NCBI GenBank assembly: GCA_014729015.1 | Contig: WJKR01000037.1 | Span: forward strand, 1 to 63,199 | Direction: 5' to 3' | Length of the DNA: 63,199 nt | Origin: Candidatus Woesearchaeota archaeon | GTDB taxonomy: Archaea; Nanobdellota; Nanobdellia; Woesearchaeales; WJKR01 | Shown here: piece after piece, positions 1 to 63,199 of the stretch | Layout: each line of letters opens with the position of its first letter | Position numbering within the stretch: position 1 is the first letter of the stretch | Notes under the pieces: generated by a model | What the model was told of the DNA's origin: nothing | What the model saw: the letters and a program-made list of their open reading frames with translations, nothing else | The model's database searches: none | Position numbers and translations under genes: made by a program

Positions 1-96
1 CAGGACCATGTACGGATGATTTCTTCACTCGATGGTGATTAAGAAGGAATTTTTATAAGCTCGCCGCTCCTATCTCTCCCGCATGCACCGTGACTT

Positions 97-555
97 TTGG
101 GTTGGGGATCCCTGTTATGTCGAGCCACAACAATACAAAGTAGCGCCCACCCCCTCATCACCTCAGACGCCCGCGGCTGCTATGCCATCGTGCTCTCCGA
201 CGGCAAGCACATGGGGCTCAGCCACATCCTGCCGGACGAGCACCCCCGGCATTACATCGACGGCATGCTCAAAGAGCTCGACACCGAGCGCGCCATCGAA
301 GGCATAATCCTCACTGGCAACACCTCGCCGTCTCACAATCCTGACAAGCCCTGCCGGGATGCGGGCATCGATATCATCGACTACTTCCCCAAATCCCTCC
401 CCGTCGTCGCCACGCCTACGAAGGTCCTCCCTGACATGCTCCGATACTTGTCCGCGAACAGGACTATTATCACCAACCCGCCCTACTCGGTCACCGTCCG
501 CTATGATGAGGAACAGATATCCTTGCCGTTCCCTGCACGGGCTAAAGGCGGATAA
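97..555 (+). CDS. hypothetical protein with tentative CheD-like Cys/His motif
   Basis: The ORF has C-ending codon bias like its neighbours. RGCYAIVLSD..MGLSHILPDE and IEGIILTGNTS resemble the CheD GSCVAV..D...G.aHvmLPD and aKi.GGa pattern. The start is uncertain (TTG at 97). A TATA-like tttttataa lies at 50-58. Confidence 0.4.
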   Translation: MGWGSLLCRATTIQSSAHPLITSDARGCYAIVLSDGKHMGLSHILPDEHPRHYIDGMLKELDTERAIEGIILTGNTSPSHNPDKPCRDAGIDIIDYFPKSLPVVATPTKVLPDMLRYLSANRTIITNPPYSVTVRYDEEQISLPFPARAKGG

Positions 556-706
556 GCTCGTTCGTGCTCGATCAAGAGATAGAGGAAGAGGACTTGCAAA
601 AGAGCAGGAAGCGGCTGCGGCTTGTCCGGTCGGGTCATCCACATCACGGTCAATGAGACTGGGGAAAGCATTGTTTGACCACCACAGGACAACCCTGCTC
701 ACAACG

Positions 707-714
707 TATAAATA
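707..714 (+). promoter_or_regulatory. TATA box for primase gene (leaderless)
   Basis: tataaata lies 23 nt upstream of the ATG at 737 in GC-rich context. Confidence 0.5.
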
Positions 715-736
715 GTATCTGCTGTTCTCTTCTCCC

Positions 737-2254
737 ATGTTCATCGCCAAGACGTTGTCCTTCTATAAACAGGCGAATGTGCAGCGGGCATTAGTCGAGC
801 AGGCACGGGACAAAGAAGTCTCGGTCAAGTTCCAGACCTTTTTCGGCAAGCGGCCGGAGACGTTGTACACCGAAGGCGACGTCCTTGATTTCGCGAAGAA
901 GAAGGCTTCCAGCTTTCATTGTTCTGAGGAGTTATGGACGAATCCGTTGCACATTAAGACCGGGATGAGCCAGAACGAGCTCAAGGACTTGCGGAAGGGA
1001 TGGGATTTGATCTTAGACATTGACTGCCCGTACTGGCAACTCTCTAAGCTGATTACGCACCTGTTCATAAAAGCGTTGGAAGCGCATGATATGAAGAGTG
1101 TATCTTCGAAGTACTCGGGAAATAAGGGTTTCCACATCGCCGTACCGTTCGAAGCGTTCCCGGAAACCTTTCAAGGGCAAGATACGAAAGACCTCTTCCC
1201 AGAAGCGCCGAGAAGGATTGCGTACTACTTGTTGGATTACTTGGCCAAGCATTACGTCGAAGCGCAGGGAGACTACTTCGTCTTTGACAAGCAATACAAG
1301 ATTAGCAAAGAAAAACTCGCAAAAGCGCTCGGCAAGGGTGTCAAGGACTTCGCCGCGGCGCGTGGCGAGGACCATGAGCAGAGGATTCATTTGTTGTGCC
1401 GGTCTTGCGGCTACATAACGAGAACGACGGAACGGAAGGACACCTATGTCTGCCCGGTCTGCAATGGCATCATGCAGGAGGAACGCATGCAGCAACGCCG
1501 GGAGGAGCGCACCGACCGGTTCGACCCCTTGACCATCATCGACGTGGACACCATCCTGATCGCGCACCGGCACTTGTACCGCATGCCGTACTCGTTCCAT
1601 GAGAAGTCTGAGCTGATCAGCGTGCCAGTGGAGAACTGCAAGGTGTTATCGTTCAAGAAGTCGCAGGCGAGGCCGGAGAACGTCGATTTCTCCGTCCCTT
1701 TCTTGGAACGCGACGCGACGCCGGGTGAAGCGACCAAGCTGTTGGTCGCGGCGTACGACTTCGACCCGCAGCTGGAGGAGGAGAAGGAGAAGAAGACCTT
1801 CGCCGTCCCTGAAGAAGCCGTCCCGGAGAAGTTCTTCCCGCCGTGCATCCGAGCGATACTCCAAGGCCTTAAGGACGGTCGTAAGCGGTCGATGTTCACG
1901 CTGATCAACTTTCTCAGGGGCTGCGGGTGGGGTTTTGAGCAGATAGAAGAGGCTTTGCACGAGTGGAACCAGCGGAATGAGGAGCCGTTGCGCGAGGTGG
2001 AGCTCAAGAGCAGGCTGCGCTATGAGAAGAACAAGCGGGAAGCGGCGCCGCCGCACAACTGCAAGCGTTACTACCAGGATTTCGGCGTGTGCCACCCGGA
2101 TGAGTTCTGCAATCGCATCAAGAACCCGTTGCAGTATGCGAAGTTGAAGGCGGCGCGGGGCGGCCATGGCAAGAAACGCAGGGGGTTGACTGAGGAGCAG
2201 AGAGCGGCGCGGAGGAAGTATCGGGAGAAGAAGAAAAAACAGCGCACTTCATGA
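737..2254 (+). CDS. priS: DNA primase, fused PriS catalytic subunit plus PriL C-terminal Fe-S domain
   Basis: AEP catalytic motifs are present: DLILDIDC (DxD), SGNKGFHI, and HRHLYRMPYSFHEKS. A Zn knuckle reads CRSCGY..CPVCNG. The C-terminal third carries PriL-CTD signatures FFPPCIRAIL, PPHNCKRYY and GVCHPDEFC (four Cys). The tail is basic. Confidence 0.85.
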   Translation: MFIAKTLSFYKQANVQRALVEQARDKEVSVKFQTFFGKRPETLYTEGDVLDFAKKKASSFHCSEELWTNPLHIKTGMSQNELKDLRKGWDLILDIDCPYWQLSKLITHLFIKALEAHDMKSVSSKYSGNKGFHIAVPFEAFPETFQGQDTKDLFPEAPRRIAYYLLDYLAKHYVEAQGDYFVFDKQYKISKEKLAKALGKGVKDFAAARGEDHEQRIHLLCRSCGYITRTTERKDTYVCPVCNGIMQEERMQQRREERTDRFDPLTIIDVDTILIAHRHLYRMPYSFHEKSELISVPVENCKVLSFKKSQARPENVDFSVPFLERDATPGEATKLLVAAYDFDPQLEEEKEKKTFAVPEEAVPEKFFPPCIRAILQGLKDGRKRSMFTLINFLRGCGWGFEQIEEALHEWNQRNEEPLREVELKSRLRYEKNKREAAPPHNCKRYYQDFGVCHPDEFCNRIKNPLQYAKLKAARGGHGKKRRGLTEEQRAARRKYREKKKKQRTS

Positions 2255-2298
2255 TGCTGTTTTGTTGCTGTTTGCGACCGTGATTTTCTTTTAGTACC

Positions 2299-2306
2299 TT
2301 TTTTTT
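2299..2306 (+). terminator. oligo-T archaeal terminator after primase
   Basis: A T8 run lies 45 nt after the stop codon, within a T-rich stretch at 2262-2310. Confidence 0.4.
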
Positions 2307-2392
2307 GGCTGTTGTTGTCCTTCACATTAGTTTCTATATAGTAATTACTATAGAGAAAAATATTAACGGCCAATTCTTTTCCACACGATACC

Positions 2393-2400
2393 TTTAAAAA
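2393..2400 (+). promoter_or_regulatory. TATA box for ribosomal protein operon
   Basis: tttaaaaa ends an AT-rich island (2330-2400). It implies a leader of about 120 nt before rpl3. Confidence 0.45.
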
Positions 2401-2543
2401 CACCCTCATGTTCTCCCCAACCCACGTCACCTTACCAGGATTGTGACGAGCACACCAGCAGCCTGAAAAGAAGCCCTTTTTCAGTACGCCACCAGCGTAT
2501 TCTCAAGGGATGCTTCAGCAAAAGGCTGCACCAGGAACGCAAG

Positions 2544-3521
2544 ATGCCCAAAGCGCAACGACCACGATTCGGCAGCATGCAATACTGGCCCAGGAAGCGG
2601 GCGAAACGAGCGACAGCCAGAGTGAGAAGCTGGGCGACGACAAAAGAAGCAAAACCACTAGCGTTCGCCGGCTACAAAGCAGGCATGACCCACGTCCAAG
2701 CGACGGACACGAACAAGCACGCACAACAAAAAAACCAAGACATCACCATCCCCGTCACCATCATCGAATGCCCGCCCATGAAGATCTTCAGCGTCAGGGC
2801 CTACAAGCCGCACGGCTACGGCACCGCCGTCGCCAAAGAAATAGTGCTGACGGATGACAAAGACCTCGCCAAGAGAATCAAACCCCCAAAAAAGCTCGAA
2901 GGGAAACTCGACGACCTCAAACCAGAAGACTACCAAGACATCACCATCATCTGCTACACCCAACCCAAGAAGATAGGCTTCAAGAAGAAACCGGACCTGT
3001 TCGAAATAAGGATGGGAGGCACCAACGAGGAAAAACTGGCGTACATCAAAGAACACCAAGACAAGGACATCGCCATCCAAGACCTCTACCAAGAAGGGGA
3101 CCTGGTCGACACGCACGGCATCACCAAAGGCAAAGGGTACCAAGGAGCCGTGAAAAGGTTCGGCATCGGCCTCAAAGACCACAAGTCAGAGAAAGGACGA
3201 CGCACCCCCGGAAGCCTCGGCGGCTGGAAAGGGCACGCGCACTTCATGTACCGGATCGCTCACGCAGGCCAGACCGGCTATCACCAAAGGACGCAATACA
3301 ACAACATGCTACTCAAGCTCGGCGACGACACGGAAGCAGTACGCATCAAAGGCGGCATCGTCAAGTACGGCAACGTCAAGAATCCCTACACGCTGATCAA
3401 AGGAAGCATCCAAGGACCGAAGAAACGAGCCGTCATCCTCGCCAAGCCCGTCAGGCAGAAGAACCACGAGTCACTACCGACCATCAAGGCTATCAACAAG
3501 GACAGCAAGCAAGGACGATAA
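2544..3521 (+). CDS. rpl3: 50S ribosomal protein uL3
   Basis: Motifs RPRFGSMQYWPRKRA, FAGYKAGMTHV and KGKGYQGAVKRFG. It is first in the conserved L3-L4-L23-L2 order. Confidence 0.96.
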   Translation: MPKAQRPRFGSMQYWPRKRAKRATARVRSWATTKEAKPLAFAGYKAGMTHVQATDTNKHAQQKNQDITIPVTIIECPPMKIFSVRAYKPHGYGTAVAKEIVLTDDKDLAKRIKPPKKLEGKLDDLKPEDYQDITIICYTQPKKIGFKKKPDLFEIRMGGTNEEKLAYIKEHQDKDIAIQDLYQEGDLVDTHGITKGKGYQGAVKRFGIGLKDHKSEKGRRTPGSLGGWKGHAHFMYRIAHAGQTGYHQRTQYNNMLLKLGDDTEAVRIKGGIVKYGNVKNPYTLIKGSIQGPKKRAVILAKPVRQKNHESLPTIKAINKDSKQGR

Positions 3522-3523
3522 CC

Positions 3524-4504
3524 ATGCAGCTCACCATCATCACCCCCAAGAAGGCCTCGAAAGGCACGGTCAAGCTACCACGGCAATTCGACGAGCCCAT
3601 CAGGGAAGACCTGATCAAAAGAGCAGTCCTCGCGCTCCAAGCCAACCGACGGCAAGACTACGGCGCGCACCCCGAAGCGGGCATGCGCCCCAGCGTCAGG
3701 ATAAGCAAACGACGGCACCACTACCGCAGCACCTACGGCATCGGCCAGAGCAGGACGCCAAGGAAAGTCATCAACTACCGAGGCTCCCGCTTCAACTGGA
3801 CCGGCGCGTTCGCGCCGCAGACCGTCAGCGGCAGGCGGGCGCATCCACCCACCGCGGCGAAAAGCTGGGCGCAGAAGATCAACGACAAGGAACGACGCAA
3901 AGCCATACGATCAGCCCTCGCAGCCACCATGGACAAGGACGCCGTCAAGCAAAGAGGGCATGCCCCACCCAAAGACTACCCCTTCATCATCACCGACGAT
4001 ATCGAAACCATGACCAAGACCAAGGACGTCAAAGAAGCGTTAGCCACGATCGGCATGGGCGACGAGCTGCAACGAGCGGCAAAGAAGAAGATCAGGCCGG
4101 GCAAGGCCACCATGCGAGGCCGCCGATACAAACAACCCACCAGCATCCTCATCGTCACCGGCGACGACGCCAAGCTCGCCAAAACCGGCATGAACATCCC
4201 CGGCGTGGACGTCGCCGTCGTCAACGAGCTCAACGCCGAACTCCTCGCACCAGGAGCCATCCCCGGCAGGATGACCCTCTACACAGAGGCCGCAATCAAA
4301 GCCCTGACAGAAAAAAAGTTCTTCACCGAGCAACGCGTGCAGCCGACCAAGAAAAAGGCGACGAAAACTGCTCCGAAGCAACCAACCCCGTCACCAGCCA
4401 AGAAACCAGCGACGAAGAAAAAGAAACCAGGAAAGGCCCCTGCACGGAAAAAAGCTTCCACTCCAACAAAAGACGCGGCAAAAAAGCCTGAGGTGAGCTC
4501 ATGA
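3524..4504 (+). CDS. rpl4: 50S ribosomal protein uL4 with Lys/Pro/Ala-rich C-terminal tail
   Basis: The N-terminus reads LPRQFDEPIREDLIKRAVLALQANRRQDYG, with GRRAHPP further on. The position after rpl3 fits. The last ~60 aa are KKKATKTAPKQPTPSPAKKPATKKKKPGK. Confidence 0.93.
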   Translation: MQLTIITPKKASKGTVKLPRQFDEPIREDLIKRAVLALQANRRQDYGAHPEAGMRPSVRISKRRHHYRSTYGIGQSRTPRKVINYRGSRFNWTGAFAPQTVSGRRAHPPTAAKSWAQKINDKERRKAIRSALAATMDKDAVKQRGHAPPKDYPFIITDDIETMTKTKDVKEALATIGMGDELQRAAKKKIRPGKATMRGRRYKQPTSILIVTGDDAKLAKTGMNIPGVDVAVVNELNAELLAPGAIPGRMTLYTEAAIKALTEKKFFTEQRVQPTKKKATKTAPKQPTPSPAKKPATKKKKPGKAPARKKASTPTKDAAKKPEVSS

Positions 4505-4755
4505 GCGCTGTCATCAAATACCCGCTCGCCACAGAGAAAAGCATCCGGTTGATGGAAGCGCAGAACACGCTCATCTTCGTCGTCGCAGAGAAAGCGACCA
4601 AGCCGCAAATAAAAAAAGCGGTGGAAGAGCGGTTCGACGCGAAGGTCGAGGACGTCAGGACGCTCCACGGCCCGGACAACAAGAAACGGGCGTACATCAC
4701 GTTCAATGAAGCGACACCAGCGATCGACATCGCGACCAAACTAGGGTTGATGTAA
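4501..4755 (+). CDS. rpl23: 50S ribosomal protein uL23
   Basis: The sequence reads IKYPLATEKSIRLMEAQNTLIFVV..KPQIKKAVEERFDAKVEDVRT. Operon position fits, and there is an ATGA overlap with rpl4. Confidence 0.93.
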   Translation: MSAVIKYPLATEKSIRLMEAQNTLIFVVAEKATKPQIKKAVEERFDAKVEDVRTLHGPDNKKRAYITFNEATPAIDIATKLGLM

Positions 4756-4756
4756 C

Positions 4757-5458
4757 ATGGGCAAGAACCTCATCCAACAACGAAGAGGCAGGAAGAGCGG
4801 ACGGTTCCGCGCGAGATCGTTCGCCGCAGCAGGGGAGGCGCGCCTCAAGAACAAATCATCTTATGAAGTCATCGACCTCATCAACAGCCCCGGCCACACC
4901 GCTCCTCTAGCGAGGGTTAAGTACGACGACAACACCCACGGCCTGCTCATCGCTGCGGAAGGCGTCTACGTCGGCAGGAAATACGGCATCGGCGGCCAGG
5001 CAGCAGTCACGCACGGCAACGCGCTCCCCCTCAAAGCGATCCCCGAAGGCACCCCGATATTCAACATCGAGAACAGGCCCGGAGACGGCGGCATGTTCGT
5101 CAAGAGCAGCGGTGTAGCGGCCAAGCTCGTCTCACGCACAGAAGCAGGCGTCACGGTCAAGCTCCCCAGCAAGCGGAACAAGACCTTCAACCCTGAGTGC
5201 AAGGCTATCGTCGGTGTCGTCGCAGGCGGCGGCAGGCCGGAGAAGCCGTTCCTCAAAGCGGGCAACAAACACAAGGCGATGCACGCGCGCAACAAGTACT
5301 ATCCCATCGTCTCAGGAAGCGCGATGAACGCGGTCGCGCATCCCTTTGGCAACAAACGGAGCCTGAGGAAATCAAAAGCGAAACCGACCGGCAAGCACGC
5401 CCCGCCAGGAAGAAAAGTAGGCGCGATCGGCGCGAAGAGGACCGGCAGGAAACGATAA
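4757..5458 (+). CDS. rpl2: 50S ribosomal protein uL2
   Basis: Motifs GKNLIQQRRGR, GTPIFNIENRPGDGG and AMNAVAHPFGN. Operon position fits. Confidence 0.96.
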   Translation: MGKNLIQQRRGRKSGRFRARSFAAAGEARLKNKSSYEVIDLINSPGHTAPLARVKYDDNTHGLLIAAEGVYVGRKYGIGGQAAVTHGNALPLKAIPEGTPIFNIENRPGDGGMFVKSSGVAAKLVSRTEAGVTVKLPSKRNKTFNPECKAIVGVVAGGGRPEKPFLKAGNKHKAMHARNKYYPIVSGSAMNAVAHPFGNKRSLRKSKAKPTGKHAPPGRKVGAIGAKRTGRKR

Positions 5459-5469
5459 GTGAAACGATT

Positions 5470-5847
5470 ATGGCACGAAAAGAACACACCTACCGCGGCA
5501 AGACCGTCAAGGAGCTCCAAGAGCTCTCCCTCGAGGAATTCATCGACCTCCTCCCCGCACGGGAGAAAAGGACTGCGAACAGGATGAGCGACGAGCTCAA
5601 GCAGCTGTACGAGAAGACACAGGAGAGGGACAATGTGAAGACCCACCACCGGGAGATGATCGTCTTCCCCCACATGGTCGGGAAGGTCATCAAGGTCCAC
5701 AACGGCAAAGAGTTCATCGACGTGCACATCATCCCAGAAATGGTCGGCATGCGCCTCGGACAGCTCGTCCTGACTAGGAAAGGCGTCAAGCACGGCGGAC
5801 CAGGCGTCGGCGCGACCAAGAGCAGCGCTGCGGCGACAGTGAGATAA
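5470..5847 (+). CDS. rps19: 30S ribosomal protein uS19
   Basis: Motifs MARKEHTYRGKTVKELQEL and VHNGKEFIDVHIIPEMVGMRLGQLVLTRK. I trimmed the track ORF 5197-5847 to the ATG at 5470, which lies after the rpl2 stop. Confidence 0.93.
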   Translation: MARKEHTYRGKTVKELQELSLEEFIDLLPAREKRTANRMSDELKQLYEKTQERDNVKTHHREMIVFPHMVGKVIKVHNGKEFIDVHIIPEMVGMRLGQLVLTRKGVKHGGPGVGATKSSAAATVR

Positions 5848-5849
5848 CC

Positions 5850-6584
5850 ATGGCAGACTACCATTATGCGTATGAAGGACCGACCGCCCACACGGCGAAG
5901 GCGGTGCTCAAAGAAGCGCCTATCAGCCCCAAGGTAGCGGTCGAGCTCAGCAGCTACCTCAAAGGCAAGACCACGGCCCAGGCGAAAGCAGTCCTGGAAC
6001 GCGTCGTCAAGCGAGAGCAGGCGATTCCGTACAAGCGGTTCACGGACGGCGTCGGCCACAAGCGGGGTATGGCCGCGGGCAGGTACCCGGGCAAAGCGGC
6101 GAAGCACTTCCTGCAGCTCATCCACGTCGCCGAGGCGAACGCGAACCAAGCAGGGCTCGCCTCGGACCTCAAGATAATCCATCTCCTCGCGCACAAGGCG
6201 AGCAGCCCGTTCAGGTTCGGCAGGCAGCGCCGCCGCCAGATGAAGCAGGCGCACGTCGAGATCGTCGTCAAGGAGGTCGAGGGTGCCAAGAGGAAAGCGG
6301 TGAAGCAGCAGCTGTCGAAACCAGCGAAGGAGGGGTCGGTCGTAGACCAATCGGCGCCGGCGAAGCGACCCCCTGCGAAGAAGCAAGCGGCAAAAGCTTC
6401 GGAGAAGGAAGAACCAGCACGACCTGGTAAGAAGCAACCGCCGAGGCAGGAAAAGAAAAAAGCAACCTCCAAGCCCGCAGAGAAGAAGGGACAACAACCA
6501 GCACCGAAGAAGGAAGCGCCTAAGAAAAAAACGTCACAACCACAAACTACTCAACCATCACCGAAGGAGAACGCTCAACAATGA
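5850..6584 (+). CDS. rpl22: 50S ribosomal protein uL22 with ~100-aa Lys-rich C-terminal tail
   Basis: Motifs AKAVLKEAPISPKVAVELSSYLKGK and AIPYKRF..GVGHKRGM. The tail reads KRKAVKQQLSKPAKE...KKEAPKKKTSQ. Confidence 0.92.
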   Translation: MADYHYAYEGPTAHTAKAVLKEAPISPKVAVELSSYLKGKTTAQAKAVLERVVKREQAIPYKRFTDGVGHKRGMAAGRYPGKAAKHFLQLIHVAEANANQAGLASDLKIIHLLAHKASSPFRFGRQRRRQMKQAHVEIVVKEVEGAKRKAVKQQLSKPAKEGSVVDQSAPAKRPPAKKQAAKASEKEEPARPGKKQPPRQEKKKATSKPAEKKGQQPAPKKEAPKKKTSQPQTTQPSPKENAQQ

Positions 6585-7318
6585 TCGAACGAAAATTCAT
6601 CTCGGAGAACATCAAGGAGTTCCGCATCAAGGAATTCGTCGCCGACCACCTCAACAGGGTCGGCCTCAGCGAAGTCAAGCTCCAACGGACACCGCTCGGA
6701 GAGAAGATCGTCGTGTCAGCGAGCAGGCCTGGCCTCGTCGTTGGACGAGCGGGCGCCAACATCCAGAAGTTGACGAAAGACCTCAAGGAGCAGTTCGACC
6801 TGGAGAACCCCCAGATAGAGATTGAGGAGATCAAGGAAATCAACCTCGACCCCGCCATCGTCGCGGAGACCATCGCCTCATCCATGGAGCGGTTCGGCGC
6901 CAAGCAGTTCAAGGGCTCAGGCCACCGCTCGCTGCGCAACGTGATGCAAGCAGGCGCCCTCGGCGTCGAGATACTCATCAGCGGCAAGGTACCCAGCCAG
7001 CGGAGCAGGACCTGGCGGTTCTACGAAGGTTACCTCAAGAAGTGCGGCGACATCGCGCTGACAGGCGTCAAGGTAGCGTACACCACCGCGTTCCTCAAGA
7101 CCGGCGCCGTCGGCATCAAGGTCAGCATCATGCCTGGAGACACCAAGCTCCCCGACCGGGTCGAACTCCTCAAAGAACCAGAAGTCGTCGTCGAGGAGAC
7201 TGATGAGCAGTCGGAGCCGCCAGCGAAGGAAGAGAAGACGTCCGAAGAAGCCCAATCGACGAAGAAACCGTCAGAACAAGCGCCGGAAGCAGAGGGAGAG
7301 AGGGGTGGATCCACATGA
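6581..7318 (+). CDS. rps3: 30S ribosomal protein uS3
   Basis: A KH-domain sequence is present: LQRTPLGEKIVVSASRPGLVVGRAGANIQKL. Operon position fits. The tail is acidic/Lys-rich. Confidence 0.95.
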   Translation: MIERKFISENIKEFRIKEFVADHLNRVGLSEVKLQRTPLGEKIVVSASRPGLVVGRAGANIQKLTKDLKEQFDLENPQIEIEEIKEINLDPAIVAETIASSMERFGAKQFKGSGHRSLRNVMQAGALGVEILISGKVPSQRSRTWRFYEGYLKKCGDIALTGVKVAYTTAFLKTGAVGIKVSIMPGDTKLPDRVELLKEPEVVVEETDEQSEPPAKEEKTSEEAQSTKKPSEQAPEAEGERGGST

Positions 7319-7527
7319 AACACAAAGAACTCTCCTCGCTCAAGCCAGAAGACCTCGCCAAGAAGGAACGAGAGGTCCGCGACGAACTCATCAAGCTAGA
7401 AGCGCAAGTGGCCATCGGTACCACGCCGAAGAGCCCGGGACAGCTCAAGCAGCTCAAGAAGACGCTCGCAAGGATACAGACCATCAAGAGACAACAACCC
7501 ACGGAGGTAAAGGAACAGCATGCCTGA
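7315..7527 (+). CDS. rpl29: 50S ribosomal protein uL29
   Basis: 70 aa reading LKPEDLAKKEREVRDELIKLEAQ. Operon position fits. Confidence 0.9.
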   Translation: MKHKELSSLKPEDLAKKEREVRDELIKLEAQVAIGTTPKSPGQLKQLKKTLARIQTIKRQQPTEVKEQHA

Positions 7528-7858
7528 AATAGACCCCATCACCGGCCTACCCAAGGAGCTCGGCACGTTCGAGAACCTGGCGAAGGAACGCCAGAAAGTC
7601 ACCGTGTCGACCACGAAGAAGAAATTCGGCAAGCAATACACCATCGTTGAGGGCGTCAACGAACACGAAATCGATCTCAAGGACTTGGCGAGGAAGCTCA
7701 AGGAGCAGTTCGCCTGCGGAGGCACGGCCAAGGACGGCGTCATCGAACTCCAAGGGAACCACACCAAGGCCATCAAAGGAGTGCTCGTCAAGCTCGGCTT
7801 CGCGCCGGACACCATCGACGTCACCATGCCCAAGCCATCATTCAGGAAGAGACGATGA
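7520..7858 (+). CDS. sui1: translation initiation factor aSUI1 (eIF1 family)
   Basis: The sequence reads KKKFGKQYTIVEGV..DLKDLARKLKEQFACGGTAKDGVIELQGNH, which is typical SUI1. Confidence 0.9.
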   Translation: MPEIDPITGLPKELGTFENLAKERQKVTVSTTKKKFGKQYTIVEGVNEHEIDLKDLARKLKEQFACGGTAKDGVIELQGNHTKAIKGVLVKLGFAPDTIDVTMPKPSFRKRR

Positions 7859-8070
7859 AATCCCACCAGCACAACCTCATCGGCAAGCACGTCCGCGTCA
7901 CGGACGCCAAGAACAAGACGCTCGTCGGCAAGGAAGGCGTCGTGCAGGACGAGACCAAGAACACCATCACCGTCAACGACCAGAAAATCATCAAGGACTA
8001 CATCACCATCGACGGCGGAAAGAAGCTCATCAGCAAAACACCGACAGAACGAATCAAGGTGCACCAATGA
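7855..8070 (+). CDS. rnp1: RNase P protein component 1 (Rpp29/Pop4), minimal 71 aa
   Basis: A Sm-like core is present: LIGKHVRVTDAKNKTLVGKEGVVQDETKNTITV. It holds the conserved position between rpl29/sui1 and rps17. Confidence 0.85.
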   Translation: MKSHQHNLIGKHVRVTDAKNKTLVGKEGVVQDETKNTITVNDQKIIKDYITIDGGKKLISKTPTERIKVHQ

Positions 8071-8510
8071 AAAACACGAGCACGCGCGGCAGGACCTTCA
8101 CCGGCATCGTCACGAGCGGCAAGATGCGACGCACCGTTACCGTAGCATGGACGCGACGCTATTACCTCCCCAAGTATGAACGGTACGAGAAGCGGAGGAC
8201 CAAGGTCAAGGCGCACAACCCTGATGTCATCGACGCGCGCGTCGGGGACACCGTGACCGTCATGGAGACCAGGCCGCTCTCGAAGACGAAGCACTTCACC
8301 ATCATCAAGAAGCACGAGGCCGTAGCCAGCGTGGACGCGGTCACTAAGGAAGACGTGCAAGAGGCGGTCAAGGAGGCCTCCGCAGAGGAGGAGCCGCAAG
8401 CAGAGGAGCCAGCGAAGAAGCGGCGGAAACCCACGAAGAGGAAGACCACCAAGAAGAAGGCCGCCAAGAAGAAAGCGAAGAAGAAGGCCACGAGGACGAC
8501 GAAGAAGTGA
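8067..8510 (+). CDS. rps17: 30S ribosomal protein uS17 with Lys-rich tail
   Basis: The sequence reads GRTFTGIVTSGKMRRTVTVAWTRRYYLPKYERYEKRRTKVKAHNP. The ATG at 8067 overlaps the rnp1 stop. The upstream part of track ORF 7647-8510 is an off-frame shadow. Confidence 0.93.
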   Translation: MKNTSTRGRTFTGIVTSGKMRRTVTVAWTRRYYLPKYERYEKRRTKVKAHNPDVIDARVGDTVTVMETRPLSKTKHFTIIKKHEAVASVDAVTKEDVQEAVKEASAEEEPQAEEPAKKRRKPTKRKTTKKKAAKKKAKKKATRTTKK

Positions 8511-8516
8511 ACCATC

Positions 8517-8918
8517 ATGAAATCGGTTAACGCAGCGGTCACCAAAGGGCTCTCCGTCGGCAGCACGGTAGAGGCCTGCGACAACAGCGGCGCGAAGACC
8601 ATCAAGGTATTCAGCGTCAAAGGGCACAAGACCGTCAAAGGCCAAAACCCGGCCGCGGGCGTCGGCGACCTCGTGCAAGCGAGCGTGATTAAGGGACGGC
8701 CGGACATGCGGAAACAAGTCGTCTTCGCCGTCGTCGTCCGGCAACGGAAGGAGTACCGGAGGCCCGACGGCACGCGCGTCAAGTTCGAGGACAACGCCGT
8801 CGTCGTCCTCAAAGACGACAAGGGCAACCCTAAAGGAACGATTTTCAAAGGGCCCATAGCCAAGGAGGCAACGACGAGGTGGCCGGGCATCGCCAAGGTC
8901 GCCAGCATCATCGTGTAA
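8517..8918 (+). CDS. rpl14: 50S ribosomal protein uL14
   Basis: Motifs VEACDNSGAKTIKVFSVKG and FEDNAVVVLKDDKGNPKGT. Confidence 0.96.
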   Translation: MKSVNAAVTKGLSVGSTVEACDNSGAKTIKVFSVKGHKTVKGQNPAAGVGDLVQASVIKGRPDMRKQVVFAVVVRQRKEYRRPDGTRVKFEDNAVVVLKDDKGNPKGTIFKGPIAKEATTRWPGIAKVASIIV

Positions 8919-8927
8919 GAGGAAAAA

Positions 8928-9320
8928 ATGAGACCAGCATTCGCCACCACCTGGAAGGGCAGCGTGCAGCCGCGCAAGCAGCGGAAATACCAGTACAACG
9001 CGCCCTATCACGTCAAAGGAAGGTTCCTCGCCGTCCATCTCTCGCCGGCGTTGCGCAAGCAGCACGCCACCCGCGCCGCCAGGATCCGGAAAGGCGACAA
9101 GGTCAAGGTCCTGCGCGGCAACCACAAGGGAAAGGAGGCGAAGGTCGACCGCGTCGACCCCAAGCACACCAAGGTCTACCTCGCAAGGATCGAGCACAGC
9201 AAGCCCGACGGCACCAAGACACCCATCGGCTTCCACCCATCGAGCCTCATGATCACCGAACTGGACCTAGAAGACAAGAAGAGAAAAGCAAAACTGGAGA
9301 AAAAGAAGAAGAAGGAATGA
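8928..9320 (+). CDS. rpl24: 50S ribosomal protein uL24
   Basis: A KOW motif is present: IRKGDKVKVLRGNHKGKEAKVDRV. Operon position fits. Confidence 0.93.
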   Translation: MRPAFATTWKGSVQPRKQRKYQYNAPYHVKGRFLAVHLSPALRKQHATRAARIRKGDKVKVLRGNHKGKEAKVDRVDPKHTKVYLARIEHSKPDGTKTPIGFHPSSLMITELDLEDKKRKAKLEKKKKKE

Positions 9321-10018
9321 TCACTATGGTAAAGAACCACCTCAAACGCGTCCCCGTACCGACGACCTGGAACGTCCTGCGCAAGCAGCACACCTTCATC
9401 ACCAGGCCGCGTCCAGGAGCGCACCCATACCACCTCGCGTTCAGCCTGAACACCCTGATGAAAGAAGTGCTCCGTCTCGCGGCCACCACGAAAGAGGTCA
9501 AGCGCATCCTCAAAGAGCAGGAAGTGCTGGTGGACGGCAAGCGGCGGCACGACGAGCGGTACAATGTCGGCTTCATGGACGTCATCACCTTCACCAAGAC
9601 CAAGCAGTCCTACCGCGTCGGCTTCACCGGCAAAGGCAAGCTCACCGCGTTCGCCATCCCCGCGAAAGAAGCGAGCAAGAAGATCGGCAAGATCGTCGCG
9701 AAACGCACCAGCAAAAAAGGGAGGGCGCAGCTCTCGCTCAATGACGGACGAGTCCTCGTCGTGGACAAGGATGAGTATAACGTCGGCGACAGCCTCGTCA
9801 TCACGCTCCCGAAGCAGACCGTCGCTGCAAGGTTGCCCTTCGCCGCCGGAGCGGCGGTCATCGTGCACCAAGGAAAATACGCCGGGCAGACCGGTACCAT
9901 TGACGTGATAAAGGACGGAGAGGTCGTCATCACCACCGGGAAAGGCACCCTTAGTACGAAGCGGTCGTACGCCTTCGTCATCGGCGACAAGCGACCAGCG
10001 CTGACGTGTACACCATGA
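9317..10018 (+). CDS. rps4e: 30S ribosomal protein eS4
   Basis: Motifs KNHLKRVPVPTTWNVLRKQHTFITRPRPGAH and VLVDGKRRHDERYNVGFMDVI. I trimmed track ORF 8879-10018 to the ATG at 9317. Confidence 0.93.
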   Translation: MITMVKNHLKRVPVPTTWNVLRKQHTFITRPRPGAHPYHLAFSLNTLMKEVLRLAATTKEVKRILKEQEVLVDGKRRHDERYNVGFMDVITFTKTKQSYRVGFTGKGKLTAFAIPAKEASKKIGKIVAKRTSKKGRAQLSLNDGRVLVVDKDEYNVGDSLVITLPKQTVAARLPFAAGAAVIVHQGKYAGQTGTIDVIKDGEVVITTGKGTLSTKRSYAFVIGDKRPALTCTP

Positions 10019-10530
10019 ACGCCATGCAACGCATCCGGATAGAGAAGCTCACCCTGAACGTCGGGGCGGGGAAGGACGAGAACATGCTCAAGAAAGGGGA
10101 GAAACTCCTCAAGCACCTCACCGGCATCGACCCGGTCAAGACCATCACCAGGAAGCGGATACAGGCATGGAGTCTCAGGCCAGGGCTCCCCATCGGCGTC
10201 AAGCTTACGCTCAGAGGGGAACAGGCGCGAGAGCTCCTGCCACGGCTCCTCTCAGCCAAGGACAACACCTTGCAGGAGAACTGCTTCGACGGCTACGGCA
10301 ACGTCAGCTTCGGCATCCCCGAGTACGTCGACATCCAGGGCGTGAAGTACGACCCGGACATCGGCATCATCGGCCTCCAGGTCAGCATCACCCTCGAGCG
10401 GCCGGGCTACCGGGTCAAGCGGCGGAAGGTCCAAAAGACCAAGGTCTCCCTGCATCATCAGGTCACGAAGCGAGACGCCATCGACTACTTGAAGAAGCAC
10501 TTCAACATCACCATAGGTGAGACAGCATGA
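10006..10530 (+). CDS. rpl5: 50S ribosomal protein uL5
   Basis: Motifs [39 protein letters not shown] and GNVSFGIPE. Confidence 0.95.
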
Positions 10531-10757
10531 CCACGACCAATCATACCAAGGTCCTCGAGCAAATAGGCCACAAACAGGCCAAGCACGAACGATACCAGAA
10601 GCACAACACGCCGAAAGAGCGGAAGCACGGCGCGGCCACGAAGCGATGCGGCCGGTGCGGCAGGACCAGGGCGCACATCGGCAAGTACGGCCTCAACCTG
10701 TGCCGGCAATGCTTCCGGGAGACGGCCGAGAGGCTCGGCTTCAAAAAATACAGCTAG
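10527..10757 (+). CDS. rps14: 30S ribosomal protein uS14 (zinc type)
   Basis: The C-terminus reads [36 protein letters not shown]. There is an N-terminal extension relative to typical ~55-aa forms. Confidence 0.92.
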
Positions 10758-10766
10758 GCATGCACC

Positions 10767-11159
10767 ATGACACTCAACGACCCACTCGCAAACGTCCTCA
10801 GCCACGTCCTCAACTATGAGCGGACGGGCAACAAGGAAGTCATCACGAAGAACAACAGCGTCCTCATCAAGGGCGTGCTCCGGCTCATGCAGGACAACGG
10901 CTACCTCGGCAGCTATGAAGAGGTCGAGGACAGCAAGGGAGACCTGCTCAGGATACACCTCATCGGCGTCATCAACAACTGCAACGTCATCAAGCCGCGG
11001 TTCCGCGTGGGCAAGGATGGTTTCGAACGGTACGAGCAGCGCTTCCTGCCGAGCAAGGACTTCGGCATCATCGTCGTCAGCACGAGCAAGGGGCTCATGA
11101 CCCACAAACAAGCGAAAGAGCAGGGCGTCGGCGGCACGCTCATCAGCTATTGCTACTGA
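10767..11159 (+). CDS. rps8: 30S ribosomal protein uS8
   Basis: Motifs LNDPLANVLSHVLNYERTG and GIIVVSTSKGLMTHKQAKEQGVGG. Confidence 0.95.
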   Translation: MTLNDPLANVLSHVLNYERTGNKEVITKNNSVLIKGVLRLMQDNGYLGSYEEVEDSKGDLLRIHLIGVINNCNVIKPRFRVGKDGFERYEQRFLPSKDFGIIVVSTSKGLMTHKQAKEQGVGGTLISYCY

Positions 11160-11165
11160 GAAAAA

Positions 11166-11708
11166 ATGGTACGAAGAGACTACCGGGAGACACTGGACAT
11201 CCCCGACGGCGTCACCGTCACCGTAGCCAACGGCATCGTCACGGCCAAAGGATCGAGGGGGGAGCTGAGCAGGGACTGCCTGGCGCGCAGCGTCACCATC
11301 ACCGCCGATGACAAGGCACTGGTCCTCGCAGCGCCGGCGACGGCGAGAAGGAAGAACGCGCTGTTCACGACCAAGGCGCACCTTAAGAACATGCTCTACG
11401 GCGTCAACGAGGGCTACACCTACAAGCTCAAGATATGCAGCGGCCATTTTCCCATGACCGTGACGGCGAAGGACAAGGAGCTCGAGGTCAAGAACTTCAT
11501 CGGCGAGAAAGTACCCAGAACCCTCAACATCAAGGAAGGGGCTGATGTCAAGGTCGACGGCGACATCATCGAAGTCACCGCCAATGACAAGGAGCTCGCA
11601 GGACAAGTTGCCGCTGACATCGAGAACCTCACCAAGAGGCCTGGCTTCGACAGGCGTGTCTTCCAAGACGGCATCTACATCACCGACAAGCCGAAACGAA
11701 CGATGTGA
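11166..11708 (+). CDS. rpl6: 50S ribosomal protein uL6
   Basis: Motifs IPDGVTVTVANGIVTAKGSRGELS, YTYKLKICSGHFPMTV and FIGEKVPR. Confidence 0.95.
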   Translation: MVRRDYRETLDIPDGVTVTVANGIVTAKGSRGELSRDCLARSVTITADDKALVLAAPATARRKNALFTTKAHLKNMLYGVNEGYTYKLKICSGHFPMTVTAKDKELEVKNFIGEKVPRTLNIKEGADVKVDGDIIEVTANDKELAGQVAADIENLTKRPGFDRRVFQDGIYITDKPKRTM

Positions 11709-11714
11709 TACAGC

Positions 11715-12296
11715 ATGCAAGCACTCCTTGATGACAAGAAGGCCAAGAAGAAGAGGAACCCCCGCTTCACCAGGACAGACAGCCATAAGAAGCGGCGCCT
11801 CAACCCCGGATGGCGACGGCCGAAAGGGCTGCAGAACAAGATGCGGCTCCGCAAGAAGGGGTACAAGAAGAGCGTCACGTCAGGGTACAGCACCCCTGCG
11901 CGCCTCAAAGGAGCGACCGAACGAGGACTCGCCATCGTCACCGTCAACACGCTCAAGGAGCTCGAAGCGCTCGACCCGCAACGGGAAGCAGCGCTCATCG
12001 CCCGCATCGGTAGGAAGAAGAAGACCGCCTTGCTCGCGGCGGCGCAGCGGAGAGGCGTCACAGTCGCCAACCTCCCCCTCAAACGATACCAGGAAAAGAC
12101 CTCGTCGCTCCTCAAGGAGCAGGAGGCGAAGAAGGCCGAGCTGCAAAAGAAGGCGGCGGCGAAGAAGAAGCAGGAGCGGGTGGAGAAGGAGCGAGAGGCC
12201 GAAAAGAAGCTGGCAGGAGAAACGACCGAGCAGGACAAGAAGCAAGAGGAAAAGAAGGAGCTTGACAAGGTCCTGACGAACAAGAAAGGGATGTGA
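11715..12296 (+). CDS. rpl32e: 50S ribosomal protein eL32 with ~65-aa Lys/Glu-rich tail
   Basis: Motifs NPRFTRTDSHKKRRLNPGWRRPKGLQNKMR and IARIGRKKK. The tail reads KEQEAKKAELQKKAAAKKKQERVEKE. Confidence 0.92.
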   Translation: MQALLDDKKAKKKRNPRFTRTDSHKKRRLNPGWRRPKGLQNKMRLRKKGYKKSVTSGYSTPARLKGATERGLAIVTVNTLKELEALDPQREAALIARIGRKKKTALLAAAQRRGVTVANLPLKRYQEKTSSLLKEQEAKKAELQKKAAAKKKQERVEKEREAEKKLAGETTEQDKKQEEKKELDKVLTNKKGM

Positions 12297-12748
12297 AGAT
12301 GAAGCTCGACACCCAGAAGAAGATCGCGGCACGCGTCCTCAACACCAGTCCGAAGCGGGTCAAGATAGACCAGACCCGGGCAGAAGACCTCAAGGAGGCT
12401 ATCACCAAGACGGACATCAGAGGGCTGATAGGGGACGGCGCGATCAAGAAGACGCAGAAAAAGGGTGTGTCGCGCGCACGTGCCAACAAGCAGCTCCGGC
12501 AGAAGAGCAAGGGCCAACGAAAAGGCGCGGGCAGCAGGAAGGGCAAGCAGACCACTCACACGCCGAAGAAAGGGACGTGGATGGGTAGGGTCAGAGCGCA
12601 ACGAGCGTTCCTCAACGAGCTCAAGGCGAGAGGCACGATCGACACGTCGACCTATGCCTTGTTGTACCGGAAGGCGAAAGGAGGCTTCTTCAGGGACAAG
12701 AAGCACATCAAGCTTTACCTCGAAGAACAACGACTCACCAGGAAGTGA
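12293..12748 (+). CDS. rpl19e: 50S ribosomal protein eL19
   Basis: Motifs LDTQKKIAARVLNTSPKRVKID and DIRGLIGDGAIKKTQKKGVSRARA. Confidence 0.94.
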   Translation: MKMKLDTQKKIAARVLNTSPKRVKIDQTRAEDLKEAITKTDIRGLIGDGAIKKTQKKGVSRARANKQLRQKSKGQRKGAGSRKGKQTTHTPKKGTWMGRVRAQRAFLNELKARGTIDTSTYALLYRKAKGGFFRDKKHIKLYLEEQRLTRK

Positions 12749-13260
12749 CTATCATGACCAGACCGACCACGAGGAGATCCGTCCCCTACCGCAGGAAACG
12801 GGCGGGGAAGACCAACTACAAGAAGCGGTTGGAACTCCTCAAGAGCAGGCAGCACCGGCTCGTCATCAGGAAGACGAACAAGCACGTCATCATGCAGATC
12901 GTCGATTACCATCCCGACGGCGACCGCGTCGTCGCCAGCGTGAGCAGCAAGCGGCTGGGACGCATGGGCTGGCAGCACTCGATGAAGAACATCCCCGCCT
13001 GCTACCTCACCGGACTGCTCCTCGCACGGGCGTCGAAGGAGCGCGACGTCGAAGCGGCGATCCTCGACCTCGGGCTCCAAACCCCTATCAAGGGGTCGCG
13101 GCTCTACGCAGCGCTGAAAGGGGCTATCGACGGCGGACTCGCCGTCCCCACTTCCGAGGACGTGTTCCCGTCAGCGGAACGCATCACTGGCGCCCACCTG
13201 CAGGACAAGGCGGTCGCAGAGCATTTTAACAAGCTCAAAGCACAGCTCACCACGGAATGA
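12745..13260 (+). CDS. rpl18: 50S ribosomal protein uL18
   Basis: The sequence reads VPYRRKRAGKTNYKKRLELLKSRQHRLVIRKTNKHVIMQIV. Confidence 0.94.
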   Translation: MTIMTRPTTRRSVPYRRKRAGKTNYKKRLELLKSRQHRLVIRKTNKHVIMQIVDYHPDGDRVVASVSSKRLGRMGWQHSMKNIPACYLTGLLLARASKERDVEAAILDLGLQTPIKGSRLYAALKGAIDGGLAVPTSEDVFPSAERITGAHLQDKAVAEHFNKLKAQLTTE

Positions 13261-14039
13261 TCATCATGGCAAACGACAAACATCGACGCACTCATGCGCG
13301 GGAACAACGAGACCCTCGGGCTTACCTCGAGGACTGGCAGCCGAAGACGGCGATTGGCACCCTTGTCAAGAACAAGGAGATAACTGACATCGACCAGCTA
13401 CTCGACAAGGGGATTGCTGTCCTCGAGCCGGAGATAGCCGACTCCTTGTTGGAGCTCGAGTCAGAGCTCCTTCTCATCGGCCAGAGCAAGGGGAAGTTCG
13501 GCGGCGGCCAACGACGCGTCTTCCGGCAGACCCAGAAGAAGACCATGGAAGGCAACAAGCCGAAGTTCTCAGCATACGCGGTGGTCGGGAACAAGGACGG
13601 CCATGTCGGCCTCGGACTGGGCAAGAGCAGGGAGACCATCCCCGCCCGTGAGAAGGCGATTAGGAATGCCAAGCTCAACGTGTTCAAGATACGGCGAGGC
13701 AGGGGTAGCTGGCAGGATGCGAGCGCCGAGCCGCACAGCATTCCCTTCGCCGTGGAAGGGAAGTGCGGCAGCGTCGTCGTCAGGCTCATGCCCGCACCGA
13801 AGGGGAAGGGTCTCGTTGTGGATCAGGAGATCGCGAAGATACTCTCGCTGGCCGGCATCAAGGATTGCTGGGCGAAGACGCGCGGCCAGGCCAAGAACAA
13901 GGTTAACATGATAAAGGCTACTGAGCGGGCGCTCCGGCAGCTGAGCAAGATGAAGATCAAGGCGGACCAGGTCGACCCGTTCAACATCGTCGAGGGCAAG
14001 CTGCCGGGACGGGAACCAGCGGAGGGTGAGGACGCATGA
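13257..14039 (+). CDS. rps5: 30S ribosomal protein uS5
   Basis: Motifs GGGQRRVFRQTQKKTMEGNKPKFSAYAVVGNKDGHVGLGLGKS and KAIRNAKLNVFKIRRG. The start may instead be 13266. Confidence 0.94.
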   Translation: MIIMANDKHRRTHAREQRDPRAYLEDWQPKTAIGTLVKNKEITDIDQLLDKGIAVLEPEIADSLLELESELLLIGQSKGKFGGGQRRVFRQTQKKTMEGNKPKFSAYAVVGNKDGHVGLGLGKSRETIPAREKAIRNAKLNVFKIRRGRGSWQDASAEPHSIPFAVEGKCGSVVVRLMPAPKGKGLVVDQEIAKILSLAGIKDCWAKTRGQAKNKVNMIKATERALRQLSKMKIKADQVDPFNIVEGKLPGREPAEGEDA

Positions 14040-14431
14040 GCGGCGCTGTGAAGAAGCCCGCTGCGAGGATCGCCGTCGTCCTTCTCAAGGGAAGGGTTGG
14101 CCTGCACCGGGATGTCAAGCGGACGTTGGACTTGCTCCGGCTCAGGAAGAAGCATGTGTGCGTCGTCCTCGAGGGCACAGAGGCCAACCTCGGCATGGTC
14201 AAGAAGTGCAAGGACGCCGTCACGTGGGGCGCGATTACTGATGAGACGTACAAGGAATTGGTCGACAAGCGTGGTAGGCGTGATAGGGACGGCGGGTTCA
14301 AGCCGTGGTTCCATCTCAGCCCGCCTAGGGGTGGCTTCGAGCGTAAGGGCACGAAGCGCTTGTATGGCGCTGGGGGCGCGCTCGGCGACCGCAAGGACAG
14401 GATTGATGACCTTATTAAGAGGATGGTGTGA
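14036..14431 (+). CDS. rpl30: 50S ribosomal protein uL30
   Basis: The sequence reads AVVLLKGRVGLHRDVKRTLDLLRLRKKHVCVVL. Operon position fits. Confidence 0.92.
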   Translation: MSGAVKKPAARIAVVLLKGRVGLHRDVKRTLDLLRLRKKHVCVVLEGTEANLGMVKKCKDAVTWGAITDETYKELVDKRGRRDRDGGFKPWFHLSPPRGGFERKGTKRLYGAGGALGDRKDRIDDLIKRMV

Positions 14432-14901
14432 TGCGGATGAAGAAGCGCAGGAAGAACACCAGGTTTCGTGGCAGCAAGACGCACGGCGGTGGTAGTATGA
14501 AGAAGCGCCGGGGCGCGGGTCACCGCGGCGGACGGGGCGCTGCTGGTTCTGGCAAGCGCGGCGATGCGAAGAAGCCGAGCATCTGGAAGGATAAGCGCTG
14601 CGTGGGCAAGCGCGGCTTCACGAGCAAGTCACGGAAGGCGCGGGCGCCTATTACCATCGCGCATCTCGAGCGTTTTGTGCGTTCGTTGCAGCGGTCGGGC
14701 ATCCTCGAGGAGCAGGATGACGTGTTCGTCGTGCACCTGGACAAGGCGGGTTATACTCGGCTCCTCGCTACGGGTAGTGCGACCAGGAAGTGGCGGATTA
14801 CCGTGCCTGCCGCCTCGCCGGGCGCCATTGAGAAGATAGAAAGGGCAGGGGGTTCCGTGACGCTGACCGGACGGGCAGCGACGGGTGGACAAGAGGAGTG
14901 A
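14428..14901 (+). CDS. rpl15: 50S ribosomal protein uL15
   Basis: The sequence reads KKRRKNTRFRGSKTHGGGSMKKRRGAGHRGGRGAAGSGKR. Operon position fits. Confidence 0.93.
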   Translation: MMRMKKRRKNTRFRGSKTHGGGSMKKRRGAGHRGGRGAAGSGKRGDAKKPSIWKDKRCVGKRGFTSKSRKARAPITIAHLERFVRSLQRSGILEEQDDVFVVHLDKAGYTRLLATGSATRKWRITVPAASPGAIEKIERAGGSVTLTGRAATGGQEE

Positions 14902-14904
14902 GCA

Positions 14905-16233
14905 ATGGCGTGGTATGATCGTTTTCTGACGAGCCTTCCCGAGGTAGCGTCTCCTACCCAGAAGCGGCTCGCTTTCAAGCAGAAGCTGACGTGGACGTTG
15001 ACTATCTTGATCATTTATTTCGTGCTCGGCTTGATACCGGTGTTCGGCGCCTCTGCTGAGACGTTGCGGCAGCTCGAGTTCTTGAGCATCGTCTTGGGCG
15101 CGCAGTTCGGTAGTATCATCTCTTTGGGCATCGGCCCGATCGTCACGGCTTCTATCATCCTGCAGTTGTTGAATGGTAGCGGGCTGGTCAAGTTCGATCT
15201 GACCACTCCTGATGGCAAGCAGCGCTTCCAGGGGTTGCAGAAGGTCCTGAGCGTGTTCTTCATTATCCTTGAGTCGTTCATCTATGTCAATCTCGGCGGC
15301 ATCTCGCCGAATCCTGGTGTCAGCCCGTTGTTGTTGGTGTTCCAGCTGTTCTTGGGGGGTATCATGATCATGTTCATGGATGAGGTGGTGAGTAAGTGGG
15401 GCTTCGGTTCTGGTATCAGCTTGTTCATCGCTGCGGGGGTGTCGCAGTCTATGTTCATCCAGTTGTTCAGTCCGCTCAAGCAGCAGGGCGTCGACTTCGC
15501 TGTCGGCTATGTCTGGCAGGTGTTCCAGGCGTTCATCAACCTCGCGCCCGAGGTGGCTTCTAAGGCGCTGGGCGCTATCGTCGCGACGCTCGCTGTCTTC
15601 GCTTTTGTCGTGTACGTACAGAGCATGAAGGTCGAGATCCCTTTGAGTTTCGGCAGGATTCGCGGTCATGGCATCCGTTGGCCGCTGAATTTTCTCTATA
15701 CGAGCAACATCCCGGTTATCCTCGTGGCCGCGTTGTTGGCGAATGTGCAGTTGTTCGCGCAGCTCGTGAACAAGGGTGGTGTGTCGAAGATCGCTGCGTG
15801 GGTGTCTGCGCCGAACATCTTGCAGGCGGTCATCGATAAGAACTTGACTGGGCTCATGGCGGCGCAGGGGTTCGTGTACTTGTTGATCATGACGTCGGGC
15901 GCGGTGCTGTTCAGCTGGTTCTGGGTGCAGACGTCCGGGTTGGATTCGCGGTCGCAGGCCAAGCAGATCATGTCTTCCGGTCTTTCTATTCCTGGTTTCC
16001 GGAAGGACCAGCGAGTCTTGGAGCGGTTGCTGGATCGGTACATCAAGCCGTTGACCATCATGGGCGGTATCGCTATCGGGTTGCTCGCGGGTCTTGCTGA
16101 CTTGACCGGTGCGGTCGGTACGGGGACGGGTATCTTGTTGACGGTCATGATCGTGTACAGGTTGTATGAGGAGATCGCGAAGCAGCACATGTATGACATG
16201 AACCCGATGATGCGGAAGTTCATGGGCGGATAG
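14905..16233 (+). CDS. secY: preprotein translocase subunit SecY
   Basis: A 442-aa polytopic protein with motifs SLGIGPIVTASIILQLL, GFGSGISLFIAAGV and LNFLYTSNIPVILVAAL. It holds the canonical position after rpl15. Confidence 0.96.
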   Translation: MAWYDRFLTSLPEVASPTQKRLAFKQKLTWTLTILIIYFVLGLIPVFGASAETLRQLEFLSIVLGAQFGSIISLGIGPIVTASIILQLLNGSGLVKFDLTTPDGKQRFQGLQKVLSVFFIILESFIYVNLGGISPNPGVSPLLLVFQLFLGGIMIMFMDEVVSKWGFGSGISLFIAAGVSQSMFIQLFSPLKQQGVDFAVGYVWQVFQAFINLAPEVASKALGAIVATLAVFAFVVYVQSMKVEIPLSFGRIRGHGIRWPLNFLYTSNIPVILVAALLANVQLFAQLVNKGGVSKIAAWVSAPNILQAVIDKNLTGLMAAQGFVYLLIMTSGAVLFSWFWVQTSGLDSRSQAKQIMSSGLSIPGFRKDQRVLERLLDRYIKPLTIMGGIAIGLLAGLADLTGAVGTGTGILLTVMIVYRLYEEIAKQHMYDMNPMMRKFMGG

Positions 16234-16245
16234 TTCTTCCACTAC

Positions 16246-16255
16246 CTTTAAATAG
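16246..16255 (+). promoter_or_regulatory. TATA box for DUF106 gene (leaderless)
   Basis: ctttaaatag lies ~22 nt upstream of the ATG at 16277. Confidence 0.45.
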
Positions 16256-16276
16256 GATGGGTGAACACGTGTTCGT

Positions 16277-17047
16277 ATGGTGTTGGAAAGCGTCTTGGAC
16301 CCGGTGTTCTCGCCGTTGTTGACTTTGCCTTCGTGGCTCGCTATTCTTATTATCAGCGTGGTCATTACGACGTTGACGACGATTGCTTACAAGTACTTGA
16401 CCGATCAGACCAAGATGAAGGCGTTGAAGAAGGAGATGAAGGGTGCTCAGAAGCGGATGAAGGAGCTCTCGAAGTCCGACCCGCAGAAGGCGATGAAGAT
16501 GCAGAAGGACATGATGGGTAAGAACATGGAGCTCATGAGGCACAGCTTCAAGCCGACGTTGTATACCTTGATTCCTATCATCATTATTTTTGGTTGGTTG
16601 AACAGCCACATGGCTTATGATCCGTTGTTGCCGAACGAGCCTTTTTCCGTGACGGTGGACATGGACAAGGGCACGACTGGTTCGGTGGAGATAGATACCA
16701 TTCCGGAGTTGCAGTTCGCCAAGGATGAGACGTTGGTGAAGAACGTCACTGATGGGTCGGTTATGTGGACGATGCGGGGCGGTGCTGGGGAGTATCAGTT
16801 GACGTTCACGCATAGTTCCGGCAGCCAGGTTGACCAGGAAGTCTTGGTCACTGATGAGCCGGGCATGTATGAGCAGCCGTTGGTGAAGATCCGTCAGCAG
16901 CCGTTCAGCACTGTCAAGATTAGCAACGACAAGATCAGGCCGTTGGAGGGTTTCCCTCTCGTCGGGAATTGGGGTTGGATCGGTATCTACATCATTTTCA
17001 GTTTGATTATCAGTTTTTCTCTGCGAAAAGCGTTGAAGGTCGCTTAA
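16277..17047 (+). CDS. DUF106/EMC3-like archaeal YidC-type membrane insertase with ~125-aa insertion
   Basis: The layout is TM1, then a Lys/Met-rich coiled coil (KMKALKKEMKGAQKRMKELSKSDPQKAMKMQKDMMGKNMELM), then TM2, as in Mj0480-type DUF106. This is the usual neighbourhood downstream of secY. A beta-rich insert sits before the last TM. Confidence 0.7.
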   Translation: MVLESVLDPVFSPLLTLPSWLAILIISVVITTLTTIAYKYLTDQTKMKALKKEMKGAQKRMKELSKSDPQKAMKMQKDMMGKNMELMRHSFKPTLYTLIPIIIIFGWLNSHMAYDPLLPNEPFSVTVDMDKGTTGSVEIDTIPELQFAKDETLVKNVTDGSVMWTMRGGAGEYQLTFTHSSGSQVDQEVLVTDEPGMYEQPLVKIRQQPFSTVKISNDKIRPLEGFPLVGNWGWIGIYIIFSLIISFSLRKALKVA

Positions 17048-17303
17048 GTAATGAACTTGGCGCCGGGATTATCTTTGAATGCTTGATCGCTGGTGACGAA
17101 AGGAATGTTGTGTTTTCTTGCGTGGATGTAGCCTATTGTGTCGGCTATGGAAAGGTTATCTTTCTTGTTTTCTTCTCGAATGAGCGGGGATTATCGTTTT
17201 TGGGGTTGTTTTATGATGGCTTGTAGAAGGAGGAGAGGTGCAATAAAGCCTTACGAGTGCATGTCCAGTGGTTTTTCTAGGATGTCCGGAAATCCTGCAC
17301 CAT

Positions 17304-17314
17304 AATTTAAATAA
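17304..17314 (+). promoter_or_regulatory. TATA box for Rpp30-like gene (leaderless)
   Basis: aatttaaataa lies ~23 nt upstream of the ATG at 17337. Confidence 0.5.
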
Positions 17315-17336
17315 GACAACGACTTCTTTTCCAACC

Positions 17337-17855
17337 ATGGATGTCATCATCGCCAACGAGCACCTGCAAGAAACGCTTTCCTTCGCTGGGAACTTAGGCA
17401 ACAAAGAACTCGTTATTCTGCATGAAAAACCAGGCGTAGTCACAAAAAACAAGCACAAGACCGCGTTGTTGGTGAAGAACACGAGAGAAGCGCAGCGATA
17501 CCACTGCAAATATGATTATCTCTTTGGCTTGGCGACACGGGAACTCATCGAGAACAAACTAGTGTCGCACGTCTTCGGCGCGGAGACGATGGAAGCGAAG
17601 GATAAGACGCACCGACGAGGATCAGGCATGAACCAAGTGCTGGCGAAATTGATTGCTGAGAAAAAGAAAGTGTATTGTTTTGACTTGCGATTATTGTTGG
17701 AGAAAGACCAAGCCGCCATGCTGGGCAGGATGCAGCAGAACAAGCGATTGTTGCAGAAGTATAAAGCGAAGACTGCCTTGTACTCGTTCGCTGAAGAACC
17801 ACTAGGATTGCGGGCAGAAAAGGAGAGGAAGCTGTTCCTCGAAGGAACCGTATAA
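17337..17855 (+). CDS. rnp3: RNase P protein component 3 (Rpp30-like), short form
   Basis: GSGMNQVLAKLIAEKKKVYCFDLRLLLEKDQAAMLGRMQQNKRLLQKYKAKTALYSFAEEPLGLRAEKE aligns by eye with Pyrococcus Rpp30 [27 protein letters not shown]...LVEKYKV..FLTSSAQEKWDVRYPRD. I trimmed track ORF 17268 to the ATG at 17337, which follows the TATA box. Confidence 0.65.
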   Translation: MDVIIANEHLQETLSFAGNLGNKELVILHEKPGVVTKNKHKTALLVKNTREAQRYHCKYDYLFGLATRELIENKLVSHVFGAETMEAKDKTHRRGSGMNQVLAKLIAEKKKVYCFDLRLLLEKDQAAMLGRMQQNKRLLQKYKAKTALYSFAEEPLGLRAEKERKLFLEGTV

Positions 17856-17865
17856 AAAGAGCAAA

Positions 17866-17877
17866 CTTTTTAAAGTA
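17866..17877 (+). promoter_or_regulatory. TATA box for first giant gene
   Basis: ctttttaaagta lies 46 nt upstream of the GTG at 17923. An SD-like gaggga sits 6-7 nt before the start. Confidence 0.4.
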
Positions 17878-17922
17878 TCGCCTGCACGAGTAACCAGAAA
17901 AAGAGGGCTTGAGGGATGAGGT

Positions 17923-20900
17923 GTGAAGACCGGTAAGGGTGTTCTCAAGAAAACAGGACTGTTGCTTATCATCTTATTGCTCACGCTACTCCTCAGCGTC
18001 GTCGTAACAGCAACTGTTTTTGACGAGGGTGGGAGCTCGACGATTCCTGACTGTTCGGATGATGCTTCTGCAAACCAGTTCCAAATATTTACCATAGAGC
18101 CAACTAGCCAGAGTAGATTACCTCATGCACTCACCTGGGATCTCGAGGGTGCCCGTTGTCATACACACGATTGGGAGTCGTTTAAGAAGTGCGAGAAGGA
18201 CTTAACTAATAGCCCATCATATTATCTCGATCCTTTTAAGGATAATTTCTTTTCTGATGACACAGACTACTTCTCTGAGGGCGTGCCGAACCCTTCAAGG
18301 AATCCCTACTCCGGGAAGTGCTGGGACTCATCCTATATCATGCTGCAGGATTACTTTAACACAGGGATCATACTCGGAGGATACCTCTATGTCACTGACG
18401 AAGAACCCACCATCTATCAATGGTACCGAAGCAGCGTGCACACATATGCTGGTTGTGGTAAAATGGAAGCCGCTACCTCTTTCGCTCTGATCACTGTTCA
18501 CAACGTCGACACCGACCCGGACAATGATATACCTGATGGTACCATCCTGTACGATGATCGCGTCGAGTTCAAACCTCATGCCGCTTCGTGGCAACAATGT
18601 GCAGGCAGTGAATGGAAAGGGATGGAGGACCCTGATATAGGAGCCCAGTTCACGCTTGACCGAGGCGTCTACTTCATCACCATCACGTACGAGATGGAAA
18701 GTGCTGATTATGATGGCATTAATGAGAAAGGTTTAGGAGAAACGCGCTTCCTGCTCTCGGATCAATCAAACCTTAATGATAACCATTTACCCTATAATCA
18801 TATTGATAATACTGATTTCGTGATTAAGAACCACTGGCTCGCATATGGTGACGTCAGGTCCGAGGTGCAACCAAAAATAGACCTCGATGCTTCGGAAACG
18901 TTCTGTGAAATCGCCAATTACGATTACGAATCAAGTGTTGGGAAGGATTATCGTTGTTGTGGTGATGACGACTACGTCGACAAGGACTATGTTGAAGACG
19001 ATTATCGATGCGAAAAAACCAGTGATGGGTGGGAATGGGTCGACGTCGACCTCTCCACTATCTGCTATGAGGCTTCTTCCCAACAAGACGGAAGCACCCC
19101 TTTCAAAGAAGCGGCTGTGGCGGCAGGCGTCGACGCAGCCACGCTTATCAGCGGAGTCCATAATGGCAGCGACGGTTGCTGCGGTGACGACCAAGGATTC
19201 GCGTGCAAAAAGTCTGACGACATTACTTGTAGTGACCTAGAAGCAAGCGCTTGTGCAGGGCTAGAGCCCTATGGCTGCGAATGGGTGGAGATATACCTGC
19301 CAGAACTGTGCAATGTGCCGACAGAGGACGCCCGGACATCCTATTGTGCCAATTATCAAAAACAATGTGCAGGAATAAGTGAAAGCTATACTTGTGGTTG
19401 TAAGGATGGATCGCCAGAAGGTTGCATCAATTCCCGAAGTGTATGCTCGCCTGATCCCAATCTAAACTGTGAGGGAAGCCATTGCGAAGGCACCTTCGAC
19501 CACCCAGGAAAATGCAACACCTTCTCTACCGAAGAGGGCTGTCCTGACATCATATGTACGTGGACCGAAGTCGACGAGCAGGACTATGGCTACCTCTATG
19601 ACAACACACTCCTCTGCCTGGATGACTATGATAGTTCTAGAACACCCCCCATTATTTATGACGGCTCCGGCGATTGGAACTGGTGGGACGTCTCGGAAAC
19701 AGCGTACCAAGTCCATCTCGTGGACGGCAATGAGCCTGATGACATTGATTATCTCTCCAACCGCGAGGACTGGTTTGTGTGCAAGGCTGACCAAGAAGGC
19801 GTCGATATGTCTTCGTCGCCGGCAGTTGTGGGAAACCTCGAGCATCCTCGGGCGCCCAGCGGCGTCACCCTCGCCACGATGTGCGTACCGCACGAAGCGC
19901 TCGAAGACATCGCGGTAGCCAACACCTATGAGGGTGACACCTGGTCGAACTTCCTCTTCACCACGAAAAACTATTGCACCGAAACCATCGCTTCTTCCCA
20001 TAACAATGATCCTGTGCAGACATACAATAACTATCTCAATAAGAATTATGATTCCTATGCAGGCTATACCATCGATCAGATAGCAGACAACCTCATCGGC
20101 TGCTGCTACACGGATTTACAATCAATGCCGAAGGAACTCCCCGATATAGACACCCTCCATGATCCCGCAGTGTTCTTTAATCGGAGCCTCGGGTATGACT
20201 GGTGCTCGAGCATCACGTGCGTCGCCGACCAGAATCACGAGCTCTCAGAAACATCCCCTGGCGAGATAGGGAACGAGCCGACCACCAGTTTTAGGCCGAA
20301 AGAGGACTCTCACCGGTTCCCCGGCAACCTTCTCGCAGGAGAATCATTGACCTGCCAGCAGATTGCGAGTGGAAAGGACTATAATGAATGCACTGATGGT
20401 TCGAAGTGCGTTAGTGGTACGTCATACGTGCTGAGCGACGGCGACATCTGCTGCGTCGAAGGCACGTGTGAAGACCCAGATGACATCACCTGTGAGGACA
20501 TCGCCGAAGAAGGAGAGCAGTACTACACATTGCCTTTCTCAGGAGACTTTGCAGCATTCGAATGCTCAGAAACGGTCGTGGACGCCGGCGCCGAACAATG
20601 CTGCTTTGGAGAACCCGTGCCGCCAACACTGGACGTCAAGCTGTTCTCCTACATCGATAATGAGGCCCTCATCTGCCACGAACTGCCTAACGGGCGATCA
20701 GCGTTCGCCGAATGCTGCTCAGACCAGTACTGTTTTAACGCCCAGACATGGTCGGATCTCAATGACAACAACGGCCCGGACAACGGCCGCGTCTTCACCG
20801 AAGGGTCACAATTGCAGACCATCCTTAGCTTCGACCGCCTCGGAGAGGGCACCATCCCGAAAGACCTCATCTGGGAATACACCTTCACGACGTACAAGGA

Positions 20901-23900
20901 CAATCCTCAAACTAAGATTATTATCAATGGGGAAGACCTCCGCATCCGCGATGAGTATCGGAACTGGTCTGATTATGATTATCTCACGTTCGACATAGGC
21001 TACGAAGGTTTCCTCGACCTCGCTAACATCATACTCGATAATGATACTGATCGCCAGACCGTGCCGTCCGCATCGACCAGGAACTTCACTCTGGGTAGTT
21101 ATTCGCTCATCCCCGGCCTCCCGCCGAACAGGTGGCACCATGTCATCATACCTCTTGAACAATTTAACCAACAGACTAATAGTCAGGTCGGCAGGTTATA
21201 CTTTACCATCAACAATACCCAGGAGTTGTCGGACGCGTTCGTCAGGGTGTGGATGGACAACTTCGTCCTGCACAACGACACAATGAACGGTCCTGACACC
21301 CCTTACTGCTCTGGCCGCTACCGGCAATGGATCGATAACTTCTCCATCGGGGACTACAATTATGACAACCAAGTAGACGAGAACGACATCAATGACTATG
21401 GTCCGCCCATGGTGGCGTGCGACGCGCAGATGAGCTTCGAATGGACAGGGACGGAGTGCTGCGGCGCAAAGACGACCAAAGTTACTGTCAGTGATTACTC
21501 TACTGCGGAGTTCTACAACGACACCTTTGCCGGTTGCTGGGCCGGCGTCGCGGTCAATGACGGTCAGACCGTTGCGCAAGCGTTCGGGAACAACGTTGAC
21601 TACTGGCCGTACGTGCTGTACCACGAAGGAGACTTCATCAGCTGCAACACATCGATTATTAAGTCCGAAGATGTCGGTGGTAGGACTGTGGGCACAGATT
21701 TGGATGCCGACATCCCTGTCAGCAATGCCGACCTGTACGAGCAGTTTGACGATTGGTACTGCGACACGGCCCCGTCAGGGAGGGTGTGGAGCAAGCAATC
21801 AACCTGTGAAGATAATCCGAACACGAACTGGACGGGTACGCGGTGCTGCGGCTTGTGGACCACGAACGAGCAGGGCGAGTACTACAATGATACCTTGATG
21901 GGTTGCTGGAACGGGACAGCAGTCCTTGACAATAAGGTCCCGCCTGACAACCAGTCCATCCTCTACTTTCACAAGCATTTCTGGAGCTGCAACACCAGTA
22001 TGACATTCACTGATATCATTGGCGTAGGTCACACCACTGATGAGGGAGGGGACATCAACCTCACCCAACCGTTCACCATGCTCGGCGACTGGTACTGCGA
22101 CCCAGGAGATACCAATATGCCTGCTTCCTGGAAGCCGCTCAGCGAGCTCCAGCGGAACCGGTTGTTGGTCAGCAAGCTGTACAGCTTCACGGAGCAAGGC
22201 TGTGACTCGTTTGATTTGCACTGCGATGACTTCGACACGGCCATGACGAGCTCGTCGCTCATCAACTTGTCCAACGTAGGTGAAGAGATGCAAACCAAGC
22301 CGGAGACGGCGTGCGTGCTTAAGTGTTATCAAAAAGACAGGAATAACGAGCTCTTCGTCTCCCAAATCACCTTCGGCGTTCCGCTCGGCGAAGCCATGGA
22401 CCAGGAAGCCTTCTTCAGTAGCCTCACCGCGGCGTTCTATCCGCTGAACGGCACCGACAAGTACGGCTATTATCATGTCAACTGCTCCAAGGACGCTGAG
22501 GAGCAGCCTTTGCCGGATATCATCATGCTCGGCTCAGGAGCAGACCTGTTCACCGACTGCTACATCGACGCGACCAAGCAAAACAGCTACCTCCACGTGT
22601 CGTACAACAAGCCGTTGAAGCTCGCGCTCATCACCATGGAACAACCTGAAGAGCAAGGGTTCCTCATTGATTTCTGGCAGGCCCTCACCATGGAACAACC
22701 TGAAGAGCAAGGGTTCCTCACTGATTTCTGGCAGGCCATCACCGGCTTCTTCAGAGGACTCTTCGGCAATGAGGGGGGAACAACCAACCAGGCGGCGCCG
22801 ACCGTACCTATAGAATCCATCTTCCACTCAGACTTCGACCACGTCTACCTCAGCAGGCGAGGCGATCAGCGCATCATAGGTATCAAGGAAGAGGCTGATG
22901 GTACTGTGCACGTCAGGGTTGATTATCACAACCTGAGCGTGAACGTCCTGCCATTGGTGCATGCCTATCACTACCTCGGCCTGGATGAGAGCGAAGCAAA
23001 GGTGTGCACGGAGAACTACACGCAGACCGTCTACCTCTCATACTCTGACTCCATCAGCGACGATGTGGACTGGCGGTTCTTGACCAGTAACCTGCGCCTC
23101 AACGCGTCGACTACGCGGAAGGATTTCGGCGAGAGCGAGAACAGCTGCTTCTTACACAACGGCCAGATCGACAACGATGATGAGGAATGTGATGACACGT
23201 ACGGCGGGGACTACGGCACCATCGTCGCCTTCTCGTCTTCGCTTGATGAGGATGATCGCTGGTGCTCTGCAGAGAAGGATCGGGAGAAGGGCTGCACTGA
23301 CGGCAAGCTGAACGATTCGGCCTGCGGTGTCGAGCGGTACTATTTCTTCGTCACGAACAGTACCTATACAGGTAATCTTGGAGGGAAGGAGAGTGCTGAT
23401 GCCGCATGCCTCGGCCGCGCCGAGCAAGCATCGTTCTTTGAAGACATCCTTACCGACAATGAGGACCAAGCGTATGCCATCGTCTCTACCCAAGAGATGT
23501 CTGCGAGGGCGCCGTTCGCCACCACCCGGGACGCGCCCGTCTTCATCCACCTCTCTCCAAGAGGTAATCTTTCGCTCGGCACAATCGCAGAGCTTTTCCC
23601 TGATGTCAGTGCGTCGAGTGCGGGTTATAAGTACACCGATACGTTGCTGTACAACGCGTCAGGTGATGAAATATCAGATGATGAGTATTTGCAGTATGTT
23701 TGGACTGGTTCTGACTGGAAAGGATTACTGCACCATGTCCGCAGCATCAACTGCGACGACTGGACAAGTAATGAAAGTGGGGTTTACGGCTCTGTCGGCG
23801 CCCCGTTCCGCGCGGATATTCCGAGCCAATGGATTTACAACAACAAAGAACAATATTACTCTAAATTCCAATGCTCGACCGAGAAACGCCTCATGTGCCT

Positions 23901-23916
23901 CGTCCCTGCATATTGA
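17923..23916 (+). CDS. giant secreted cysteine-rich surface protein (1997 aa)
   Basis: - Uninterrupted ORF with an N-terminal hydrophobic anchor/signal KKTGLLLIILLLTLLLSVVV.
- Dozens of Cys, with CCG and CGC motifs.
- A jelly-roll/CBM-like segment (DYLTFDIGYEG...NRWHHVIIPLEQF...VWMDNFVL, ~20960-21280).
- A duplicated WTGT-CCG...SCNTS...DWYCD module.
- A C-terminal endostatin/DUF1554-like domain. Confidence 0.85.
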   Translation: MKTGKGVLKKTGLLLIILLLTLLLSVVVTATVFDEGGSSTIPDCSDDASANQFQIFTIEPTSQSRLPHALTWDLEGARCHTHDWESFKKCEKDLTNSPSYYLDPFKDNFFSDDTDYFSEGVPNPSRNPYSGKCWDSSYIMLQDYFNTGIILGGYLYVTDEEPTIYQWYRSSVHTYAGCGKMEAATSFALITVHNVDTDPDNDIPDGTILYDDRVEFKPHAASWQQCAGSEWKGMEDPDIGAQFTLDRGVYFITITYEMESADYDGINEKGLGETRFLLSDQSNLNDNHLPYNHIDNTDFVIKNHWLAYGDVRSEVQPKIDLDASETFCEIANYDYESSVGKDYRCCGDDDYVDKDYVEDDYRCEKTSDGWEWVDVDLSTICYEASSQQDGSTPFKEAAVAAGVDAATLISGVHNGSDGCCGDDQGFACKKSDDITCSDLEASACAGLEPYGCEWVEIYLPELCNVPTEDARTSYCANYQKQCAGISESYTCGCKDGSPEGCINSRSVCSPDPNLNCEGSHCEGTFDHPGKCNTFSTEEGCPDIICTWTEVDEQDYGYLYDNTLLCLDDYDSSRTPPIIYDGSGDWNWWDVSETAYQVHLVDGNEPDDIDYLSNREDWFVCKADQEGVDMSSSPAVVGNLEHPRAPSGVTLATMCVPHEALEDIAVANTYEGDTWSNFLFTTKNYCTETIASSHNNDPVQTYNNYLNKNYDSYAGYTIDQIADNLIGCCYTDLQSMPKELPDIDTLHDPAVFFNRSLGYDWCSSITCVADQNHELSETSPGEIGNEPTTSFRPKEDSHRFPGNLLAGESLTCQQIASGKDYNECTDGSKCVSGTSYVLSDGDICCVEGTCEDPDDITCEDIAEEGEQYYTLPFSGDFAAFECSETVVDAGAEQCCFGEPVPPTLDVKLFSYIDNEALICHELPNGRSAFAECCSDQYCFNAQTWSDLNDNNGPDNGRVFTEGSQLQTILSFDRLGEGTIPKDLIWEYTFTTYKDNPQTKIIINGEDLRIRDEYRNWSDYDYLTFDIGYEGFLDLANIILDNDTDRQTVPSASTRNFTLGSYSLIPGLPPNRWHHVIIPLEQFNQQTNSQVGRLYFTINNTQELSDAFVRVWMDNFVLHNDTMNGPDTPYCSGRYRQWIDNFSIGDYNYDNQVDENDINDYGPPMVACDAQMSFEWTGTECCGAKTTKVTVSDYSTAEFYNDTFAGCWAGVAVNDGQTVAQAFGNNVDYWPYVLYHEGDFISCNTSIIKSEDVGGRTVGTDLDADIPVSNADLYEQFDDWYCDTAPSGRVWSKQSTCEDNPNTNWTGTRCCGLWTTNEQGEYYNDTLMGCWNGTAVLDNKVPPDNQSILYFHKHFWSCNTSMTFTDIIGVGHTTDEGGDINLTQPFTMLGDWYCDPGDTNMPASWKPLSELQRNRLLVSKLYSFTEQGCDSFDLHCDDFDTAMTSSSLINLSNVGEEMQTKPETACVLKCYQKDRNNELFVSQITFGVPLGEAMDQEAFFSSLTAAFYPLNGTDKYGYYHVNCSKDAEEQPLPDIIMLGSGADLFTDCYIDATKQNSYLHVSYNKPLKLALITMEQPEEQGFLIDFWQALTMEQPEEQGFLTDFWQAITGFFRGLFGNEGGTTNQAAPTVPIESIFHSDFDHVYLSRRGDQRIIGIKEEADGTVHVRVDYHNLSVNVLPLVHAYHYLGLDESEAKVCTENYTQTVYLSYSDSISDDVDWRFLTSNLRLNASTTRKDFGESENSCFLHNGQIDNDDEECDDTYGGDYGTIVAFSSSLDEDDRWCSAEKDREKGCTDGKLNDSACGVERYYFFVTNSTYTGNLGGKESADAACLGRAEQASFFEDILTDNEDQAYAIVSTQEMSARAPFATTRDAPVFIHLSPRGNLSLGTIAELFPDVSASSAGYKYTDTLLYNASGDEISDDEYLQYVWTGSDWKGLLHHVRSINCDDWTSNESGVYGSVGAPFRADIPSQWIYNNKEQYYSKFQCSTEKRLMCLVPAY
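22633..22740 (+). repeat. in-frame 54-nt tandem duplication (2 copies, 52/54 identical)
   Basis: accatggaacaacctgaagagcaagggttcctca[t/c]tgatttctggcaggcc[c/a]tc occurs twice. It encodes TMEQPEEQGFL(I/T)DFWQA(L/I). Confidence 0.95.
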
Positions 23917-23939
23917 TGAGTCATAAAAAACCGAAGCAC

Positions 23940-23947
23940 ATAAAAAC
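23940..23947 (+). promoter_or_regulatory. TATA box for MEMO-like gene (leaderless)
   Basis: ataaaaac lies 24 nt upstream of the ATG at 23971. Confidence 0.4.
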
Positions 23948-23970
23948 CTCGCATCCTTTTGTCGTTCTTG

Positions 23971-24837
23971 ATGAGAAAACCGCGCTACGCAGGACTCTTC
24001 TATGAGAAAGGGGAAGTCTCCTTGAAAAAGCAGCTTCGGGAGTGCTTCGAAGGGCCGCGGGGACCGGGAGCGCTGCCGCCGGAACGACAAGCGGAGAAGA
24101 AAGCAGCGTTGCCCCAAGCGGTCATCGCGCCGCACGCCGGCTATCAGTACTCGGGCGCCTGCGCGGCGTGGAGCTACAAGGCGATGGGGGAGGCGCCCTT
24201 GGCAGACGTCTATGTCATATTAGCACCGAGCCATCACGGCAGCAGCTCAGGACTCACCCAGCAGACGTTCGAGACCCCCTTGGGACTGGTCAGGGTGGAC
24301 CAGGACCTCGCCAGGAGGCTCTTGGAGAAAGGCACGATCAAGGAGAACGACGCCATCCACGAACAAGAGCACGCCATCGAAGTGCACCTTCCTTTCTTAC
24401 AGTTCATCCACCAGGACGTGATCGAAAGGGTGAAGGTATTGCCTCTTCTCGTCAGCCAAGACGTGGACCTCCAGCAGTTAGCGGTTGACCTCAAAGAGGT
24501 ATTGGTGGACACAGAGAAAAAGGCGGTCATCATCGCCTCATCAGACTTCACGCACTACGGCCGGCACTACCATTACGTCCCGTTCGAGGAGAACGCGCAG
24601 GAACAGATAGCGGCCTTGGACAAGGGCGCCATCGACTTCATAAAGACAAGAGACCACGAAGGATTCTTGCAATACGTCGGTGACAAGTCAGCCACGATTT
24701 GCGGCGCTCATCCCATCGCGTTACTGCTCAGACTGGTCAAGCCGGGCGACGTCTTATTAGAGCAATACTATACTTCTGCGGCCATCACTGGCGACCAGAA
24801 GAATAGCGTGAGTTACGCGAGCATCGTCTTCATGTAG
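23971..24837 (+). CDS. MEMO1 / AmmeMemoRadiSam system protein B family protein
   Basis: Motifs RKPRYAGLFY, AVIAPHAGYQYSG, YVILAPSHH, EHAIEVHLPFLQ, ASSDFTHYG and ATICGAHPI. I prefer the ATG at 23971 over the TTG at 23959. Confidence 0.85.
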   Translation: MRKPRYAGLFYEKGEVSLKKQLRECFEGPRGPGALPPERQAEKKAALPQAVIAPHAGYQYSGACAAWSYKAMGEAPLADVYVILAPSHHGSSSGLTQQTFETPLGLVRVDQDLARRLLEKGTIKENDAIHEQEHAIEVHLPFLQFIHQDVIERVKVLPLLVSQDVDLQQLAVDLKEVLVDTEKKAVIIASSDFTHYGRHYHYVPFEENAQEQIAALDKGAIDFIKTRDHEGFLQYVGDKSATICGAHPIALLLRLVKPGDVLLEQYYTSAAITGDQKNSVSYASIVFM

Positions 24838-24855
24838 TTGCTTCAATGTGTTTCT

Positions 24856-24990
24856 TCAGTATGTTGATGTCCGTTCGACGTTTTCGAGCAAGGTTTTCGC
24901 CCTTTCCACGTCTTTCTCCTCTTTAGCTTGCAGGCTTCCTTCTTCAATGCCTTGCTTGTACACTTCCTCGAGGTTTTTTATGTTTTTCAT
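24856..24990 (-). CDS. 44-aa ORF translationally coupled to NTase gene (hand-translated, below track cutoff)
   Basis: Its ATG overlaps the NTase TGA (ATGA). The product is MKNIKNLEEVYKQGIEEGSLQAKEEKDVERAKTLLENVERTSTY. It has no recognisable motif and may be a remnant. Confidence 0.25.
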   Translation of the reverse strand: MKNIKNLEEVYKQGIEEGSLQAKEEKDVERAKTLLENVERTSTY

Positions 24991-25553
24991 GCGTTCACTT
25001 GTGCTATGTCGTGTATGTTCCCTTTCACGAAGTATCCTTTTGCCACGTTCTTGAGGAGTCCTGATGGTACTTGCTTTGCGTGCTTCAAGGCAGGATATGC
25101 GTACACTTCGAGTGTTCTCGCCGCCCCTTGGAATCCTATTCCTTTCCAGAGCATCCCGTGCCTGAACGCTTCGGGGTTGCCGAGGATGAAGATGTCTACG
25201 TCGCTGTTCGCGTGCCAGTCTGACCGGGCGAAACTGCCGAAGATGATGACGGCCTTTGCTTCAGCCAGTGCTTGTAGTTTGGTGAGCAAGCCCGAGTCGT
25301 AGAGCTTGTGTAGTGCGTAGAGTTTCTTCCTCGTGCGGTACGCGTCTGTTTCGTGATTGCTGATGAAATAGGGCATCTTCCCTCTTGGTTTCACTCGTCT
25401 GATGATGGTTTCCGCGAGCAGCTTCTTGAGCCATTTGTTCGCGCTGGGCTCGCTGATATGTGCTGTTGTGGTGATGTCTGAGAAGTGCCAGTGTTTTGTC
25501 GGCTCGTTCAGGAAGAGTTCAAGGACCCGTTCTTCTTTTGTCGGCAAACCCAT
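24987..25553 (-). CDS. wHTH plus minimal nucleotidyltransferase (MNT-like) domain protein
   Basis: An NTase signature is present: IIFGSFARSDWHANSDVDIFI (GS...D.D). The N-terminal helix-turn-helix-like segment reads FSDITTTAHISEPSANKWLKKL. I chose the start MGLPTKEE because an AT-rich TATA region at 25574-25590 lies ~27 nt upstream. Confidence 0.75.
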   Translation of the reverse strand: MGLPTKEERVLELFLNEPTKHWHFSDITTTAHISEPSANKWLKKLLAETIIRRVKPRGKMPYFISNHETDAYRTRKKLYALHKLYDSGLLTKLQALAEAKAVIIFGSFARSDWHANSDVDIFILGNPEAFRHGMLWKGIGFQGAARTLEVYAYPALKHAKQVPSGLLKNVAKGYFVKGNIHDIAQVNA

Positions 25554-25666
25554 TTTACTTAGGTTAAAGCTAAGTATTATTAATAGTTTTCGCATACTCA
25601 CCGATAAGGAACAGACGCGTTTCAAATAGCTGTTGCCTGCACCTGACCAGTGGCACCAGCCAGTAA

Positions 25667-25678
25667 CATTTTTAAACC
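25667..25678 (+). promoter_or_regulatory. TATA box for second giant gene (leaderless)
   Basis: catttttaaacc lies ~21-25 nt upstream of the ATG at 25699. Confidence 0.5.
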
Positions 25679-25698
25679 ATCCTTGTCCTTAGACCTCC

Positions 25699-28600
25699 AT
25701 GGGCAAAAAGAGGTGGCATTCTCTCAAAGCACAAGCAACGCTCTTCTTCATACTCGGCATTGTCTTATTAGCGGTGTTCAGCTTCGCCCTGTACGCGAAG
25801 AGCCTCATCGTCACGGAAGAGATGAGGAGGGAGGCCGCCGCCATCCTGACCGACGCCGTCCAGACGAACAGCATCAACTACTACGTCGGGGGATGCCTCG
25901 AACAAGTCACCGACGACGCGCTCTACCAGCTCGGCAGGCAAGGCGGCAGGCTCGACTTCACCAACGACCAACCATGGAAGGACTACTACGTCCTACGGGA
26001 AGGCGGCAACGACACGAACATCAGCTACGCCATCAAACCGAACACGCGCTGCGACCGCGTCGTCAGCCTCGAACCACCTTACTACCCAGTACACGACACC
26101 GCCATCAGCGACTACACCCAACAGTTCAAGACGCTCGGAGACGAGCAATGCAAATACGTCAAGGACGCGGGGTTTGTCGGGATGAACACGCTCTTACGGC
26201 TGTGCTACCAGTACGGCGAGAACAACCGGACGAGCAGCGCCGGCCAGACGTTCGCCTGCGACCCGCTCTACACCATCCGCACCGAGAACAACATGCAGAG
26301 CAGGCTCCAAGACCATATCTCGGCGCAGATGCAGGAATGCGTGGACTTCTCCGTGTTCACCGACATCCTCGGCCACAACATCACCGTCAGCGACGACGAG
26401 GTCGACACCACCATCATCTACGCCAAGGACGCGGTCATCGCAGTCGCTACCTATCCGTTCACCGTCAAGGTACGCGGCCGCCGCGTCAAGGTCGAAAAAG
26501 ACTTCACCTACACCTCACCCGTCAAGCTCCACGACCTCTACGCCTTCCTCATAGACGTGCTCAGCCAGGAAAGCCAGCGTCCTGACTACAACCTCGAGCG
26601 CGCATACAAAGCGACCGCGACCTGGGCGCTCTACCACGACGACTGGAACGTCACCTTCCTCCACCCCTTATGCGGCGCAAGCGAACCCATGACCTGCCCG
26701 GACAATCCGGACGACGATGACTACGCCTCCTATGACTATGTCATGCGCGTCGAGGACATGGACGTCAGAATCAACAACGAGTCCTACATCTTTCAGGTCG
26801 CCATCGACAACAGGAGACCAGTGCTCGACTACTACCACACCGGCAAGGACTATTACTACGACCTCATGACCACCTATAACCAGACCGTCATCCTCTCCCC
26901 GCAAGGCTACGACCCGGACGACACCAGCATCAGCTACTGGTACGAGGGGTGGAAGGAGACCGAGGACGCGACGTTCGACTTCAGCTGTTTCGACGACGGC
27001 GGCGACGCGGAGAGCTGCGTGGAACGCGAGATGGATGTCCACCCGCAGAACTGGTCGAACTCCTCGTTGTACAAGAGCACCGGACGGGAAGCGCAGCTCG
27101 CCAACCTGGCCCGCGACGACACGGGCGGTCACAACGTCACCGTCTACATCAGCGACGAGTCAGGGCTCCTAGACTGGCAGGTCATCAACATCCTCATCTT
27201 CGACCTGCCCGTCGCCATGGCGAACGGCACGAACAACATTCCAGACATTGATGACCGCCACGCCAGCGTCGAGGACCCGTACGTGCTCGATGCCACCGCA
27301 AGTATCACGAGCAAGATCCTCGACCAACCGCTGTCCTGGTATGACTGGGGGGCGACGGCGGACTCGGGAGAATTGTTCCACGTCACCTTTACCAGTGACA
27401 ACACGGAAAACCCCGCATCTGTCATGATACCCTACGAGGTCGACGAGGACGACGGCCTGTGGCGACCCGTCACGTTCTACAACTATACTGATGGCGAGGT
27501 GCAGCCGAACGACATCACACGCAGACACTTCACCATCAACTCACCACTAAATCTAGGCGGCACCGACGTCACGCTCACCCTCCACGTCAGCCCCGGATCG
27601 CCCCACGAAACGACCTGGAGCGAACCATCCTTCCTGAAGGTGACCATGCACCAATGCTTGCCCGTCAGAGACACAGGACACAAACCCTACCCGTACTTCA
27701 CAGAAAACGCCCAACGGTCTTACGCGTTCGACCATCCATGCTGCGGCAACGAGACAGAAGACTGGGGCACCATCCTCACCGACAATCCCTGCTACACCAT
27801 CATCGAGTACGGCAGACCAGCAGCCTTCACCGATCAGGACTGGTTCGGCACCCCGCCAATAACGCCGCCGAACATCGACAAGACCTACTTCGTCGACGGC
27901 AATTATATCACTGAATACGAATTCAACAACTCGTTCGACTTGCAGAATGATGTCTTCAAGAGGACATACACCCGATACTGCGATGGGAACAGAGGAAACA
28001 CCTGTACCGGCCGCGTCGAAGAAGTCTATGAACGCGTCGCTGACTGCTCAGATGAGTTGCAAGGGAAACAACAGTACCGATGCGAAGGGCCTTCCTCGCT
28101 AGTCTTCTCAGAGACACCATTGTCTTGCATCGACTATGATTATGACGTCCGCTGCAGCTTTGAATACTCTCTCGGTGACATACAAACAAAGACTTGCGAC
28201 CCGACCTGGCGATGCGCGACGCTACTGACGAACACGTACGACCCTGCAGCTGCCGACGATGGCGACCACCTCTGCCAAGGTGGATGCATGAATGGTGACT
28301 GCACCTATGCGGTCAACTGCGCGTGCTCCACTGACTGCGGCGCTGAGTGCGTGCCGCAAACCCCGCCAGAAGCAATATATGATGACAGTGAAGATAGGTG
28401 TCTTACGCGTTGCAATGCTTTTGATTGCGGGTACCAGTTGAGGCAGGTTTGCCCTGACTTCTGCATCTTGTCCTCGAGCAAGGCTTCTGGATCACACCCA
28501 TACGCCAATTGCGACACCTACACCCTCGGCGATGCCAGGAGGTACTGCCATTCCTCGCCAACATGCACCTCTGATAAAGGGTGCCGCCTGCAAGAGGTAG

Positions 28601-28875
28601 ATGAGATGCGATACAACCATTGCGACGTGTGCGACGAGAACGGCTACACCCCGGGCGACTACTGCCCAGCACCAGGGACAGTACAAGATGGTACGTGCTA
28701 TTTTGGGGACCGGGCATGCACAGGCAGCAGTTGTAACCTCGTTTATGAACCGTTTCTTTCCCGGGACTGCACAGCGGGAGAGATGTTTGAAGGCAGGCTG
28801 ACCTGCACTGCCGAGGGAGTGCAGTGCTGCGTTCACAATAATCATATATGTTTTGCTACGTACAGTACGCCTTGA
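25699..28875 (+). CDS. large secreted cysteine-rich protein (1058 aa) with class III-like signal
   Basis: The N-terminus HSLKAQATLFFILGIVLLAVFSF shows basic-A-Q followed by a hydrophobic helix. A PKD/Ig-like segment is present (DPDDTSISYWYEGW...HNVTVYISDESG). The C-terminal third is very Cys-rich (CCGNE, CQGGCMNGDC, CACSTDCGAEC). Confidence 0.8.
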   Translation: MGKKRWHSLKAQATLFFILGIVLLAVFSFALYAKSLIVTEEMRREAAAILTDAVQTNSINYYVGGCLEQVTDDALYQLGRQGGRLDFTNDQPWKDYYVLREGGNDTNISYAIKPNTRCDRVVSLEPPYYPVHDTAISDYTQQFKTLGDEQCKYVKDAGFVGMNTLLRLCYQYGENNRTSSAGQTFACDPLYTIRTENNMQSRLQDHISAQMQECVDFSVFTDILGHNITVSDDEVDTTIIYAKDAVIAVATYPFTVKVRGRRVKVEKDFTYTSPVKLHDLYAFLIDVLSQESQRPDYNLERAYKATATWALYHDDWNVTFLHPLCGASEPMTCPDNPDDDDYASYDYVMRVEDMDVRINNESYIFQVAIDNRRPVLDYYHTGKDYYYDLMTTYNQTVILSPQGYDPDDTSISYWYEGWKETEDATFDFSCFDDGGDAESCVEREMDVHPQNWSNSSLYKSTGREAQLANLARDDTGGHNVTVYISDESGLLDWQVINILIFDLPVAMANGTNNIPDIDDRHASVEDPYVLDATASITSKILDQPLSWYDWGATADSGELFHVTFTSDNTENPASVMIPYEVDEDDGLWRPVTFYNYTDGEVQPNDITRRHFTINSPLNLGGTDVTLTLHVSPGSPHETTWSEPSFLKVTMHQCLPVRDTGHKPYPYFTENAQRSYAFDHPCCGNETEDWGTILTDNPCYTIIEYGRPAAFTDQDWFGTPPITPPNIDKTYFVDGNYITEYEFNNSFDLQNDVFKRTYTRYCDGNRGNTCTGRVEEVYERVADCSDELQGKQQYRCEGPSSLVFSETPLSCIDYDYDVRCSFEYSLGDIQTKTCDPTWRCATLLTNTYDPAAADDGDHLCQGGCMNGDCTYAVNCACSTDCGAECVPQTPPEAIYDDSEDRCLTRCNAFDCGYQLRQVCPDFCILSSSKASGSHPYANCDTYTLGDARRYCHSSPTCTSDKGCRLQEVDEMRYNHCDVCDENGYTPGDYCPAPGTVQDGTCYFGDRACTGSSCNLVYEPFLSRDCTAGEMFEGRLTCTAEGVQCCVHNNHICFATYSTP

Positions 28876-28900
28876 CGACTCCTCTGAGCCTTCCAAAAGC

Positions 28901-28908
28901 TTTATAAA
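28901..28908 (+). promoter_or_regulatory. TATA box for third giant gene
   Basis: tttataaa lies 38 nt upstream of the GTG at 28946. An SD-like gggagtg sits just before the start. Confidence 0.4.
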
Positions 28909-28945
28909 CTACCTTTCCTCGGTTCTCGTCAGAAAAAGGGAGTGA

Positions 28946-31900
28946 GTGATTTCAGTGGAAATCCCGAACAAACTACTCATGGCACTCATCTTACTTGTCC
29001 TCTCACTCCTCACCTTGCCTGCGGTGCTCGGTGACGGGTGCTGTGTGCCTGAACAACCAGATGCTAATGCCGAACTCTTCTGCTACTCAGAAGATCAACA
29101 CGCTTCTCTTTTCGAGGGGGCCATGTCGTCGAGCTTGTGTCGGGGGGATCAGTTTACTGATCATACATGGTCTGAGGGGAAAAATTGCGATACTGACTTC
29201 CCGGAATGCGTCGAAGGATGCTGCTGCTATGAAAGCGCAACAGGCGAGACGGTCGGCATCTACACGACAGCAGTCGCTTGTCTCACTGACTCGGAACAGG
29301 CTATCAGCTTTCACTCAAATGCAGCCAGCACCACTAATAATTGCAACAATTATTGCAAAGGAATCAGTCCTGAGACGTACGAGGTCAACGGCACGGTTAA
29401 GAACACGTCCGACGAACCCGTGGTCGGTGCTAATGTTACTGTTGATTTTCCTGGAGGGCAATGGAATGTCACCAACGCTACCGGCGGATTCTCATTCCAG
29501 ATTATGAGCTCAACTAATAGGCACATCTTCTTCATCAACGCGTCGTGGTGCGAACAAACCGAAGATTACTCCATCACGGGCGACGTCGATCTTGAAATCA
29601 TCCTCGACTGCTCCACGGACGAAGAGAAGCCAGACACGTGTCCAGACCCTGTGTGGGAGTACGGCTTCGATGACGGCGAGGACCGCTGCGGCGTACCATA
29701 CGACTACGCCGAAGACATACAAGATTACGATGATTCTCCCGAGTGCAGTTACCAGGAGTGGCAAGGCCCACTCCCGTTCAAGTCATGCCCCCCTTCACCA
29801 GCGTGCGACAATGACGGCATCCTGGATGAGGGTGAGGCGTGCGACGGTGGCGTGTTCCGCGACGGCGGCTCTTGTCAAGACTACGGCTACTCCTTTGGGA
29901 GCGTCTCATGCCGCGACTGCGAGGTCATCCTCACGGGCTGCGAGCGATGCCCAGCCGAGGCGGATGCCTGCACCTCAGCGCAGTGCAAGGAATGCCCAAT
30001 ATGCCAGGAGGCAGAGGTGTGCCAGGCACGTGCCTGCCTGGACGAGCAGCCGTACGGCGTGGCCGCGACGACCCAGACGGGAAAGTCATCCATCCTCGTC
30101 ACGTGGCGGTTCAACGACGCCTGCATCGCTCACGTGCCAAGATTCCATGTGGACGTGTGCACACCACCACCAACCCAAAGTTCTGCCGAGTGGTGCAGTG
30201 ACAACGACGCGTACGATGAGGTCACCATCGCGAAGACGGACCTCTCTTCCTCGCAGCCGTTCAGCCACCCCTACTCAGGGAGCGACGGCTTGGACGGCCG
30301 TACCACTTACTGCTTCAATGTCAGCGCGAATATCGAGGAGGAGGGAGAACAAGCCACGACGAGCGCGGAAGCCGGATGGGTGTGCGCCACGACCGGTGAT
30401 CAGTACTGCATGGAAGGGTTGCACGAGGACGAGTTCTGCGCTCATGCTATTACTAAACTTAAGGATTACCCGCACATCAAGCCAAATAGTAGGCTTTTGT
30501 GTAACCCTGCTAACCAGATCATCTTGTTAGAGGACTGCCTCTTGGCGCAATGTGTTGATGACGTCGCTGGTACGACTATTTGCAAGACGAACGAGCAATG
30601 CCGATTGTGCAACGGCCTGTTCAACATGTACGGCTATTACCACTTCTATGATGATGATAAGGATCTTATCGTTCCGTTCCTTTCTGGCGGAACAGAAATA
30701 GATTTGTCCTGCGAGAACAAGAACATCTATCAGCAGAATCCGAGTCCTGATACGAGGCCGGCGTGTTATGACGAACGTACCAAGACGGTCGCTGATTATC
30801 TTGACGAGTGCAACGAGGTGCAGACGTGCTATGACTATCACACGAAGCAGGCGTGCGAGGACAACCCGTGCAGGAAGCCGTTCTTGCAAGGTAATTGCAC
30901 GTGGCGGCCGTTGCTGGATGAAGAGGGCAACTCGCTCGGCGACCAGTTCGGCCTCGGCGTGTGCGCGCCGGACGACGTAGCGCTGGCTGAGTGCGACCGA
31001 TGCCAATCAGATGACACGACGTTGCCCGCGTGCACCGAGGAGCTGTGCAGCCTGTACGCGCCCGTCACGGAAGGCGTGCCCGGGTGCTATTATCTCCAAG
31101 ACGATAAGCGATGCGTGAGGAGCGACGAGGTGAGCTGCACGAACTATACCCGGCGCCGGGAGTGCGTCGGCGACGAAAACACCCCTGTGCAGGTGAACGC
31201 CACGTACAGCGAGGAAGACCGGATAAATGGCGGCCACAACGTCACGCAGCGGAGCAAGGACGTCCTCAGCATCGGGCTGTGCGAATGGGTCGATATCGGG
31301 ACCGACGCCATGTGCGTCAAGAACGCGGATAACCATACGTTCTCCTCCAAGGGCCTGCCGTCCAGCGATTGCGACGACGTTGCTACCGAGGACAAGACGA
31401 CGTGCTTGCTCGACTTCGAACCGCCAGTGACCGAGCTCTTCCTGGCCACGGCAGCCGAGCAGGAATGGCATGAAGAGGATTATCCGGTGTACAGCTTCGA
31501 GCGGCCGTTCAACTACGACGTCAAGGACAACGCGTTTGCGTTGAGCAAATTGCGGACATGGTTCGGCTTCGGTACAGGCACGCCCTATCCGATCCACACC
31601 TTGGAGCAGCTGAAAAGCCAGACTGCAGAGAAAGACGGCACGTTCAACATCACGTATTACTCGGCAGACCCGGCGAAGAACCTCGAACAGGTCAAGAACG
31701 CCACGATCATCATGGACAACACGCCGCCGACCTTCGTCGAACATGACTTCACCAACACCACTGCCGGGTTCCTCGTCGCAGAGGACGAGTGGCGCAGCAA
31801 CCTCACGATCAATTACTCCTTCACCGACGACCACGGGCCGATAAGGTGCAACGGCACGCTCCTTTCCACGACCTCTACGCGCTTCCCCGGCAATCGTTTT

Positions 31901-32776
31901 CTCTCCTTCAAGTCCGGCACGGTCGTCCAGCAGAACTACACCTACCTGCAGGACGACCAGTACTTGTTCCGCATGAACTGCTCTGACCACCCGTTCCTCA
32001 GCAACACGGTCATCAATGAGAGCTGGTTCGTGCTCGAGGCGGACAGCAGCATCACCGACCCGCAACCCGTAAGGAAAAAGTTCAGCGTCGATGACTTCCC
32101 GCTCACCATCAACATCACCACGAACAGGTCAGCGAGTTGCTGGTTCAATGGCTCATCGACACAGTTCTTGGACAGTGCTACGGGCACAGAGCACAACTAC
32201 ACGTTCGATCAACCGTTGCCGCACGGCCTGTACTTCTTCAACGTCAGTTGCGAGTTCGAGGACGGCAAGGTCACCAAGAACAACCCGTCAGACACGATAT
32301 GGTTCAGCGTGGATAACGAATCACCGACGGCTGGCATCATCGACGTTGAGGAGCGGCAACCATACGACGGGTGGCCGTACCGCGAAGACCTCACCATAAC
32401 CTTCGAGTGCGATGACAACGATTCCTCCCTCGTCAGGACCGTGGTCGACGCAGCAGGCCATACTGAGGACTTATGGGACGGCAACTTCGACGACTCGACC
32501 GTGCAGTGGTGCCGTGACGACAACGAGACAGACCGGGAATGCTACTTTGATGAATGGGACGGCCCATACCTCGCCTTCAGTGCTGATGACGACTTTGACG
32601 ATAATGAGCGCTGGCTCCACTACCGTTGTACTGACGCTGGTGGCAACGTCGGAACTACGGAAACCCAGTACTTGTTCGTCAGGAACCTGCAGGTCAAGGT
32701 CGCCGGCGTCAAGATCATCACTCCTGATAGGACAGAATACTTACCGGATCCATTAGTGCCCCCAGTCACTCATTGA
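28946..32776 (+). CDS. giant secreted cysteine-rich surface protein (1276 aa)
   Basis: - Sec-type signal LLMALILLVLSLLTLPAVLG followed by DGCC.
- A CarboxypepD_reg-like segment (YEVNGTVKNTSDEPVVGANVTVDF...GGFSFQI).
- One CDNDGILDEGEACDGG Cys-rich repeat.
- Many N-x-S/T sequons.
The start could instead be the ATG at 28979. Confidence 0.85.
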   Translation: MISVEIPNKLLMALILLVLSLLTLPAVLGDGCCVPEQPDANAELFCYSEDQHASLFEGAMSSSLCRGDQFTDHTWSEGKNCDTDFPECVEGCCCYESATGETVGIYTTAVACLTDSEQAISFHSNAASTTNNCNNYCKGISPETYEVNGTVKNTSDEPVVGANVTVDFPGGQWNVTNATGGFSFQIMSSTNRHIFFINASWCEQTEDYSITGDVDLEIILDCSTDEEKPDTCPDPVWEYGFDDGEDRCGVPYDYAEDIQDYDDSPECSYQEWQGPLPFKSCPPSPACDNDGILDEGEACDGGVFRDGGSCQDYGYSFGSVSCRDCEVILTGCERCPAEADACTSAQCKECPICQEAEVCQARACLDEQPYGVAATTQTGKSSILVTWRFNDACIAHVPRFHVDVCTPPPTQSSAEWCSDNDAYDEVTIAKTDLSSSQPFSHPYSGSDGLDGRTTYCFNVSANIEEEGEQATTSAEAGWVCATTGDQYCMEGLHEDEFCAHAITKLKDYPHIKPNSRLLCNPANQIILLEDCLLAQCVDDVAGTTICKTNEQCRLCNGLFNMYGYYHFYDDDKDLIVPFLSGGTEIDLSCENKNIYQQNPSPDTRPACYDERTKTVADYLDECNEVQTCYDYHTKQACEDNPCRKPFLQGNCTWRPLLDEEGNSLGDQFGLGVCAPDDVALAECDRCQSDDTTLPACTEELCSLYAPVTEGVPGCYYLQDDKRCVRSDEVSCTNYTRRRECVGDENTPVQVNATYSEEDRINGGHNVTQRSKDVLSIGLCEWVDIGTDAMCVKNADNHTFSSKGLPSSDCDDVATEDKTTCLLDFEPPVTELFLATAAEQEWHEEDYPVYSFERPFNYDVKDNAFALSKLRTWFGFGTGTPYPIHTLEQLKSQTAEKDGTFNITYYSADPAKNLEQVKNATIIMDNTPPTFVEHDFTNTTAGFLVAEDEWRSNLTINYSFTDDHGPIRCNGTLLSTTSTRFPGNRFLSFKSGTVVQQNYTYLQDDQYLFRMNCSDHPFLSNTVINESWFVLEADSSITDPQPVRKKFSVDDFPLTINITTNRSASCWFNGSSTQFLDSATGTEHNYTFDQPLPHGLYFFNVSCEFEDGKVTKNNPSDTIWFSVDNESPTAGIIDVEERQPYDGWPYREDLTITFECDDNDSSLVRTVVDAAGHTEDLWDGNFDDSTVQWCRDDNETDRECYFDEWDGPYLAFSADDDFDDNERWLHYRCTDAGGNVGTTETQYLFVRNLQVKVAGVKIITPDRTEYLPDPLVPPVTH

Positions 32777-32796
32777 CAACGAAAAAGAGGTCACGT

Positions 32797-35700
32797 ATGA
32801 GAACACTCCCTGTCATCCTTGTCATCCTCTTCCTCTTCCCAGTCGTGCTCTCAGCATCCTACCAGGACCAACAAGTGATCACCTACACGATCAAGGATGA
32901 CATCACGCACCCGCAGCCGAACATCTCGGTGTCGTTCGGCGAGCAGCCCGTATGCATCCTCGACGCCGAGTTGTCCTTTGAGGATGCTTCGCAGTCAGAC
33001 CCACCAAGCATCATCTGTGATGAGACTCCTTGCCGCCAGGAGTACAACTTCTCCATCGGCGACGACAACTATCTGATCGATGCCGATTACGTGTTCTACG
33101 CCAAAGCGCGGGACAACGACGACAACACCATCAAGATCTACGTCCACTTCACCATCGACTCGCCCGAGCAGCACGTCTACCTCGTCTCACCAGTCAACCC
33201 ATACGTCAACAACACAGAGGACGACTTCGGCATGGCAAAAAAGCAATCGTTCAACCTGCGAGTGCGGCTCGAACAAGCATTGGGCAGGCCTGCAGAAGGA
33301 TGTCGGTGGGCGTATATCGAAAGCCTCCCCGGAAGCTATGCCAGTGGCGAGGAACTCTTCAACAACCTCGCCCAGGAGAAAGCTCACTTCAGCTCACGAT
33401 CCTCGGACGGCTACTACTTCAACGACACGGACTTCTCGCTCGCAGAATTAGCGCAAGGAGTGCTGCACGAATTCATCGCCGTGTGCAAAGAGAGTGAAGG
33501 CCGCTACAGCCGCAGCCGGATGTTCCTCGGCTGGGATGATGACAAGCCGGTCTTCGATGAGGAAAAGACCCGCATCTTGCCCGACCATCCCGGCATACAG
33601 GGCAATGACCACGCCTACATCGACGACCAGAACCACGCAGTCGCGACCATCAACGTGACCACTGATGACCGGGTCCTGTGCAACGTCACCAACGTGCGCT
33701 ACCCCCCATTATACGGAGCAAAGTACCGTGACTACGGCGATGACGACAAGTATTTCTGGCTCAGCCTAGGACGCTTTACCATCACGAACCCCGAAGCCGA
33801 AGACTTCAACACCACGCACCTCTTCGCGCGCATCTCGTTCGAACTCCTCAGGACAGAGACGCCATCCGTCAATCCGCCGTACAACTACACGTTCAACGTG
33901 ACGTGCGAGAACATGGCAGGCCTCACCAACTCATTACTCCTCGACGCCAGCATCAACTTCAGTAACACCATAGGGCTAGAACAAGTCTCCCCGAAATCGC
34001 AACACTACACTGACACGAACGACGTCGACTTCGAGTTCACCACGGACGTCGAGGCGGTCTGCAATTTCTTCTTCGACGACGATGACGAAACCTCCGACCT
34101 GGACGAAACGATCACCGAGGGCACCTATCACTACGCCCTGACCGAGAACGACCTCGACGACGGCTCATACGACTACGAGTTCACTTGCCACCTTGCCGGT
34201 TACACCCCACAATCCAAGAGCGGAACGATTTCCGTCGACACCGAAGCGCCACCAGCACCGGACATTAACACCACCGACACCAAGGTTTGCAACAATAACA
34301 CTCCTGAGCTGGAGATCGAGTTCGGCACGGCCGGGAACGTAGACCGCTACGACTACAGGATTACGAGCGACAACGGCTACTCCGCCACCGGCAGCGACAC
34401 GAACGGCGAGGTGACGCACGAAATAAGCGGCCATCCCATCGCCTGGGAAGAAACCTTCACCATCACCGCCAACGCGACGGATGCAGCAGGCAACACCGGC
34501 AGCCCAGCGCAGCACACCCTCACCTACCTGCCGTACACCTGCGACGGGAAAAAGCCGAGCATCACCACGAGCAAGAACTACACGTCTACCGGCATGGACA
34601 TCGCGATCACGTGCTCGGACGACGGGACCGGCTGCACCGACCGCTACGACTACAGCATACTCCCGCCAGACAGCACCTGCGACGACGCCGACTACGGACA
34701 GCACGAGCAGAACGGCGGGGCCGTGGCCATCACCGGCGACCAACTGTTGTGCTACCGCGTCACCGACAAGGCCGGCAACAACGAGACAGGCAGCACCACG
34801 GTCATGACGAGCTTCCCCATCGAGATCGTCGAGCCGAGCTTCGGCATCGCCAACACCACGACGTTCAACATCACCATCAAGACGGAACGATCGGCGAGCT
34901 GCAAGTTCGACTTCAACCACGGCAACCCCGGCGACCTCGAGATGATGTACAACGACTTCCCATGGGACCTCGACGAGACCGACGACACAAACAAATACCG
35001 CTATGAGGGCTTCAACCCCGTATCGCAAGGAGCAAGCATCTGCGAAGGCGAACCGGCCTGCGCCGTGTCCATCATCGTCATCTGCAATGTGCCGCCACGA
35101 TACTACTACACCCCCTTCATGATAGGCTACGACACCACGCCGCCACGCATCGACGCGTACGCCTCGCCAGCGACGCTAAGAGAATACGGCAACCTCGAAG
35201 CAGAGCTCATCGTGGAGAGCGACGACGGCACCTACTGCACCTACCAGGACATCGAGGGCGAGGACGCGGGCAACTTCGGTACATTAGGACCCGACCAAGA
35301 CTCCTCCTACCAACAACACCACCAAGCAAGTATCGGCCCGTTCTCCCCACCCACCGGCAACAACGATTCCTACAACGTCACCTACAACGTCACGTGCAAG
35401 AACCAAGCAGGCATCATCGTCAACGACGTCGCCACCGTCACCATCGCGCCCACGGACGAAATCGGCGTCACCATCACCACGCCGAGCGAGCACCGCGCAC
35501 GCAGCGTGACCCTCAACGTGACCACCGTGCTCCCGGCCCGGTGCAACTACACGTTCAACCCCAAACAACCATCGACCCCGCTCGCCCCGGACGACGAGGA
35601 CAAACGACACGCAGCCACCGAATCGTTCGCCGCGGACGGCGAGTACGACCTGGACGTCGAATGCGTCTCGCTGAACCACCTCTACAAAGGAGGAGCGTCG

Positions 35701-37953
35701 AAAGAGCTCACCATCGACGCCACCGGCCCAGAGATGCTCGACATCCTCACCAGCGACCCCACCTGCTCGCTCGACACCATCAAGGCCAAGTTCTTCAGCA
35801 ACGCGACCATCATCGGCCTCGACGCGTACAACTACTCCATCACGAACAGCAGCGGCGAGCTCACGCCCTGGACCAAGGTCAGCACGAAGTCAGCCCTCAC
35901 CATCACGGACCACGCAGAACTCATTGCAGGCAACGAGTACACGATCAAGGCACAAGCCATCGACGACTTCGACAGGAGCAGCGGCGCCCTCACCAAGACC
36001 GTCACCGCGCAACCAGCAACGCACGAGAACTGCGACGACGATTCCCCGACCGCGGCCATCATCCTACAAGAGGTGTACGGAGGCGTCGAAGCCACGGTCA
36101 TCTGCGAAGACGACGGGAGCGGCTGCAGCGACCACTACGAATTCTTCCACCTGACCAACCAATTAACAGCGACGTGCAAGGACGGCACGTACGAATCACT
36201 CGCCTACGAAGACCAACCCGTGACGCTCCGACGATCAGGGACTGCGTGCGCCATCGTCTACGACCACGCAGGCAACAACGACACCGCCAGCACGAAGATC
36301 GAAGTCGTGCGGCACTGCAGTAACGGCATCCAAGACCCGCAAGAAGACGGCGTGGATTGCGGCGGCGTGTGCCCGACGAGCTGCGAAGACTGCAGTAACG
36401 GCCGGCAAGACGCGTTCGAAGACGGCGTGGATTGCGGCGGCGTGTGCCCGACGAGCTGCGAAGCCATCGAGAACTGCGGCAACGGCTGGGTCGACCCAGG
36501 AGAGGAGTGTGACGGCACCCCGACCGTGGGCTGCGACCAGTTCGGGTTCGCCGGCGGCACGGTCACCTGCAATCATTGCAAGATCGACACCACGACGTGC
36601 ACGGCACCCACGACAGGCGTGTGCGGCGACGGCGTCGTCAACCCGGGAGAGCAATGCGACGGCACCGTGCCCGCAGGAGTGACATGCGAGGACTTCGGCA
36701 TGACCAGCGGCACGCTCAGCTGCGATGCGTGCAAGATATCCACCACGAGCTGCGAAGGCCTCCCCGGCACGTGCGGCGACGGCACCATCGGGCCGGGCGA
36801 GAGCTGCGAAGAGGACGCTATGCACGACCTCACCTGCGAGGACTTCGGGCTCGTCAGCGGCACCCTCGCCTGCGCTGCTTGCGAGCTCAACACGAGCAAC
36901 TGTCTGAACGGTTACTGCGGCGACGACGAGATCGACGAGGGAGAGACGTGCGACGGCCTCGCCTGGGGCGACATCACCAGCTGCGAGGACCTCTCCACAG
37001 ATTTCATCGGCGGCAAGCCGGTCTGCGGCAATGACTGCCACTTCGACACCTCCGCCTGCGCGCCGGGAGAAGCGACGATCAACGAGACCACGACGTGCCT
37101 CGACGATAGCGACTGCCCGACCGACGAGGCGTGCGAGGCGGGCGTCTGCCAACCGATCGCCGGGCCGGAACCAGGACCGGGACCGATGCCTCCTCCTGAG
37201 AAGGACGACACGGTCGCCCTCGCGCTCCTCATCGCAGGGGCCGCACTGCTGCTCGGCGGCGCAGGCTACCTGGCGTACACCACGTTCATCAACCCGCCTC
37301 GGCCAGCCACGCCGAAGACGCCGCCCCAACCGCAGCTCAGCCCCGAAGAGGCGGAACGACGGCAAGCGGCGAAGCTCGCCGAGGAGAAAGAGCGGTTAGC
37401 GTTGCAGAAACAGGCGCGCGCAAAGGCGCAGAAGGCGAAGGCCAAGGAGCGGCGGGCGTTGCTGTCCAGCTTCAACCGGGACGAGCTCGCGGGCAAGGCG
37501 AAGGGCCGAGCGAAGCCTTCCTTGAGGCAGCCAACCCCTCCGAAGCAAGCGCAGGAGCCCGCGGGGAAACCGTCTGCGCAGCAACGGCCGAAGGCAAGGG
37601 ATGACGTGTTCACCGGCCTCGACCGGCTCAACAAGCAGCCCGTCAAGAAGACGAACGAGCAGGTGTTCGATCAGCTCTCACAGCTCTCAGGATCGTCCAA
37701 GAACAAGCTCAAATCCACGATCAACAAAGGCAACCCGACGGCTGACGAGCTCGCCGAGCTGTTCCAGGAAGCGGAGAAGAAGGACGTCACGCCCAAGGCG
37801 GTGACCCCGGTGTTCCAGCACTTCATCGACAAGGGAAAACTCGACCACGCGACGGTGCATGAGACCGTGCACAAGCTCCACGAGCAGGACAAGCTCACCG
37901 CCAACCAGAAGGAGAAGATTCTGGGTGACATCACGCCGGGGGAGGGGGCATGA
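32797..37953 (+). CDS. giant type-I membrane surface protein (1718 aa) with Ig-like and Cys-rich repeats and a cytoplasmic Lys/Ala/Glu tail
   Basis: - I prefer the ATG at 32797 (SD agaggt 7 nt upstream) over the TTG at 32773.
- Sec signal MRTLPVILVILFLFPVVLSA.
- Repeated C.DDG.GC.D.Y...D.AGN Ig-like modules.
- DCGGVCPTSC and CGDG..PGE.CDG repeats.
- TM helix VALALLIAGAALLLGGAGYLAY, followed by a ~220-aa charged tail. Confidence 0.85.
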   Translation: MRTLPVILVILFLFPVVLSASYQDQQVITYTIKDDITHPQPNISVSFGEQPVCILDAELSFEDASQSDPPSIICDETPCRQEYNFSIGDDNYLIDADYVFYAKARDNDDNTIKIYVHFTIDSPEQHVYLVSPVNPYVNNTEDDFGMAKKQSFNLRVRLEQALGRPAEGCRWAYIESLPGSYASGEELFNNLAQEKAHFSSRSSDGYYFNDTDFSLAELAQGVLHEFIAVCKESEGRYSRSRMFLGWDDDKPVFDEEKTRILPDHPGIQGNDHAYIDDQNHAVATINVTTDDRVLCNVTNVRYPPLYGAKYRDYGDDDKYFWLSLGRFTITNPEAEDFNTTHLFARISFELLRTETPSVNPPYNYTFNVTCENMAGLTNSLLLDASINFSNTIGLEQVSPKSQHYTDTNDVDFEFTTDVEAVCNFFFDDDDETSDLDETITEGTYHYALTENDLDDGSYDYEFTCHLAGYTPQSKSGTISVDTEAPPAPDINTTDTKVCNNNTPELEIEFGTAGNVDRYDYRITSDNGYSATGSDTNGEVTHEISGHPIAWEETFTITANATDAAGNTGSPAQHTLTYLPYTCDGKKPSITTSKNYTSTGMDIAITCSDDGTGCTDRYDYSILPPDSTCDDADYGQHEQNGGAVAITGDQLLCYRVTDKAGNNETGSTTVMTSFPIEIVEPSFGIANTTTFNITIKTERSASCKFDFNHGNPGDLEMMYNDFPWDLDETDDTNKYRYEGFNPVSQGASICEGEPACAVSIIVICNVPPRYYYTPFMIGYDTTPPRIDAYASPATLREYGNLEAELIVESDDGTYCTYQDIEGEDAGNFGTLGPDQDSSYQQHHQASIGPFSPPTGNNDSYNVTYNVTCKNQAGIIVNDVATVTIAPTDEIGVTITTPSEHRARSVTLNVTTVLPARCNYTFNPKQPSTPLAPDDEDKRHAATESFAADGEYDLDVECVSLNHLYKGGASKELTIDATGPEMLDILTSDPTCSLDTIKAKFFSNATIIGLDAYNYSITNSSGELTPWTKVSTKSALTITDHAELIAGNEYTIKAQAIDDFDRSSGALTKTVTAQPATHENCDDDSPTAAIILQEVYGGVEATVICEDDGSGCSDHYEFFHLTNQLTATCKDGTYESLAYEDQPVTLRRSGTACAIVYDHAGNNDTASTKIEVVRHCSNGIQDPQEDGVDCGGVCPTSCEDCSNGRQDAFEDGVDCGGVCPTSCEAIENCGNGWVDPGEECDGTPTVGCDQFGFAGGTVTCNHCKIDTTTCTAPTTGVCGDGVVNPGEQCDGTVPAGVTCEDFGMTSGTLSCDACKISTTSCEGLPGTCGDGTIGPGESCEEDAMHDLTCEDFGLVSGTLACAACELNTSNCLNGYCGDDEIDEGETCDGLAWGDITSCEDLSTDFIGGKPVCGNDCHFDTSACAPGEATINETTTCLDDSDCPTDEACEAGVCQPIAGPEPGPGPMPPPEKDDTVALALLIAGAALLLGGAGYLAYTTFINPPRPATPKTPPQPQLSPEEAERRQAAKLAEEKERLALQKQARAKAQKAKAKERRALLSSFNRDELAGKAKGRAKPSLRQPTPPKQAQEPAGKPSAQQRPKARDDVFTGLDRLNKQPVKKTNEQVFDQLSQLSGSSKNKLKSTINKGNPTADELAELFQEAEKKDVTPKAVTPVFQHFIDKGKLDHATVHETVHKLHEQDKLTANQKEKILGDITPGEGA
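36316..36465 (+). repeat. 75-nt in-frame tandem repeat (2 copies) encoding CSNG.QD..EDGVDCGGVCPTSCE
   Basis: The copies lie at 36316-36390 and 36391-36465. The distal ~48 nt (gaagacggcgtggattgcggcggcgtgtgcccgacgagctgcgaag) are identical in both. Confidence 0.95.
36475..37059 (+). repeat. four ~145-nt coding repeats: CG(N/D)G...(P/E)GE.C(D/E).. cysteine-rich modules
   Basis: Units start at 36475, 36622, 36772 and 36916. They read CGNGWVDPGEECDG, CGDGVVNPGEQCDG, CGDGTIGPGESCEE and CGDDEIDEGETCDG, each followed by C.DFG...G...C..C...T..C. They resemble the Myxococcus cysteine-rich repeat. Confidence 0.8.
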
Positions 37954-38483
37954 CGAGGCGTGCCCAGGTACAGCAGGTGTTCGTGTACCTCTCAGCGATA
38001 CTCGTCATCGGGTTCGTCGTGCTCTTCGGCTACCGCATGGTCGACAAGATCCTCGACCAGCAGTGCGAGGTGAGCGAGCATTCCTTCATGGGCTCGCTCG
38101 AGGACGCCATCGACCGTAACGTGCACGCGCAGTCCGTGACTGACGTCGCGGTGCCCGCGCCGTGCAAGTACCAGCAGTTGTGCTTCGTGGACGCACGAGT
38201 AGTGGAAGGCTCCAGCACTTTCAACAACATCGATAATAGCTTGAAAGCGACGAACGCGGTCATGTGGGGAAATGCAATGGATGACATCGAATGGAACGTC
38301 TACCTCCTCATCCCGGGCAAGGAGACCAAGCCGATCATGTTCGACGACCGCATCACCACGACCGAGAAACCGATCGGCACAGCCGAGAAAGCTCACCTCT
38401 GCATCAACGCATCCTTGGGAGAATTCGTGTTCTGGGTGAAAGGAAAAGGCGACGGCGTATACCTCTACGCTGACGAGCGGTGA
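37950..38483 (+). CDS. type IV pilin-like protein 1 (class III signal peptide)
   Basis: The N-terminus is MTRRAQVQQVFVYLSAILVIGFVVLF. The ATG overlaps the stop of the upstream giant gene (ATGA). Confidence 0.7.
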   Translation: MTRRAQVQQVFVYLSAILVIGFVVLFGYRMVDKILDQQCEVSEHSFMGSLEDAIDRNVHAQSVTDVAVPAPCKYQQLCFVDARVVEGSSTFNNIDNSLKATNAVMWGNAMDDIEWNVYLLIPGKETKPIMFDDRITTTEKPIGTAEKAHLCINASLGEFVFWVKGKGDGVYLYADER

Positions 38484-39499
38484 TATCCGTGGCCCGACGA
38501 GCGCAACTCGGCATACAGTTCAACTGGCTCTTCGTACTCATCATCGGCGCCATCATCCTCGCGTTCTTCATCACCCTGATCAACAACCAGCAAGAAAAGG
38601 CGGGCGCCGAGGAGGCGACGGATCTCGTTGAGAGCCTCGATACTGTTTTTACCGTCATCAACACCGAACCGGACACGTACGACGCGTTCCCCATCCCGGA
38701 CGCGGAGGTCGAGTTCACGTGCGAGCCGGGACTGTCGCAATACTACATCCAAGGAGCGGGACCGATCGACACGACGTACGACCCCATCTTCACGCCCGAC
38801 GTGCTCAGGGGGGACACCATCATGAGCTGGACGATGACATGGGGCATCCCCTTCGAGGTCGCCGTGCTCACCTTCCTCGCCAACGACCGCACATTGTTCG
38901 TGTTCGCCAGCGATGAGCAGGACGGCTTCGTCAAGGCCATGGCGGACGAGCTCCCGGAACAGTTCCCCCGACAAACCACCAGTGTCAGCAACATCGGCGG
39001 CGCGCTGCTCGAGCGCGGCTACTCGCGCTACGTGGTCATCACGGACAAAGCTGTGAAGAGCATGGTGCCCACCGAGCTGTGGGACGTCACCTATGTCCGT
39101 CACATCAACCCCCTGGGCAATGGCATCGACTCGTACGGTCAGATAAAGTTCTATGACGCATCGACACGTGAGGTCACAGAGCCGTACTTCACCGAGGCGC
39201 TGGCGTGGGGAGCGGTCTTCGCCCAAGACGCCGACGCGTACCGGTGCGCCGCCAACAAGACGCTCATCCACCTCCAGGTCATCAGCACCATCCTCGAGCG
39301 ACGCGCGCGCGCCATCGCCCAGGAGCTTGGCGCATTGAGCTTTTGCTATGACAACTTCCTGCTCGTCGCCGATTCCTTTCAGGACTTCGCGGACGACCCC
39401 TCCTTCGACAAAGCACGGACCTTCCACAGCCATCGACAGACCATCGAGAACTACCAGAAAATCTCCTTGAGAGGATACAGATGCCCGGACCTGTACTGA
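38480..39499 (+). CDS. type IV pilin-like protein 2
   Basis: The N-terminus is ..ARRAQLGIQFNWLFVLIIGAIILAFFI. There is a GTGA overlap with the previous gene. Confidence 0.7.
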   Translation: MISVARRAQLGIQFNWLFVLIIGAIILAFFITLINNQQEKAGAEEATDLVESLDTVFTVINTEPDTYDAFPIPDAEVEFTCEPGLSQYYIQGAGPIDTTYDPIFTPDVLRGDTIMSWTMTWGIPFEVAVLTFLANDRTLFVFASDEQDGFVKAMADELPEQFPRQTTSVSNIGGALLERGYSRYVVITDKAVKSMVPTELWDVTYVRHINPLGNGIDSYGQIKFYDASTREVTEPYFTEALAWGAVFAQDADAYRCAANKTLIHLQVISTILERRARAIAQELGALSFCYDNFLLVADSFQDFADDPSFDKARTFHSHRQTIENYQKISLRGYRCPDLY

Positions 39500-39999
39500 G
39501 ACGAGGACAATTGCAGATAGGGGAGAGCATGATCGTCATCATACTCATCCTCATCATCGGCGTCTTCGCATTGGTGTTCTTCGCGAACATGACCAAGGCC
39601 AAATACCAAGTCCGGCTCGGGCAGTACGAGGACCTCAACGCCGTGGAAACAGCGCACATCGTGAACAGCCTGTACGAGCTGCGCTGCGCCAAGACGGGCG
39701 CCACAGAGGTGTGCGTGGACAAGCACAAAGCATTGGCGTTCGCGCAACTGCAACAAGACGAACCCGAACTAGTGAATGATTACTACTTCGACCTGTTCCG
39801 TTACTCCAGGATCGAGCTGCAGGAGATCTATCCAGAAGGGCACAATTACACCTTGTACGAGGTGAACGCGTCCAGCCAAGGACAGGTCGTCAAGGCGTTA
39901 GTCATGCCCGTCGCGATCTACAACAACTCCGCCGGCACCAACAGCTTCGGCATCCTCAGCGTCGAGCGGTTCTACACCAGGAGGTCGTCCACCACGTGA
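39481..39999 (+). CDS. type IV pilin-like protein 3
   Basis: The N-terminus is VLRRGQLQIGESMIVIILILIIGVFALVFF. It overlaps the previous gene by 19 nt. Confidence 0.7.
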   Translation: MPGPVLRRGQLQIGESMIVIILILIIGVFALVFFANMTKAKYQVRLGQYEDLNAVETAHIVNSLYELRCAKTGATEVCVDKHKALAFAQLQQDEPELVNDYYFDLFRYSRIELQEIYPEGHNYTLYEVNASSQGQVVKALVMPVAIYNNSAGTNSFGILSVERFYTRRSSTT

Positions 40000-40505
40000 G
40001 ACGCGCGCAGATAGAGATAATGGGGCTTGTCATGGTCGTCGTCCTGGTCACCATAGGCATATTCTTCAGCGTCGCGCTTAAGAAGCCGACGCCTGACCGC
40101 ACCCCTTTGGAGGTGTACGGCAACGAAAAACTAGCGAACAACTTCCTGATCACCCTGCTGGAGTCGCAGACCGCGTGCGGGCCGAAGGTGCGCGACGTCG
40201 CCGTCGACTGCGTCCGCGACGCGCAGACGGGCCAAACAGGACGCTACGCCTGTGATGGGAAGCAATCTTGCGATTACTTGGCTACTATCGCTAACCACAC
40301 CCTTGACAAGACGCTGAAACGCTGGAACTACCGCTACAACCTCACGTTCACCTACACGGCCGGGGATACCATACAGCTCTTCAGCCCCCTGACCAACGGC
40401 GACTGCACGCCCCAACAGAAGCAGACCGCACCCGGCATACAACCCATCTCCTTGTTCCGCGTCGCGCCGGGAAAAGCGATGCTGACGCTGAGAATCTGCG
40501 ACTGA
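39996..40505 (+). CDS. type IV pilin-like protein 4
   Basis: The N-terminus is MRRAQIEIMGLVMVVVLVTIGIFF. There is a GTGA overlap, and an SD aggaggt lies 9 nt upstream. Confidence 0.7.
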   Translation: MRRAQIEIMGLVMVVVLVTIGIFFSVALKKPTPDRTPLEVYGNEKLANNFLITLLESQTACGPKVRDVAVDCVRDAQTGQTGRYACDGKQSCDYLATIANHTLDKTLKRWNYRYNLTFTYTAGDTIQLFSPLTNGDCTPQQKQTAPGIQPISLFRVAPGKAMLTLRICD

Positions 40506-40512
40506 CCGCAAC

Positions 40513-40522
40513 ATTTAAATAT
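40513..40522 (+). promoter_or_regulatory. internal TATA box ahead of the mini-pilin triplet
   Basis: catttaaata sits in the only sizeable gap of the upstream half of the array. It is followed by SD tgaggtga 8 nt before the ATG at 40567. Confidence 0.5.
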
Positions 40523-40566
40523 TCTCTTCTCGTGGTTTGGACAATAATCGTGAGGTGAAAAACTCC

Positions 40567-40824
40567 ATGAAACAAGGCCAAGGGCTCTCCATGAACGTCA
40601 TCATCATCGCAGCCATATCCCTGTTGGTGTTAGTAATCATCAGCGTCTTGGTGCTCAGAGCGGGCGGCGACGTCAGTACCGGCACGGGGTGCGAAGGCAT
40701 CGGTGGACAATGCGTGCCGTCAGAATCAGGATGTCCTGACGGCTTCCGCCATGACGTCGTCCATAATTGCAAAGGGCGCGAGAACGAGGGCAAGATTTGC
40801 TGTATCCCAGAGAACTTCGAGTGA
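40567..40824 (+). CDS. mini pilin-like protein A (85 aa) with 6-Cys module
   Basis: The sequence is MKQGQGLSMNVIIIAAISLLVLVIISVLVL, then C-x6-C-x6-C-x10-C-x8-CC. I prefer the ATG at 40567 over the TTG at 40537. Confidence 0.7.
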   Translation: MKQGQGLSMNVIIIAAISLLVLVIISVLVLRAGGDVSTGTGCEGIGGQCVPSESGCPDGFRHDVVHNCKGRENEGKICCIPENFE

Positions 40825-40829
40825 ATTAC

Positions 40830-41087
40830 ATGAACGACAAACGAGGCGTCGAGCTCTCCTTTAACCTCATCATCGTGGCTATCGTCGCCCTGTTGGTCCT
40901 CGTCGTGGTCGTCTACCTCATCGCCAACCAGTCAGGCAACGTCAGGCAAGGAACCCTGTGCGTCAAGCACGGCGGGCGATGCGTTGAGAAGCTGGCGGAT
41001 TGCTCCACATACCAGATCCAGAACACCGATGCCACGAAGCCGCTCTGCAAACCCGGCGTGTGCTGCAGCCTTGTTCCTAAGGAGTAA
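40830..41087 (+). CDS. mini pilin-like protein B (85 aa) with 6-Cys module
   Basis: The sequence is MNDKRGVELSFNLIIVAIVALLVLVVVVYL, then C-x6-C-x6-C-x13-C-x4-CC. I trimmed it from track ORF 40767. Confidence 0.7.
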   Translation: MNDKRGVELSFNLIIVAIVALLVLVVVVYLIANQSGNVRQGTLCVKHGGRCVEKLADCSTYQIQNTDATKPLCKPGVCCSLVPKE

Positions 41088-41099
41088 CGAGGGAATTGC

Positions 41100-41651
41100 A
41101 TGGACAAGAAAGGCCAGACGTTCAAGTATGTTCTGGAAGCGGTCGTGTTCTTAGCGTTGCTCTTCGTCATCCTCCACTTCGTCTTCGGTATCGGCGCCTA
41201 TGGCAGCTCATTGACCAAGTGCGAGGCGACCAAGGGCACGTGCAGGATCGTCTGCGACCCGGGCGAGACCGAGCTCGACCACTCATGCAGGCAGCGACGA
41301 GGAGGCCTGCTCAGCGGCGAAGAGGAGCAAGCTGTAGAGAAGGTGTGCTGCTTCGACGCCGCCGACGTGCTCGGCGTCTCCTCGGACAGCGTTGAGGCGC
41401 CGGAAGACCTGAGCACGCTCGAGACCAAGGCAGAGGTGCAGCCGTACATCAACGCGCTCACCACCCACATCTGGGAGGAAGCAGCAGCGCATTCAGGACT
41501 ATCGGTCGACGACGTGCGCCAGGCCAACAAGGACGATAACGGCGACCCGAACCCGTTCACCCTCAAGCAGGACTACCACTACCCCGGCTATGCTGAGGAC
41601 CAGGAAGAACTCAACCGCCTCACAAACCACCGGGACCAGCTCTCCTCGTGA
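41100..41651 (+). CDS. pilin-like protein C (183 aa) with related 6-Cys module and acidic C-terminal extension
   Basis: The sequence is MDKKGQTFKYVLEAVVFLALLFVIL, then C-x6-C-x3-C-x10-C-x19-CC. Confidence 0.7.
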   Translation: MDKKGQTFKYVLEAVVFLALLFVILHFVFGIGAYGSSLTKCEATKGTCRIVCDPGETELDHSCRQRRGGLLSGEEEQAVEKVCCFDAADVLGVSSDSVEAPEDLSTLETKAEVQPYINALTTHIWEEAAAHSGLSVDDVRQANKDDNGDPNPFTLKQDYHYPGYAEDQEELNRLTNHRDQLSS

Positions 41652-41674
41652 ACAGGCGTCCCCCCCAATAGGAA

Positions 41675-41683
41675 CTTTTAAAA
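41675..41683 (+). promoter_or_regulatory. internal TATA box in pilin array
   Basis: ttttaaaaa lies in the 76-nt gap after 41651, about 45 nt upstream of the micro-ORF ATG at 41728. Confidence 0.4.
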
Positions 41684-41727
41684 ACTCGCCGTGCTGAGGA
41701 AGACATCGACATAGCAGGTGCTCTACC

Positions 41728-41841
41728 ATGAATGACAGGCGCGGATGGGAGATGACCAGGACTGTCATCATCATCGCAGGCATCGCCCTCCTCATCCTCG
41801 TCATCATCTTCGTGCAACAAGCATACAACAACATCGGCTGA
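41728..41841 (+). CDS. 37-aa micro-ORF consisting almost only of a class III-like signal/helix (hand-translated)
   Basis: The product is MNDRRGWEMTRTVIIIAGIALLILVIIFVQQAYNNIG. An SD-like gcaggtg lies 7 nt upstream. It fills the gap between neighbouring genes exactly. Confidence 0.5.
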   Translation: MNDRRGWEMTRTVIIIAGIALLILVIIFVQQAYNNIG

Positions 41842-41847
41842 TCAGGC

Positions 41848-43227
41848 ATGGACAAGCAAGGATTATGGGCGCTCACCGTCTTCGGCAAGTACATCTTAGC
41901 GCTCGCCTCGCTCATCGCCATCGTCGCCTTCATGTACACCCTCTTCGCCGACATCGAAGACCAATCGGTCGAGCAGGCGTGCAGGACGTCCATCATCACC
42001 AGAGGAGAGTTCAAATTCGGCGTGTTCAACAAGAAGGAGACGGCCAGCCTGCTCAAATTTGACAACATCTACCCTGTCCAGTGCAAGACGCAATCGGTCA
42101 TCGTCCCCGTGGACGAGCCGCCGAGGACCGCCCACGCCTCGGAAGTGCAGGAGCTCATCATGGACGACGTCGCCGACCTCATGGCCAAGTGCTGGTGGAT
42201 GTTCGCCCAAGGCCAGTACCACGACATCCTCGACGACCCGGGCAAGGACGACCAGCTCTGCCATGTGTGCTACTCCTTCACCATCGACCCCGACCTGGAC
42301 GACTACGAGCCTATCGATGTCGAAGAAGACTTCCTACCCTTCCTGTCCACGCACCCGTACCGGCCAGGACTCCTGCAAGGAGGGAACGCCCTCATCGGCG
42401 GCATCGATGACTACGAGTACCAACCGCAAGACGTCTTCGAAAGCACGAGGAAGACGAGGAGGCTGAACGAGGAACGGCTCCTCAACAGCCGCGCCGTGCT
42501 CAGAGGCGGCGTCGCGGACTTCTCAGGACTCTTCACCGAGGACCAACCATCACTGGAAAAGCTGCAACAACACCTCTCCTCGCTCGCCGGCGACGGGCTC
42601 ACCGTGGTCTACGTCATCGTACCCAGCCTGCCAGAACGCACGTTCGAGGACGACACCGACCTCGGCTTCAGGATCATCGACGAATGGCAGCTCGGCATCG
42701 ACGACAGGGAGAACGCCGCCGTCTTCCTCTTCTCGTTGAACAACGGCATCCTCCACTACGCGACCCAGTTCGGCGCGGACGCCGTCCTGCCCGATTACAT
42801 CCTCCAAGGGTTGTTCGAACCAACAGTAGGACCGTACATGGCTGTGAAGAAACCCAAGACGGCGATCCTCGAGTTCTCACAATCACTGAGCGACCTCGTC
42901 AGTGAGTACGGCGAGGAGAACGTCAAGCAAACACTGCTGTTCCAGCGCAGCTACGTCGCCTACATCACCGGCGGCAAGCAAGGAGCGACCTCGCCAGTAG
43001 CGCCGAAAGACACCGCAAAAGGAGCGATCAAGTACGACAAGGACGACGTGGAGACGATAGAGCAAGGGAAGGCGTACGCTATTTCCTACGTCTCGACGAA
43101 GTGGCGCGGCTGCACCTTCTTAGTCTCCTTCTGCAAGAGCAGTAATCCCAACGCGATAGGGCTCTCCACGCACGACAGCCTCTTCTCGCAAGGAGCGATC
43201 TGCAACATGTACACGGAGGACGGGTGA
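41848..43227 (+). CDS. pilin-like protein with TPM (TLP18.3/Psb32/MOLO-1)-like domain
   Basis: The N-terminus is MDKQGLWALTVFGKYILALASLIAIVAF. The segment GGVADFSGLF...GLTVVYVIVPSLP...IIDEWQLGIDDRENAAVFLFSLNNGILHYATQFGADAVLPDYI matches the TPM-domain pattern. Confidence 0.65.
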   Translation: MDKQGLWALTVFGKYILALASLIAIVAFMYTLFADIEDQSVEQACRTSIITRGEFKFGVFNKKETASLLKFDNIYPVQCKTQSVIVPVDEPPRTAHASEVQELIMDDVADLMAKCWWMFAQGQYHDILDDPGKDDQLCHVCYSFTIDPDLDDYEPIDVEEDFLPFLSTHPYRPGLLQGGNALIGGIDDYEYQPQDVFESTRKTRRLNEERLLNSRAVLRGGVADFSGLFTEDQPSLEKLQQHLSSLAGDGLTVVYVIVPSLPERTFEDDTDLGFRIIDEWQLGIDDRENAAVFLFSLNNGILHYATQFGADAVLPDYILQGLFEPTVGPYMAVKKPKTAILEFSQSLSDLVSEYGEENVKQTLLFQRSYVAYITGGKQGATSPVAPKDTAKGAIKYDKDDVETIEQGKAYAISYVSTKWRGCTFLVSFCKSSNPNAIGLSTHDSLFSQGAICNMYTEDG

Positions 43228-43234
43228 TACTGCG

Positions 43235-43381
43235 ATGAGACGCATGCACAAGCAAGGACAAGAGGGCGACCCCATGACGAGCGGGTTCAGCGTGACGTGG
43301 ATACTCATCGTCCTCGCCATGCTCTTGTTGCTCATTATCATCTTCGCCAAGAAGCTCAACCTCGACTTCCTCTTCGGGTGA
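43235..43381 (+). CDS. 48-aa micro-ORF with class III-like N-terminus (hand-translated)
   Basis: The product is MRRMHKQGQEGDPMTSGFSVTWILIVLAMLLLLIIIFAKKLNLDFLFG. It lies 7 nt after the previous stop and 5 nt before the next start. Confidence 0.5.
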   Translation: MRRMHKQGQEGDPMTSGFSVTWILIVLAMLLLLIIIFAKKLNLDFLFG

Positions 43382-43386
43382 CCACC

Positions 43387-44271
43387 ATGAGAAAACGCAA
43401 ACAAGGAGGCATGTTCGGCCAAATCACGAAGATAGCGTTGCTCACAGTCTTCCTCGCAGTTCTCGTCATCGTATTCTTCTCAGGGCCAGGAGCCGTGTTC
43501 GACAGCATCAAACGGATGATCCCGACGCCGACCGACTGGGTGTCCAGGGACGGGTACGACAACCCTGACGTGAACTCGCGAGAAGCGCAAGACCTCGCAG
43601 ACAAGGCCGCGGCCAAGATCGGCGCGGCGTACCACCACCTCGCCGAGGACCCATACACGGACGGCTGCTTCTACTATTTATCCAACAAGGAAATATCCTA
43701 TCTCGACAAGTACGAGCTCCACGTCAAGGACACCGGCAGCGGCGTGCATCTCTCCCTCCGACGACCCACGGCGACTGAGGAAGGCACCGTCGAGTACAGC
43801 CCCATCTTCGACACGGAGATAGAAGGCGTGGAACCCTGCCTGGTCTATGGAGAACCAGAAGCGAAGCACTTCTACGACTACTGGTTGGCTGGCGAAGCCT
43901 CGCATCCAGGCAATCATTTCAGGGTCTTCGACGAGTACTACGTCACCGGCAAGCGCATCGTCATCATAGGGGGCGACGAGGCCAAGCTGCGCTGGGAAGG
44001 CAAGGACAAGCAAGCACAGAAATCGTTCATCCTCTACAAGTACGGCGATAATATTTGCATGTTTCCGTCGAAAGCGCATACATTCGATCTTTTCACGCTC
44101 CGCTGCCAGGCGCGGGATGACTTGCTCGACCGCGACTGCTTCCGCCCAGGCGCGAAATCATCGCTGCATAACATGCCGTCAAACGACAAGCTCGCCGTGT
44201 GGAGCGCCGGCAAATGCCGTAGTTTCGCTGACACATTAGGATTACCAACAGGAGAAGGAGGGATATCATGA
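43387..44271 (+). CDS. type IV pilin-like protein
   Basis: The N-terminus is MRKRKQGGMFGQITKIALLTVFLAVLVIVFF. I trimmed it from track ORF 43297. Confidence 0.65.
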   Translation: MRKRKQGGMFGQITKIALLTVFLAVLVIVFFSGPGAVFDSIKRMIPTPTDWVSRDGYDNPDVNSREAQDLADKAAAKIGAAYHHLAEDPYTDGCFYYLSNKEISYLDKYELHVKDTGSGVHLSLRRPTATEEGTVEYSPIFDTEIEGVEPCLVYGEPEAKHFYDYWLAGEASHPGNHFRVFDEYYVTGKRIVIIGGDEAKLRWEGKDKQAQKSFILYKYGDNICMFPSKAHTFDLFTLRCQARDDLLDRDCFRPGAKSSLHNMPSNDKLAVWSAGKCRSFADTLGLPTGEGGIS

Positions 44272-44726
44272 ACAAACAAGGAGGAACATTCTCGACACTC
44301 TCAAAGGCCATCCTCGCCTTTACGCTACTCGTCGTGCTCTTATTCGTCGCCATCGACCCGTTCAGCAACGTCGCTAACTTCTTCATCAAACGAGCAGCGC
44401 TGGAAGACGCCGATTATGACCGGGACGGCAAGCTCGACGAGATCGGCGGCAGGTCCTATGACGAGTCGCCCTGCGTGTACGGCGAAGCGGTCGTCGAGAT
44501 AGCTGGCAAGTCAGAATACCTGTACGAGCTCGCCAACAACGGCGATTGCAACTTCCCAGAGATGGCCGCGCAAGGCGTCACGCTCGTCAAGATGATCGAC
44601 ACCTCGACCAACCCGCCACGAGAGGTCTGCATCTATCCCTATAAGGTGTGCCAACAAAACCTCGAAGCGTACCACGACAAGCTCATCGCGGAAGAGAAGG
44701 CGAGGAGAGAAGCAGAGAAAGGATAA
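44268..44726 (+). CDS. type IV pilin-like protein with Ca-binding-loop-like motif
   Basis: The N-terminus is MNKQGGTFSTLSKAILAFTLLVVLLFV. A DYDRDGKLDE (DxDxDG) loop is present. There is an ATGA overlap. Confidence 0.65.
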   Translation: MNKQGGTFSTLSKAILAFTLLVVLLFVAIDPFSNVANFFIKRAALEDADYDRDGKLDEIGGRSYDESPCVYGEAVVEIAGKSEYLYELANNGDCNFPEMAAQGVTLVKMIDTSTNPPREVCIYPYKVCQQNLEAYHDKLIAEEKARREAEKG

Positions 44727-44732
44727 GATAGC

Positions 44733-45977
44733 ATGCATCACTACCGACAAAAAAGAGGTTCGACACTACTCCTGGAAGTCATCATCGGCATCGTGATATT
44801 CGTCGTGCTCTTCTTCTCCACCTTCAAAGTTGCCAAGGATATCCTCGTACAAGAAGAAGCATGGCAGGAATCCTACCTGGAATTCGGCGAGCAGCTCGCA
44901 CAGATCGGCGGCGGCACGGTCGGCGAAGGCGGGAACTACCTGCTCAAGCTCAACGACGACTCGGCAGTCATCGGCCTCAACCCTGTCATGGACAGGGACT
45001 ACTACGACGTCCTCGGCGTCCAGCAGGATGCCACGAAGAAGGACATTAAAGAAGCCTATGACCAGCTCGTCGATATCTACGACCCGGAAGATCCGGCGAG
45101 CCGGCAGCCGTTAGCAGAGCTCGAGAAAGCGTACGACGTCCTCAGCGACCAAGAACGGAAGGAAGACTATGACGCCAGCGAGGCGTTCACCCACCGCAAC
45201 GGTCGGTTCGGAGACGGCGACTTCCACATCGTCTTCGCCAGAAAGAACATTGCCTTCGACTACGACCTCGTCAGCTTTCAACGGCCGGCGGTATGCGCCG
45301 CAGACCAAGCATGCCTCTGCCTGTGCAACGACCCGAAACTCATCGAGGTCACCGAGGAATACGCTGATGAACAAGCCATAAACATGGGCCATCCGACGCC
45401 GTACGACGCGGCATCGCTCTCGAAGCATCACGATGACTACGCCAGGGACGTCGCCAGCGCGAGGCAGCGAGCGATCGAATGCGGCCGCACCGAGTGCGTC
45501 GAGCTCGGAAGCTTCTTCTTCCACTCACCCACATCCTCGAAGCATCACTCCAGGCTCTACCAACCATCGACGGACACGCAGATGATCACACCCTACATGT
45601 ACGAGAACGGGTTCGCCATCGCCCGATCAGAAGAGAAGAACGAGCAACGGCAAGACCTTGACGAAAGAAGAAGGATCGAACTATGCTCCATGCACGAATG
45701 GCTCGGCTACGCCGACCAGCTCCCCCCCGCAGTGCCGCTCGTCATGCGCGTCTACCGGCCGGTGACGGTCGGCGGTAATCCGACCGTGGCGGTATGCATC
45801 CACTCGGACTGCCTGGTAGAACTGCAGGAAGCGGTCGAGGAAGACTACGAGGACAACCGACTACCGATCTCGCCCGAAGAAGAGCTCCGATACCTCAACA
45901 CAAAAGATTCCTGGACAAAAAAAGACAGTGAGCGAGCCGCAGAGCTCGAAGCGCTCATCGAAGCATCCCGAGAGTGA
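44733..45977 (+). CDS. pilin-like protein carrying a J-domain-like segment without HPD
   Basis: The N-terminus is RQKRGSTLLLEVIIGIVIFVVLFF. Residues 88-147 read DYYDVLGVQQDATKKDIKEAYDQLVDIYDPEDP...LEKAYDVLSDQERKEDYD. Confidence 0.65.
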   Translation: MHHYRQKRGSTLLLEVIIGIVIFVVLFFSTFKVAKDILVQEEAWQESYLEFGEQLAQIGGGTVGEGGNYLLKLNDDSAVIGLNPVMDRDYYDVLGVQQDATKKDIKEAYDQLVDIYDPEDPASRQPLAELEKAYDVLSDQERKEDYDASEAFTHRNGRFGDGDFHIVFARKNIAFDYDLVSFQRPAVCAADQACLCLCNDPKLIEVTEEYADEQAINMGHPTPYDAASLSKHHDDYARDVASARQRAIECGRTECVELGSFFFHSPTSSKHHSRLYQPSTDTQMITPYMYENGFAIARSEEKNEQRQDLDERRRIELCSMHEWLGYADQLPPAVPLVMRVYRPVTVGGNPTVAVCIHSDCLVELQEAVEEDYEDNRLPISPEEELRYLNTKDSWTKKDSERAAELEALIEASRE

Positions 45978-45983
45978 AGCCCC

Positions 45984-46862
45984 ATGACGCTCTTCTCTGA
46001 CAGACGAGGAAGCAACAGGATATACTTGCTCCTCATCTCTCTCACCATCACCGCGATCGTGCTGGTCATGACCTTCAACGTCGCGATCAAGCACTCCCGC
46101 GGCAAGTCCTATCAGCTCAACTTCTACGCGCAGGACATCTCACTCCTGCTCGAATCAGTGCAGGCGGTGCCCGGCGATATCACGCTCTCCTATCATTTAC
46201 AAGAAGGATTCGTCGTCCTCCTCCGAGAAGAAGAGCTCGAAGTGGTGTACAAGCCGTCAGGACTGTCCAAGACCAAGCACTACCACGTCCTCCCAGGCAT
46301 GCGCGTACAACCACAAACGGTCGAGGAATTCCTCACCATCACCAAGCGGGACGACCAGCTCGGCATCACCACTGAGCCCCCATCGGCACGACAAGGATGC
46401 CCGCCGCTCATAGGCCTCGACCCGTCAACGCTGGATATCACCGTCACCACTGAGCCCCCATCGGCGACCAGTCCGATCGGCACCGACCAGCTCGCCCGCA
46501 TCAAGGAGGGCTTCGAGTTCCTCGTCGCCAGCGAGCAAGGAACGGCTACTCCGCAAAACGCCGTCTCACTCGCCATCACCATCACCGCGCGACCATCCAC
46601 GGACGGGCTCAACTCGCTCTTCGTCGAACGACCCGAAGCAAGAGGAGACATGGAGAACAACTACCAACACTTCTTCTGCGCATTCCTCGAACACCTCGAC
46701 GACGCAGATATCACCGTGAGGGAGTCGCTCGTCCTCAGCCCCACTGACGACTATGAGTTCAAGCTTATCTTCGCCGTCACCCCGGACAACGCAGTCCTCG
46801 CAAACAGGCATACGTACGCCGACGCCTTCATCAACGCACTGACCGAGGAGGTGAGCCCATGA
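45984..46862 (+). CDS. type IV pilin-like protein
   Basis: The N-terminus is SDRRGSNRIYLLLISLTITAIVLVM. An internal (I/V)TTEPPSA direct repeat lies 26 codons apart (22-nt identical DNA at 46366 and 46444). Confidence 0.65.
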   Translation: MTLFSDRRGSNRIYLLLISLTITAIVLVMTFNVAIKHSRGKSYQLNFYAQDISLLLESVQAVPGDITLSYHLQEGFVVLLREEELEVVYKPSGLSKTKHYHVLPGMRVQPQTVEEFLTITKRDDQLGITTEPPSARQGCPPLIGLDPSTLDITVTTEPPSATSPIGTDQLARIKEGFEFLVASEQGTATPQNAVSLAITITARPSTDGLNSLFVERPEARGDMENNYQHFFCAFLEHLDDADITVRESLVLSPTDDYEFKLIFAVTPDNAVLANRHTYADAFINALTEEVSP

Positions 46863-47338
46863 ACAACAAGGGAGAAGGATTCCTCCTCAGCCTCGAGATC
46901 ACGTTCATGATTGCCACGCTGTTCTTCCTCATCTTCGGCATCGTCATGCTCCAGACAGTGATCGGCTTCGCCAAGGCAGAGAACAAGTACGCCGACGAGA
47001 TACGCTACCAGGCCTATGCCTACCAGCTCGTCAACGCACCCGCATGCTTCGCGCACGGACAACCAAACAGGGCAGAACAATACGTCATCGACCTGGACAA
47101 AGTCGACCGGGCGACGCTCGAAGCGTGCCTGCCGCAGAACGCCGCGCACGTACCGCTCCCCGTCTCCCTCACGATCAGGAATTACGAGACCCGCACCAAG
47201 ATGACCGTGAACACCACGTCATGGGACCCCGCCGCGCAACCACGATACGCCAAGGGCTTCCCCGTCACAATCAAAGATGGGACTGCCATGGAAGAAGGCC
47301 GTATCTCCTTCCTCGGCGTCGGAGAGAGGATACAATGA
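46859..47338 (+). CDS. type IV pilin-like protein
   Basis: The N-terminus is MNNKGEGFLLSLEITFMIATLFFLIF. There is an ATGA overlap. Confidence 0.65.
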   Translation: MNNKGEGFLLSLEITFMIATLFFLIFGIVMLQTVIGFAKAENKYADEIRYQAYAYQLVNAPACFAHGQPNRAEQYVIDLDKVDRATLEACLPQNAAHVPLPVSLTIRNYETRTKMTVNTTSWDPAAQPRYAKGFPVTIKDGTAMEEGRISFLGVGERIQ

Positions 47339-47865
47339 CCACGATATGGAAGAGCAAGAAAGGGTTCATGGACAAGTTCATCGACTTCATCGTCGCCCTC
47401 ATCATCTTCGCTCTCACCGTCGCCCTCATCACCATCATCTTCCTCGCCAACAACGACACCAAGCAGTCACGGCTCGCCTATGAGGACACGATGGAGAAGG
47501 TCCATGCGTCCCGCGTCATCAACGACTTCACCGACTTCGCCAAGAGAGACTGGTCAACCGGCAAGCCCATCGGCGGCCCCACCGCCACCCTGCTCCGACA
47601 CTACGAAGAGCAAGCGCAACGAGAACTCATCAAAGAACAGATACAAGAATACTTCGGCAGCTACTACGCCGGCTACAAGGTTCTCATCACCTACGACGAC
47701 GAATATGATACTATCATCCAGTACACCACGAACGAACGAGGAGGAGGACCGGTCATCGCTGCCACCGCCGTCCCCCTACAAGACGGCGTCGCCGTCATCC
47801 GCCTCATCACGTTCGACGCCGCACGTGCGGCAGCCATCTATCCAACACAAGTGCCATTTAAGTGA
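47335..47865 (+). CDS. type IV pilin-like protein
   Basis: The N-terminus is WKSKKGFMDKFIDFIVALIIFALTVALITIIF. I trimmed it from track ORF 47044. There is an ATGA overlap. Confidence 0.65.
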   Translation: MTTIWKSKKGFMDKFIDFIVALIIFALTVALITIIFLANNDTKQSRLAYEDTMEKVHASRVINDFTDFAKRDWSTGKPIGGPTATLLRHYEEQAQRELIKEQIQEYFGSYYAGYKVLITYDDEYDTIIQYTTNERGGGPVIAATAVPLQDGVAVIRLITFDAARAAAIYPTQVPFK

Positions 47866-50800
47866 ACACCATGCGAGCCAAGCATCTCAACAACAAGAAG
47901 GGCGTCATCCAGAACAGCCTCATCGCTATCGGCTTCCTCATCGCCGTGACCATCGTCGCCACCAGCTACCTCATAGCGAAGTCCTCCCTGGACGAGAAGC
48001 CCATAGGCATGGCGCAGTCAGCAGTCCTCCAGATAGCGCACGAAGGCGACAAGGCAGTCGCGTACCTCGATCAGGCAGTATCGATGGCGGAGAACACGGC
48101 GGTCAAGGACTTCACCCAACAAGGAGGCATGGTCATGGACTTCGAAGACGGCACCTATCTCTGCGGCTCGTTCATGAACAGGACGTACCTCTACACCCAA
48201 GGACAGGATTGTATCCCCAACCCTTCAAAGACCTTCCAATACTTCTTCGACGCAGCGCTGTTCACCTCATTATCAGCGCACAAGACATATCCTTACCCCT
48301 CATTCATCACCACCATCGTCGATGATAACGACAAAACCGTCATTACTGGCCAAGCGACCGAGCCGTTCACCTTCACATTCGGCGGAGGCGGCAAGGCGGC
48401 CTTCAAGCTGATGGGCAAAGAACCGTTCATCCCCGACTACCTCGGCGCCCAGCAACCAGTCACGCTCAACTACTTCAACAGGGGCGGCACGCCGGTGAGT
48501 TACATCGTCGTTCACTACACCGTCACGGACACCGCGATGCGAGCCATCGACGTACTCCGACGGCGAGGGCTCAGCTATCACTACGTCATTGACCATGACG
48601 GCACCGTCTACCAGACAGTCCCGGAATCAGGCTCTGCCCAGCACGCGGGTTGTCCCACGGCGAGCTACGGCAGGAGCTACTGCAAGCGGACGAACATGAA
48701 CCGGCCTTCCATCGGCATCAGCTTCGCCAACATGGGCTACAAGACCAGCGGGTGCGACGATGAATACCAGGACTGGTACCAGGACAGCGACGTCTGCTGG
48801 GAACCGTACACGCAAAGACAGCTCGACAGCTTCGTCAACCTCGTCGCAGACATCACCCAACGACACCCCGCGCTCGTAGAAGACGGCAGGTTCAAGGAGA
48901 GCCAGATGATCATGCACTCGGACGTCGCCACGGTCAAAGTAGACCCCGGACCGGACTTCACCCGCCAACAAGAAGACCTTATCCAACGCATCAACGACAA
49001 GATGATCACCACGACTCGTACGCCGACGAAGACTACCACGACGGCCAACGAAGCCACCATCGTCGCACCGACGCCCGAGCGGGAAGCGCGGCTCGAGGAC
49101 TACGAGCCACACATAGCCGAGTACGGCGAAACATACCACGTCGACGACGCGCTCATCAAGGCCGTCATCCTCCAATCATCAGGAGCGCGACCGAACCACA
49201 AGGGCCCGGAAGGCAACCTCGGACTCATGCAACTCCTCCCAATCTCCACCACCGGCAGGTCGATTAACCACGAGTTCTGCGTCGACCGGTGCGGCTTCTC
49301 AGCAACGTACGACGAAGCGGAATACTACGACCCGGAGAAGAACATCTGCTGCGGCACGGCGCTGCTCGCAGGCCTGGCCAAGCAGCAACCACTGCCGCGG
49401 GTCTGCTGCGAACAGGACGACGTCGCGGACTGCCCGGAGAACGAGGACTACCAGCAACCCTACCACGTCGCCGCGCAGCACTACCTCCTCAAGACATGCG
49501 ACGGCTGCAAGCACTGCGTCGACGAGGACTACGTCGCAGACGTAATGCGACTCTACGAGTACTACGGCGGCACCCACGGCCAGTTCACCGTGGATGAGGA
49601 CGCGGCGTTCGAAGCCACCTATACCATCCCGCTCTCATTCACCACCGTCGCGGACTTCGACCTCTCCTCGTACGACGAAATCGCGGCCTTCGCGAGGAGC
49701 ATCAGCGACGACTGCACCGATTATCCCCGGCGCTGCGTCCAAGAACACGTCACCAGCCACAACGCGCACGCGACGCATTACCGCGCAGACACGGCGTGCG
49801 AGGATAACGAACTCCTCCAATCATTCGTCCAACACCTCGACGCCTGCTCCTACACCCAGGACCGGCAGCCATGCTCCTTCACCCTCCCAACAACGAGCAT
49901 CACCGAACCATTCATCATCAGAATCAACGGGAGCGGCGTCTGGGAAGAGACGCTCAAGAAGACGTTGCTCGGTACCCGAATCCTCGCCACACGACCCATC
50001 ATCAGACGCGAAGGGCTTGACTACGCTGACTTCGGCAGCGGCCCGGAAAGGACGAACATCACCATCTACTTCCGAGAGGACAGGGACGGCGAGCAACTCC
50101 TCGACTTCAAGTTCAACGGGAAATTCCATGACCGGTCACAGGACAACGATCGACCACTCAACATAACGACGTTCACCTTCTTCCGCGACGACGAAGACAA
50201 CCTGATCTTCTCCTATGAGGAACTGCCGGGGAGCGTGCAAGCGCCCATCCTCTCATACCTGTTCTGCATGGAACCACTCCGGCAAACAAGCACCGCCAAC
50301 CACAACTTGTCATTCGCACTGCTCCTCCAAGACCGCGTCCCGCCGCCTGTCACCGGCCTTCAAGCAGCCTACACCCCCGCCCTGCAAGTCTTCGAGCTCC
50401 AATGGACCCCGGTCACGCAGTACGACGACGGCAAGCAGGTCCCGGACATCGCGGCCTACAAGGTCTACTGCAGCGAGCAGCCGTTCACGCAGCACCAACC
50501 GGTGCCGCCCAGCGCTTACGTCGCGAGCGTCAAGCGATCGAACAAGGGGTTCTTCCCCCCGGCAGCCTACCAGCAACAAGGCGTCATGTCATTCCCGCTC
50601 GAACGCTGCGGCGGCAAGCCCATCAGCAACTACATCGACGACCAGACGCAGACCATGTCCCTCCTGTACGTCGCGGTCACCGCGGTGGACGGCGCAGGTC
50701 AGTACAACAAGACGTATCCTTCAGTGACGCTCAGCGCTGACCTGACCCAGGCGCTCCAGTTCCCGCCAAACATGCCGGAACAGGCGAATGAGGTCATCGA

Positions 50801-50939
50801 ACCCTCGCTCGGCCGGTTCACCTCCTTCCACCAGGAGATTCCTGACGAGTACCAGCTAGTGATAGACATCCTCGGAAGGTATTACAGCGGCTACTTCCCC
50901 ATGCCCCTGTTGGAAGAATCGCCGGACCCACCCGCATAA
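47862..50939 (+). CDS. pilin-like N-terminus fused to peptidoglycan amidase (Amidase_2), SLT-like and FN3-like domains (1025 aa)
   Basis: - The N-terminus is NNKKGVIQNSLIAIGFLIAVTIV.
- Amidase_2 motifs: YIVVHYTV, YHYVIDHDGTVYQ, AQHAG, PSIGISFAN, IMHSDV..KVDPGPDF (~48480-48960).
- SLT-like segment: ALIKAVILQSSGARP..GNLGLMQLLP...DPEKNICCGTALLAGL (~49108-49570).
- FN3-like segment: ELQWTPV...YKVYC...LYVAVTAVDGAGQ (~50335-50710). Confidence 0.8.
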   Translation: MNTMRAKHLNNKKGVIQNSLIAIGFLIAVTIVATSYLIAKSSLDEKPIGMAQSAVLQIAHEGDKAVAYLDQAVSMAENTAVKDFTQQGGMVMDFEDGTYLCGSFMNRTYLYTQGQDCIPNPSKTFQYFFDAALFTSLSAHKTYPYPSFITTIVDDNDKTVITGQATEPFTFTFGGGGKAAFKLMGKEPFIPDYLGAQQPVTLNYFNRGGTPVSYIVVHYTVTDTAMRAIDVLRRRGLSYHYVIDHDGTVYQTVPESGSAQHAGCPTASYGRSYCKRTNMNRPSIGISFANMGYKTSGCDDEYQDWYQDSDVCWEPYTQRQLDSFVNLVADITQRHPALVEDGRFKESQMIMHSDVATVKVDPGPDFTRQQEDLIQRINDKMITTTRTPTKTTTTANEATIVAPTPEREARLEDYEPHIAEYGETYHVDDALIKAVILQSSGARPNHKGPEGNLGLMQLLPISTTGRSINHEFCVDRCGFSATYDEAEYYDPEKNICCGTALLAGLAKQQPLPRVCCEQDDVADCPENEDYQQPYHVAAQHYLLKTCDGCKHCVDEDYVADVMRLYEYYGGTHGQFTVDEDAAFEATYTIPLSFTTVADFDLSSYDEIAAFARSISDDCTDYPRRCVQEHVTSHNAHATHYRADTACEDNELLQSFVQHLDACSYTQDRQPCSFTLPTTSITEPFIIRINGSGVWEETLKKTLLGTRILATRPIIRREGLDYADFGSGPERTNITIYFREDRDGEQLLDFKFNGKFHDRSQDNDRPLNITTFTFFRDDEDNLIFSYEELPGSVQAPILSYLFCMEPLRQTSTANHNLSFALLLQDRVPPPVTGLQAAYTPALQVFELQWTPVTQYDDGKQVPDIAAYKVYCSEQPFTQHQPVPPSAYVASVKRSNKGFFPPAAYQQQGVMSFPLERCGGKPISNYIDDQTQTMSLLYVAVTAVDGAGQYNKTYPSVTLSADLTQALQFPPNMPEQANEVIEPSLGRFTSFHQEIPDEYQLVIDILGRYYSGYFPMPLLEESPDPPA

Positions 50940-50942
50940 ACT

Positions 50943-50952
50943 ATATAAATAA
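50943..50952 (+). promoter_or_regulatory. TATA box for RPA gene
   Basis: tatataaata lies 35 nt upstream of the ATG at 50987. An SD-like agagggtga lies in between. Confidence 0.5.
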
Positions 50953-50986
50953 GCCTGTTTTTCGCCAACCAAGAGGGTGACATCAC

Positions 50987-52147
50987 ATGCTCAACCTACC
51001 CATAGAGGACATCATACAAAAAATCACCGAAGCCACGGACAAGTCAGCGGATGACGTCAAGCAGCAGATCAAGCAGAAGCTCGACGAGCTCTCAGGCCTC
51101 ATCTCAGAAGCAGGAGCGGCGCACATCGTCGCGAACGAGCTGGGCGTCAAGCTCATGGAACCGCAAGGGCCGATCACCGTCGACAAGGTGCTGCAAGGCA
51201 TGCGCAACATCGACATCGTCGGCAAGGCGAGACAAGTCTATGAGGTACGAGAGTTCAACACGGAGAAGAGGAGCGGCAAGGTCGGCAACTTCCTCCTGAC
51301 GGACAAGACCGGCACCACCCGCGTGGTACTCTGGAATGACCACACCGAGTGCATGGAAGGCCTCGAGCCAGGGGACGTGGTCAAGATCACCGGCGCCTAC
51401 GCCAGGGAGAACAACGGCCGCGTCGAAGTACATTTAGGACGCGAGTCCAAGCTGTACAGGAACCCTGAAGGCGTCACCGTCGACGTGGACATCGATGCCA
51501 CTCCTGCGCAGACCGCGACCAAGAAGAAGATTGTTGAACTCACAGAACAGGACCAGAACGTGACCGTCACGGCCACTATCGTGCAGGTCTTCAACCCACG
51601 GTTCTTCGCCGTCTGCCCGAAATGCAACGCCCGCATAGGGGAAGATAGCACGTGCGCGACGCATGGTAACATCGAACCAACATATAATTATGTCATGAAC
51701 CTCTACCTCGACGACAGCAGCGACAACATCCGCTGCGTCCTGTGGCGCGAGCAGATCGAGCGGCTGCTTGGCAAGGACCGGGAAGCGGTGCTCGCATTCA
51801 AGGAGGCCCCCGCGGCGTTCGAGGAATACAAGACCGACCTGCTCGGCAGGATTGTCAAGGTCCGCGGCCGCGTCAAGCAAAACGAGGCGTTCGGCCGGTT
51901 AGAGCTCGTCGCCTATGATATCGACAAGGAAGTCGACCCAGAAAAAGAGGTGGCGGAGCTCCGACACCAAGAGAAAAAGCAACGGTCAGAAGTGGTGGAG
52001 AAGGAGACCGTCAACGCAACGGTCGACGATGACGACAAGGCAGAGTCGGTCACCGCCAAGCAAGAGACGACGCTCAAAGACAAGTCGTCGCCTGAGGAGG
52101 AAGTGTTCACCTTGGACGACGTCGAAGACCTGGAAGAACTGGACTAG
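50987..52147 (+). CDS. rpa: replication protein A (ssDNA-binding, OB folds plus Zn ribbon)
   Basis: OB-fold segments read NIDIVGKARQVYEVREFNTEKRSGKVGNFLLTDKTGTTRVVLWND and VTVTATIVQVF. A Zn ribbon reads CPKCNARIGEDSTCATHG. The tail is acidic. Confidence 0.85.
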   Translation: MLNLPIEDIIQKITEATDKSADDVKQQIKQKLDELSGLISEAGAAHIVANELGVKLMEPQGPITVDKVLQGMRNIDIVGKARQVYEVREFNTEKRSGKVGNFLLTDKTGTTRVVLWNDHTECMEGLEPGDVVKITGAYARENNGRVEVHLGRESKLYRNPEGVTVDVDIDATPAQTATKKKIVELTEQDQNVTVTATIVQVFNPRFFAVCPKCNARIGEDSTCATHGNIEPTYNYVMNLYLDDSSDNIRCVLWREQIERLLGKDREAVLAFKEAPAAFEEYKTDLLGRIVKVRGRVKQNEAFGRLELVAYDIDKEVDPEKEVAELRHQEKKQRSEVVEKETVNATVDDDDKAESVTAKQETTLKDKSSPEEEVFTLDDVEDLEELD

Positions 52148-52644
52148 TCATGTTCTACCTTTCTCGCCAGCACGTGGCCGAGCCATCCGAACAACGCGCC
52201 GAACAACCCGCTGATGAACGGACTGAAGACCGCGCTGATGTACGTCCCGACCTTGACTAAGGGGATGATTTCTTCTGCAGCGATCGCCTGGCCCTGCTCT
52301 GCGGCCTTTACCACCGCTTGCTCGGCGCCGAGCTCGACGACGGGCGTGAAGTTCACGATGAGCACGGCCACGCCTATCACGCCGACCACGAACCCGGTCA
52401 AGGCGCCGCTCCACGATGCCTGTCCCGCCTTCGCCTGATAATCAGCAGTCGCCACGTACCCGGCGACCAAGTACACGATGATAGGCAAGAAAAAGCCCAA
52501 CCACTGGTTCCCGAAGATGCTCATGTACGTCTCGGCAGACCGACGCAGCACGAGAGCGCCGGCGATGTTCCACAATGTCAGCACGACGACCGGCCACTTG
52601 ATGGCCTGCCAATAATACGAAAGGTCTTTCCCGGCGAACCGCAT
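52144..52644 (-). CDS. small integral membrane protein, unknown function
   Basis: Four predicted hydrophobic helices. An ATG at 52644 has SD gaggt 9 nt upstream. It lies 21 nt downstream of the permease stop, so it is probably co-transcribed. Confidence 0.6.
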   Translation of the reverse strand: MRFAGKDLSYYWQAIKWPVVVLTLWNIAGALVLRRSAETYMSIFGNQWLGFFLPIIVYLVAGYVATADYQAKAGQASWSGALTGFVVGVIGVAVLIVNFTPVVELGAEQAVVKAAEQGQAIAAEEIIPLVKVGTYISAVFSPFISGLFGALFGWLGHVLARKVEHD

Positions 52645-52665
52645 ACACACTACCTCGTACGACGA

Positions 52666-54633
52666 TTATTTATGTTTTTCTACTTCTCGCTCAAGGATGT
52701 CGATGACCTCCTCGCGCGTCTTGCCAGCCAGCTTGACGCGTAACCACTTCTTCATGCGGTTCCGCTTCAGCCAGCCACGCAGCTCCTTCCAACTCAACTC
52801 CTCATTGAACGTCCGATCGTCCACGCCCTCGGCCCAGTACAAGAGGTCGCTCAGGTTCTTCACCTCCTTGCCTCCCACCTTGAGGTACATGTCGCTCGGA
52901 TCCTCGAAGATCCTGTTGTGCTTCCTGAAATTCAAGCGCAGATAGAACCGTGACTTCATGAAGTCACGCGCGACGACCATCAGCACGAACACGATGACGC
53001 TGTACGCGACGAGCATCCATATCTCTCTCGTCAACTGCTGGTGCGTCGCTTCGAACAATAATGCCTTGCGCAACCCCTCCGACGCGATGACGTACGGGTT
53101 GAAGCTTGTGAGGGCTTGGAGCTTGTCACCTAGCGTCTCCAACGGCAATATCAGGTTGGACAAGAACAAGAAGATGCTGGCGAGGCTGATAGATATCATC
53201 GTCGCCCCTTCCTGCGAGTTCAGCACGTACCCGATGGCCATGCCGAGAATGATGAAGAACACGATGTTCAGAAACAGGATGAGCAACCCGATCGCGATGT
53301 TGCCCAGCAACGCATCCCGTAGGAAATATGTCGCGATGCTGACCAGGATGATCATTTGCGCCAGGACGACGAGGAACGAGGTCAAGAAGTTCCCGACCAT
53401 CAGCAGCTCCTCCCGGGTAGGCGTACAGAACGTCCTGAACGACGACTTGGAGCTCTTCTCCATGATGATCAACGTGCTCGACAACAGCAGCCCGATGAAC
53501 ATGACCACGAGCATCAGCAAGTAGGGGAACATGAACGTCAGCTTGCTCGTGGTTTTCGAGACGACCGGCTCGATCTTGGTCGTGATGGGCTGTGTGATGG
53601 TCTCTGACGACGTCACTTTCAGGTCGTTGATGCCGGCGTTCAACCCTTCCAAGGACGATTTCAAGTCTTCCAGCAGGCTCTTGACGGTCTGCGCGCGGTC
53701 CTTCACCTCGCCGAGCTTGTCGATGGTCTCCTCCCGGACCTCGTCAGCCTCCTCCAGCTTGTCGTTCATGTCGGCCAGGTCTTCCTCCAACGCTTCGATT
53801 GCCGAGCCGAAGTTGTCGATCGTGGTCGACTCGTCATCCTCGTTCGTCGTCATGAAGGACTCCACGTCATCGAGCGTTTCCTTGAAGTCGTCGAACGCCT
53901 CGCTCGAATATGAGGCGTCCTCGAGCTCGTCCTTCAAGTCATTGCCGTCGGTGACGAGCTGGCCCGTCTCTGTCTGCAGGTTCTGGAGCAACGTGGTCAT
54001 CTCCTCGAAGTAGATGTCGACGTCGCCGGTGTCCACCGAGATGTTGTCCAGGTCCATGCTCGACGCCTTGTCCGTCGCGTCATCAGTCTCTCCCTCAAGC
54101 CCGCTCACGCTCGCCTTGAGCTTGACCACGTCCTCAATGGCCGTGTTGATACCCTCCTCCGTGCTCCACATCACGTTCAGGATGGTGTTCGTCAAGTCCT
54201 TGGAGAGCTCAGCGGTCTCCACGCCCAGGTTGGTGGAGACGGTCTCGATGATCTGGTAGACGAAGTTAGTCCTTGACGGGTCCACGTAGAAGATGATCTC
54301 GTTCGTCTTGTTGTTCTGGATGGTGAAGTTCTCCGGGAACAGTATGCATGTCTGGATGCTGCCCTGCTTGATGGCGTTGGTGCACTCGTCGAGCTGGAGA
54401 TATTCCTCCACGACGAAGGCCGTGTTCTCCATGTTCTCCACGAACCGCGTCGTCAACCCCGAGTCGCTCAACGCGTAGTACCCGACGGCGAGGTCCTGCG
54501 AGGACGAAGTGGTGAACGCCAGTCCGATGAGCACGATGATGAACAGCGGGCCGAACAGGATGACGAAAGCGGAAGAGCGACTCCTAATGATCAGCAACAG
54601 ATTCTTCTTGATGACTTGTCCGAGCCTGCTCAT
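52666..54633 (-). CDS. ABC-2 type transporter permease with large extracytoplasmic coiled-coil loop (YhgE/Pip-like) and C-terminal soluble extension
   Basis: The N-terminal TM reads LLLIIRSRSSAFVILFGPLFIIVLIGLAF. A ~330-aa Asp/Glu/Thr-rich helical loop follows, then five to six C-terminal TMs. The gene is adjacent to the ABC ATPase. Confidence 0.75.
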   Translation of the reverse strand: MSRLGQVIKKNLLLIIRSRSSAFVILFGPLFIIVLIGLAFTTSSSQDLAVGYYALSDSGLTTRFVENMENTAFVVEEYLQLDECTNAIKQGSIQTCILFPENFTIQNNKTNEIIFYVDPSRTNFVYQIIETVSTNLGVETAELSKDLTNTILNVMWSTEEGINTAIEDVVKLKASVSGLEGETDDATDKASSMDLDNISVDTGDVDIYFEEMTTLLQNLQTETGQLVTDGNDLKDELEDASYSSEAFDDFKETLDDVESFMTTNEDDESTTIDNFGSAIEALEEDLADMNDKLEEADEVREETIDKLGEVKDRAQTVKSLLEDLKSSLEGLNAGINDLKVTSSETITQPITTKIEPVVSKTTSKLTFMFPYLLMLVVMFIGLLLSSTLIIMEKSSKSSFRTFCTPTREELLMVGNFLTSFLVVLAQMIILVSIATYFLRDALLGNIAIGLLILFLNIVFFIILGMAIGYVLNSQEGATMISISLASIFLFLSNLILPLETLGDKLQALTSFNPYVIASEGLRKALLFEATHQQLTREIWMLVAYSVIVFVLMVVARDFMKSRFYLRLNFRKHNRIFEDPSDMYLKVGGKEVKNLSDLLYWAEGVDDRTFNEELSWKELRGWLKRNRMKKWLRVKLAGKTREEVIDILEREVEKHK

Positions 54634-54637
54634 AGTC

Positions 54638-55909
54638 CTACCTGCCTGTTTCCCGCAACCATTCCTCGATGGAGCGCTTGTCCTCGTCCTGCTCCTCTTC
54701 TACCGGTGGCTTGCCGCCCGCATCTTCCTGTTTCTTTTCGTCCTCTTGCTTGGGGTGTTCCTTCTTCGTCTTCTTCCGCCTCTTCCTCTTTTTCCGCTGC
54801 TTCTTGGGCCGCTTCTTCTTCGCCTGCTCCTTGTTCCGCTCTTCCTTCGACAGCTCCTTCTTGCGCGCATCCTTCGGCTTCCGCGGCTCCATGCGCTTCA
54901 TCGTCCGCACGGACCGTCCCTCCTTCTCCTGGTGGTCCTCCTCCATGATAGTGATGAAGACGTCGTCCAGGGACGGCTTGCCGATGTGCAGGTCGTCGAC
55001 CTTCTCCTTGAGCTTGCTCGCCACTTTCATGACGTGCTTGGCGCAGTCCTGCGGCTTGTTCGTGTAGAAGATGAGCCCGTTGTTGAACGCCTGGCTCTTG
55101 ATGAACAGCTTGCGCGCCTCCTGCTTCATCTCCTCTTCCACCTCGTGGTACTGGCCGCCCGCCAGGCTGACCTGCACCTGGTGGTAGTCAGAGAACTGGT
55201 TCTTGATATCGTCCAGCGTGCCGATCGCGAATATCTTCCCTTCCTTGAGGATGGCGATCCTGTCGCAGACGCGCTCGAGGTCTGAGAGGTGATGGGAGGC
55301 GAGGATAATCGTGGTTTCCTTGTTGTTGATCTTCCTGATGAGGTCGTAGATGTGATTCCTGAGCACGGGGTCGAGGTCCGCGGTCGGCTCGTCCAGGATG
55401 AGCACGGCCGGGTCGTGCATCAATGCGCACGCGATGTCCAGCCGCCGTTCCATGCCGCCCGAGAGGTTCTTGCCCAACGATTTCTTCGCCAGTTCCAAGT
55501 CCATCAGGTGCAGCAGTATCTGCATGTTCGTCTTGATGGTGTGCTTCGGCATCTCGTACAGCGACGCGTAGTACTGCATGTTCTCCGTCACGGTCAGGTC
55601 GTTGTAGAACGACGGTACCTGGGACGCGAACCCGAACACGCGCTTCGCCATGGAGAGGTTCTTGTGCACGTCCTTGTACGTCGGCTCGCCGAGGGCGCGG
55701 TGCGAGGGCTCGAGCAGCACGCGGACCTCGCCGATATCAGGGTTCAAGAAGCCGATCATGACGTGCAGCAGCGTCGTCTTGCCACTGCCCGACGTGCCGA
55801 TGATGCCGATCACTTCCCCCTTGTACACGTCGAGGTTCACGCCGGAGAGCACGAGATTCTTGCCAAACGCCTTCTTGAGATTCCTGACCCTGAAGAACAG
55901 TTCTGACAA
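54638..55909 (-). CDS. ABC transporter ATP-binding protein with ~95-aa Lys-rich C-terminal tail
   Basis: Walker A is GTSGSGKTT, the signature is LSGGMERR, and Walker B is VLILDEPTADLD. I prefer a TTG start at 55909 (SD agaggtggtga). The track start at 55960 lies next to the TATA box. Confidence 0.88.
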   Translation of the reverse strand: MSELFFRVRNLKKAFGKNLVLSGVNLDVYKGEVIGIIGTSGSGKTTLLHVMIGFLNPDIGEVRVLLEPSHRALGEPTYKDVHKNLSMAKRVFGFASQVPSFYNDLTVTENMQYYASLYEMPKHTIKTNMQILLHLMDLELAKKSLGKNLSGGMERRLDIACALMHDPAVLILDEPTADLDPVLRNHIYDLIRKINNKETTIILASHHLSDLERVCDRIAILKEGKIFAIGTLDDIKNQFSDYHQVQVSLAGGQYHEVEEEMKQEARKLFIKSQAFNNGLIFYTNKPQDCAKHVMKVASKLKEKVDDLHIGKPSLDDVFITIMEEDHQEKEGRSVRTMKRMEPRKPKDARKKELSKEERNKEQAKKKRPKKQRKKRKRRKKTKKEHPKQEDEKKQEDAGGKPPVEEEQDEDKRSIEEWLRETGR

Positions 55910-55962
55910 CTCACCACCTCTTTTTCTCCTCCCCCGGAGTATGGTGAAGACCAGGGACAAGA

Positions 55963-55973
55963 CTTTTTAAATC
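55963..55973 (-). promoter_or_regulatory. TATA box for ABC operon
   Basis: The minus-strand sequence is gatttaaaaag, ~50 nt upstream of the proposed start at 55909. Confidence 0.4.
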
Positions 55974-55999
55974 TTTTGTTCGTCATCGACGGAAACTCA

Positions 56000-56614
56000 T
56001 CATTTCCTGACCCATTCCCACACGGCGAGGGTCAGGATGATGCACAACGCGCCTGCCAGGAACCAGAGCGCGAGCGGTGACGGGAACGGCTGCCGCGAGA
56101 CCTCTTGGAGAACGACAGGAACGGCTTCCTGCGTCGCCATACGGGCCGTTTCAGGCGCCGTCGTGGTTTTGAGGGCCTCGACCGTGCCTGCGTCGCGCGT
56201 GCCGAGCCACCCGTTGCGCAACAGGCGGCTCCCGAACTCCACGACCGCCGCCAGGCCTATCGCGACGGTCGTCAACGGCAAGAACCGTCGCAGCTTGTCC
56301 TTCAGGCTATTCTCCTCTCGAGGAGCGATGATGATGTATTTCTTCGCCAGCTTGTAATGCGGCACTTCCTTGCCCTTCCCGGAATAGTGGTACTCGTCAG
56401 CAACGATGAGTCCGCTCTGCCGCAACGCCCGGAGGTTGTAGTGCACCGTGGAGAGCGGGATGTCCATCTCCTCGGCTACCTGCGTCTCGGTCGCGTACTC
56501 CTTCCCCGTCAAGTAGTCCAGGATGGCGCGGCACGTCTCGTTGCCGATGACCTGCGCTAACCGCTTGGACTCCTGTTCCTTCAAGGAGAGGAGCATGAAC
56601 GATTCTTCAGCCAT
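56000..56614 (-). CDS. membrane-anchored ArsR/wHTH family transcriptional regulator
   Basis: A wHTH is present: RLAQVIGNETCRAILDYLTGKEYATETQVAEEMDIPLSTVHYNLRALRQSGLIV. Two C-terminal hydrophobic helices follow. The ATG at 56614 lies ~25 nt downstream of the TATA ggtttatagg (56638-56647). Confidence 0.75.
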   Translation of the reverse strand: MAEESFMLLSLKEQESKRLAQVIGNETCRAILDYLTGKEYATETQVAEEMDIPLSTVHYNLRALRQSGLIVADEYHYSGKGKEVPHYKLAKKYIIIAPREENSLKDKLRRFLPLTTVAIGLAAVVEFGSRLLRNGWLGTRDAGTVEALKTTTAPETARMATQEAVPVVLQEVSRQPFPSPLALWFLAGALCIILTLAVWEWVRK

Positions 56615-56674
56615 GTCCACCACGGAACACCTCGATGCCTATAAACCTTCTGGAGACTGCGAAAAGGATTGCGG

Positions 56675-57379
56675 TTATGCACGCAGCGTCTCCCACACGT
56701 GCTTGACGTCCCCGGCATACTTCCCGCCATGACGCCGCACGAAGGAAGGATAGGTCAAGTCGAGGAACCTCACCTCCTTGCCGTAGCGCCGCTGGATGTC
56801 GTCGAGCGCCTTCCGCTCACGGCCGTCCCACGTCACGTACTGCATGCGCACATCCTTCCCGACGGGTTGCGGCGAGCGGTACTCGATCCTCCACAGGACG
56901 CGCCACCCCTTGAGCCGCGAACGCACCCATGAGTCATACTTTCGCACCAGGCCTGACATCGCGGTCTGCCGGTGCGCTACTGGTCCCTGCTTCGCCCACC
57001 ACGCGCTCGCCAGTCCTAAAGGCTCGTCGCCTTCCGTCTTGATCAGGAAGAGCTTGGTCGGCTGCTGCCGCGTGGCGCCGCCTTTCTTCATCGGCGAGAG
57101 GACTGCCTGGCATACGTCCTTGACGCGCTCCCAAGGGATGCGCTGCCGTTCCAGGACGCCCCTGACCACGACGCCCTTCCCGGTGGCCCGCACCTTCTGG
57201 ACGATGTTGCCGATGAGCTCTGACATCAGCGTCGCCTCGAGGATGACGGTGGCCACGGCCATGACCCTGTAGAGCGCCGGCAGGTTCGGGATGCGGAAGA
57301 AGATGAGGAGGAGGAGCGCGATGGGCAGCTGCGAGGCCGCGGTCAGGATGACCGTCTGCTTATCGGGGTGGAACGCCAT
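56675..57379 (-). CDS. hypothetical membrane protein
   Basis: Two N-terminal hydrophobic helices are followed by a basic soluble domain. I recognised no motif. Confidence 0.5.
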   Translation of the reverse strand: MAFHPDKQTVILTAASQLPIALLLLIFFRIPNLPALYRVMAVATVILEATLMSELIGNIVQKVRATGKGVVVRGVLERQRIPWERVKDVCQAVLSPMKKGGATRQQPTKLFLIKTEGDEPLGLASAWWAKQGPVAHRQTAMSGLVRKYDSWVRSRLKGWRVLWRIEYRSPQPVGKDVRMQYVTWDGRERKALDDIQRRYGKEVRFLDLTYPSFVRRHGGKYAGDVKHVWETLRA

Positions 57380-57402
57380 GCGCTTTCCCTGTCTAGCGAA
57401 TA

Positions 57403-58875
57403 TTAAAAAGGTTTTCTTTTATGCTCTCCGTGCTGCGGGCGGCGTCCCAGTTCGTACGGGAGCAGCAAGAAGCCGCCGATGTAGAAGAGGATGGTCAGCG
57501 CCATGAAGACGAAGAAGACGGCTGCGAGTAGCCATTGGCCTGCCTTGACGGTGCCGAACACGACGTCCTGGTAGTACGTCACGATGTCTATGAAGTACAG
57601 CCAGGTGTAGACGGCGAAGAATACTATGCTCGCGCCGACCCAGAGCTTCTGCACCTCCTTGAACAGTCGGTGGCGGTGGTACCACGCGCACATCAACGCG
57701 CAGGCCATGACGACGACGCCCGCGCTGATCGTCACCGGTGCGGCGTGCCCGATCATGGAGTGTGTCTGCACGTCCACGCCGATGATGTTCGTGGTGTCCA
57801 GCCTGCTGATACGGAACAGTGGCGTGAGCAGGAGCGCTGGGAGACAACTCAGGAAGAGGATGAGCAGCGGTCGTCTCATGCTTGGGTGCCGGCGGTGGTA
57901 CAAGTGGTACCAGATGATGGCCGGGGAGATGAACAGGAGGGTGTAGCCGATGTTGTTCGCGAGGAACACGACGATTAGCGAGGCCTTACTCACCACGCCC
58001 GTCAGCGACGCCCAGTCATGCGCCAGCGCGGCCCAGACGTGCTCGTGGCCAGCGCCGAGGAAACCGAAGTAGAGCTGGTCCCGCACTGCGGTCAGGTAGG
58101 GGATGAGGAAGTTGCCGATGTCCGTCAACAGGTGCAGCACGAGCAGTCCGACGATGCCGAGCAGGAAGGTCTCCTTGTAGCGGAAGTGGTCGATGAACGA
58201 CCGGTAGAACTCGTTCCCCACGTTGCCCGCCCTGTCGAGGAACCGGTGGACGGAGAGCCGGTGCCTGACCACGAACACGCTGTAGAAGAGCAGTCCGAGC
58301 AGGATGATGGTCGCGTCGACCGCGATGGCCAACCATTCCATCATCATGTTGAACACGAACAGGAAGAATCCGAACAGGACCAGCAGGGTCATGGAGAACC
58401 GTTCGGCCAACCGCTTCTCCGGCACTCCTTCCTCGTGCAGGACGCCCATGACGCTCCGTTTCAGGAATGGCTCTTGCCGGGCGACGTAGACGCCGATGCC
58501 GATGAGCAGGAGGATGCCGACCCCGAAGGTCCACAGCTCATAGGAGGCGTGGTGCCTGATGAGGTGCTGATAGAATGGTTGCAGGAACGGCGACGCCGTC
58601 TCCGCAGCGATGTCTGCGTAGGAGATGAGGTTTTTGACGATGAGCAGGAAGTAGGAGACGATGAGCAGGATGTCGAGGTCCTCCTTTCTCCGTCCGAAGA
58701 ACACCTTGGTCGGGCTCGCCCGGTACAGCACGTAGCCGAGCAGCGTCCAGCTGATGAGCTTCTTGACGTAGTCGAGCTCGGCGCCGATCACTTCGGAGAA
58801 GTCCAGCACGTTGAGGATGATGAGCAGGAACAGGAACGCGTCAGTCCATCCGATGAGTGATTTGCGTGCTGCCAT
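57403..58875 (-). CDS. polytopic integral membrane protein, unknown function
   Basis: 490 aa with at least 10 hydrophobic segments. An SD gaggtgg lies upstream of the ATG at 58875, and a TATA-like gttttaagg lies at 58911-58920. Confidence 0.6.
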   Translation of the reverse strand: MAARKSLIGWTDAFLFLLIILNVLDFSEVIGAELDYVKKLISWTLLGYVLYRASPTKVFFGRRKEDLDILLIVSYFLLIVKNLISYADIAAETASPFLQPFYQHLIRHHASYELWTFGVGILLLIGIGVYVARQEPFLKRSVMGVLHEEGVPEKRLAERFSMTLLVLFGFFLFVFNMMMEWLAIAVDATIILLGLLFYSVFVVRHRLSVHRFLDRAGNVGNEFYRSFIDHFRYKETFLLGIVGLLVLHLLTDIGNFLIPYLTAVRDQLYFGFLGAGHEHVWAALAHDWASLTGVVSKASLIVVFLANNIGYTLLFISPAIIWYHLYHRRHPSMRRPLLILFLSCLPALLLTPLFRISRLDTTNIIGVDVQTHSMIGHAAPVTISAGVVVMACALMCAWYHRHRLFKEVQKLWVGASIVFFAVYTWLYFIDIVTYYQDVVFGTVKAGQWLLAAVFFVFMALTILFYIGGFLLLPYELGRRPQHGEHKRKPF

Positions 58876-58935
58876 GCGCCACCTCTTTTCCCTCTCCTTG
58901 CGCCTGCATCCTTAAAACGTTTGCGTTGGGGAAAA

Positions 58936-58945
58936 GTATAAATAC
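58936..58945 (+). promoter_or_regulatory. TATA box for secreted protein gene (leaderless), divergent from the 58875 gene
   Basis: gtataaatac lies 23 nt upstream of the ATG at 58968. Confidence 0.5.
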
Positions 58946-58967
58946 TCAGCACCCTTGTTTATAAGTC

Positions 58968-60575
58968 ATGCGTTTCGTCGCACTACTCGGCGCTTTCCTC
59001 GCCTTAGGGGTCTTGCTCGTCGGAGCGGATGAGGTCTCACTCCTGGACGGCGCCGTGGCTGATGCTGATGCCGACGGTGTCATCGATGACTATGACGCCT
59101 GTCCGGGCACGCCCGCAGGCACGACCATCGTCGATCCGTCGGCGAACGTCGCCTATGCTGGGTGCACCTGCGATCAGGTAGGGCAGCTCATCGACACGAC
59201 GAACCCGTGCTACTCGTTCTTCTGCTTCGGCACGGTCCTCGAGCTGAGCGAGCGGCCGTACGACGGCCCCGCCGTGGACTGCCCGGACGATTATTGCGAC
59301 GGCTTCACGCTCTTTGATTTCCCGCCTGGTGGGTATCCGCGGTGCATCGACGGCGAGGTCGTCCCTTATTCCTGTGACCCGACGGTGGTGGTGAACGCGT
59401 CCGCGTGTGGCTATGTCCCTCCGTCGGTGGTGAACGTGACGACGCCTCCTGGGAATACTACTGGTGATACCACGACGCTTCCGCCGCAGAACATCACTGC
59501 CGCTCCTCATGATCGATTGGTGGTCAATGCGTCAGGTAACGCGCCGCCGGGCGATGGGCCGATCGTGTCGTCCGCGATCAATTTTTCGGTATCTGCCGCC
59601 GGTACGCGGCCGGTTCCTGTCTTGGCGGGCGACGCGCAGAAGTTCCTCTTGACCGATAGTGAGGTCACGTACGTGTTGCCGGATACCATCTTGCAGGATG
59701 GGGATGCGACCGTGGATGTCCTCTTCGTTACTCGGGGGCGTGGCAGGCGGTTCGACCCGACGCTGGCTGATGATCGCGGCCGAGAGCTGTCCTTGGTCAA
59801 TGTTTCCTGCGCTGAGGATGAGGAGGCGACGTTCTTCTGCTTGGGTGAGTGGGTACTGCCCACGGATGACCGGGGCGAGCAGGAGATTTCCTTGCACTTC
59901 GTCTATGATGAGGGTGGTGGAGAGATTATTGAGGAGGACCTCGCTATCCCGTTCATTGTTGCCCCGCAGCCGTTCGCGCCCCGGCCGTCCCCGCGGGCGG
60001 TGGTCGCTGTTGCTGACGGCGCGGCCGCGGTGTTCGAGCCGCAGGAGACGTTCCTTGTCGAAGCGGTCCATGAGGAGCTCGTGGAGCAGGAGCTCACCGA
60101 TCAGGACGTTGGAGGGTTTGCGGAGCGCATTCAGGAGACGGTGCGATACGTGGCTGTGGAGAAGGGGTCGGTCTATGATGAGGGGAAGAATACGACGACG
60201 TTCTCGCTCTCGGTCGAGCCGGATGAGGGCATCTTTGCTGAGAACGTCTCTGTCATTGAGTACGTCCCGAAAGCGGTCGCTGCCACGGCTGATGAGATTG
60301 TGTTCTCCGTGCCGCCGACGAGGGTGTTGCGGGACGACCCGTTGATTATGTGGCACTTCGCGGCGGTGGAGGAGCGCGTTGACATCTCGTACGAGGTGAA
60401 GGGCGAGGTGCAGGCCACCGGTAACACGATCGTGGCTGCGGAGTCGTTGCAGAACGGGACGTCGCCGTGGTTTATTGTCGTGCCTATGCTGATGATTCCT
60501 TTGATAGTGTTGTTGCTGATCGGGCTGCCGAGGCTGGTGCGCAAGCATCACGAGGAACGGCCGCCGCAGCGGTAG
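58968..60575 (+). CDS. secreted protein with TSP3-like Ca-binding motif and C-terminal membrane anchor
   Basis: The signal is MRFVALLGAFLALGVLLVGA. A DxDxDGxxDxxDxCP motif reads DADADGVIDDYDACPGTP. The C-terminal TM WFIVVPMLMIPLIVLLLIGL is followed by a basic stop-transfer. Confidence 0.7.
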   Translation: MRFVALLGAFLALGVLLVGADEVSLLDGAVADADADGVIDDYDACPGTPAGTTIVDPSANVAYAGCTCDQVGQLIDTTNPCYSFFCFGTVLELSERPYDGPAVDCPDDYCDGFTLFDFPPGGYPRCIDGEVVPYSCDPTVVVNASACGYVPPSVVNVTTPPGNTTGDTTTLPPQNITAAPHDRLVVNASGNAPPGDGPIVSSAINFSVSAAGTRPVPVLAGDAQKFLLTDSEVTYVLPDTILQDGDATVDVLFVTRGRGRRFDPTLADDRGRELSLVNVSCAEDEEATFFCLGEWVLPTDDRGEQEISLHFVYDEGGGEIIEEDLAIPFIVAPQPFAPRPSPRAVVAVADGAAAVFEPQETFLVEAVHEELVEQELTDQDVGGFAERIQETVRYVAVEKGSVYDEGKNTTTFSLSVEPDEGIFAENVSVIEYVPKAVAATADEIVFSVPPTRVLRDDPLIMWHFAAVEERVDISYEVKGEVQATGNTIVAAESLQNGTSPWFIVVPMLMIPLIVLLLIGLPRLVRKHHEERPPQR

Positions 60576-60679
60576 CCTGCTCGTTGCCGCGCTCTTATTA
60601 AAAGCCTTCTGAAGGAAAACATTTTTATACTACGTGGTCTGACAAGGCCTCATCTTATTTAAAAAAAAGGTGGTGGGTG

Positions 60680-62188
60680 ATGATGCGGTTGATGAAGTTT
60701 TTATTCGGTTGTTGCTTGGTGCTCTTCTCCGTGGGCGTGGTTGCGGGAGCGCAGCTGCCCTTGCGTGGCACGGTCTTGAACAGTACCGGTGGTGGTGTTG
60801 ACGGCGATTTGCGCGTGTACATCTACGACGCTGCTGTTGGCGGTACGTTGGTGTATGATTCCGGCGGCGATTTCAATGGTTCTATCGTGGACGGGTCGTA
60901 CGCGGTCGTCTTGGGCAACACCAGCACTGCTTTGAACTTGGTGTACGGCAAGACGTATTACCTGGACTTGGCGGTGAACGCGGAGAACTTTGATTTCAAT
61001 GGTGCTGGCCGGCAGGCGTTCGAGTCGCACGTCGGACCTGTCACGAACATCTCGGCGGTGAACATCTCGGACGCGACGGTGTTGACGAATCTTTCCACTC
61101 CTACCTTGTGTTTGAATGGTGTGTGCAGGACGACGTGGCCGTCCAGTGGTAGTGGCAATGAGACGTTCAATCTCACTGATGATGTCTATATCTATAGTTC
61201 TGGTACGACGTTGTACTTGAATGAGACGCAGCTGAATGCGACGATTGATGCGCGTGCGACTGGCGTGACTGATGGTACTGGTGGTTGGACGAATACTTCT
61301 TCCTGGACTAATACTTCTTTGCATGTCAACGTTTCTGGTAATGTGACGACTGCTGCCCTCTGCCTTTCAGGAGTTTGCTATGCTTCTTGGCCTGCTGCTG
61401 ATAGTGGCAAGGCTGGTGATGGGGTGTACTTGTATAATACTAGCAACACGATGTATTTTAACGAGACAAAATTGAATGCGACAATCGATGCACGCGCCAC
61501 CGGCTTCACGGGCGGTTGGAGCAACAATAGCGTGAATACCACGACTTCTTTGAACGTCGTCAGTAGTGGCAATGTCACCGCTGTTGGTGGTTGGTTTAGT
61601 TGGTTAGGATCTGTTGGAAATTTTATTACTTCATTGTTTGTACAAGATGTGAATGTTACTGGTAATTTGACTTTGAATGGTACTCCTATTGATGATTGGG
61701 GTGATATTTCTGGTGGTGCTGATGGTACTGGTGGTTGGGCGAATGATTCTGTGAGCACGAATACTTCGCTGGATGTCTTCGTCAATGGTTCGTTGAACGT
61801 CACGGGTAATGTGACGGTGGATGATCTTACGGTGTTGACGAACGCTTCTGTTCCTGTGTTGTGCCTTAATGGCGATTGTCAGAGCTCATGGCCTGTGGAC
61901 ACGGACACGACTGGGAGCTGGACGAATGATTCGGTGACCACGAACACCTCGTTGGGCGTGGTGATCGACGGCACGTTGGACGTAGCGGGCAATACGACGC
62001 TGACCAACCTCACCACGACGGGCAATGTGACTATCGGTGACGTGCTGTACTTGAACGTGAGAGATTCTTTGCCAACCGCGGTTACAGGAGCAGTCATCTT
62101 ATACAATAACTCTGGCCCGGTGTTCCCGTGCTTCTACAACAGCACAGCGTGGGTGAGGTTCGAGAACTCATCGATGACGTGTCCATGA
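60680..62188 (+). CDS. secreted repeat protein saturated with N-glycosylation sequons
   Basis: The signal is LMKFLFGCCLVLFSVGVVAGA. By hand count there are ~37 N-x-S/T sequons in 502 aa. LCL(N/S)G.C...WP occurs three times, and (L/M)Y(L/F)NET(Q/K)LNATIDARATG occurs twice. I prefer the ATG at 60680 (SD aaggtggtg) over the GTG at 60677. Confidence 0.75.
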   Translation: MMRLMKFLFGCCLVLFSVGVVAGAQLPLRGTVLNSTGGGVDGDLRVYIYDAAVGGTLVYDSGGDFNGSIVDGSYAVVLGNTSTALNLVYGKTYYLDLAVNAENFDFNGAGRQAFESHVGPVTNISAVNISDATVLTNLSTPTLCLNGVCRTTWPSSGSGNETFNLTDDVYIYSSGTTLYLNETQLNATIDARATGVTDGTGGWTNTSSWTNTSLHVNVSGNVTTAALCLSGVCYASWPAADSGKAGDGVYLYNTSNTMYFNETKLNATIDARATGFTGGWSNNSVNTTTSLNVVSSGNVTAVGGWFSWLGSVGNFITSLFVQDVNVTGNLTLNGTPIDDWGDISGGADGTGGWANDSVSTNTSLDVFVNGSLNVTGNVTVDDLTVLTNASVPVLCLNGDCQSSWPVDTDTTGSWTNDSVTTNTSLGVVIDGTLDVAGNTTLTNLTTTGNVTIGDVLYLNVRDSLPTAVTGAVILYNNSGPVFPCFYNSTAWVRFENSSMTCP

Positions 62189-62198
62189 GGTTAACTCT

Positions 62199-63199
62199 AT
62201 GCAGCGAAAAATCCTTTTGTTGTCGCTGGCCTTGGTCGTCCTAAGCGGCGTGGCGCTCGCGACGGACAATGATGTGACGTTGAGCATGCATGGCTTGGTC
62301 GCGACGGGCAACAGTTCTAATTACACGATAGAACTCTATGATGTGCCGTTGGTCGCGCCCGGGAATAGTTCTAATTATACGCATAATGAGAGTGTGTACG
62401 CGTACGCTGCCGAGCCGTACGTGGCGCCGTCGTCCCCGCCTGATGACGATGATGATGACGGGCCTGGCGGTAGCAGAACGGGTGACTTCTATTGGCCGAC
62501 GACGGTGGAGGAGTCTGCTGACGAGGAAGTCCCTGACCGGCTGTTCACCACGTATGCGTCTTCTGCGAACAATTCCTTGCGGGTGGAGAGTCCTCGTGAC
62601 GACATCGCGTTGTCCTCTTTTTCCGCCTCGCTCGTCGAGGACAAGCAGCACGTCCGCATCCGGGTCGTCGAGGAGGGCAATCCCGAGTTGCGGAACGAAC
62701 TCCAATCGTTTACTGGCAGGACGTATTGCTTGTTTGAGGTCACGCACGAGGAAGTCGATGACGAGGAGATCATGTCTGCGATGTTGTCATTCAAGGTGAA
62801 CAAGTCATGGGTGGAGCGTCAGAGCGCGACGCGGCATGATGTCGTCCTGTACCGGTTCGTGAAGTGGGTGTGGGAGGATTTGGTGACGACGTATGAGGAG
62901 CAGGACGAGGACTATTATTATTATGAGGCGTCGTCGCCCGGGCTGAGCGTGTTCATGGTCGGTATCGAGGAGGCCTTGCCGCCTGCGAACGAGTCGGTGA
63001 ACGTCTCTTCGCCGCCGGTCACCGGCGACGTCGTTGTTGAGACGCCGCCGAGCGATGGTGACGAGCCTGCGTGGCAGGAATCATTGCCGATGTTCGATCG
63101 GGTGTGGCAGTTGCCGTGGTGGGCCTGGATGATTGTTGTCGTGGTCATCGGCGGCATCGTCGTCGGCGTGGTGTTCGCGAAGCGTGGGCGTGGTGTTGC
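62199..63199 (+). CDS. PGF-pre-PGF-like domain surface protein, 3' partial (runs off window)
   Basis: This ORF is absent from the ORF track; I translated it by hand with no stop to the window end. The signal is MQRKILLLSLALVVLSGVALA. The segment CLFEVTHEEVDDEEIMSAMLSFKVNKSWVERQSATRHDVVLYRFVKWVWEDLVTTY...YYYYEASSPGLSVFMVG matches the archaeal PGF-pre-PGF pattern. The C-terminal TM is WWAWMIVVVVIGGIVVGVVFAKRGRG. Confidence 0.7.
   Translation, partial: MQRKILLLSLALVVLSGVALATDNDVTLSMHGLVATGNSSNYTIELYDVPLVAPGNSSNYTHNESVYAYAAEPYVAPSSPPDDDDDDGPGGSRTGDFYWPTTVEESADEEVPDRLFTTYASSANNSLRVESPRDDIALSSFSASLVEDKQHVRIRVVEEGNPELRNELQSFTGRTYCLFEVTHEEVDDEEIMSAMLSFKVNKSWVERQSATRHDVVLYRFVKWVWEDLVTTYEEQDEDYYYYEASSPGLSVFMVGIEEALPPANESVNVSSPPVTGDVVVETPPSDGDEPAWQESLPMFDRVWQLPWWAWMIVVVVIGGIVVGVVFAKRGRGV

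Follow-up and report, generated by a model that had tools for sequence, protein, structure and literature searches.

The DNA analyzed here is a single 63,199-nucleotide stretch from a Candidatus Woesearchaeota archaeon, hereafter the window, and all positions are counted from its first nucleotide. Between the secY cluster on one side and a run of 16 prepilin-type genes on the other lie four intact giant open reading frames, all on the + strand. A (17923-23916) encodes 1997 residues from a GTG start, B (25699-28875) 1058 residues from an ATG start, C (28946-32776) 1276 residues from a GTG start, and D (32773-37953) 1726 residues from a TTG start or 1718 residues from the ATG at 32797. The first-pass annotation of this DNA had called the same four reading frames, and both the calls and their coordinates are correct; its length of 1718 residues for D corresponds to the ATG start. 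It had also proposed that each protein begins with a signal or anchor sequence, and one N-terminal hydrophobic segment was found in each of A through D. A C-terminal transmembrane helix is present in D only. The giants and the pilin array together form a tightly packed block of about 33 kb of exported proteins (17923-50939), which agrees with their earlier description as one extracellular-protein unit, and 4-nt start/stop overlaps lead from D into the pilin genes.

Upstream of A is a gene similar to RNase P protein component 3 (p30) (17268-17855, + strand; NCBIfam NF003023, 6.3e-7, below the cut-off). Orthologs of this gene were found directly 5' of an A- or B-like gene in eight related loci (L001, L002, L087, L099, L101, L104, L105, and L111), and the ortholog in L116 carries PF01876 RNase_P_p30. 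The p30 gene is a housekeeping gene that forms the conserved upstream boundary of the cluster and is no functional part of it. The block had been placed directly after the secY core, which is true of the window, L001, L002, L079, and probably L087, but does not hold generally (3 of the 80 secY-anchored genomes examined); the conserved upstream neighbor is p30 rather than secY. The two genes said to interrupt the giants were both identified. The first encodes MEMO/AmmeMemoRadiSam system protein B (23959-24837, + strand; PF01875, 1.2e-58; TIGR04336, 5.8e-63) and the second an antisense nucleotidyltransferase (24987-25625, - strand; PF01909, 5.6e-9). MEMO is cytoplasmic; its gene is carried along as a syntenic passenger between those of A and B among the closer relatives and is not found in the cluster of L098 or of L101-L112. 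The gap between MEMO and B is 861 nt in the window versus approximately 40-190 nt in L001, L002, and L115, where it contains no gene, and the nucleotidyltransferase gene is an insertion specific to the genome of the window.

The order p30 - A - (MEMO) - B - C - D - p1-p4, where p1-p4 are the first four pilin-like genes, recurs in the same orientation in about 30 loci from Woesearchaeota and Nanoarchaeota, with sequence identities of 22-40%. The junction from MEMO to B was found in 10 related loci (including L115), that from B to C in 16, that from C to D in 12, and that from D to p1 or p2 in 6. Linkage in relatives, which the first-pass annotation had put forward as a check, was thus found: many related genomes have orthologous giants next to pilin genes, with the gene order preserved. 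Between the same genomes, SecY is 82-84% and MEMO 69-72% identical, whereas A is 27-34% and B 36-42% identical. The single contig pair compared gave no sign of strain-level hypervariability, which had also been suggested. The giants and the approximately 16 pilin-like proteins are predicted to constitute one conserved, fast-evolving, and so far unnamed operon of the Woesearchaeota. Four apparent orphan giants are now a defined, conserved, and searchable gene cluster.

The cysteine content of the giants is 4.0% for A (80 residues), 4.6% for B (about 49), 5.6% for C (72), and 3.8% for D, compared with 0-1.3% for SecY, a YidC-like protein, MEMO, and RPA. The cysteine richness described earlier was therefore confirmed, and the motifs quoted in its support are present but few in number: CCG occurs four times in A, DGCC once in A and once in C, and CGGVC twice in D. 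Cysteine is the best-conserved residue in all four giant families, with conservation of 78% in A, 95% in B, 85% in C (versus 25% overall), and 57% in D, against 23-35% for all residues; a separate comparison of A with its orthologs gave 84% invariant cysteine versus 20% overall. This nearly frozen cysteine skeleton, set against free drift of the remaining sequence, clearly illustrates how a putative archaeal recognition surface can evolve fast on a disulfide scaffold. The richness in N-x-S/T sequons was likewise upheld. There are 27 sites in A, 14 in B, 29 in C, and 28 in D, which is approximately 1.6-2.8 times the expectation from shuffled sequences (z = 2.7, 2.3, 6.7, and 4.3, respectively). 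A gene for STT3/AglB adjoins the cluster in L116.

Protein A has a Sec-type signal and no membrane anchor; it is secreted and probably glycosylated. No match to A was found in Pfam or the PDB. Orthologs of 2004, 1832, 1870, and at least 1990 residues occupy the equivalent position in L001, L002, L087, and L115, respectively, with 23-34% identity. A duplicated Cys/Trp module of about 120 residues (21400-22122, + strand) was read directly from the sequence as W-[TS]-G-T-x-C-C-G ... G-C-W-x-G ... S-C-N-T-S ... D-W-Y-C-D. Its first copy is the most conserved region of the family, and the invariant columns of A in alignment A4 are C1166, W1174, T1175, G1176, C1179, C1180, E1196, D1200, C1205, W1206, and G1208. 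A recent in-frame tandem duplication follows at 22629-22743 (+ strand; TRF, period 54 bp, 2.1 copies, 95% match; peptide MEQPEEQGFL.DFWQA..). The C-terminal domain (23320-23913, + strand) is DUF1554-like (PF07588, 19.8 bits, E = 7.6e-4, under the cut-off of 27.5); it is preceded by one Cys-rich acidic repeat, and one ortholog matches at 3.1e-5.

Protein B begins with a class III N-terminus, LKA|QATLFFILGIVLL (also given as LKA|QATLFFILGIVLLAVFSF). The first-pass annotation had noticed this feature, which proved to be invariant across the family: the consensus is KKGQxTxFVILGIV, Q12 is found in 55 of the 55 aligned sequences, and T14, F16, and G20 are found in at least 90%. Profile searches returned at least 952 representative sequences, 241 of them with E<=1e-30, and the family has about 25 invariant cysteines. 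B has no match in Pfam, and its family is unannotated and carries no name in any database; the cluster as a whole contributes at least four new protein families. The AF2 model of B (pLDDT 81.9) contains an alpha-1-like helix of 52 residues (5-56, pLDDT >90). The head domain (residues 60-335) is of the alpha/beta type in a second model (pLDDT 87.2, pTM 0.84), which shows the same helix, and a search of the PDB with the head matched no solved pilin or other fold (best E = 0.12). Beyond the head, the model shows a chain of Ig/cadherin-like beta-sandwiches and then a Cys-rich C-terminal region (residues 650-1058). The Foldseek matches of the ectodomain are SiiE, protocadherins, contactins, and GhpA (E ~1e-6). 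The scores are low (TMt 0.2-0.4, approximately 10% identity), since what is matched is a generic chain of beta-sandwiches. The modeled ectodomain thus resembles chains of Ig/cadherin-type adhesin modules.

Protein C has a Sec-type signal and no anchor. Its parts are a CarboxypepD_reg-like beta-sandwich, a single Cys-rich acidic repeat, a dense cysteine core (residues 280-800), and, toward the C-terminus, disulfide-bridged beta-sandwich modules. Modules of C are related to D. Orthologs lie immediately 3' of B in the 16 loci with this junction, and further ones were found in L113 and L115. The CarboxypepD_reg label given earlier falls below the gathering cut-off in the window (PF13620, residues 147-188, 22.6-23.9 versus 32.3 bits) but is clear in three of six orthologs (best 7.8e-11); PF13620 is also a precomputed match for the C-like genes of L113 and L114.

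Protein D has the layout of a type I membrane protein, with a signal peptide, Ig-like modules, Cys-rich repeats, a transmembrane helix, and a cytoplasmic tail. The helix (residues 1480-1498; 37210-37266, + strand) has a hydropathy of 2.11 over TVALALLIAGAALLLGGAG; the tail of about 230 residues behind it lacks cysteine and is rich in Lys, Glu, and Gln. The helix and the basic tail are retained in the consensus of alignment A6. Orthologs of D are located 3' of C in 12 loci and 5' of the first pilin gene in 6. The Cys-rich repeat region (36305-37182, + strand) consists of 25-residue units and 6-Cys acidic repeats. The two 25-residue units, C.NG.QD..EDGVDCGGVCPTSCE, arose from a recent 75-bp duplication (TRF, period 75, 2 copies, 90% match). 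The 6-Cys repeats, of the CGDG..PGE.CDG type and about 42 residues each, occur four times in tandem in D and once in C by eye, and BLAST showed that the repeats of D resemble residues 280-364 of C. These units had been pointed out earlier and are visible in both proteins, but fall just under the cut-off of TIGR02232 (20.3 versus 20.8 bits for D). The Ig-like label has generic support: Big_13 is below threshold in the window (25.5 versus 27 bits) and is found in two of six D orthologs, and C and D share a module. The other module names failed in Pfam, where the best trace of a CBM is CBM30 with E = 0.072 and no PKD match was obtained even at E<=5. TSP3 Ca-binding repeats were seen in one D ortholog.

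In the 16 consecutive genes 3' of D, the motif [KR][KRQ][GA] followed by a hydrophobic N-terminus was recognized by direct reading. An automatic rule selected 13 of the 18 called genes of the block, 0 of the 30 other genes of the window, and 24 of 1673 background genes (1.4%). B and these 16 genes show the hallmarks of class III signals, in which a few basic residues lead to a [KR]-[GA] cleavage site and then to about 20 uncharged hydrophobic residues. All of the genes named below are on the + strand and have prepilin-type N-termini. Those of p1 (37950-38483), p2 (38480-39499), p3 (39481-39999), and p4 (39996-40505) read RR[AG]Q plus a hydrophobic segment. D and p1 overlap by 4 nt, p1 and p2 by 4 nt, p2 and p3 by 19 nt, and p3 and p4 by 4 nt; p1-p4 are translationally coupled to D and to one another. 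Their orthologs follow D in the same order in L098, L105, L108/109, and L111/112, and the four are candidate minor pilins. The next three proteins each have a 6-Cys mini-domain: s1 (40567-40824, 85 residues), s2 (40830-41087, 85 residues), and s3 (41100-41651, 183 residues). The first two, s1 and s2, are candidates for the major subunits of a filament. The array continues with a TPM-domain protein (41848-43227; TPM, 2.1e-9), which has a homolog 3' of the pilins in L098, and then with p43 (43387-44271), p44 (44268-44726), a DnaJ-domain protein (44733-45977; DnaJ, 1.5e-12), p45 (45984-46862), p46 (46859-47338), and p47 (47335-47865). No curated pilin or archaellin family of Pfam or NCBIfam (E<=0.1-0.5) was matched by the N-terminal domain of B, p1-p4, s1-s3, or p44. 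A single trace of a pilin family was ComGC for p3 (E = 0.046).

The final gene of the block (47862-50939, + strand) overlaps p47 by 4 nt and encodes a prepilin-type murein hydrolase of 1025 residues and 24 cysteines, with the N-terminus NNKKG|VIQNSLIAIGFLIAVTIV. It combines an N-acetylmuramoyl-L-alanine amidase (Amidase_2, 8.2e-27) with a lytic transglycosylase (SLT, 6e-9). Neither a TFF assembly ATPase (PilB/ArlI) nor a platform protein (PilC/ArlJ) is encoded among the genes of the 63-kb window. The same is true of the flanks of L089, L092, L094, L098, and L116, which contain tRNA synthetase, RNR, GlmS, MCM, and similar genes instead. No class III signal peptidase (Peptidase_A24: PibD, FlaK, EppA) was matched among the scanned proteins of the window.

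The fimU-pilVWXY1E operon of Pseudomonas combines about four minor pilins with a non-pilin adhesin of at least approximately 1000 residues, and in bacteria the minor-pilin/PilY1 complex, located at the tip of the pilus, primes its assembly. This complex is the best functional analogy for A, C, and D with p1-p4. It differs in that there is no sequence or domain kinship (no Pfam or NCBIfam match to the PilY1/PilC beta-propeller in A-D or their orthologs), there are four giants versus one, and the envelope is archaeal; a tip location is hypothetical here. Streptococcus sanguinis has modular pilins, PilB and PilC, in which functional modules are grafted onto a pilin N-terminus and the pilin doubles as the adhesin. 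B is consistent with this modular logic, but is several times larger, has a head with no known structural relative, and contains about 49 cysteines. The best structural matches of the B ectodomain, SiiE of Salmonella, the cadherins, and GhpA of Aureispira, are, like it, acidic proteins; the likeness is one of generic fold only, and those proteins use another secretion route and have no Cys-rich scaffold. The extracellular proteins of Myxococcus and Leptospira with TIGR02232 (myxo_disulf_rpt) and DUF1554 resemble the 6-Cys repeats of C and D and the "repeat plus DUF1554-like" end of A, but the matches in the window are just under the curated cut-offs and these modules make up <15% of the giants.

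The SPEARE proteins of Nanohaloarchaeum are surface giants of a DPANN archaeon. Putative S-layer or lectin-like surface proteins have been described for Nanobdella (10.1101/2023.10.27.564410). Those giants are likewise very large, lineage-specific, glycosylated, found in small host-dependent archaea, and proposed to act in host contact. Unlike them, A-D have no protease or nuclease domains, no sequence kinship was found, and the former are not described in a pilin operon. Archaeal TFF loci often encode large Ig-rich adhesin-like proteins (10.64898/2026.04.22.720090). TFF systems 1, 2, and 4A/4B/4G resemble the cluster in pairing class III pilins with large beta-sandwich "adhesin-like" proteins, some occur in DPANN, and adhesion or recognition was inferred for them as well (10.64898/2026.04.22.720090). 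However, those systems are defined by an ATPase and a platform protein in the locus, both of which are missing from the Woesearchaeota cluster, in the window as well as in the related loci; the cluster also differs in keeping four giant families in a fixed order, one of them a 1000-residue prepilin. A term search of that report found neither the cysteine scaffold nor a terminal prepilin-type murein hydrolase, and the lone "cysteine" there refers to a Pyrobaculum pilin (10.64898/2026.04.22.720090).

From these features we infer that the giants function in adhesion or host recognition, and the block is, with modest confidence, best read as a type-IV-filament-associated adhesion or host-contact complex. 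All parts are exported, as the sequences show, A, C, and D by Sec-type signals and B and the approximately 16 smaller proteins by class III signals. The ectodomains are presumably stiffened by many conserved disulfides and N-glycosylated, as cysteine conservation and sequon enrichment suggest. The pilin-like helix of B would enter or cap the filament, or hold B in the membrane, and B would project its chain of Ig/cadherin-like modules with a variable Cys-rich tip. p1-p4 would serve as a conserved minor-pilin set, with the 85-residue s1 and s2 as possible major subunits. D, with its type I membrane topology and its translational coupling to p1, would anchor the complex to the cell, and the unanchored A and C would be kept in place by protein-protein contacts. 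Fast-diverging surfaces on the fixed cysteine skeleton may then attach to partner or host cells or to other surfaces, and the prepilin-type amidase/transglycosylase may cut bacterial peptidoglycan locally. Genes for an assembly ATPase, a platform protein, and a prepilin peptidase must then lie elsewhere in the genome. Several observations run against the filament reading: none of these three was found in the window or in the flanks of related loci, the pilin-like proteins match no curated pilin family and the B head no solved pilin, class III signals are not confined to filament proteins in archaea, the Foldseek scores of B are low, and A and C are tied to the filament by gene order alone.

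To our knowledge, no Woesearchaeota have been cultivated; they are tiny, probably host-dependent archaea. How DPANN archaea recognize, attach to, and breach their hosts has been described as largely unknown (10.1101/2023.10.27.564410). A-D are concrete candidates for such attachment machinery and can be used as antigens for immuno-EM, as targets for metaproteomics, and as markers of host co-occurrence. The terminal prepilin-type murein hydrolase is a hint that the partners are bacteria. A more far-reaching and doubtful proposal is that the block specifies an undescribed, lineage-wide host-contact organelle of the Woesearchaeota, in which a TFF with a tip complex of the giant prepilin B with its new head fold, the disulfide-scaffolded A, C, and D, and four minor pilins recognizes a partner through fast-evolving surfaces and the hydrolase then breaches the peptidoglycan of that partner. 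In that case, bacteria and not archaea would be the targets of at least this lineage.

The main rival to the filament-adhesion reading, which we consider unlikely, is that the giants form an S-layer or cell-envelope scaffold, with A and/or C as the lattice and D as the stalk in the membrane, as SlaA and SlaB are arranged, and that the pilins are unrelated or loosely coupled to it. Signal peptides, sequons, and the anchor of D are all compatible with such a role on the basis of sequence. The giants are large, secreted, sequon-rich, and beta-sandwich-rich, they diverge rapidly and yet are single-copy and syntenic, and two unanchored proteins with one C-terminal membrane anchor recall SlaA/SlaB. 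Candidate S-layer proteins of DPANN are glycosylated, Ig-rich, and lineage-specific, none having been determined (10.1101/2023.10.27.564410), and some adhesin-like proteins of TFF loci resemble S-layer proteins (10.64898/2026.04.22.720090). However, D overlaps the first pilin gene by 4 nt, the order of giants followed by pilins is conserved, B is itself of the prepilin type, and four distinct giants exceed the needs of known S-layers. With values of 0.46 for A and 0.54 for C, codon adaptation stays under the ribosomal mean (0.69) and does not exceed that of ordinary genes, although this measure discriminates poorly overall. If the S-layer reading is correct, A-D would be candidate envelope proteins of the Woesearchaeota and equally useful.

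A non-filamentous surface assembly is also rather improbable. Here the class III signals would serve for export or tethering only, as in a bindosome or pseudopilus, and the giants would be independent adhesins or nutrient-capture proteins that share an operon. Archaeal surface proteins that form no filament, such as the sugar-binding proteins of Sulfolobus, have class III signals as well. The Amidase_2/SLT, TPM, and DnaJ proteins of the block all carry the same N-terminus, which argues for its use as a general tether. In addition, the ATPase and platform genes are absent from or near the cluster in every locus seen, and the B head has no recognizable pilin fold. Against this, four small pilin-like genes in a fixed order and two encoding 85-residue proteins resemble a set of minor and major pilins, and the 52-residue helix of B has the length expected for filament packing.

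The first-pass annotation had raised the question of metal clusters, and it is very improbable that the dense extracellular cysteines bind metals or perform redox chemistry, including extracellular electron transfer. The very high cysteine content with CC and CxxC motifs would suit such a role, and names like Zodletone and groundwater suggest that relatives come from anoxic habitats, conditions under which disulfides may not be stable. MEMO, from a family reported to be redox or metal-binding, is syntenic with the giants, but it lacks a signal peptide, and the cluster of distant loci does not include it. The heme motif CxxCH is absent from all four giants, and CxxC is rare (0, 1, 6, and 4 occurrences in A, B, C, and D, respectively). 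The cysteines are scattered over beta-sandwich modules and 6-Cys units of the TIGR02232 "disulfide repeat" type, and the conserved skeleton is restricted to the ectodomains, the cytoplasmic tail of D being free of cysteine. With cysteine by far the best-conserved residue, an excess of sequons, and no heme motif, the data favor structural disulfides over metal chemistry.

Errors of assembly or annotation, such as a chimeric contig or a chance read-through of pseudogenes, were suggested as the origin of the giants by the metagenome-assembled source contig and by several first-pass database searches without relatives, but this has almost no remaining probability. Collinear full-length orthologs of matching size, with conserved cysteine positions, were found in assemblies made independently, with different samples and pipelines. 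TRF detected no tandem repeats other than the two in-frame duplications in A and D, and none that breaks the frame; a frameshift artefact was rejected on the same grounds. At first, A-D had given no match in Pfam or the PDB, and word-indexed searches returned only their own records, which accounts for their initial appearance as orphans. Profile searches combined with synteny uncovered the relatives that the word-indexed searches had not.

The first-pass annotation had described four giant cysteine-rich open reading frames of 1997, 1058, 1276, and 1718 amino acids, and all four were recovered on the forward strand of the window, a 63,199-bp contig from a "Candidatus Woesearchaeota archaeon" metagenome-assembled genome, at the positions and sizes that it reported. 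ORF A is found at 17923-23916 (1997 aa; "hypothetical protein GF367_02855" at NCBI), B at 25699-28875 (1058 aa; "hypothetical protein GF367_02870"), C at 28946-32776 (1276 aa), and D at 32773-37953, where initiation at TTG gives 1726 aa and initiation at the ATG at position 32797 gives 1718 aa. The two genes that interrupt the series between A and B were confirmed as MEMO (PF01875, 1.2e-58) and an antisense nucleotidyltransferase (PF01909, 5.6e-9). The high cysteine content was also borne out, at 4.0, 4.6, 5.6, and 3.8% in A, B, C, and D, respectively, versus 0-1.3% in the neighboring housekeeping proteins, as was the richness in sequons, which occur at 1.6-2.8 times the frequency in shuffled sequences. 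Each protein carries one N-terminal hydrophobic segment as an export signal. Only D has a second such segment, at residues 1480-1498, which is followed by a tail of ~230 residues that is rich in Lys, Glu, and Gln and contains no cysteine.

The four proteins are not paralogs of one another. Sharing is limited to two elements of C and D, a short Cys-rich acidic repeat and a type of beta-sandwich module that is common to both at the profile level (hhalign probability 96%, E 1.3e-9). Tandem duplications were found in A at 22629-22743 (+) (54 bp x 2.1, 95% match) and in D at 36314-36463 (+) (75 bp x 2, 90% match), where a "DCGGVCPTSCE" module has been doubled. Both are recent and in-frame, and they show ongoing modular growth.

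With A and C, a word-indexed search of 5.8 billion proteins returned self-matches only, and D gave no match. These proteins are nevertheless not orphans. Relatives of A, C, and D were recovered with synteny-guided tblastn and with HMMs built from the syntenic orthologs, and the absence from the word-indexed search thus reflects a limit of sensitivity. The comparison included 80 related genomes fetched with secY as the anchor and 32 metagenomic loci fetched with a B-family alignment of 10 sequences. For B, an exhaustive HMMER search gave 952 representative sequences at E ≤ 1e-3, of which 241 reach E ≤ 1e-30. Almost all of the matches are ~1000 aa in length, with the alignment beginning at about residue 10. 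Every named member is a "hypothetical protein" of Woesearchaeota or Nanoarchaeota, and the family has no counterpart in Pfam.

The gene order RNase P p30-A-(MEMO)-B-C-D-p1-p2-p3-p4, where p1 to p4 are the prepilin-type genes directly after D, recurs among these loci on a single strand throughout. Contigs bearing the cluster include CAZKVR010000001.1 (277 kb), JAFGNA010000011.1, FLOH01000010.1 (1.07 Mb), and JAFGPW010000005.1. B is followed by C in 16 loci, C by D in 12, and D by the first two pilin genes in 6, which answers in the affirmative whether orthologous giants lie beside pilin genes in relatives. Precomputed gene calls provided independent confirmation: one locus (L115) encodes A (at least 1990 aa), MEMO, B, C, and D, and two others (L113 and L114) encode B, a 2428-aa CarboxypepD_reg protein, and a 1182-aa protein. 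In more distant loci a single protein of ~2050 aa that matches both profiles stands in place of C and D, and the position of A is held by a gene of 1580-1760 aa that the A profile does not match. The proposed placement beside secY holds in the window but not generally, being found in 3 of the 80 secY-anchored genomes; the conserved upstream neighbor is RNase P p30. In the window, D and p1 overlap by 4 nt, p1 and p2 by 4 nt, p2 and p3 by 19 nt, and p3 and p4 by 4 nt, and comparable overlaps persist through the pilin array to its final gene. Junctions of this kind mark a single operon with coupled translation.

The MEMO gene (23959-24837, +) encodes a cytoplasmic MEMO/AmmeMemoRadiSam-B protein between giant A and the prepilin B. 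It is followed by B in ten loci (L001, L002, L082, L083, L086-L088, L091, L100, and L115) and the clusters of more distant loci lack it; it may be either functionally linked or a hitchhiker. The antisense nucleotidyltransferase (24987-25625, -), which has a weak MntA-like antitoxin match, lies in a gap between MEMO and B that measures 861 nt in the window versus ~40-190 nt in relatives, and is an insertion into the operon that is private to this genome. In the distant relative L116, the cluster contains an inserted PIN/RHH toxin-antitoxin pair, and the B-like gene is followed within a few genes by that for STT3/AglB (21897-24764, +), the oligosaccharyltransferase of N-glycosylation. The position of STT3/AglB fits with heavy glycosylation of the cluster products.

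The giants diverge rapidly. When the window is compared with the two relatives nearest to it, identity is 82-84% for SecY and 69-72% for MEMO but only 27-34% for A and 36-42% for the first 400 residues of B. Against this background the cysteines are nearly frozen. Among three orthologs of A, 56 of the 67 aligned cysteines are invariant (84%), versus 20% for all residues, with Trp the second-best conserved residue at 71%. Relative to the window proteins, cysteine conservation is 78% for A, 95% for B, 85% for C, and 57% for D, at a mean identity of 23-35%. The first-pass annotation had raised the question of disulfide or metal-cluster chemistry. No CxxCH motif is present in A-D, there are very few CxxC motifs, the predicted cytoplasmic tail of D is free of cysteine, and the 6-Cys units are of the known "disulfide repeat" type. 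These features speak for a structural role of the cysteines, as disulfides in glycosylated ectodomains, rather than for metal chemistry.

The suggestion of strain-level hypervariability found no evidence across three pairs of near-identical contigs. Two of the pairs are essentially identical. In the third (L108 and L109, from different samples), 42 of the 46 differences fall in one 390-nt tract in the 3' part of the A-position gene (L108 1-390 versus L109 4159-4548), and none in the D/C gene. The differences in the tract are mostly synonymous (33 synonymous, 9 nonsynonymous), and it looks like recombination from a diverged strain.

When A-D were scanned against Pfam and NCBIfam, both at full length and in overlapping windows, only sub-threshold hints emerged, and the CBM and PKD identities assigned earlier were rejected for want of support. 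CarboxypepD_reg is below threshold in C of the window and clear in its orthologs. In D, the TIGR02232 Cys-rich acidic repeat scored 20.3 bits against a cutoff of 20.8 and Big_13 scored 25.5 against 27; DUF1554 at the C-terminus of A scored 19.8 against 27.5. Sequence searches of the PDB with A, D, and profiles of A, B, and C gave no meaningful match.

The consensus N-terminus of the B family, KKGQxTxFVILGIV, reads as a canonical archaeal class III (prepilin) motif and upholds the class III-like start proposed for B. The AlphaFold2 model of B, obtained with a 55-sequence alignment (mean pLDDT 81.9), begins with a 52-residue helix (residues 5-56), after which come an alpha/beta domain that extends to near residue 335, beta-sandwiches arranged in a chain, and a C-terminus that is Cys-rich and of lower confidence. 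A Foldseek search of the PDB matched chains of Ig/cadherin-like modules (E ~1e-6, with low TM-scores) in giant adhesins and cell-adhesion molecules, including SiiE, protocadherins, contactin/neurofascin, SraP, and the Aureispira grappling hook GhpA. When modeled alone, the N-terminal 340 residues gave a pLDDT of 87.2 and a pTM of 0.84, and the fold search with this isolated domain found no significant structural neighbor (best E 0.12). The search thus gave no confirmation of a pilin head, and B is predicted to consist of a pilin signal, a pilin helix, and a new head.

The pilin array consists of 16 genes at 37950-50939. By direct reading, all 16 products start with [KR][KRQ][GA] and a hydrophobic stretch. 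As a control, the prepilin motif rule was satisfied by none of the 30 window genes outside the block and by 1.4% of the 1673 genes of the background loci. The array proteins match no curated pilin family, and the order of p1-p4 is kept in distant loci. The small proteins s1 (40567-40824, +; 85 aa), s2 (40830-41087, +; 85 aa), and s3 (41100-41651, +; 183 aa) are prepilin-type and share a 6-Cys mini-domain, C..GG.C......C...........C......CC. All three are candidate major subunits, possibly with a knotted head. A prepilin-type protein with a TPM domain (41848-43227, +; 2.1e-9) has a homolog after the four pilins in another locus (L098 21455-22163) and may therefore be a conserved member of the cluster. 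At 44733-45977 (+), a pilin-like N-terminus precedes a DnaJ (J) domain (1.5e-12), which would be an unexpected domain outside the cell. The last gene of the array (47862-50939, +; 1025 aa) joins a prepilin-type N-terminus to Amidase_2 (N-acetylmuramoyl-l-alanine amidase, 8.2e-27) and SLT (lytic transglycosylase, 6e-9) domains, which identify its predicted product as a peptidoglycan hydrolase. Since an archaeon has no murein of its own, this suggests that bacterial cell walls are a target.

Neither the window nor the flanking regions of related loci yielded a type-IV-filament ATPase, platform protein, or prepilin peptidase. In L089 and L092, three divergent genes that lie upstream of B were considered as the ATPase and two platform proteins. 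They were rejected because the 805-aa gene codes for a tRNA synthetase of class I and the other two lack any family match.

The best-supported reading, which we hold with moderate confidence, is that the cluster encodes a type-IV-filament-associated adhesion or host-contact complex. B would be a giant modular prepilin, p1-p4 a minor-pilin set, D the membrane anchor, and A and C unanchored partners, all presenting disulfide-stiffened, glycosylated surfaces that diverge rapidly. The analysis establishes the genes with their export signals, their conservation, order, and coupling, the cysteine skeleton, and the fold class of the B ectodomain; incorporation into a filament, formation of a complex, adhesion, and a bacterial target for the hydrolase are what we infer. 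The main rival, that the giants form an S-layer or envelope scaffold, is compatible with secreted subunits and a C-terminally anchored stalk, and DPANN S-layer candidates are similar in appearance. Codon adaptation relative to the ribosomal genes, used as a proxy for expression, did not discriminate and is uninformative on this rival, which we consider unlikely. Slightly less probable again is that the class III signals serve for tethering only, in a non-filamentous structure. In its proposed working, the filament-associated complex most resembles the bacterial minor-pilin/PilY1 tip complex, along with modular pilins. Among described systems, archaeal type-IV-filament loci with large Ig-rich adhesin-like proteins come closest (preprint 10.64898/2026.04.22.720090).

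It is already known in general that DPANN archaea possess big surface proteins and pili, and that type-IV-filament loci carry adhesins. Pili, adhesins, and peptidoglycan all go unmentioned in the main comparative-genomics paper on the phylum. The literature searched gave no earlier account of this operon or of giant Cys-rich proteins in Woesearchaeota or DPANN, and one may exist elsewhere. What is new here is the conservation of the four-giant architecture, the size of the unnamed B family and its predicted head fold, the fixity of the cysteine skeleton, the separation of the cluster from the assembly genes, and the putative prepilin-type murein hydrolase at the array end.

Other Cys-rich genes were observed near secY. 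In L079, a 2093-aa ORF (2881-9162, -) with 8.5% Cys and D-like Cys repeats and a second ORF (1-848, -) with 10.6% Cys precede secY on the opposite strand, in place of the ribosomal-protein operon. Large Cys-rich ORFs (4.9-7.1%) near secY in L063 and L047 are matched by none of the four profiles. Elsewhere in the window, a 505-aa ORF at 737-2254 (+) matches both the PriS (small) and PriL (large) primase subunit families and may thus be a fused primase. Three ORFs of ~500 aa at 57403-58875 (-), 58968-60575 (+), and 60677-62188 (+) have no Pfam match; the last stands out by its codon adaptation, which is unusually low at 0.29, and its low GC3 of 0.59, which together suggest a foreign origin.

Follow-up and report, generated by a model that had tools for sequence, protein, structure and literature searches.

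A conserved array of 17 genes with pilin-like N-termini and a variable peptidoglycan-hydrolase terminal protein in a Candidatus Woesearchaeota contig

The window, i.e. the whole stretch of 63,199 nt that was analysed, derives from a Candidatus Woesearchaeota contig and contains 17 consecutive ORFs (g1 to g17) on the + strand at positions 37950-50939. All 17 were verified after start trimming, including two micro-ORFs, where a first-pass annotation had placed them, and the N-termini quoted there for the 17 products were correct. The spacings from g1 to g17 were -4, -19, -4, 61, 5, 12, 76, 6, 7, 5, -4, 6, 6, -4, -4 and -4 nt. The annotation had described ATGA/GTGA overlaps or gaps of 12 nt or less, interrupted only by gaps of 61 and 76 nt, each with a TATA box. 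The listed overlaps and gaps were found, as was a TATA-like element in both larger gaps, but the 19-nt overlap between g2 and g3 had gone unmentioned; it is likewise present in the related loci L002, L003, L010 and L012. The start of g1 overlaps the stop of an upstream gene for a 1726-aa protein by 4 nt, and the transcription unit of the array therefore probably begins further upstream.

Both TATA-type promoters are conserved among relatives. The TATA-like box ATTTAAATA (40513..40521, + strand) lies 46 nt 5' of the g5 ATG and is followed by a Shine-Dalgarno-like GAGGTG before g5; the identical 9-mer was found upstream of g5 in 10/10 loci with GC contents of 39 to 60%. The second box, TTTTAAAAA (41674..41682, + strand), lies 46 nt 5' of the g8 ATG, and an [AT]TTTAAA[AT]A box was conserved upstream of g8 in eight of the nine loci examined. 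The gene order, both micro-ORFs and the two promoters recur in at least 10 other loci (GC 39 to 60%), where the conserved array comprises 13-17 genes. The possibility that no relative would share the array therefore falls away. The evolutionarily conserved unit is g5-g17, i.e. 13 genes with two promoters; g1-g4 travel with upstream giant secreted proteins. A description of this operon or gene order was not found in the literature searched, and the first-pass annotation had likewise not recognised it as a described system.

All 17 products begin with a short basic leader followed by Gly or Ala and a hydrophobic helix. A relaxed rule, requiring K/R at -2 or -3, a G/A at -1 that falls among the first 22 residues and, no more than 10 residues on, the start of a 15-residue hydrophobic window free of charges, was satisfied by 17/17 array genes. 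The background was 69 hits among 3449 start sites (ORFs of at least 30 aa, six frames), or about 2%, and the bulk of these hits were nested starts of array genes or antisense ORFs. The motif was retained in all 17 families over four genomes and also in two loci at a greater distance, L004 and L007. The design of leader, small residue and hydrophobic helix is real, and selection acts on it in all 17 families and in 11 or more loci. Gln at +1 was invariant in g1-g5, matching the Epd pilins of Methanococcus, whose processing at RA/QI and KG/QV (here and below, the slash marks the cut site, putative in the array products) was shown experimentally (PMC4371748). A FlaFind-type core pattern was matched at 0/17 proposed cut sites. 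The pattern failed because 3-9 semi-polar residues lie between the G/A and the hydrophobic core, which begins 4-10 residues past the putative cut site and not at +1.

The first four genes encode proteins of 177 aa (g1, 37950..38483, pilin-like N-terminus MTRRA/QVQQ), 339 aa (g2, 38480..39499, ARRA/QLGIQFNW), 172 aa (g3, 39481..39999, RRG/QLQIGES) and 169 aa (g4, 39996..40505, MRRA/QIEIMG), all on the + strand. A [KR][GA]/Q motif was present in the g1 orthologues of L002, L003, L010, L012 and L016; the gene call of L017 begins past the motif. Invariant residues near the cut site are Gln at +1 in both g3 and g4, joined by Glu at +6 in g3 (seven orthologues) and by Glu at +3 in g4. A single weak match of g3 to the N-terminal region of ComGC pilins in NCBIfam had an E value of 0.046, far below the cutoff. 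The 1726-aa protein upstream (32773..37953, + strand) is Cys-rich, with a Sec-type signal, a C-terminal TM anchor and no Pfam domain. A giant protein also precedes g1 in L002, L003, L010, L013, L016 and L017. The 1726-aa protein is translationally coupled to g1 and might be an adhesin partner of g1-g4.

The gene g5 (40567..40824, + strand) encodes 85 aa with the N-terminus MKQG/QGLSMNVIIIAAISLLVLVIISVLVLRAGG and a six-cysteine head. Its family comprises 64 clusters; in 52 aligned members, the leader varied in length and sequence with -1 always G or A, the N-terminal helix from +1 to +27 was nearly invariant, and the head was variable with six invariant Cys. The AF2 model (pLDDT 82) showed a helix at residues 5-39, beginning exactly at +1, and a three-stranded head. 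With its invariant helix and variable six-Cys head, g5 looks like a candidate major pilin. The next gene, g6 (40830..41087, + strand, 85 aa, DKRG/VELSFN), is a paralogue of g5 (blastp 1e-10), and g7 (41100..41651, + strand, 183 aa) combines a g5-like N-terminal part with a C-terminal extension, which in relatives varies in length from 112 to 655 aa. A second or third small g5-type paralogue was found in all relatives. The products of the array had been called mutually dissimilar, but this does not hold for all of them, since g5, g6 and g7 are paralogues.

The micro-ORF g8 (41728..41841, + strand, 37 aa) encodes only a leader and a helix, DRRG/WEMTRTVIIIAG, and an ORF of 35-48 aa with the same design occupies this position in L001-L004, L007, L010, L012 and L017. 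The second micro-ORF, g10 (43235..43381, + strand, 48 aa), carries HKQG/QEGD, followed by a helix, and has a counterpart of 36-64 aa in all loci spanning its position. Between them lies g9 (41848..43227, + strand, 459 aa), in which a pilin-like N-terminus is followed by a TPM domain (Pfam TPM_phosphatase, 2.1e-9) that was also found in L001, L010, L012, L014 and L016. On the same strand follow g11 (43387..44271, 294 aa, RKQG/GMFG), which matched its L001 orthologue at 1e-15, and g12 (44268..44726, 152 aa, MNKQG/GTFS), as well as g15 (46859..47338, 159 aa, NNKG/EGFL) and g16 (47335..47865, 176 aa, SKKG/FMDK). The protein of g14 (45984..46862, + strand, 292 aa, DRRG/SNRI) belongs to a small family, for which 1.84 billion representatives yielded just 31 clusters and in which [KR][KR][GA] was retained in 19/21 members at about 25% identity. 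Its AF2 model (pLDDT 89.4) started with a 55-residue helix followed by a beta sheet, and also had an alpha/beta domain; the head repeatedly matched the MurNAc-L-Ala amidase (Amidase_3) fold in Foldseek. The protein of g13 (44733..45977, + strand, 414 aa, QKRG/STLL) contains a degenerate J-like domain (Pfam DnaJ, 1.5e-12, residues 89-147) with HPD replaced by DPE. No DnaJ hit was recorded for the g13 orthologues of L001, L010 and L012, and the domain appears to be lineage-specific. Its location on the predicted outer face is odd and counts against a filament.

The terminal gene g17 (47862..50939, + strand) encodes a modular protein of 1025 aa that has the N-terminus NKKG/VIQN plus a helix, and a conserved carrier module of about 130-180 aa. 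Pfam assigned Amidase_2 to residues 209-364 and SLT to residues 418-508, and PDB profile hits were obtained with AmpDh2, EmtA and MltC. In alignments, the amidase retained Tyr and Lys as well as its Zn ligands. The catalytic Glu of SLT is replaced by Ser in this genome, which counts against the reading proposed below. The C-terminal region of about 500 aa is conserved among orthologues and was assigned no function. Pfam detected the combination Amidase_2+SLT in three loci (the window, L001 and L012), and the L003 protein carries the same signature motifs. The terminal protein has Amidase_2 alone in L010, Peptidase_M23+SLT in L004 and NlpC/P60+VgrG3-like domains in L007; all versions, including those of L004 and L007, share a homologous N-terminal module. 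By these domain assignments, the last gene of the array always carries predicted peptidoglycan-hydrolase domains, which are swapped between loci. The earlier idea that the array includes tip or effector proteins is strongly supported by this polymorphic terminal subunit.

Pilin membership was also examined with profiles and structures. None of the 17 products matched a pilin or class III HMM above cutoff in Pfam and NCBIfam, and the 52 g5-family members gave no match in Pfam. Profiles of g3, g4 and g5 matched no solved pilin by sequence. The AlphaFold models of g5 and g14 showed the long N-terminal helix and globular, beta-rich head expected of pilins, but Foldseek with these models returned no solved pilin. 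The reading of the array as a pilus-like subunit set gains from motif, conservation and helix-plus-head architecture, but not from HMM, FlaFind or solved-pilin matches. Class III signals are known on enzymes and binding proteins in Sulfolobus (PMC2910488), and pilins onto which functional modules have been grafted represent an established modular design (PMC8179133). As stated in the first-pass annotation, assembly machinery was absent: no T2SSE-type ATPase, FlaJ/TadC or A24 peptidase was found among the window ORFs scanned outside the ribosomal operon, nor within 10 kb in related loci. Such absence in cis is not unusual for archaeal pilin genes, which are often found at a distance from the genes for their ATPase and TadC (PMC4858521). 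DPANN archaea possess Epd-like 'System 1' machineries (bioRxiv 10.64898/2026.04.22.720090).

We lean, with modest confidence, towards a type-IV-filament-like subunit set whose machinery is encoded elsewhere and which exposes bacteria to a polymorphic cell-wall hydrolase. The locus would encode the subunits of a lineage-specific surface structure of Woesearchaeota, either a pilus or a short pseudopilus. Each product would be inserted into the membrane with its N-terminus inside and, as we infer, be cut after the conserved Gly/Ala by a class III (prepilin-type) peptidase whose gene lies elsewhere, the retained hydrophobic helix serving as assembly scaffold for polymerisation. Driven by its own conserved promoter, g5 with its paralogues g6 and g7 would form the bulk subunit, and g8-g17, expressed from the second promoter, would be low-abundance pilin-like subunits priming or capping the filament. 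As a modular pilin-like carrier, g17 would display peptidoglycan hydrolases at the distal end, and g1-g4 with the upstream giant secreted proteins might act as a minor-pilin plus PilY1-type adhesin set. The partner, a point absent from the earlier annotation, is likely a peptidoglycan-walled bacterium. Upon contact, the hydrolase module would open the sacculus locally, leading to tight attachment, access to nutrients or cytoplasm, or lysis. The terminal wall-cutting domains suggest that this tiny uncultured archaeon has an apparatus with which it attaches to bacteria or breaches them.

Elsewhere in the window, the relaxed rule was satisfied by only two full-length genes that are plausibly real, at 25699-28875 and, weakly, at 17923-23916; a third + strand match consisted of internal starts within SecY. 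The product of 25699..28875 (+ strand, 1058 aa) gave no Pfam or NCBIfam hit. It has a classical-looking class III N-terminus, SLKA/QATLFFILGIVLLAV, and may be an 18th member of the array; its gene is preceded by a separate TATA-like box, ATTTTTAAA, near position 25667.

The 17 genes of the array (g1 to g17; 37950-50939, plus strand), of which g8 and g10 are micro-ORFs, belong to a 33-kb block of surface-protein genes. On the plus strand of the window a primase gene, an archaeal ribosomal-protein operon (about 2.5-14.9 kb), SecY and an EMC3/YidC-like insertase are followed by this block and then by the gene of an RPA-like single-strand DNA-binding protein. Genes for an ABC-2 transporter and an HTH regulator lie downstream of RPA on the opposite strand. 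The GC content is about 58% and uniform across the locus, which together with the housekeeping neighbours indicates that the locus is chromosomal and archaeal. Scans of the whole window for tRNA genes and Rfam families gave no match. The sole minus-strand gene inside the surface-protein block (24987-25625) encodes an NTP_transf_2/Polbeta nucleotidyltransferase-domain protein, possibly of the MNT-type antitoxin-like kind. From g1 to g17 the spacings are -4, -19, -4, 61, 5, 12, 76, 6, 7, 5, -4, 6, 6, -4, -4 and -4 nt. In each of the two long gaps an A/T 9-mer precedes the start codon by 46 nt; its sequence is ATTTAAATA at g5 and TTTTAAAAA at g8. The array consists of real genes, and its transcription layout is one in which g1-g4 go with the giant proteins encoded upstream, g5-g7 follow one promoter and g8-g17 follow another.

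All 17 array products start with a basic leader of 3-13 residues, followed by Gly or Ala and then by a hydrophobic segment. A relaxed motif rule was applied, with Lys or Arg at position -2 or -3 of the proposed cut, Gly or Ala at -1 and an uncharged hydrophobic window of 15 residues starting no more than 10 residues further on. All array genes (17/17) passed, compared with about 2% of 3449 candidate start sites in six frames, and the background passes mostly came from antisense ORFs or from alternative starts of array genes. Only two full-length and plausibly real genes elsewhere in the window passed, one at 25699-28875 and, weakly, one at 17923; a further plus-strand pass was at internal starts within SecY. 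The first-pass annotation had described 17 tightly packed plus-strand ORFs with this N-terminal design, and the description was borne out, far beyond chance. Its account of the gaps and overlaps was also correct, except that the 19-nt overlap of g2 and g3 had been missed.

A search with g17 yielded two full-length homologues, one of them on a 93-kb contig of GCA_054039615.1 (locus L001, GC 43%), in which g5 to g17 and the downstream RPA gene occur in the same order, both micro-ORFs included. The g14 family comprised only 31 clusters (50% identity) among 1.84 billion representatives. A profile scan of genome contigs with a 2-sequence g14 alignment gave no match, and the scan with an 8-sequence alignment revealed two more complete arrays, one in a Zodletone Woesearchaeota MAG (L002) and one on the 277-kb contig CAZKVR010000001.1 (L003). 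The gene content of L003 matches that of the Woesearchaeota loci. The g5 family comprised 64 clusters (90% identity), all of 76-116 aa and all unannotated, and the contigs carrying its members led to further arrays (L004-L006, L007-L009, L010, L012, L013, L014, L016 and L017). A scan of metagenome contigs returned a single 1.8-kb contig only. Both families are rare: collections of several billion proteins yielded about 30-60 sequence clusters. The gene order g5 to g17 was common to at least 11 independent loci from genomes of 39-60% GC, and the synteny check suggested in the first-pass annotation thus showed the array to be conserved in relatives.

Genes g1-g4 and one or more giant secreted proteins were found upstream of g5 in seven loci. 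In L004 and L007 this place is taken by unrelated housekeeping genes (Sec61-beta, NAC), from which it follows that the conserved core is g5-g17 (13 genes) and that g1-g4 with the giants form an accessory module; the view of all 17 genes as one evolutionary unit was ruled out on the same ground. The 9-mer upstream of g5 was identical in 10/10 loci, with GAGGTG preceding the start codon, and a box of the form [AT]TTTAAA[AT]A was present upstream of g8 in 8/9 loci. The 19-nt overlap of g2 and g3 was likewise kept in relatives, and RPA recurred as a neighbour in L001, L003, L010 and L012. Two loci showed deviating arrangements. In L014 (2724-5530) four unrelated genes lie between g7 and g9, encoding a DUF6036 protein, a TrmB/MarR-like regulator, an alpha/beta hydrolase and one protein without assignment, and this interruption looks like an insertion. 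L015 (5093-7565) contains a short array, in which two g5-like genes are joined by three other small ones; next to it, on the opposite strand, is a tRNA synthetase gene. This indicates that the small-pilin module can occur without the long g8-g17 part nearby.

The N-terminal design was conserved along with the gene order. A basic residue followed by Gly or Ala was kept in all 17 families across four genomes, despite 22-37% identity, and also in the distant loci L004 and L007. Among 52 aligned members of the g5 family the leader varied in sequence and in length (3 to about 20 residues), position -1 was Gly or Ala in 52/52 (100%), and positions +1 to +27 were almost invariant (QGLSMNVIIIAAIsLLVLVIisVLVLRAGG). 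The motif [KR][KR][GA] was present in 19/21 members of the g14 family, which are about 25% identical, and the two exceptions look like truncated gene calls. Gln occupies +1 in g1-g5, g7 and g10; it was invariant in the g1-g5 families, with Gly and Ala interchanging at -1. The Glu is located at +3 (g4) or +6 (g3) or is missing (g5), and the DUF361 motif QxSxExxxL as such is not present. Selection for a small residue at a set place, with a free leader before it and a constrained helix behind it, would be expected of a peptidase site but not of a plain signal anchor.

Dedicated models gave a different picture. Pilin or class III models of Pfam and NCBIfam matched none of the 17 products, and no pilin-family Pfam match was obtained among the 52 g5 homologues, even at E values up to 10. 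The FlaFind core pattern needs hydrophobic residues directly after the cut. Applied as a regular expression of the FlaFind type, and not by the tool itself, this pattern matched 0/17 proposed sites. The failure is explained by the semi-polar spacer of 3-9 residues that lies between Gly/Ala and the hydrophobic core in most products: an uncharged hydrophobic stretch of 15 residues or more is present throughout the set, and it mostly begins 4-10 residues after Gly/Ala. The class III signals proposed in the first-pass annotation are thus supported as a leader, Gly/Ala and helix design selected across families, but not by dedicated HMMs or by the FlaFind-type pattern.

These negative results bear on the main alternative, namely that the products are unprocessed signal-anchor (type II) proteins forming a membrane-held attack or adhesion complex, whose hydrolase would act on bacteria in direct contact. 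The semi-polar spacer and the negative pilin HMM and fold searches are in its favour, as are the large size and multi-domain nature of several products and the lack of assembly machinery in cis at any locus. It leaves unexplained, however, the strict Gly/Ala after basic residues beside a free leader in 17 families of 25-35% identity, the invariant Gln at +1 in g1-g5, the near-invariant g5 helix across genomes of 39-60% GC and the helix-only micro-ORFs at fixed positions. We consider such an anchored complex doubtful. The reading of the array as a set of type IV filament subunits with a modular, enzyme-bearing terminal subunit is the one towards which we lean, with modest confidence.

Known archaeal pili offer a partial parallel to a filament-subunit set. 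In Methanococcus, EppA-processed Epd pilins have the sites RA↓QI and KG↓QV (↓, cut; PMC4371748). The array resembles the Epd pili (System 1) of Methanococcus maripaludis in the short basic leader, the putative RA↓Q or KG↓Q cut sites and the Gln at +1, with which g1-g5, g7 and g10 agree (PMC4371748), and in that several pilin genes would serve one filament and can sit apart from the ATPase and platform genes (PMC4858521). Unlike the Epd pili, the array has no Glu at +5, and searches with its products detected no sequence or HMM similarity to Epd pilins or to DUF361/Class_IIIsignal; moreover, it comprises 13-17 subunit genes, includes enzymes of up to about 1500 aa and carries a six-cysteine head on its small subunit. 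The spacer layout recalls the leaders of the Flp/Epd type (G↓xxxxE) more than those of the PibD type, a mere resemblance.

Domain scans for T2SSE/FlaI-type ATPases, TadC/FlaJ platform proteins and A24 peptidases gave no match among the ORFs scanned in the 63-kb window, those outside the ribosomal operon, or in the 10-kb flanks of the related loci, in agreement with the earlier statement that the window holds no ATPase, platform or peptidase. In archaea, the genes of pilins are often found away from those of the ATPase and TadC, and several sets of pilins can share a single machinery (PMC4858521); the absence of machinery in cis is therefore compatible with archaeal biology. Epd-like System 1 clusters have been reported in DPANN archaea (bioRxiv 10.64898/2026.04.22.720090).

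Structure models were obtained for g5 (40567-40824, 85 aa) and g14 (45984-46862). The g5 model (AF2, 52 sequences; pLDDT 82) has a helix at residues 5-39, starting exactly at the proposed +1, and after it a three-stranded head held by six invariant cysteines. The g14 model, built from a 21-sequence alignment (mean pLDDT 89.4), opens with an N-terminal helix of 55 residues (7-61), which leads into a beta sheet (66-129) and then an alpha/beta domain (150-287). Pilins are characterised by such an arrangement, a helix of about 53 residues with a sheet after it (PMC8179133, PMC10628169), and both modelled products show the 'lollipop' fold of a long N-terminal helix and a beta-sheet head. Foldseek searches against the PDB returned no solved pilin among the matches for g14 and nothing significant for g5, and no pilin was found when profiles of the g3, g4 and g5 families were compared with PDB sequences. 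The structure prediction called for in the first-pass annotation thus gave the expected helix and head, but no solved pilin as a relative. Membership of the pilin family is unproven: motif and fold speak for it, whereas HMMs and solved structures do not. The invariant helix, the variable disulfide-bonded head, the smallest size, the conserved promoter of its own and the tandem paralogues of g5 are together what would be expected of the major (bulk) subunit of a filament. The cysteine spacing in the g5 head (residues ~42-79) is C-x6-C-x6-C-x11-C-x8-CC, like the beta-defensin pattern, and the head gave weak defensin-like Pfam matches (best 2.9e-4, in 4/52 members) and a match to tick carboxypeptidase inhibitor at E 0.085.

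The g14 head (residues 66-287) repeatedly matched the MurNAc-L-Ala amidase (Amidase_3) fold in Foldseek searches of both PDB and BFVD, with a probability of about 1, E values of 1e-4 to 1e-2 and TM scores of 0.3-0.5. The matches included AmiC2, CwlV, PlyPSA, Rv3717 and numerous 'cell wall hydrolase' models from phages. Since the g14 family has no conserved His or Glu as metal ligands, its head may serve for binding or as a pseudo-enzyme, and judging from the model g14 may be a pseudo-enzyme that binds peptidoglycan.

The last gene of the array, g17 (47862-50939, 1025 aa), encodes an Amidase_2 domain (Pfam, 8e-27), with AmpDh2 as the closest solved relative, and an SLT domain (Pfam, 6e-9), with EmtA and MltC as solved relatives. 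In the amidase the Zn ligands H218, H352 and D361, together with Y239 and K359, were conserved in all orthologues, and the AmpD-type Glu (GIE) is replaced by Ser or Ala. T7 lysozyme also lacks the AmpD-type Glu, yet is active. Inactivity of the g17 amidase for want of this residue was considered and rejected, since its residues suggest an intact Tyr/Lys/Zn set of the T7-lysozyme type. The catalytic Glu of the SLT domain ('HES') was present in L001, L003, L012 and a further g17 relative (P0003); g17 of the window reads 'QSS' here (residues ~436-441), and as the catalytic Glu is replaced by Ser the transglycosylase module is probably inactive in this genome.

In each variant of the array the last gene encodes a giant protein with cell-wall hydrolase domains, and these domains are of differing kinds. 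Amidase_2 and SLT were detected by Pfam in the terminal proteins of the window, L001 and L012 and by signature motifs in that of L003. The terminal protein of L010 has Amidase_2 only, its SLT domain being undetectable. That of L004 (1519 aa) carries Peptidase_M23 and a faint SLT match, and that of L007 (1470 aa) carries NlpC/P60 and a C-terminal domain like that of T6SS VgrG3. An N-terminal carrier module of about 130-180 residues was homologous across the terminal proteins (blastp, 1e-6 to 1e-10). By analogy, a constant carrier with exchangeable wall-cleaving modules can be likened in design to modular pilins (PMC8179133) and to polymorphic effectors. In this respect the earlier reading of the array as filament subunits with tip or effector proteins can be sharpened: the core is a set of 13 genes with two promoters, and bacterial partners are indicated by its terminal subunit, a peptidoglycan hydrolase of polymorphic make-up. 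The filament reading itself gained support from the motif, the conservation and the effector, but none from HMMs or solved pilins.

We know of no murein or peptidoglycan wall in Woesearchaeota, and the substrate of the hydrolases would most simply be the wall of another organism, a bacterium. Alternatively, the archaeon itself might have a peptidoglycan-like wall that the hydrolases remodel, with the pilin-like proteins as a wall-spanning apparatus; this could be argued from the dedicated lytic transglycosylases that bacterial envelope-spanning machines often carry. Besides the lack of any such known wall in the group, four unrelated hydrolase types on one carrier look like diversification against foreign targets and not like housekeeping, and no Mur or other wall-synthesis genes were seen in the neighbourhoods examined; we therefore hold own-wall remodelling to be highly improbable.

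An N-terminal transmembrane helix with two different wall-cleaving domains is the layout of the Gram-positive conjugation hydrolases (PrgK, CwlT, TraG) and typical of Gram-positive T4SS hydrolases in general. Since the terminal proteins share this layout, with the pairings SLT/amidase, M23/SLT and NlpC/P60/lysozyme-like, and since many small membrane proteins are encoded ahead of the hydrolase, the array might represent a conjugation or type IV secretion-like system, or a Ced/Ted-like apparatus for the transfer of DNA or cytoplasm, in which the hydrolase would be the counterpart of VirB1, PrgK, CwlT or TraG. Pfam searches of the window and of the 10-kb flanks, however, gave no VirB4/HerA-type or VirD4-type ATPase, no relaxase and no polytopic VirB6-like protein. 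The locus is chromosomal and is flanked by housekeeping genes, with the ribosomal operon and SecY on the upstream side and RPA on the downstream side, and the N-termini are pilin-like and not VirB2-like, which makes a transfer apparatus very unlikely. The Tad-like 'Kil' system of predatory bacteria is a type IV filament-family machine for contact-dependent attack on cells. The array differs from Kil and from PrgK-type systems in being archaeal, in having no ATPases in cis and no VirB4/VirD4, and in carrying the pilin-like N-terminus on the hydrolase itself.

Phage lysins and tape-measure proteins commonly contain Amidase_2, SLT, M23 and NlpC/P60 domains, one weak SLT match was to a tape-measure protein, and the g14 head matches phage endolysin folds; the array could on these grounds be taken for a virus or mobile-element remnant whose tail or entry module bears a lysin. 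Scans of 2.9 million IMG/VR viral contigs, however, found no member of the g14 or the g5 family, which argues against a viral origin. PHROGs were negative for 9/10 products, with one weak match to a family without assigned function, integrase, capsid and terminase genes were not found nearby, the GC content is uniform and the synteny with RPA is kept in several genomes. A viral or mobile-element remnant is thus already largely refuted, and of the scenarios considered here it appears the most remote.

Scans of the array products with Pfam, NCBIfam and PHROGs revealed no pilin, defence or phage structural family; apart from the two domains of g17, only a TPM and a J-like domain were detected. 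The TPM domain (Pfam, 2e-9) is encoded by g9 (41848-43227) and was conserved in most relatives. The J-like (DnaJ) domain of g13 (44733-45977) covers residues 89-147 (Pfam, 1.5e-12), and its HPD motif reads DPE. No DnaJ domain was found in the g13 orthologues of L001, L010 and L012, and the domain is an insert specific to this lineage and probably not a chaperone. It lies on the predicted extracellular side of the membrane. In g17, g9 and g13 alike, an N-terminal helix region, putatively a pilin carrier, is joined to a separate functional domain (Amidase_2 with SLT, TPM and J-like, respectively).

A comparable layout is known from the modular pilins PilB and PilC of Streptococcus sanguinis, in which a carrier pilin module bears a functional module presumed to be displayed at the filament tip (PMC8179133). 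The array departs from these in that its grafts are peptidoglycan hydrolases, which PMC8179133 does not mention, and in that its host is an archaeon with no known peptidoglycan. The grouping of g1-g4 with a giant secreted protein is reminiscent of the PilY1 adhesin and the four core minor pilins that go with it. In the Sulfolobus bindosome (Bas), class III signals are found on non-filament binding proteins and proteases that depend on a pilus-like assembly and on small pilin-like proteins (PMC2910488). The Bas locus differs from the array in containing an ATPase and a platform protein (basEF), its cargo consists of sugar-binding proteins, and its gene content and order are unrelated.

A 'large lytic murein transglycosylase', a large SLT (GH23) protein, has been reported from Woesearchaeota MAGs (AR20; Lake A bins), where it was read as pointing to attacks on bacteria (PMC9723730, PMC12352652). 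The g17 protein and its relatives most likely are this family. Both papers treat the transglycosylase as a stand-alone enzyme, whereas here it is the last gene of a conserved pilin-like operon. Its pilin-like N-terminus, operon context, amidase module and module exchange were not mentioned in the literature searched, and recent censuses of archaeal type IV filament systems describe no such array. What is new is thus a wall-cutting enzyme as the final pilin-like subunit of a conserved operon of 13-17 genes with promoters of its own, and a wall-cleaving module exchanged between lineages on a constant carrier. Speculation on attack of bacteria is thereby turned into a concrete, testable model of a surface apparatus aimed at peptidoglycan-walled partners.

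Woesearchaeota are abundant, uncultured DPANN archaea with reduced genomes, and to our knowledge neither their hosts nor their mode of interaction with them are known. We tentatively propose, as a possibility that still falls short of being probable, that the array encodes a wall-piercing type IV filament with which these archaea open the walls of bacterial hosts or prey. The filament would be made of the disulfide-knotted g5-type pilin with its defensin-like head, and an interchangeable peptidoglycan-hydrolase subunit would form the tip. The archaeon would latch onto a bacterial host or prey and open its cell wall, and the swapping of hydrolases would reflect an arms race with bacterial wall chemistries. 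If this is true, the array would be the first described molecular apparatus for parasitism or predation of an archaeon on bacteria, and a possible mechanism by which a host-dependent archaeal group engages bacteria. The g5 and g14 families could serve as marker genes for such organisms, and the array products, which include an HMM-invisible new family of putative archaeal pilins, are candidate antigens for imaging and candidate enzymes for biochemistry.

Other parts of the surface-protein block and its surroundings also encode large proteins. A plus-strand gene at 25699-28875 (1058 aa), with a TATA-like box of its own (ATTTTTAAA, at ~25667-25675), has the N-terminus MGKKRWHSLKA↓QATLFFILGIVLLAV, in which KA↓QATLFFIL is very classical; none of the 17 array genes comes as close to the classical archaeal class III pattern. 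Pfam and NCBIfam searches revealed no domain in this protein, which may be an 18th pilin-like protein of the surface island. Three giant Cys-rich proteins of 1997, 1276 and 1726 aa (17923-23916, 28946-32776 and 32773-37953, all plus strand) have Sec-type signals and almost no Pfam domains. The 1726-aa giant contains repeated CGDG...PGE.CD motifs, a C-terminal transmembrane anchor and a Lys-rich tail, and its gene overlaps g1 by 4 nt. Comparable giants were observed upstream of g1 in L002, L003, L010, L013, L016 and L017. Three ORFs of 490-535 aa without a Pfam match, at 57403-58875 (minus strand), 58968-60575 (plus strand) and 60677-62188 (plus strand), are putative genes.

Follow-up and report, generated by a model that had tools for sequence, protein, structure and literature searches.

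A probable surface-tethered murein amidase with a Glu-less SLT-like domain, encoded at the end of an array of class III-signal genes in a woesearchaeal genome

Introduction

"Large extracellular murein transglycosylase proteins" of Woese- and Pacearchaeota have already been published, and the binding or degradation of bacterial walls was proposed as their role (PMC8204110, PMC9723730). Archaeal peptidoglycan hydrolases that kill bacteria have been published as well, and a survey found their homologues to be particularly prominent in Nanoarchaeota (PMC12352652). The latter enzymes, Woldo/Danwoldo among them, are small, are secreted via Sec or Tat, carry classical peptidoglycan-binding domains and have been shown to kill bacteria.

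Here, we analyze a protein encoded in a 63,199-nucleotide stretch of DNA from Candidatus Woesearchaeota archaeon, a tiny archaeon of the symbiotic type (contig WJKR01000037.1; the stretch is referred to here as the window). The protein is related in character to both groups. Like the fam00969 proteins (PMC8204110) and those of PMC9723730, it comes from the same lineage, is large and predicted to be extracellular, contains an SLT/GH23 domain and has the same proposed role; likened by description, it agrees with fam00969 in being 1025 aa long, in its predicted extracellular location, in its SLT domain and in having relatives from Woesearchaeota, Nanoarchaeota or an "archaeon". The protein family is, in other words, previously known, and since such archaeal proteins have been published (PMC8204110, PMC9723730, PMC12352652), the surprise is much smaller than a preliminary description of this DNA assumed. 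In PMC8204110, PMC9723730 and the other literature searched, however, an Amidase_2 domain, a class III-like N-terminus, the N-domain described below and a position in an array are not mentioned; the link between this hydrolase family and a pilin-like gene array was apparently not previously known. Furthermore, unlike the Woese- and Pacearchaeota transglycosylases, the window member lacks the catalytic Glu that defines the active enzyme. With the enzymes of PMC12352652 it shares being encoded by an archaeon and a presumed target in bacterial peptidoglycan, but it is predicted to be cell tethered by its class III-type N-terminus and it combines a pair of hydrolase folds, of which one is most likely dead.

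This combination of a prepilin-type N-terminus with a large, surface- or fibre-displayed module also brings to mind two further systems. One is formed by the sugar-binding proteins of the Sulfolobus bindosome, which are class III-signal proteins and not simple pilins; the other comprises PilB and PilC of Streptococcus sanguinis, bacterial "modular" type IV pilins. In comparison with both, the window protein differs in having two cell-wall hydrolase folds as its cargo, in having an N-domain without a pilin fold and in that assembly machinery was not found nearby.

Results

The gene and its host

The open reading frame at 47862 to 50939 (+ strand) comprises 1025 codons when read from a GTG, while NCBI starts the same frame at the ATG at 47871 (1022 aa) and names the product [quoted passage not shown]. 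All strings quoted in the preliminary description (IVVHYT, IMHSDV, KVDPGPDF, YHYVIDHDG, AQHAG, SIGISFAN, GLMQLLP, DPEKNICCGTALLAGL and ILQSS) were found in the translation, which contains 24 Cys residues, many of them conserved among relatives. From the N-terminus onward, the order is a class III signal with a hydrophobic helix, an N-domain, Amidase_2, a Thr-rich linker, an SLT/GH23-like domain, an alpha/beta module and a beta-sandwich module. The 1025-aa protein, for which an AlphaFold2 model was used (pLDDT 86.5; folds compared by Foldseek), belongs, as a genuine and full-length member, to a modular extracellular cell-wall hydrolase family. The 63-kb contig carries an archaeal ribosomal protein operon (S4e, L18/L5e and SecY), replication protein A (RPA) and a fused PriS-PriL primase; its host is an archaeon, as had been assumed.

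The amidase domain

Assigned on the basis of Pfam, PDB sequence matching, fold and the alignment of relatives, the zinc N-acetylmuramoyl-L-alanine amidase (Amidase_2) domain lies at 48486 to 48953 (+). Residues 209 to 364 match positions 2 to 131 of the 131-position profile PF01510 (E of 8.2e-27; 94.6 bits, with a gathering cut-off of 26 bits). The best PDB sequence match is AmpDh2 (1e-13), and the modelled fold is that of AmpD (2y2b; 2.5e-8) and AmiD (3d2y; 8.6e-8). The Zn ligands His218, His352 and Asp361 (codons starting at 48513, 48915 and 48942) align with the AmpDh2 motifs and predominate at their positions among 119 related domains; Lys359 (48936) is present as well. The segment SYHY, with Tyr239 (48576), aligns with GYHF of T7 lysozyme, the numbering of which agrees with the published residues. 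Together with Ser287, this Tyr forms a T7-lysozyme-type arrangement, and a Tyr at position 239 and a Glu at position 287 are mutually exclusive, co-occurring in 0 of the 119 related amidase domains. We take the catalytic Tyr to be the counterpart of Y46 and the Lys that of K128 in T7 lysozyme, with E116 of AmpD as the Glu alternative. Finally, the amidases of the six nearest full-length relatives have 41 invariant positions in common, and the window protein keeps every one of them (41/41). Judged from its residues, the catalytic set is complete and the domain looks intact, in line with the preliminary description, the Zn ligands of which withstood alignment.

AmpDh2 of Pseudomonas aeruginosa and AmiD/AmpD of Escherichia coli, the best matches by sequence and fold, have the Zn ligands and the K-x-D-P-G motif in common with the window amidase, and AmpDh2 and AmiD are likewise membrane tethered and act outside the cytoplasm. 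However, the window enzyme has the Tyr (Y239) of the T7-lysozyme/PGRP type instead of the AmpD-type Glu, and, unlike these enzymes, it is embedded in a 1000-aa multidomain archaeal surface protein.

The SLT-like domain and its missing Glu

Downstream, at 49086 to 49580 (+), follows an SLT/GH23-like domain of the lysozyme fold, in which GLMQ is retained and the catalytic Glu is replaced. Residues 418 to 508 match PF01464 at profile positions 3 to 82 of 117 only (E of 6e-9; 35.9 bits, cut-off of 21.3 bits), so that both hydrolase matches exceed their gathering cut-offs. MltE (EmtA) is the best PDB sequence match (1e-5) as well as a fold match (2y8p; 2.4e-6), alongside Slt70, MltC and MltF (Foldseek on the AlphaFold2 model). 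In the alignments, Ser439, encoded by TCA at 49176 to 49178 (+) and directly preceded by Gln438, stands where MltE has its catalytic Glu (E64); the absence of the Glu from ILQSS, as first noticed, is thereby substantiated. Since TCA is two base changes away from GAA and three from GAG, a single-base error is excluded as the cause. The Glu is kept in 71 of the 72 SLT domains of the family, the sole exception being the window protein, and its loss is, by this comparison of sequences, a peculiarity of the window orthologue and not a family trait.

Tyr541 of the YN motif is kept; in place of the Asn, one alignment has L542 and the other T545. The SLT domains of the same six full-length relatives share 35 invariant positions, of which 31 are kept in the window protein and E439, R539, N545 and E559 are lost; with an identity ratio of 0.81, against ~1.0 or higher in the other domains, the SLT domain is relatively more diverged. 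The GLMQ motif and the Cys pattern are retained. Compared with E. coli MltE, with which GLMQ is shared, the window domain thus has Ser for the catalytic Glu, lacks the YN Asn and contains a Cys-rich insertion between its motifs. With the Glu and part of the YN motif gone and 31/35 invariant positions kept, the domain has most likely ceased to cleave glycan strands and would instead be a glycan-strand-binding module.

Linker and C-terminal modules

The two hydrolase folds are separated by a Thr/Pro-rich linker (49011 to 49073, +), seen in the preliminary description, for which the model now also predicts disorder (pLDDT of <50 over residues 386 to 397). A C1 module (49581 to 50270, +), defined by the model and family comparison, has two parts, the first alpha/beta and the second beta-rich, and comes after the SLT domain in most SLT-bearing relatives. 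The C2 module (50271 to 50816, +), a beta-sandwich, starts near a conserved VPPPV motif; the model is beta-rich over residues 668 to 980. The FN3-like module that had been proposed has some support at the level of fold, where the beta-sandwich modules give weak Foldseek matches to tandem FN3/Ig proteins (E of about 1e-4, low TM-scores), but none from Pfam, with no FN3 match in the 1025-aa protein even at E of ≤1.

The N-terminus and N-domain

The protein starts with a class III (prepilin-type)-like N-terminus (47871 to 47996, +; motif and model helix), reading MRAKHLNNKKG then VIQNSLIAIGFLIAVTIVATSYLIA. It shows a short basic N-region, a Gly at -1 and an uncharged hydrophobic helix (NNKKG then VIQNSLIAIGFLIAV), with a putative cleavage site after Gly14 (47901 to 47903), next to which comes the long hydrophobic helix, modelled at residues 9 to 42. 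In 84 relatives, a basic residue precedes the hydrophobic core; of these, 72 have N-[KR]-[KR]-[GA] right before that core, and the commonest residue at +1 is Gln. Next comes a family-specific N-domain of ~160 aa (47997 to 48476, +; pLDDT 86.9), made of helices and a small beta-sheet and containing two Cys residues that hardly vary. By fold, it has no match in PDB, solved pilins included (best E of 0.43), or in BFVD (best E of 0.11), and it has none in Pfam/NCBIfam, and the pilin models of Pfam/NCBIfam matched neither this protein nor the array proteins (best, ComGC at E of 0.046, far below the cut-off). A Pfam scan of the large ORFs in the window turned up neither an ATPase nor a platform protein of type IV pili, nor a prepilin peptidase. 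Of the earlier term "pilin-like", then, the class III-type N-terminal motif, its sole support, stands, whereas pilin HMMs and a pilin fold do not back it. The claim that the protein is filament delivered fared worse, for want of a pilin fold in the N-domain, of pilin HMM matches and of assembly genes among the large window ORFs scanned; such delivery may at most be inferred.

The upstream array

Directly upstream, ~14 tightly packed genes, most with class III-like N-termini, span 37950 to 47865 (+). All on the + strand, they are found at 37950 to 38483, 38480 to 39499, 39481 to 39999 and 39996 to 40505; at 40567 to 40824, 40830 to 41087 and 41100 to 41651; at 41848 to 43227 (with a TPM domain), 43297 to 44271 and 44268 to 44726; and at 44733 to 45977 (with a DnaJ domain), 45984 to 46862, 46859 to 47338 and 47335 to 47865. 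Candidates for fibre subunits are the products of the three genes at 40567 to 41651, Cys-rich paralogues with small heads. Downstream, the array end is marked by RPA (50987 to 52147, +; OB folds and Rep_fac-A_C), which is the conserved right-hand neighbour in loci L001 and L002 and, by position, in L003. Comparable class III-signal arrays lie upstream of the gene in L001, L003, L004, L005, L007 and L009. The place as last gene of the array, already pointed out from the window, is conserved: in seven loci, the hydrolase gene is at or near the end of such an array, which argues for a functional link between the two.

Family and distribution

The family search gave 11,741 matches at E of ≤1e-3, 53 of them at E of ≤1e-30, and the N-domain is present in about 100 of the best 150 cluster representatives. 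Family members that bear an organism name are all archaeal (Woesearchaeota, Nanoarchaeota or "archaeon"). The window orthologue is a single sequence for its lineage. What characterizes the family is a class III-like N-K-K-G/A N-terminus together with the family-specific N-domain, to which modules of cell-wall hydrolases are attached. Relatives join the same N-terminal anchor to the peptidoglycan-specific 3D, NlpC/P60 and GDSL modules, with which the murein-directed role proposed earlier agrees. A horizontally acquired module had also been suggested. Since the module is family-wide in Woesearchaeota/Nanoarchaeota and its closest counterparts among amidases of bacteria or phages show no more than about 30 to 42% identity across all or part of the domain, a recent acquisition is untenable.

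Discussion

We consider it probable that the window protein is a murein amidase tethered to the cell surface and that its SLT domain, now dead, acts as a glycan-binding module by which bacterial walls are engaged. Several other explanations bear on different parts of this reading. The idea that a bacterial gene was mis-assembled or mis-binned into an archaeal genome, suggested by two catalytic domains typical of bacteria, is virtually inconceivable given the archaeal ribosomal operon, primase and RPA on the same contig, a hydrolase-RPA neighbourhood seen again in independent assemblies and the exclusively archaeal names among relatives. It is very unlikely, too, that the SLT domain still cleaves glycan by means of another acidic residue or the Ser itself: the many invariant positions kept and a confidently modelled MltE-like fold would allow it, and a Ser at this position could be tolerated by some mechanism, but the E64Q variant of MltE was deposited as an inactive mutant (6ghy) and the YN Asn is lost as well. 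Moreover, family-1 lytic transglycosylases have just one catalytic residue, and it is this Glu, which nearly all relatives keep. Going one step further, both domains might be noncatalytic, lectin-like modules that bind the bacterial wall for attachment. The SLT domain certainly lacks its Glu, and noncatalytic Amidase_2 homologues exist, many animal PGRPs being examples; yet in noncatalytic PGRPs a Zn ligand is typically missing, whereas the amidase here has the full triad, Tyr239, Lys359 and every position invariant in its closest relatives, so we regard pure adhesion as unlikely.

As for the substrate, earlier work cited in PMC9723730 is reported to have found Woesearchaeota together with methanogens, and a different glycan-peptide polymer could be envisaged, such as a methanogen host's pseudomurein or some constituent of the envelope of the archaeon itself. 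The active-site residues, however, are those of MurNAc-L-Ala amidases, relatives add murein-specific 3D, NlpC/P60 and Glu-bearing SLT domains, and Mur-type synthesis genes were not seen among the window ORFs scanned; pseudomurein, as is established, has no MurNAc, and its beta-1,3 linkages resist lysozyme-type enzymes. Such a substrate therefore seems quite unlikely. A less remote, if still somewhat doubtful, explanation concerns the N-terminus, which might be only a signal anchor or a bindosome-like tether, making the protein an ectoenzyme on a plain membrane tether, with no filament delivery and with the upstream genes as co-regulated surface proteins. This would suit an N-domain without a pilin fold match in PDB or BFVD, array proteins matched by no pilin HMM and the assembly ATPase, platform and peptidase not found in the window ORFs scanned; archaeal class III signals also occur on non-pilus proteins such as the Sulfolobus sugar-binding proteins. 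On the other hand, a conserved N-K-K-G/A (72/84 relatives) is needless for a plain anchor, seven loci have the gene behind an array of class III-signal genes, and the array holds tandem small Cys-rich genes of a kind typical of fibre subunits.

For the favored surface-tethered amidase, the N-terminal helix would hold the protein outside the archaeal cell, either in the membrane or in or on an assembly of the ~14 upstream operon products, the majority of which bear this signal type too. The zinc amidase, with its residues complete, would cut the MurNAc-L-Ala bond of bacterial peptidoglycan, while the SLT domain, with its E-to-S replacement, may bind glycan strands and position the amidase. By such means, a DPANN-type archaeon may contact, anchor to, or locally open bacterial cell walls.

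Genomic context of the hydrolase gene

The window is core archaeal chromosome. On the same contig as the hydrolase gene lie archaeal core genes for SecY, for RPA, and for a fused PriS-PriL primase (737-2254, + strand), a single 505-amino-acid (aa) open reading frame (ORF) with matches to the small as well as to the large DNA primase subunit; fusions of this type are known from Nanoarchaeum-type archaea. Ribosomal proteins L3, L4, L2, L22, S3, S17, S4e, L5, L18/L5e, and S5 are also encoded in the window, and the AT skew of the plus strand across the ribosomal-protein operon (2001-14000) is strongly positive, at 0.37 to 0.44, well above that of the rest of the window. Since the archaeal core genes share the contig with the hydrolase gene, bacterial contamination was ruled out. 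A tRNA scan and an Rfam scan of the window returned no matches.

Four consecutive giant ORFs (1997, 1058, 1276, and 1726 aa; 17923-37953, + strand) have almost no Pfam matches. The fourth contains repeated Cys-rich units (CGDG..PGE.CD), a C-terminal membrane helix, and a Lys/Pro-rich tail, and its stop codon overlaps the gene that opens the array upstream of the hydrolase gene. Together, the giant ORFs, the array, and the hydrolase gene form a cell-surface island of approximately 33 kb on a single strand.

Amidase and transglycosylase domains of the window protein

The hydrolase ORF (47862-50939, + strand) has 1025 codons when read from a GTG, from which residues are numbered here; at NCBI, the same gene starts at an ATG (47871) and is annotated as a 1022-aa [quoted passage not shown] All motif strings cited in the preliminary description were found in the translation, and its account of an amidase combined with an SLT domain without the catalytic Glu proved accurate by Pfam, alignments, and folds. 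Pfam places Amidase_2 at residues 209 to 364 (E value, 8.2e-27; full profile covered) and SLT at residues 418 to 508 (6e-9; profile positions 3 to 82 of 117), both above the curated cutoffs, and partial NCBIfam matches to EmtA, AmpD, and MltC, each far under its cutoff, point in the same direction. A PDB sequence search retrieved AmpDh2 (1e-13) and MltE (1e-5). Built with 39 family sequences, the AlphaFold2 model reaches high confidence (mean pLDDT, 86.5; pTM, 0.72) and in Foldseek matches AmpD/AmiD (2.5e-8 to 1e-7) and MltE (2.4e-6), with weak matches of the beta-rich C-terminal part to proteins with tandem FN3/Ig domains. Given the agreement of Pfam, NCBIfam, PDB, and AlphaFold2/Foldseek, the two-domain observation is genuine and far beyond chance.

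In the amidase domain, alignment puts His218, His352, and Asp361 at the zinc-ligand positions, Lys359 being part of the K-x-D-P-G motif. The GYHF motif of T7 lysozyme aligns with SYHY, so that Tyr239 falls on the catalytic Tyr46; the numbering of the T7 lysozyme sequence used agrees with the published H17/Y46/H122/K128/C130. Among 119 related amidase domains, 43 have the Tyr at position 239 without a Glu at position 287 (the catalytic Glu of AmpD-type enzymes), 56 have the Glu without the Tyr, and none has both. Since Tyr and Glu are mutually exclusive in these relatives and the window protein combines Tyr239 with Ser287, its amidase is predicted to be a coherent enzyme of the T7-lysozyme/PGRP type. 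It also retains every one of the 41 amidase positions at which its six closest full-length relatives show no variation.

When the SLT domain is aligned residue by residue with MltE and with relatives, Ser439 (TCA, 49176-49178) falls on the position of the catalytic Glu, immediately preceded by Gln438 in the place of the usual His/Gln; an E-to-Q substitution was ruled out, as the alignment puts Ser439, and not Gln438, at the Glu position. Of the 72 proteins in an alignment of family SLT domains, 71 carry Glu there and the window protein alone carries Ser; the Asn of its Y-N motif is replaced as well. The SLT domain has diverged comparatively more than the remainder of the protein, its identity ratio (window to relative over relative to relative) being 0.81, while that of each other domain is approximately 1.0 or above. 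General decay of the domain was nevertheless ruled out, since 31 of 35 invariant positions, the GLMQ motif and the cysteine pattern among them, are retained, and a control orthologue (P0004) likewise differs at 4 of the 35. The loss of the Glu matters through the identity of the residue changed and not through the number of changes, and the domain looks folded and still under selection, with catalysis lost, rather than decaying. The window protein amounts to a natural experiment, an intact amidase joined to an otherwise conserved transglycosylase domain minus its catalytic residue, a combination which suggests a move from cutting to binding.

A sub-branch of the full-length family (P0008, P0009 [L004, 10040-12907], and P0010) has a different Cys-rich segment, with an HES/VES/LET ... 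LTGC.W motif, instead of the SLT-type segment. Pfam, run on P0009, did not call this segment SLT; under the family profile, however, the segment of P0009 and that of P0010 line up with the SLT region.

Family composition and origin

Family membership was drawn from an exhaustive profile search of cluster representatives, which yielded 11,741 proteins at E values of ≤1e-3 and 53 at ≤1e-30; a word-indexed search gave three matches among 8000 candidates for the full protein, one for the amidase domain alone, and three for an alignment of the N-domain, the family-specific domain that follows the N-terminal helix. The family is modular: among the 150 best representatives, the N-domain occurs in about 100, and the forms encountered include N-domain-amidase-SLT-C1-C2 (as in the window protein, C1 and C2 being the modules after SLT), N-amidase (approximately 350 to 400 aa), N-SLT-C1-C2, and longer combinations. 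In other members, the same N-terminal anchor is joined to 3D, NlpC/P60, and GDSL modules. In two loci of relatives (L007, 9962-12750; L009, 9929-13002), a short amidase gene with only the N-domain and the amidase is followed by a separate ORF, in which Pfam finds a 3D domain in L009 and nothing in L007; a 1414-aa protein in L006 (3033-7277) fuses amidase, 3D, and GDSL, and P0014 unites NlpC/P60, SLT, and amidase.

All organism-named family members are archaeal (Woesearchaeota, Nanoarchaeota, or "archaeon"). For bacterial loci (Fimbriimonadia, Armatimonadetes), the match is confined to a portion of the amidase domain, at 31 to 42%, and phage amidases are at most approximately 31% identical to it, for which reason recent acquisition from known phages was ruled out. 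On these grounds, the hydrolase modules are long-standing residents of the archaeal lineage, and the horizontal acquisition considered earlier does not hold as far as a recent transfer is concerned.

N-terminus and upstream gene array

In 84 family members, a basic residue precedes the hydrophobic core; 72 of these show N-[KR]-[KR]-[GA] followed directly by that core, Gln being the commonest next residue. This pattern, for which a plain membrane anchor would have no need, is that of archaeal class III signals. Modeled alone with 51 sequences, the N-domain (pLDDT, 86.9) comprises a long helix (residues 9 to 42), a second (47 to 83) and a third (118 to 135) helix, and a small sheet. Foldseek found no match to this fold in PDB (best E value, 0.43) or BFVD (0.11), and no pilin or archaellin HMM of Pfam or NCBIfam matches the N-domain or any array protein. 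The "pilin-like" label thus holds for the N-terminal motif but not for the fold or the HMMs, and what is supported is a class III-signal surface protein. The proposed delivery by a filament is hypothetical: besides the silent fold and HMM searches, a Pfam scan of the large window ORFs revealed no type IV pilus ATPase, no platform protein, and no prepilin peptidase.

The array (37950-47865, + strand, as for the hydrolase gene) consists of approximately 14 tightly packed or overlapping genes, mostly with basic-Gly/Ala-hydrophobic N-termini; the hydrolase gene closes it, and RPA comes next. Three small tandem genes (40567-40824, 40830-41087, and 41100-41651, + strand) encode a class III-like N-terminus and a small Cys-rich head (C..G.C...C...CC), and three similar genes (88, 75, and 83 aa) are present in L001; we consider them candidates for the major subunits of the array's product. 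That the window protein is a filament subunit is inferred from gene order and from these paralogues as possible fiber subunits. A TPM_phosphatase-domain protein (E value, 2e-9) with a basic/hydrophobic N-terminus lies inside the array both in the window (41848-43227, + strand) and in L001 (2674-4005). A 414-aa array protein (44733-45977, + strand) has the class III-like N-terminus RQKRG followed by STLLLEVIIGIVIFVV and a DnaJ (J) domain (PF00226; E value, 1.5e-12; residues 89 to 147), an odd domain for a protein that looks exported or surface-bound.

Similar arrays are seen in independent assemblies: in L001, L003, L004, L005, L007, and L009, the hydrolase gene comes after five to eleven ORFs of class III type. 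Its next neighbor is RPA in L001 and L002, as it is in L003 judging by position and size. Four loci with the hydrolase-array arrangement (L003, L005, L006, and L009; third-party-annotation assemblies) are titled "uncultured Methanosarcinales archaeon," labels that are probably wrong; the gene order of L003 matches that of the window, including the downstream RPA-sized ORF and a 655-aa ORF of ABC-2-transporter size.

Proposed function and significance

The best-supported reading, which we hold to be probable, is that of a cell-surface amidase acting on peptidoglycan. Once exported and processed, the protein would be kept at the outer face of the cell by its N-terminal helix, and its zinc amidase would strip stem peptides off bacterial peptidoglycan; the SLT domain, lacking the Glu, would bind glycan strands and so place the amidase, and the C-terminal beta-sandwich modules may serve as spacers or extra binders. 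Whether a fiber is involved divides two further readings, each of which we consider possible though rather doubtful. According to one, the protein is a plain tethered ectoenzyme with no tie to any fiber, against which it can be said that a simple anchor would not require the class III pattern. According to the other, the array encodes a Woese-/Pacearchaeota-specific type IV filament-like or bindosome-like organelle, whose terminal modular "pilin," equipped with hydrolases, grips and opens bacterial walls.

Other explanations carry less weight with us. A pure adhesin, set beside the conserved amidase center, is unlikely. Murein would be the most economical common target of the family, since 3D, NlpC/P60, and GDSL modules occur on the same anchor, and a different substrate, such as pseudomurein, is improbable. 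That the SLT domain is still active, most of its invariant positions being in place and its Glu and Asn replaced, strikes us as very improbable, and to contamination, with archaeal core genes on the hydrolase's own contig, we give practically no credence.

Murein enzymes in this archaeon are real, yet they are not the central surprise that the preliminary description made of them, as such genes have already been published for exactly this lineage. For a family of large extracellular murein-transglycosylase proteins, Castelle et al. (PMC8204110) suggested a role in binding or degrading bacterial walls, noting that it belongs to a lineage-specific module of 51 families, most of them unknown. In Woesearchaeota, Vigneron et al. 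2022 (PMC9723730) described genes for a "large lytic murein transglycosylase" (GH23) and made a case for predation. According to Strock et al. 2025 (PMC12352652), approximately 5% of archaeal genomes encode peptidoglycan hydrolase homologues, which stand out in Nanoarchaeota, and two haloarchaeal enzymes were shown to kill a bacterium; the signals considered were Sec and Tat only. None of these three papers, and neither of two surveys of archaeal type IV filaments (PMC4858521; bioRxiv 10.64898/2026.04.22.720090), connects the hydrolases with class III signals or with an array of pilin-like genes, and among the papers searched, none connects Woesearchaeota, pilins, and peptidoglycan. What appears to be new is the shared class III-type anchor with its N-domain, the amidase as a partner domain in the hydrolase family, the fixed position of the hydrolase behind the array, and the loss of the transglycosylase Glu, limited to the window orthologue.

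If the organelle reading were true, its terminal subunit would be its largest, and the archaeal appendage, dedicated to holding on to bacterial walls and opening them, would give cross-domain (archaeon-on-bacterium) episymbiosis or predation a molecular basis. The window lineage would then have turned its transglycosylase into a noncleaving glycan clamp, with lysis giving way to stable attachment combined with peptide stripping. The DPANN archaea known in culture all live on other archaea. The family described here, abundant and presumably surface-tethered murein hydrolases fixed behind a pilin-like operon and open to biochemistry, imaging, and co-occurrence tests, offers a concrete handle on whether bacteria serve as hosts of the very abundant Woese-/Pacearchaeota.
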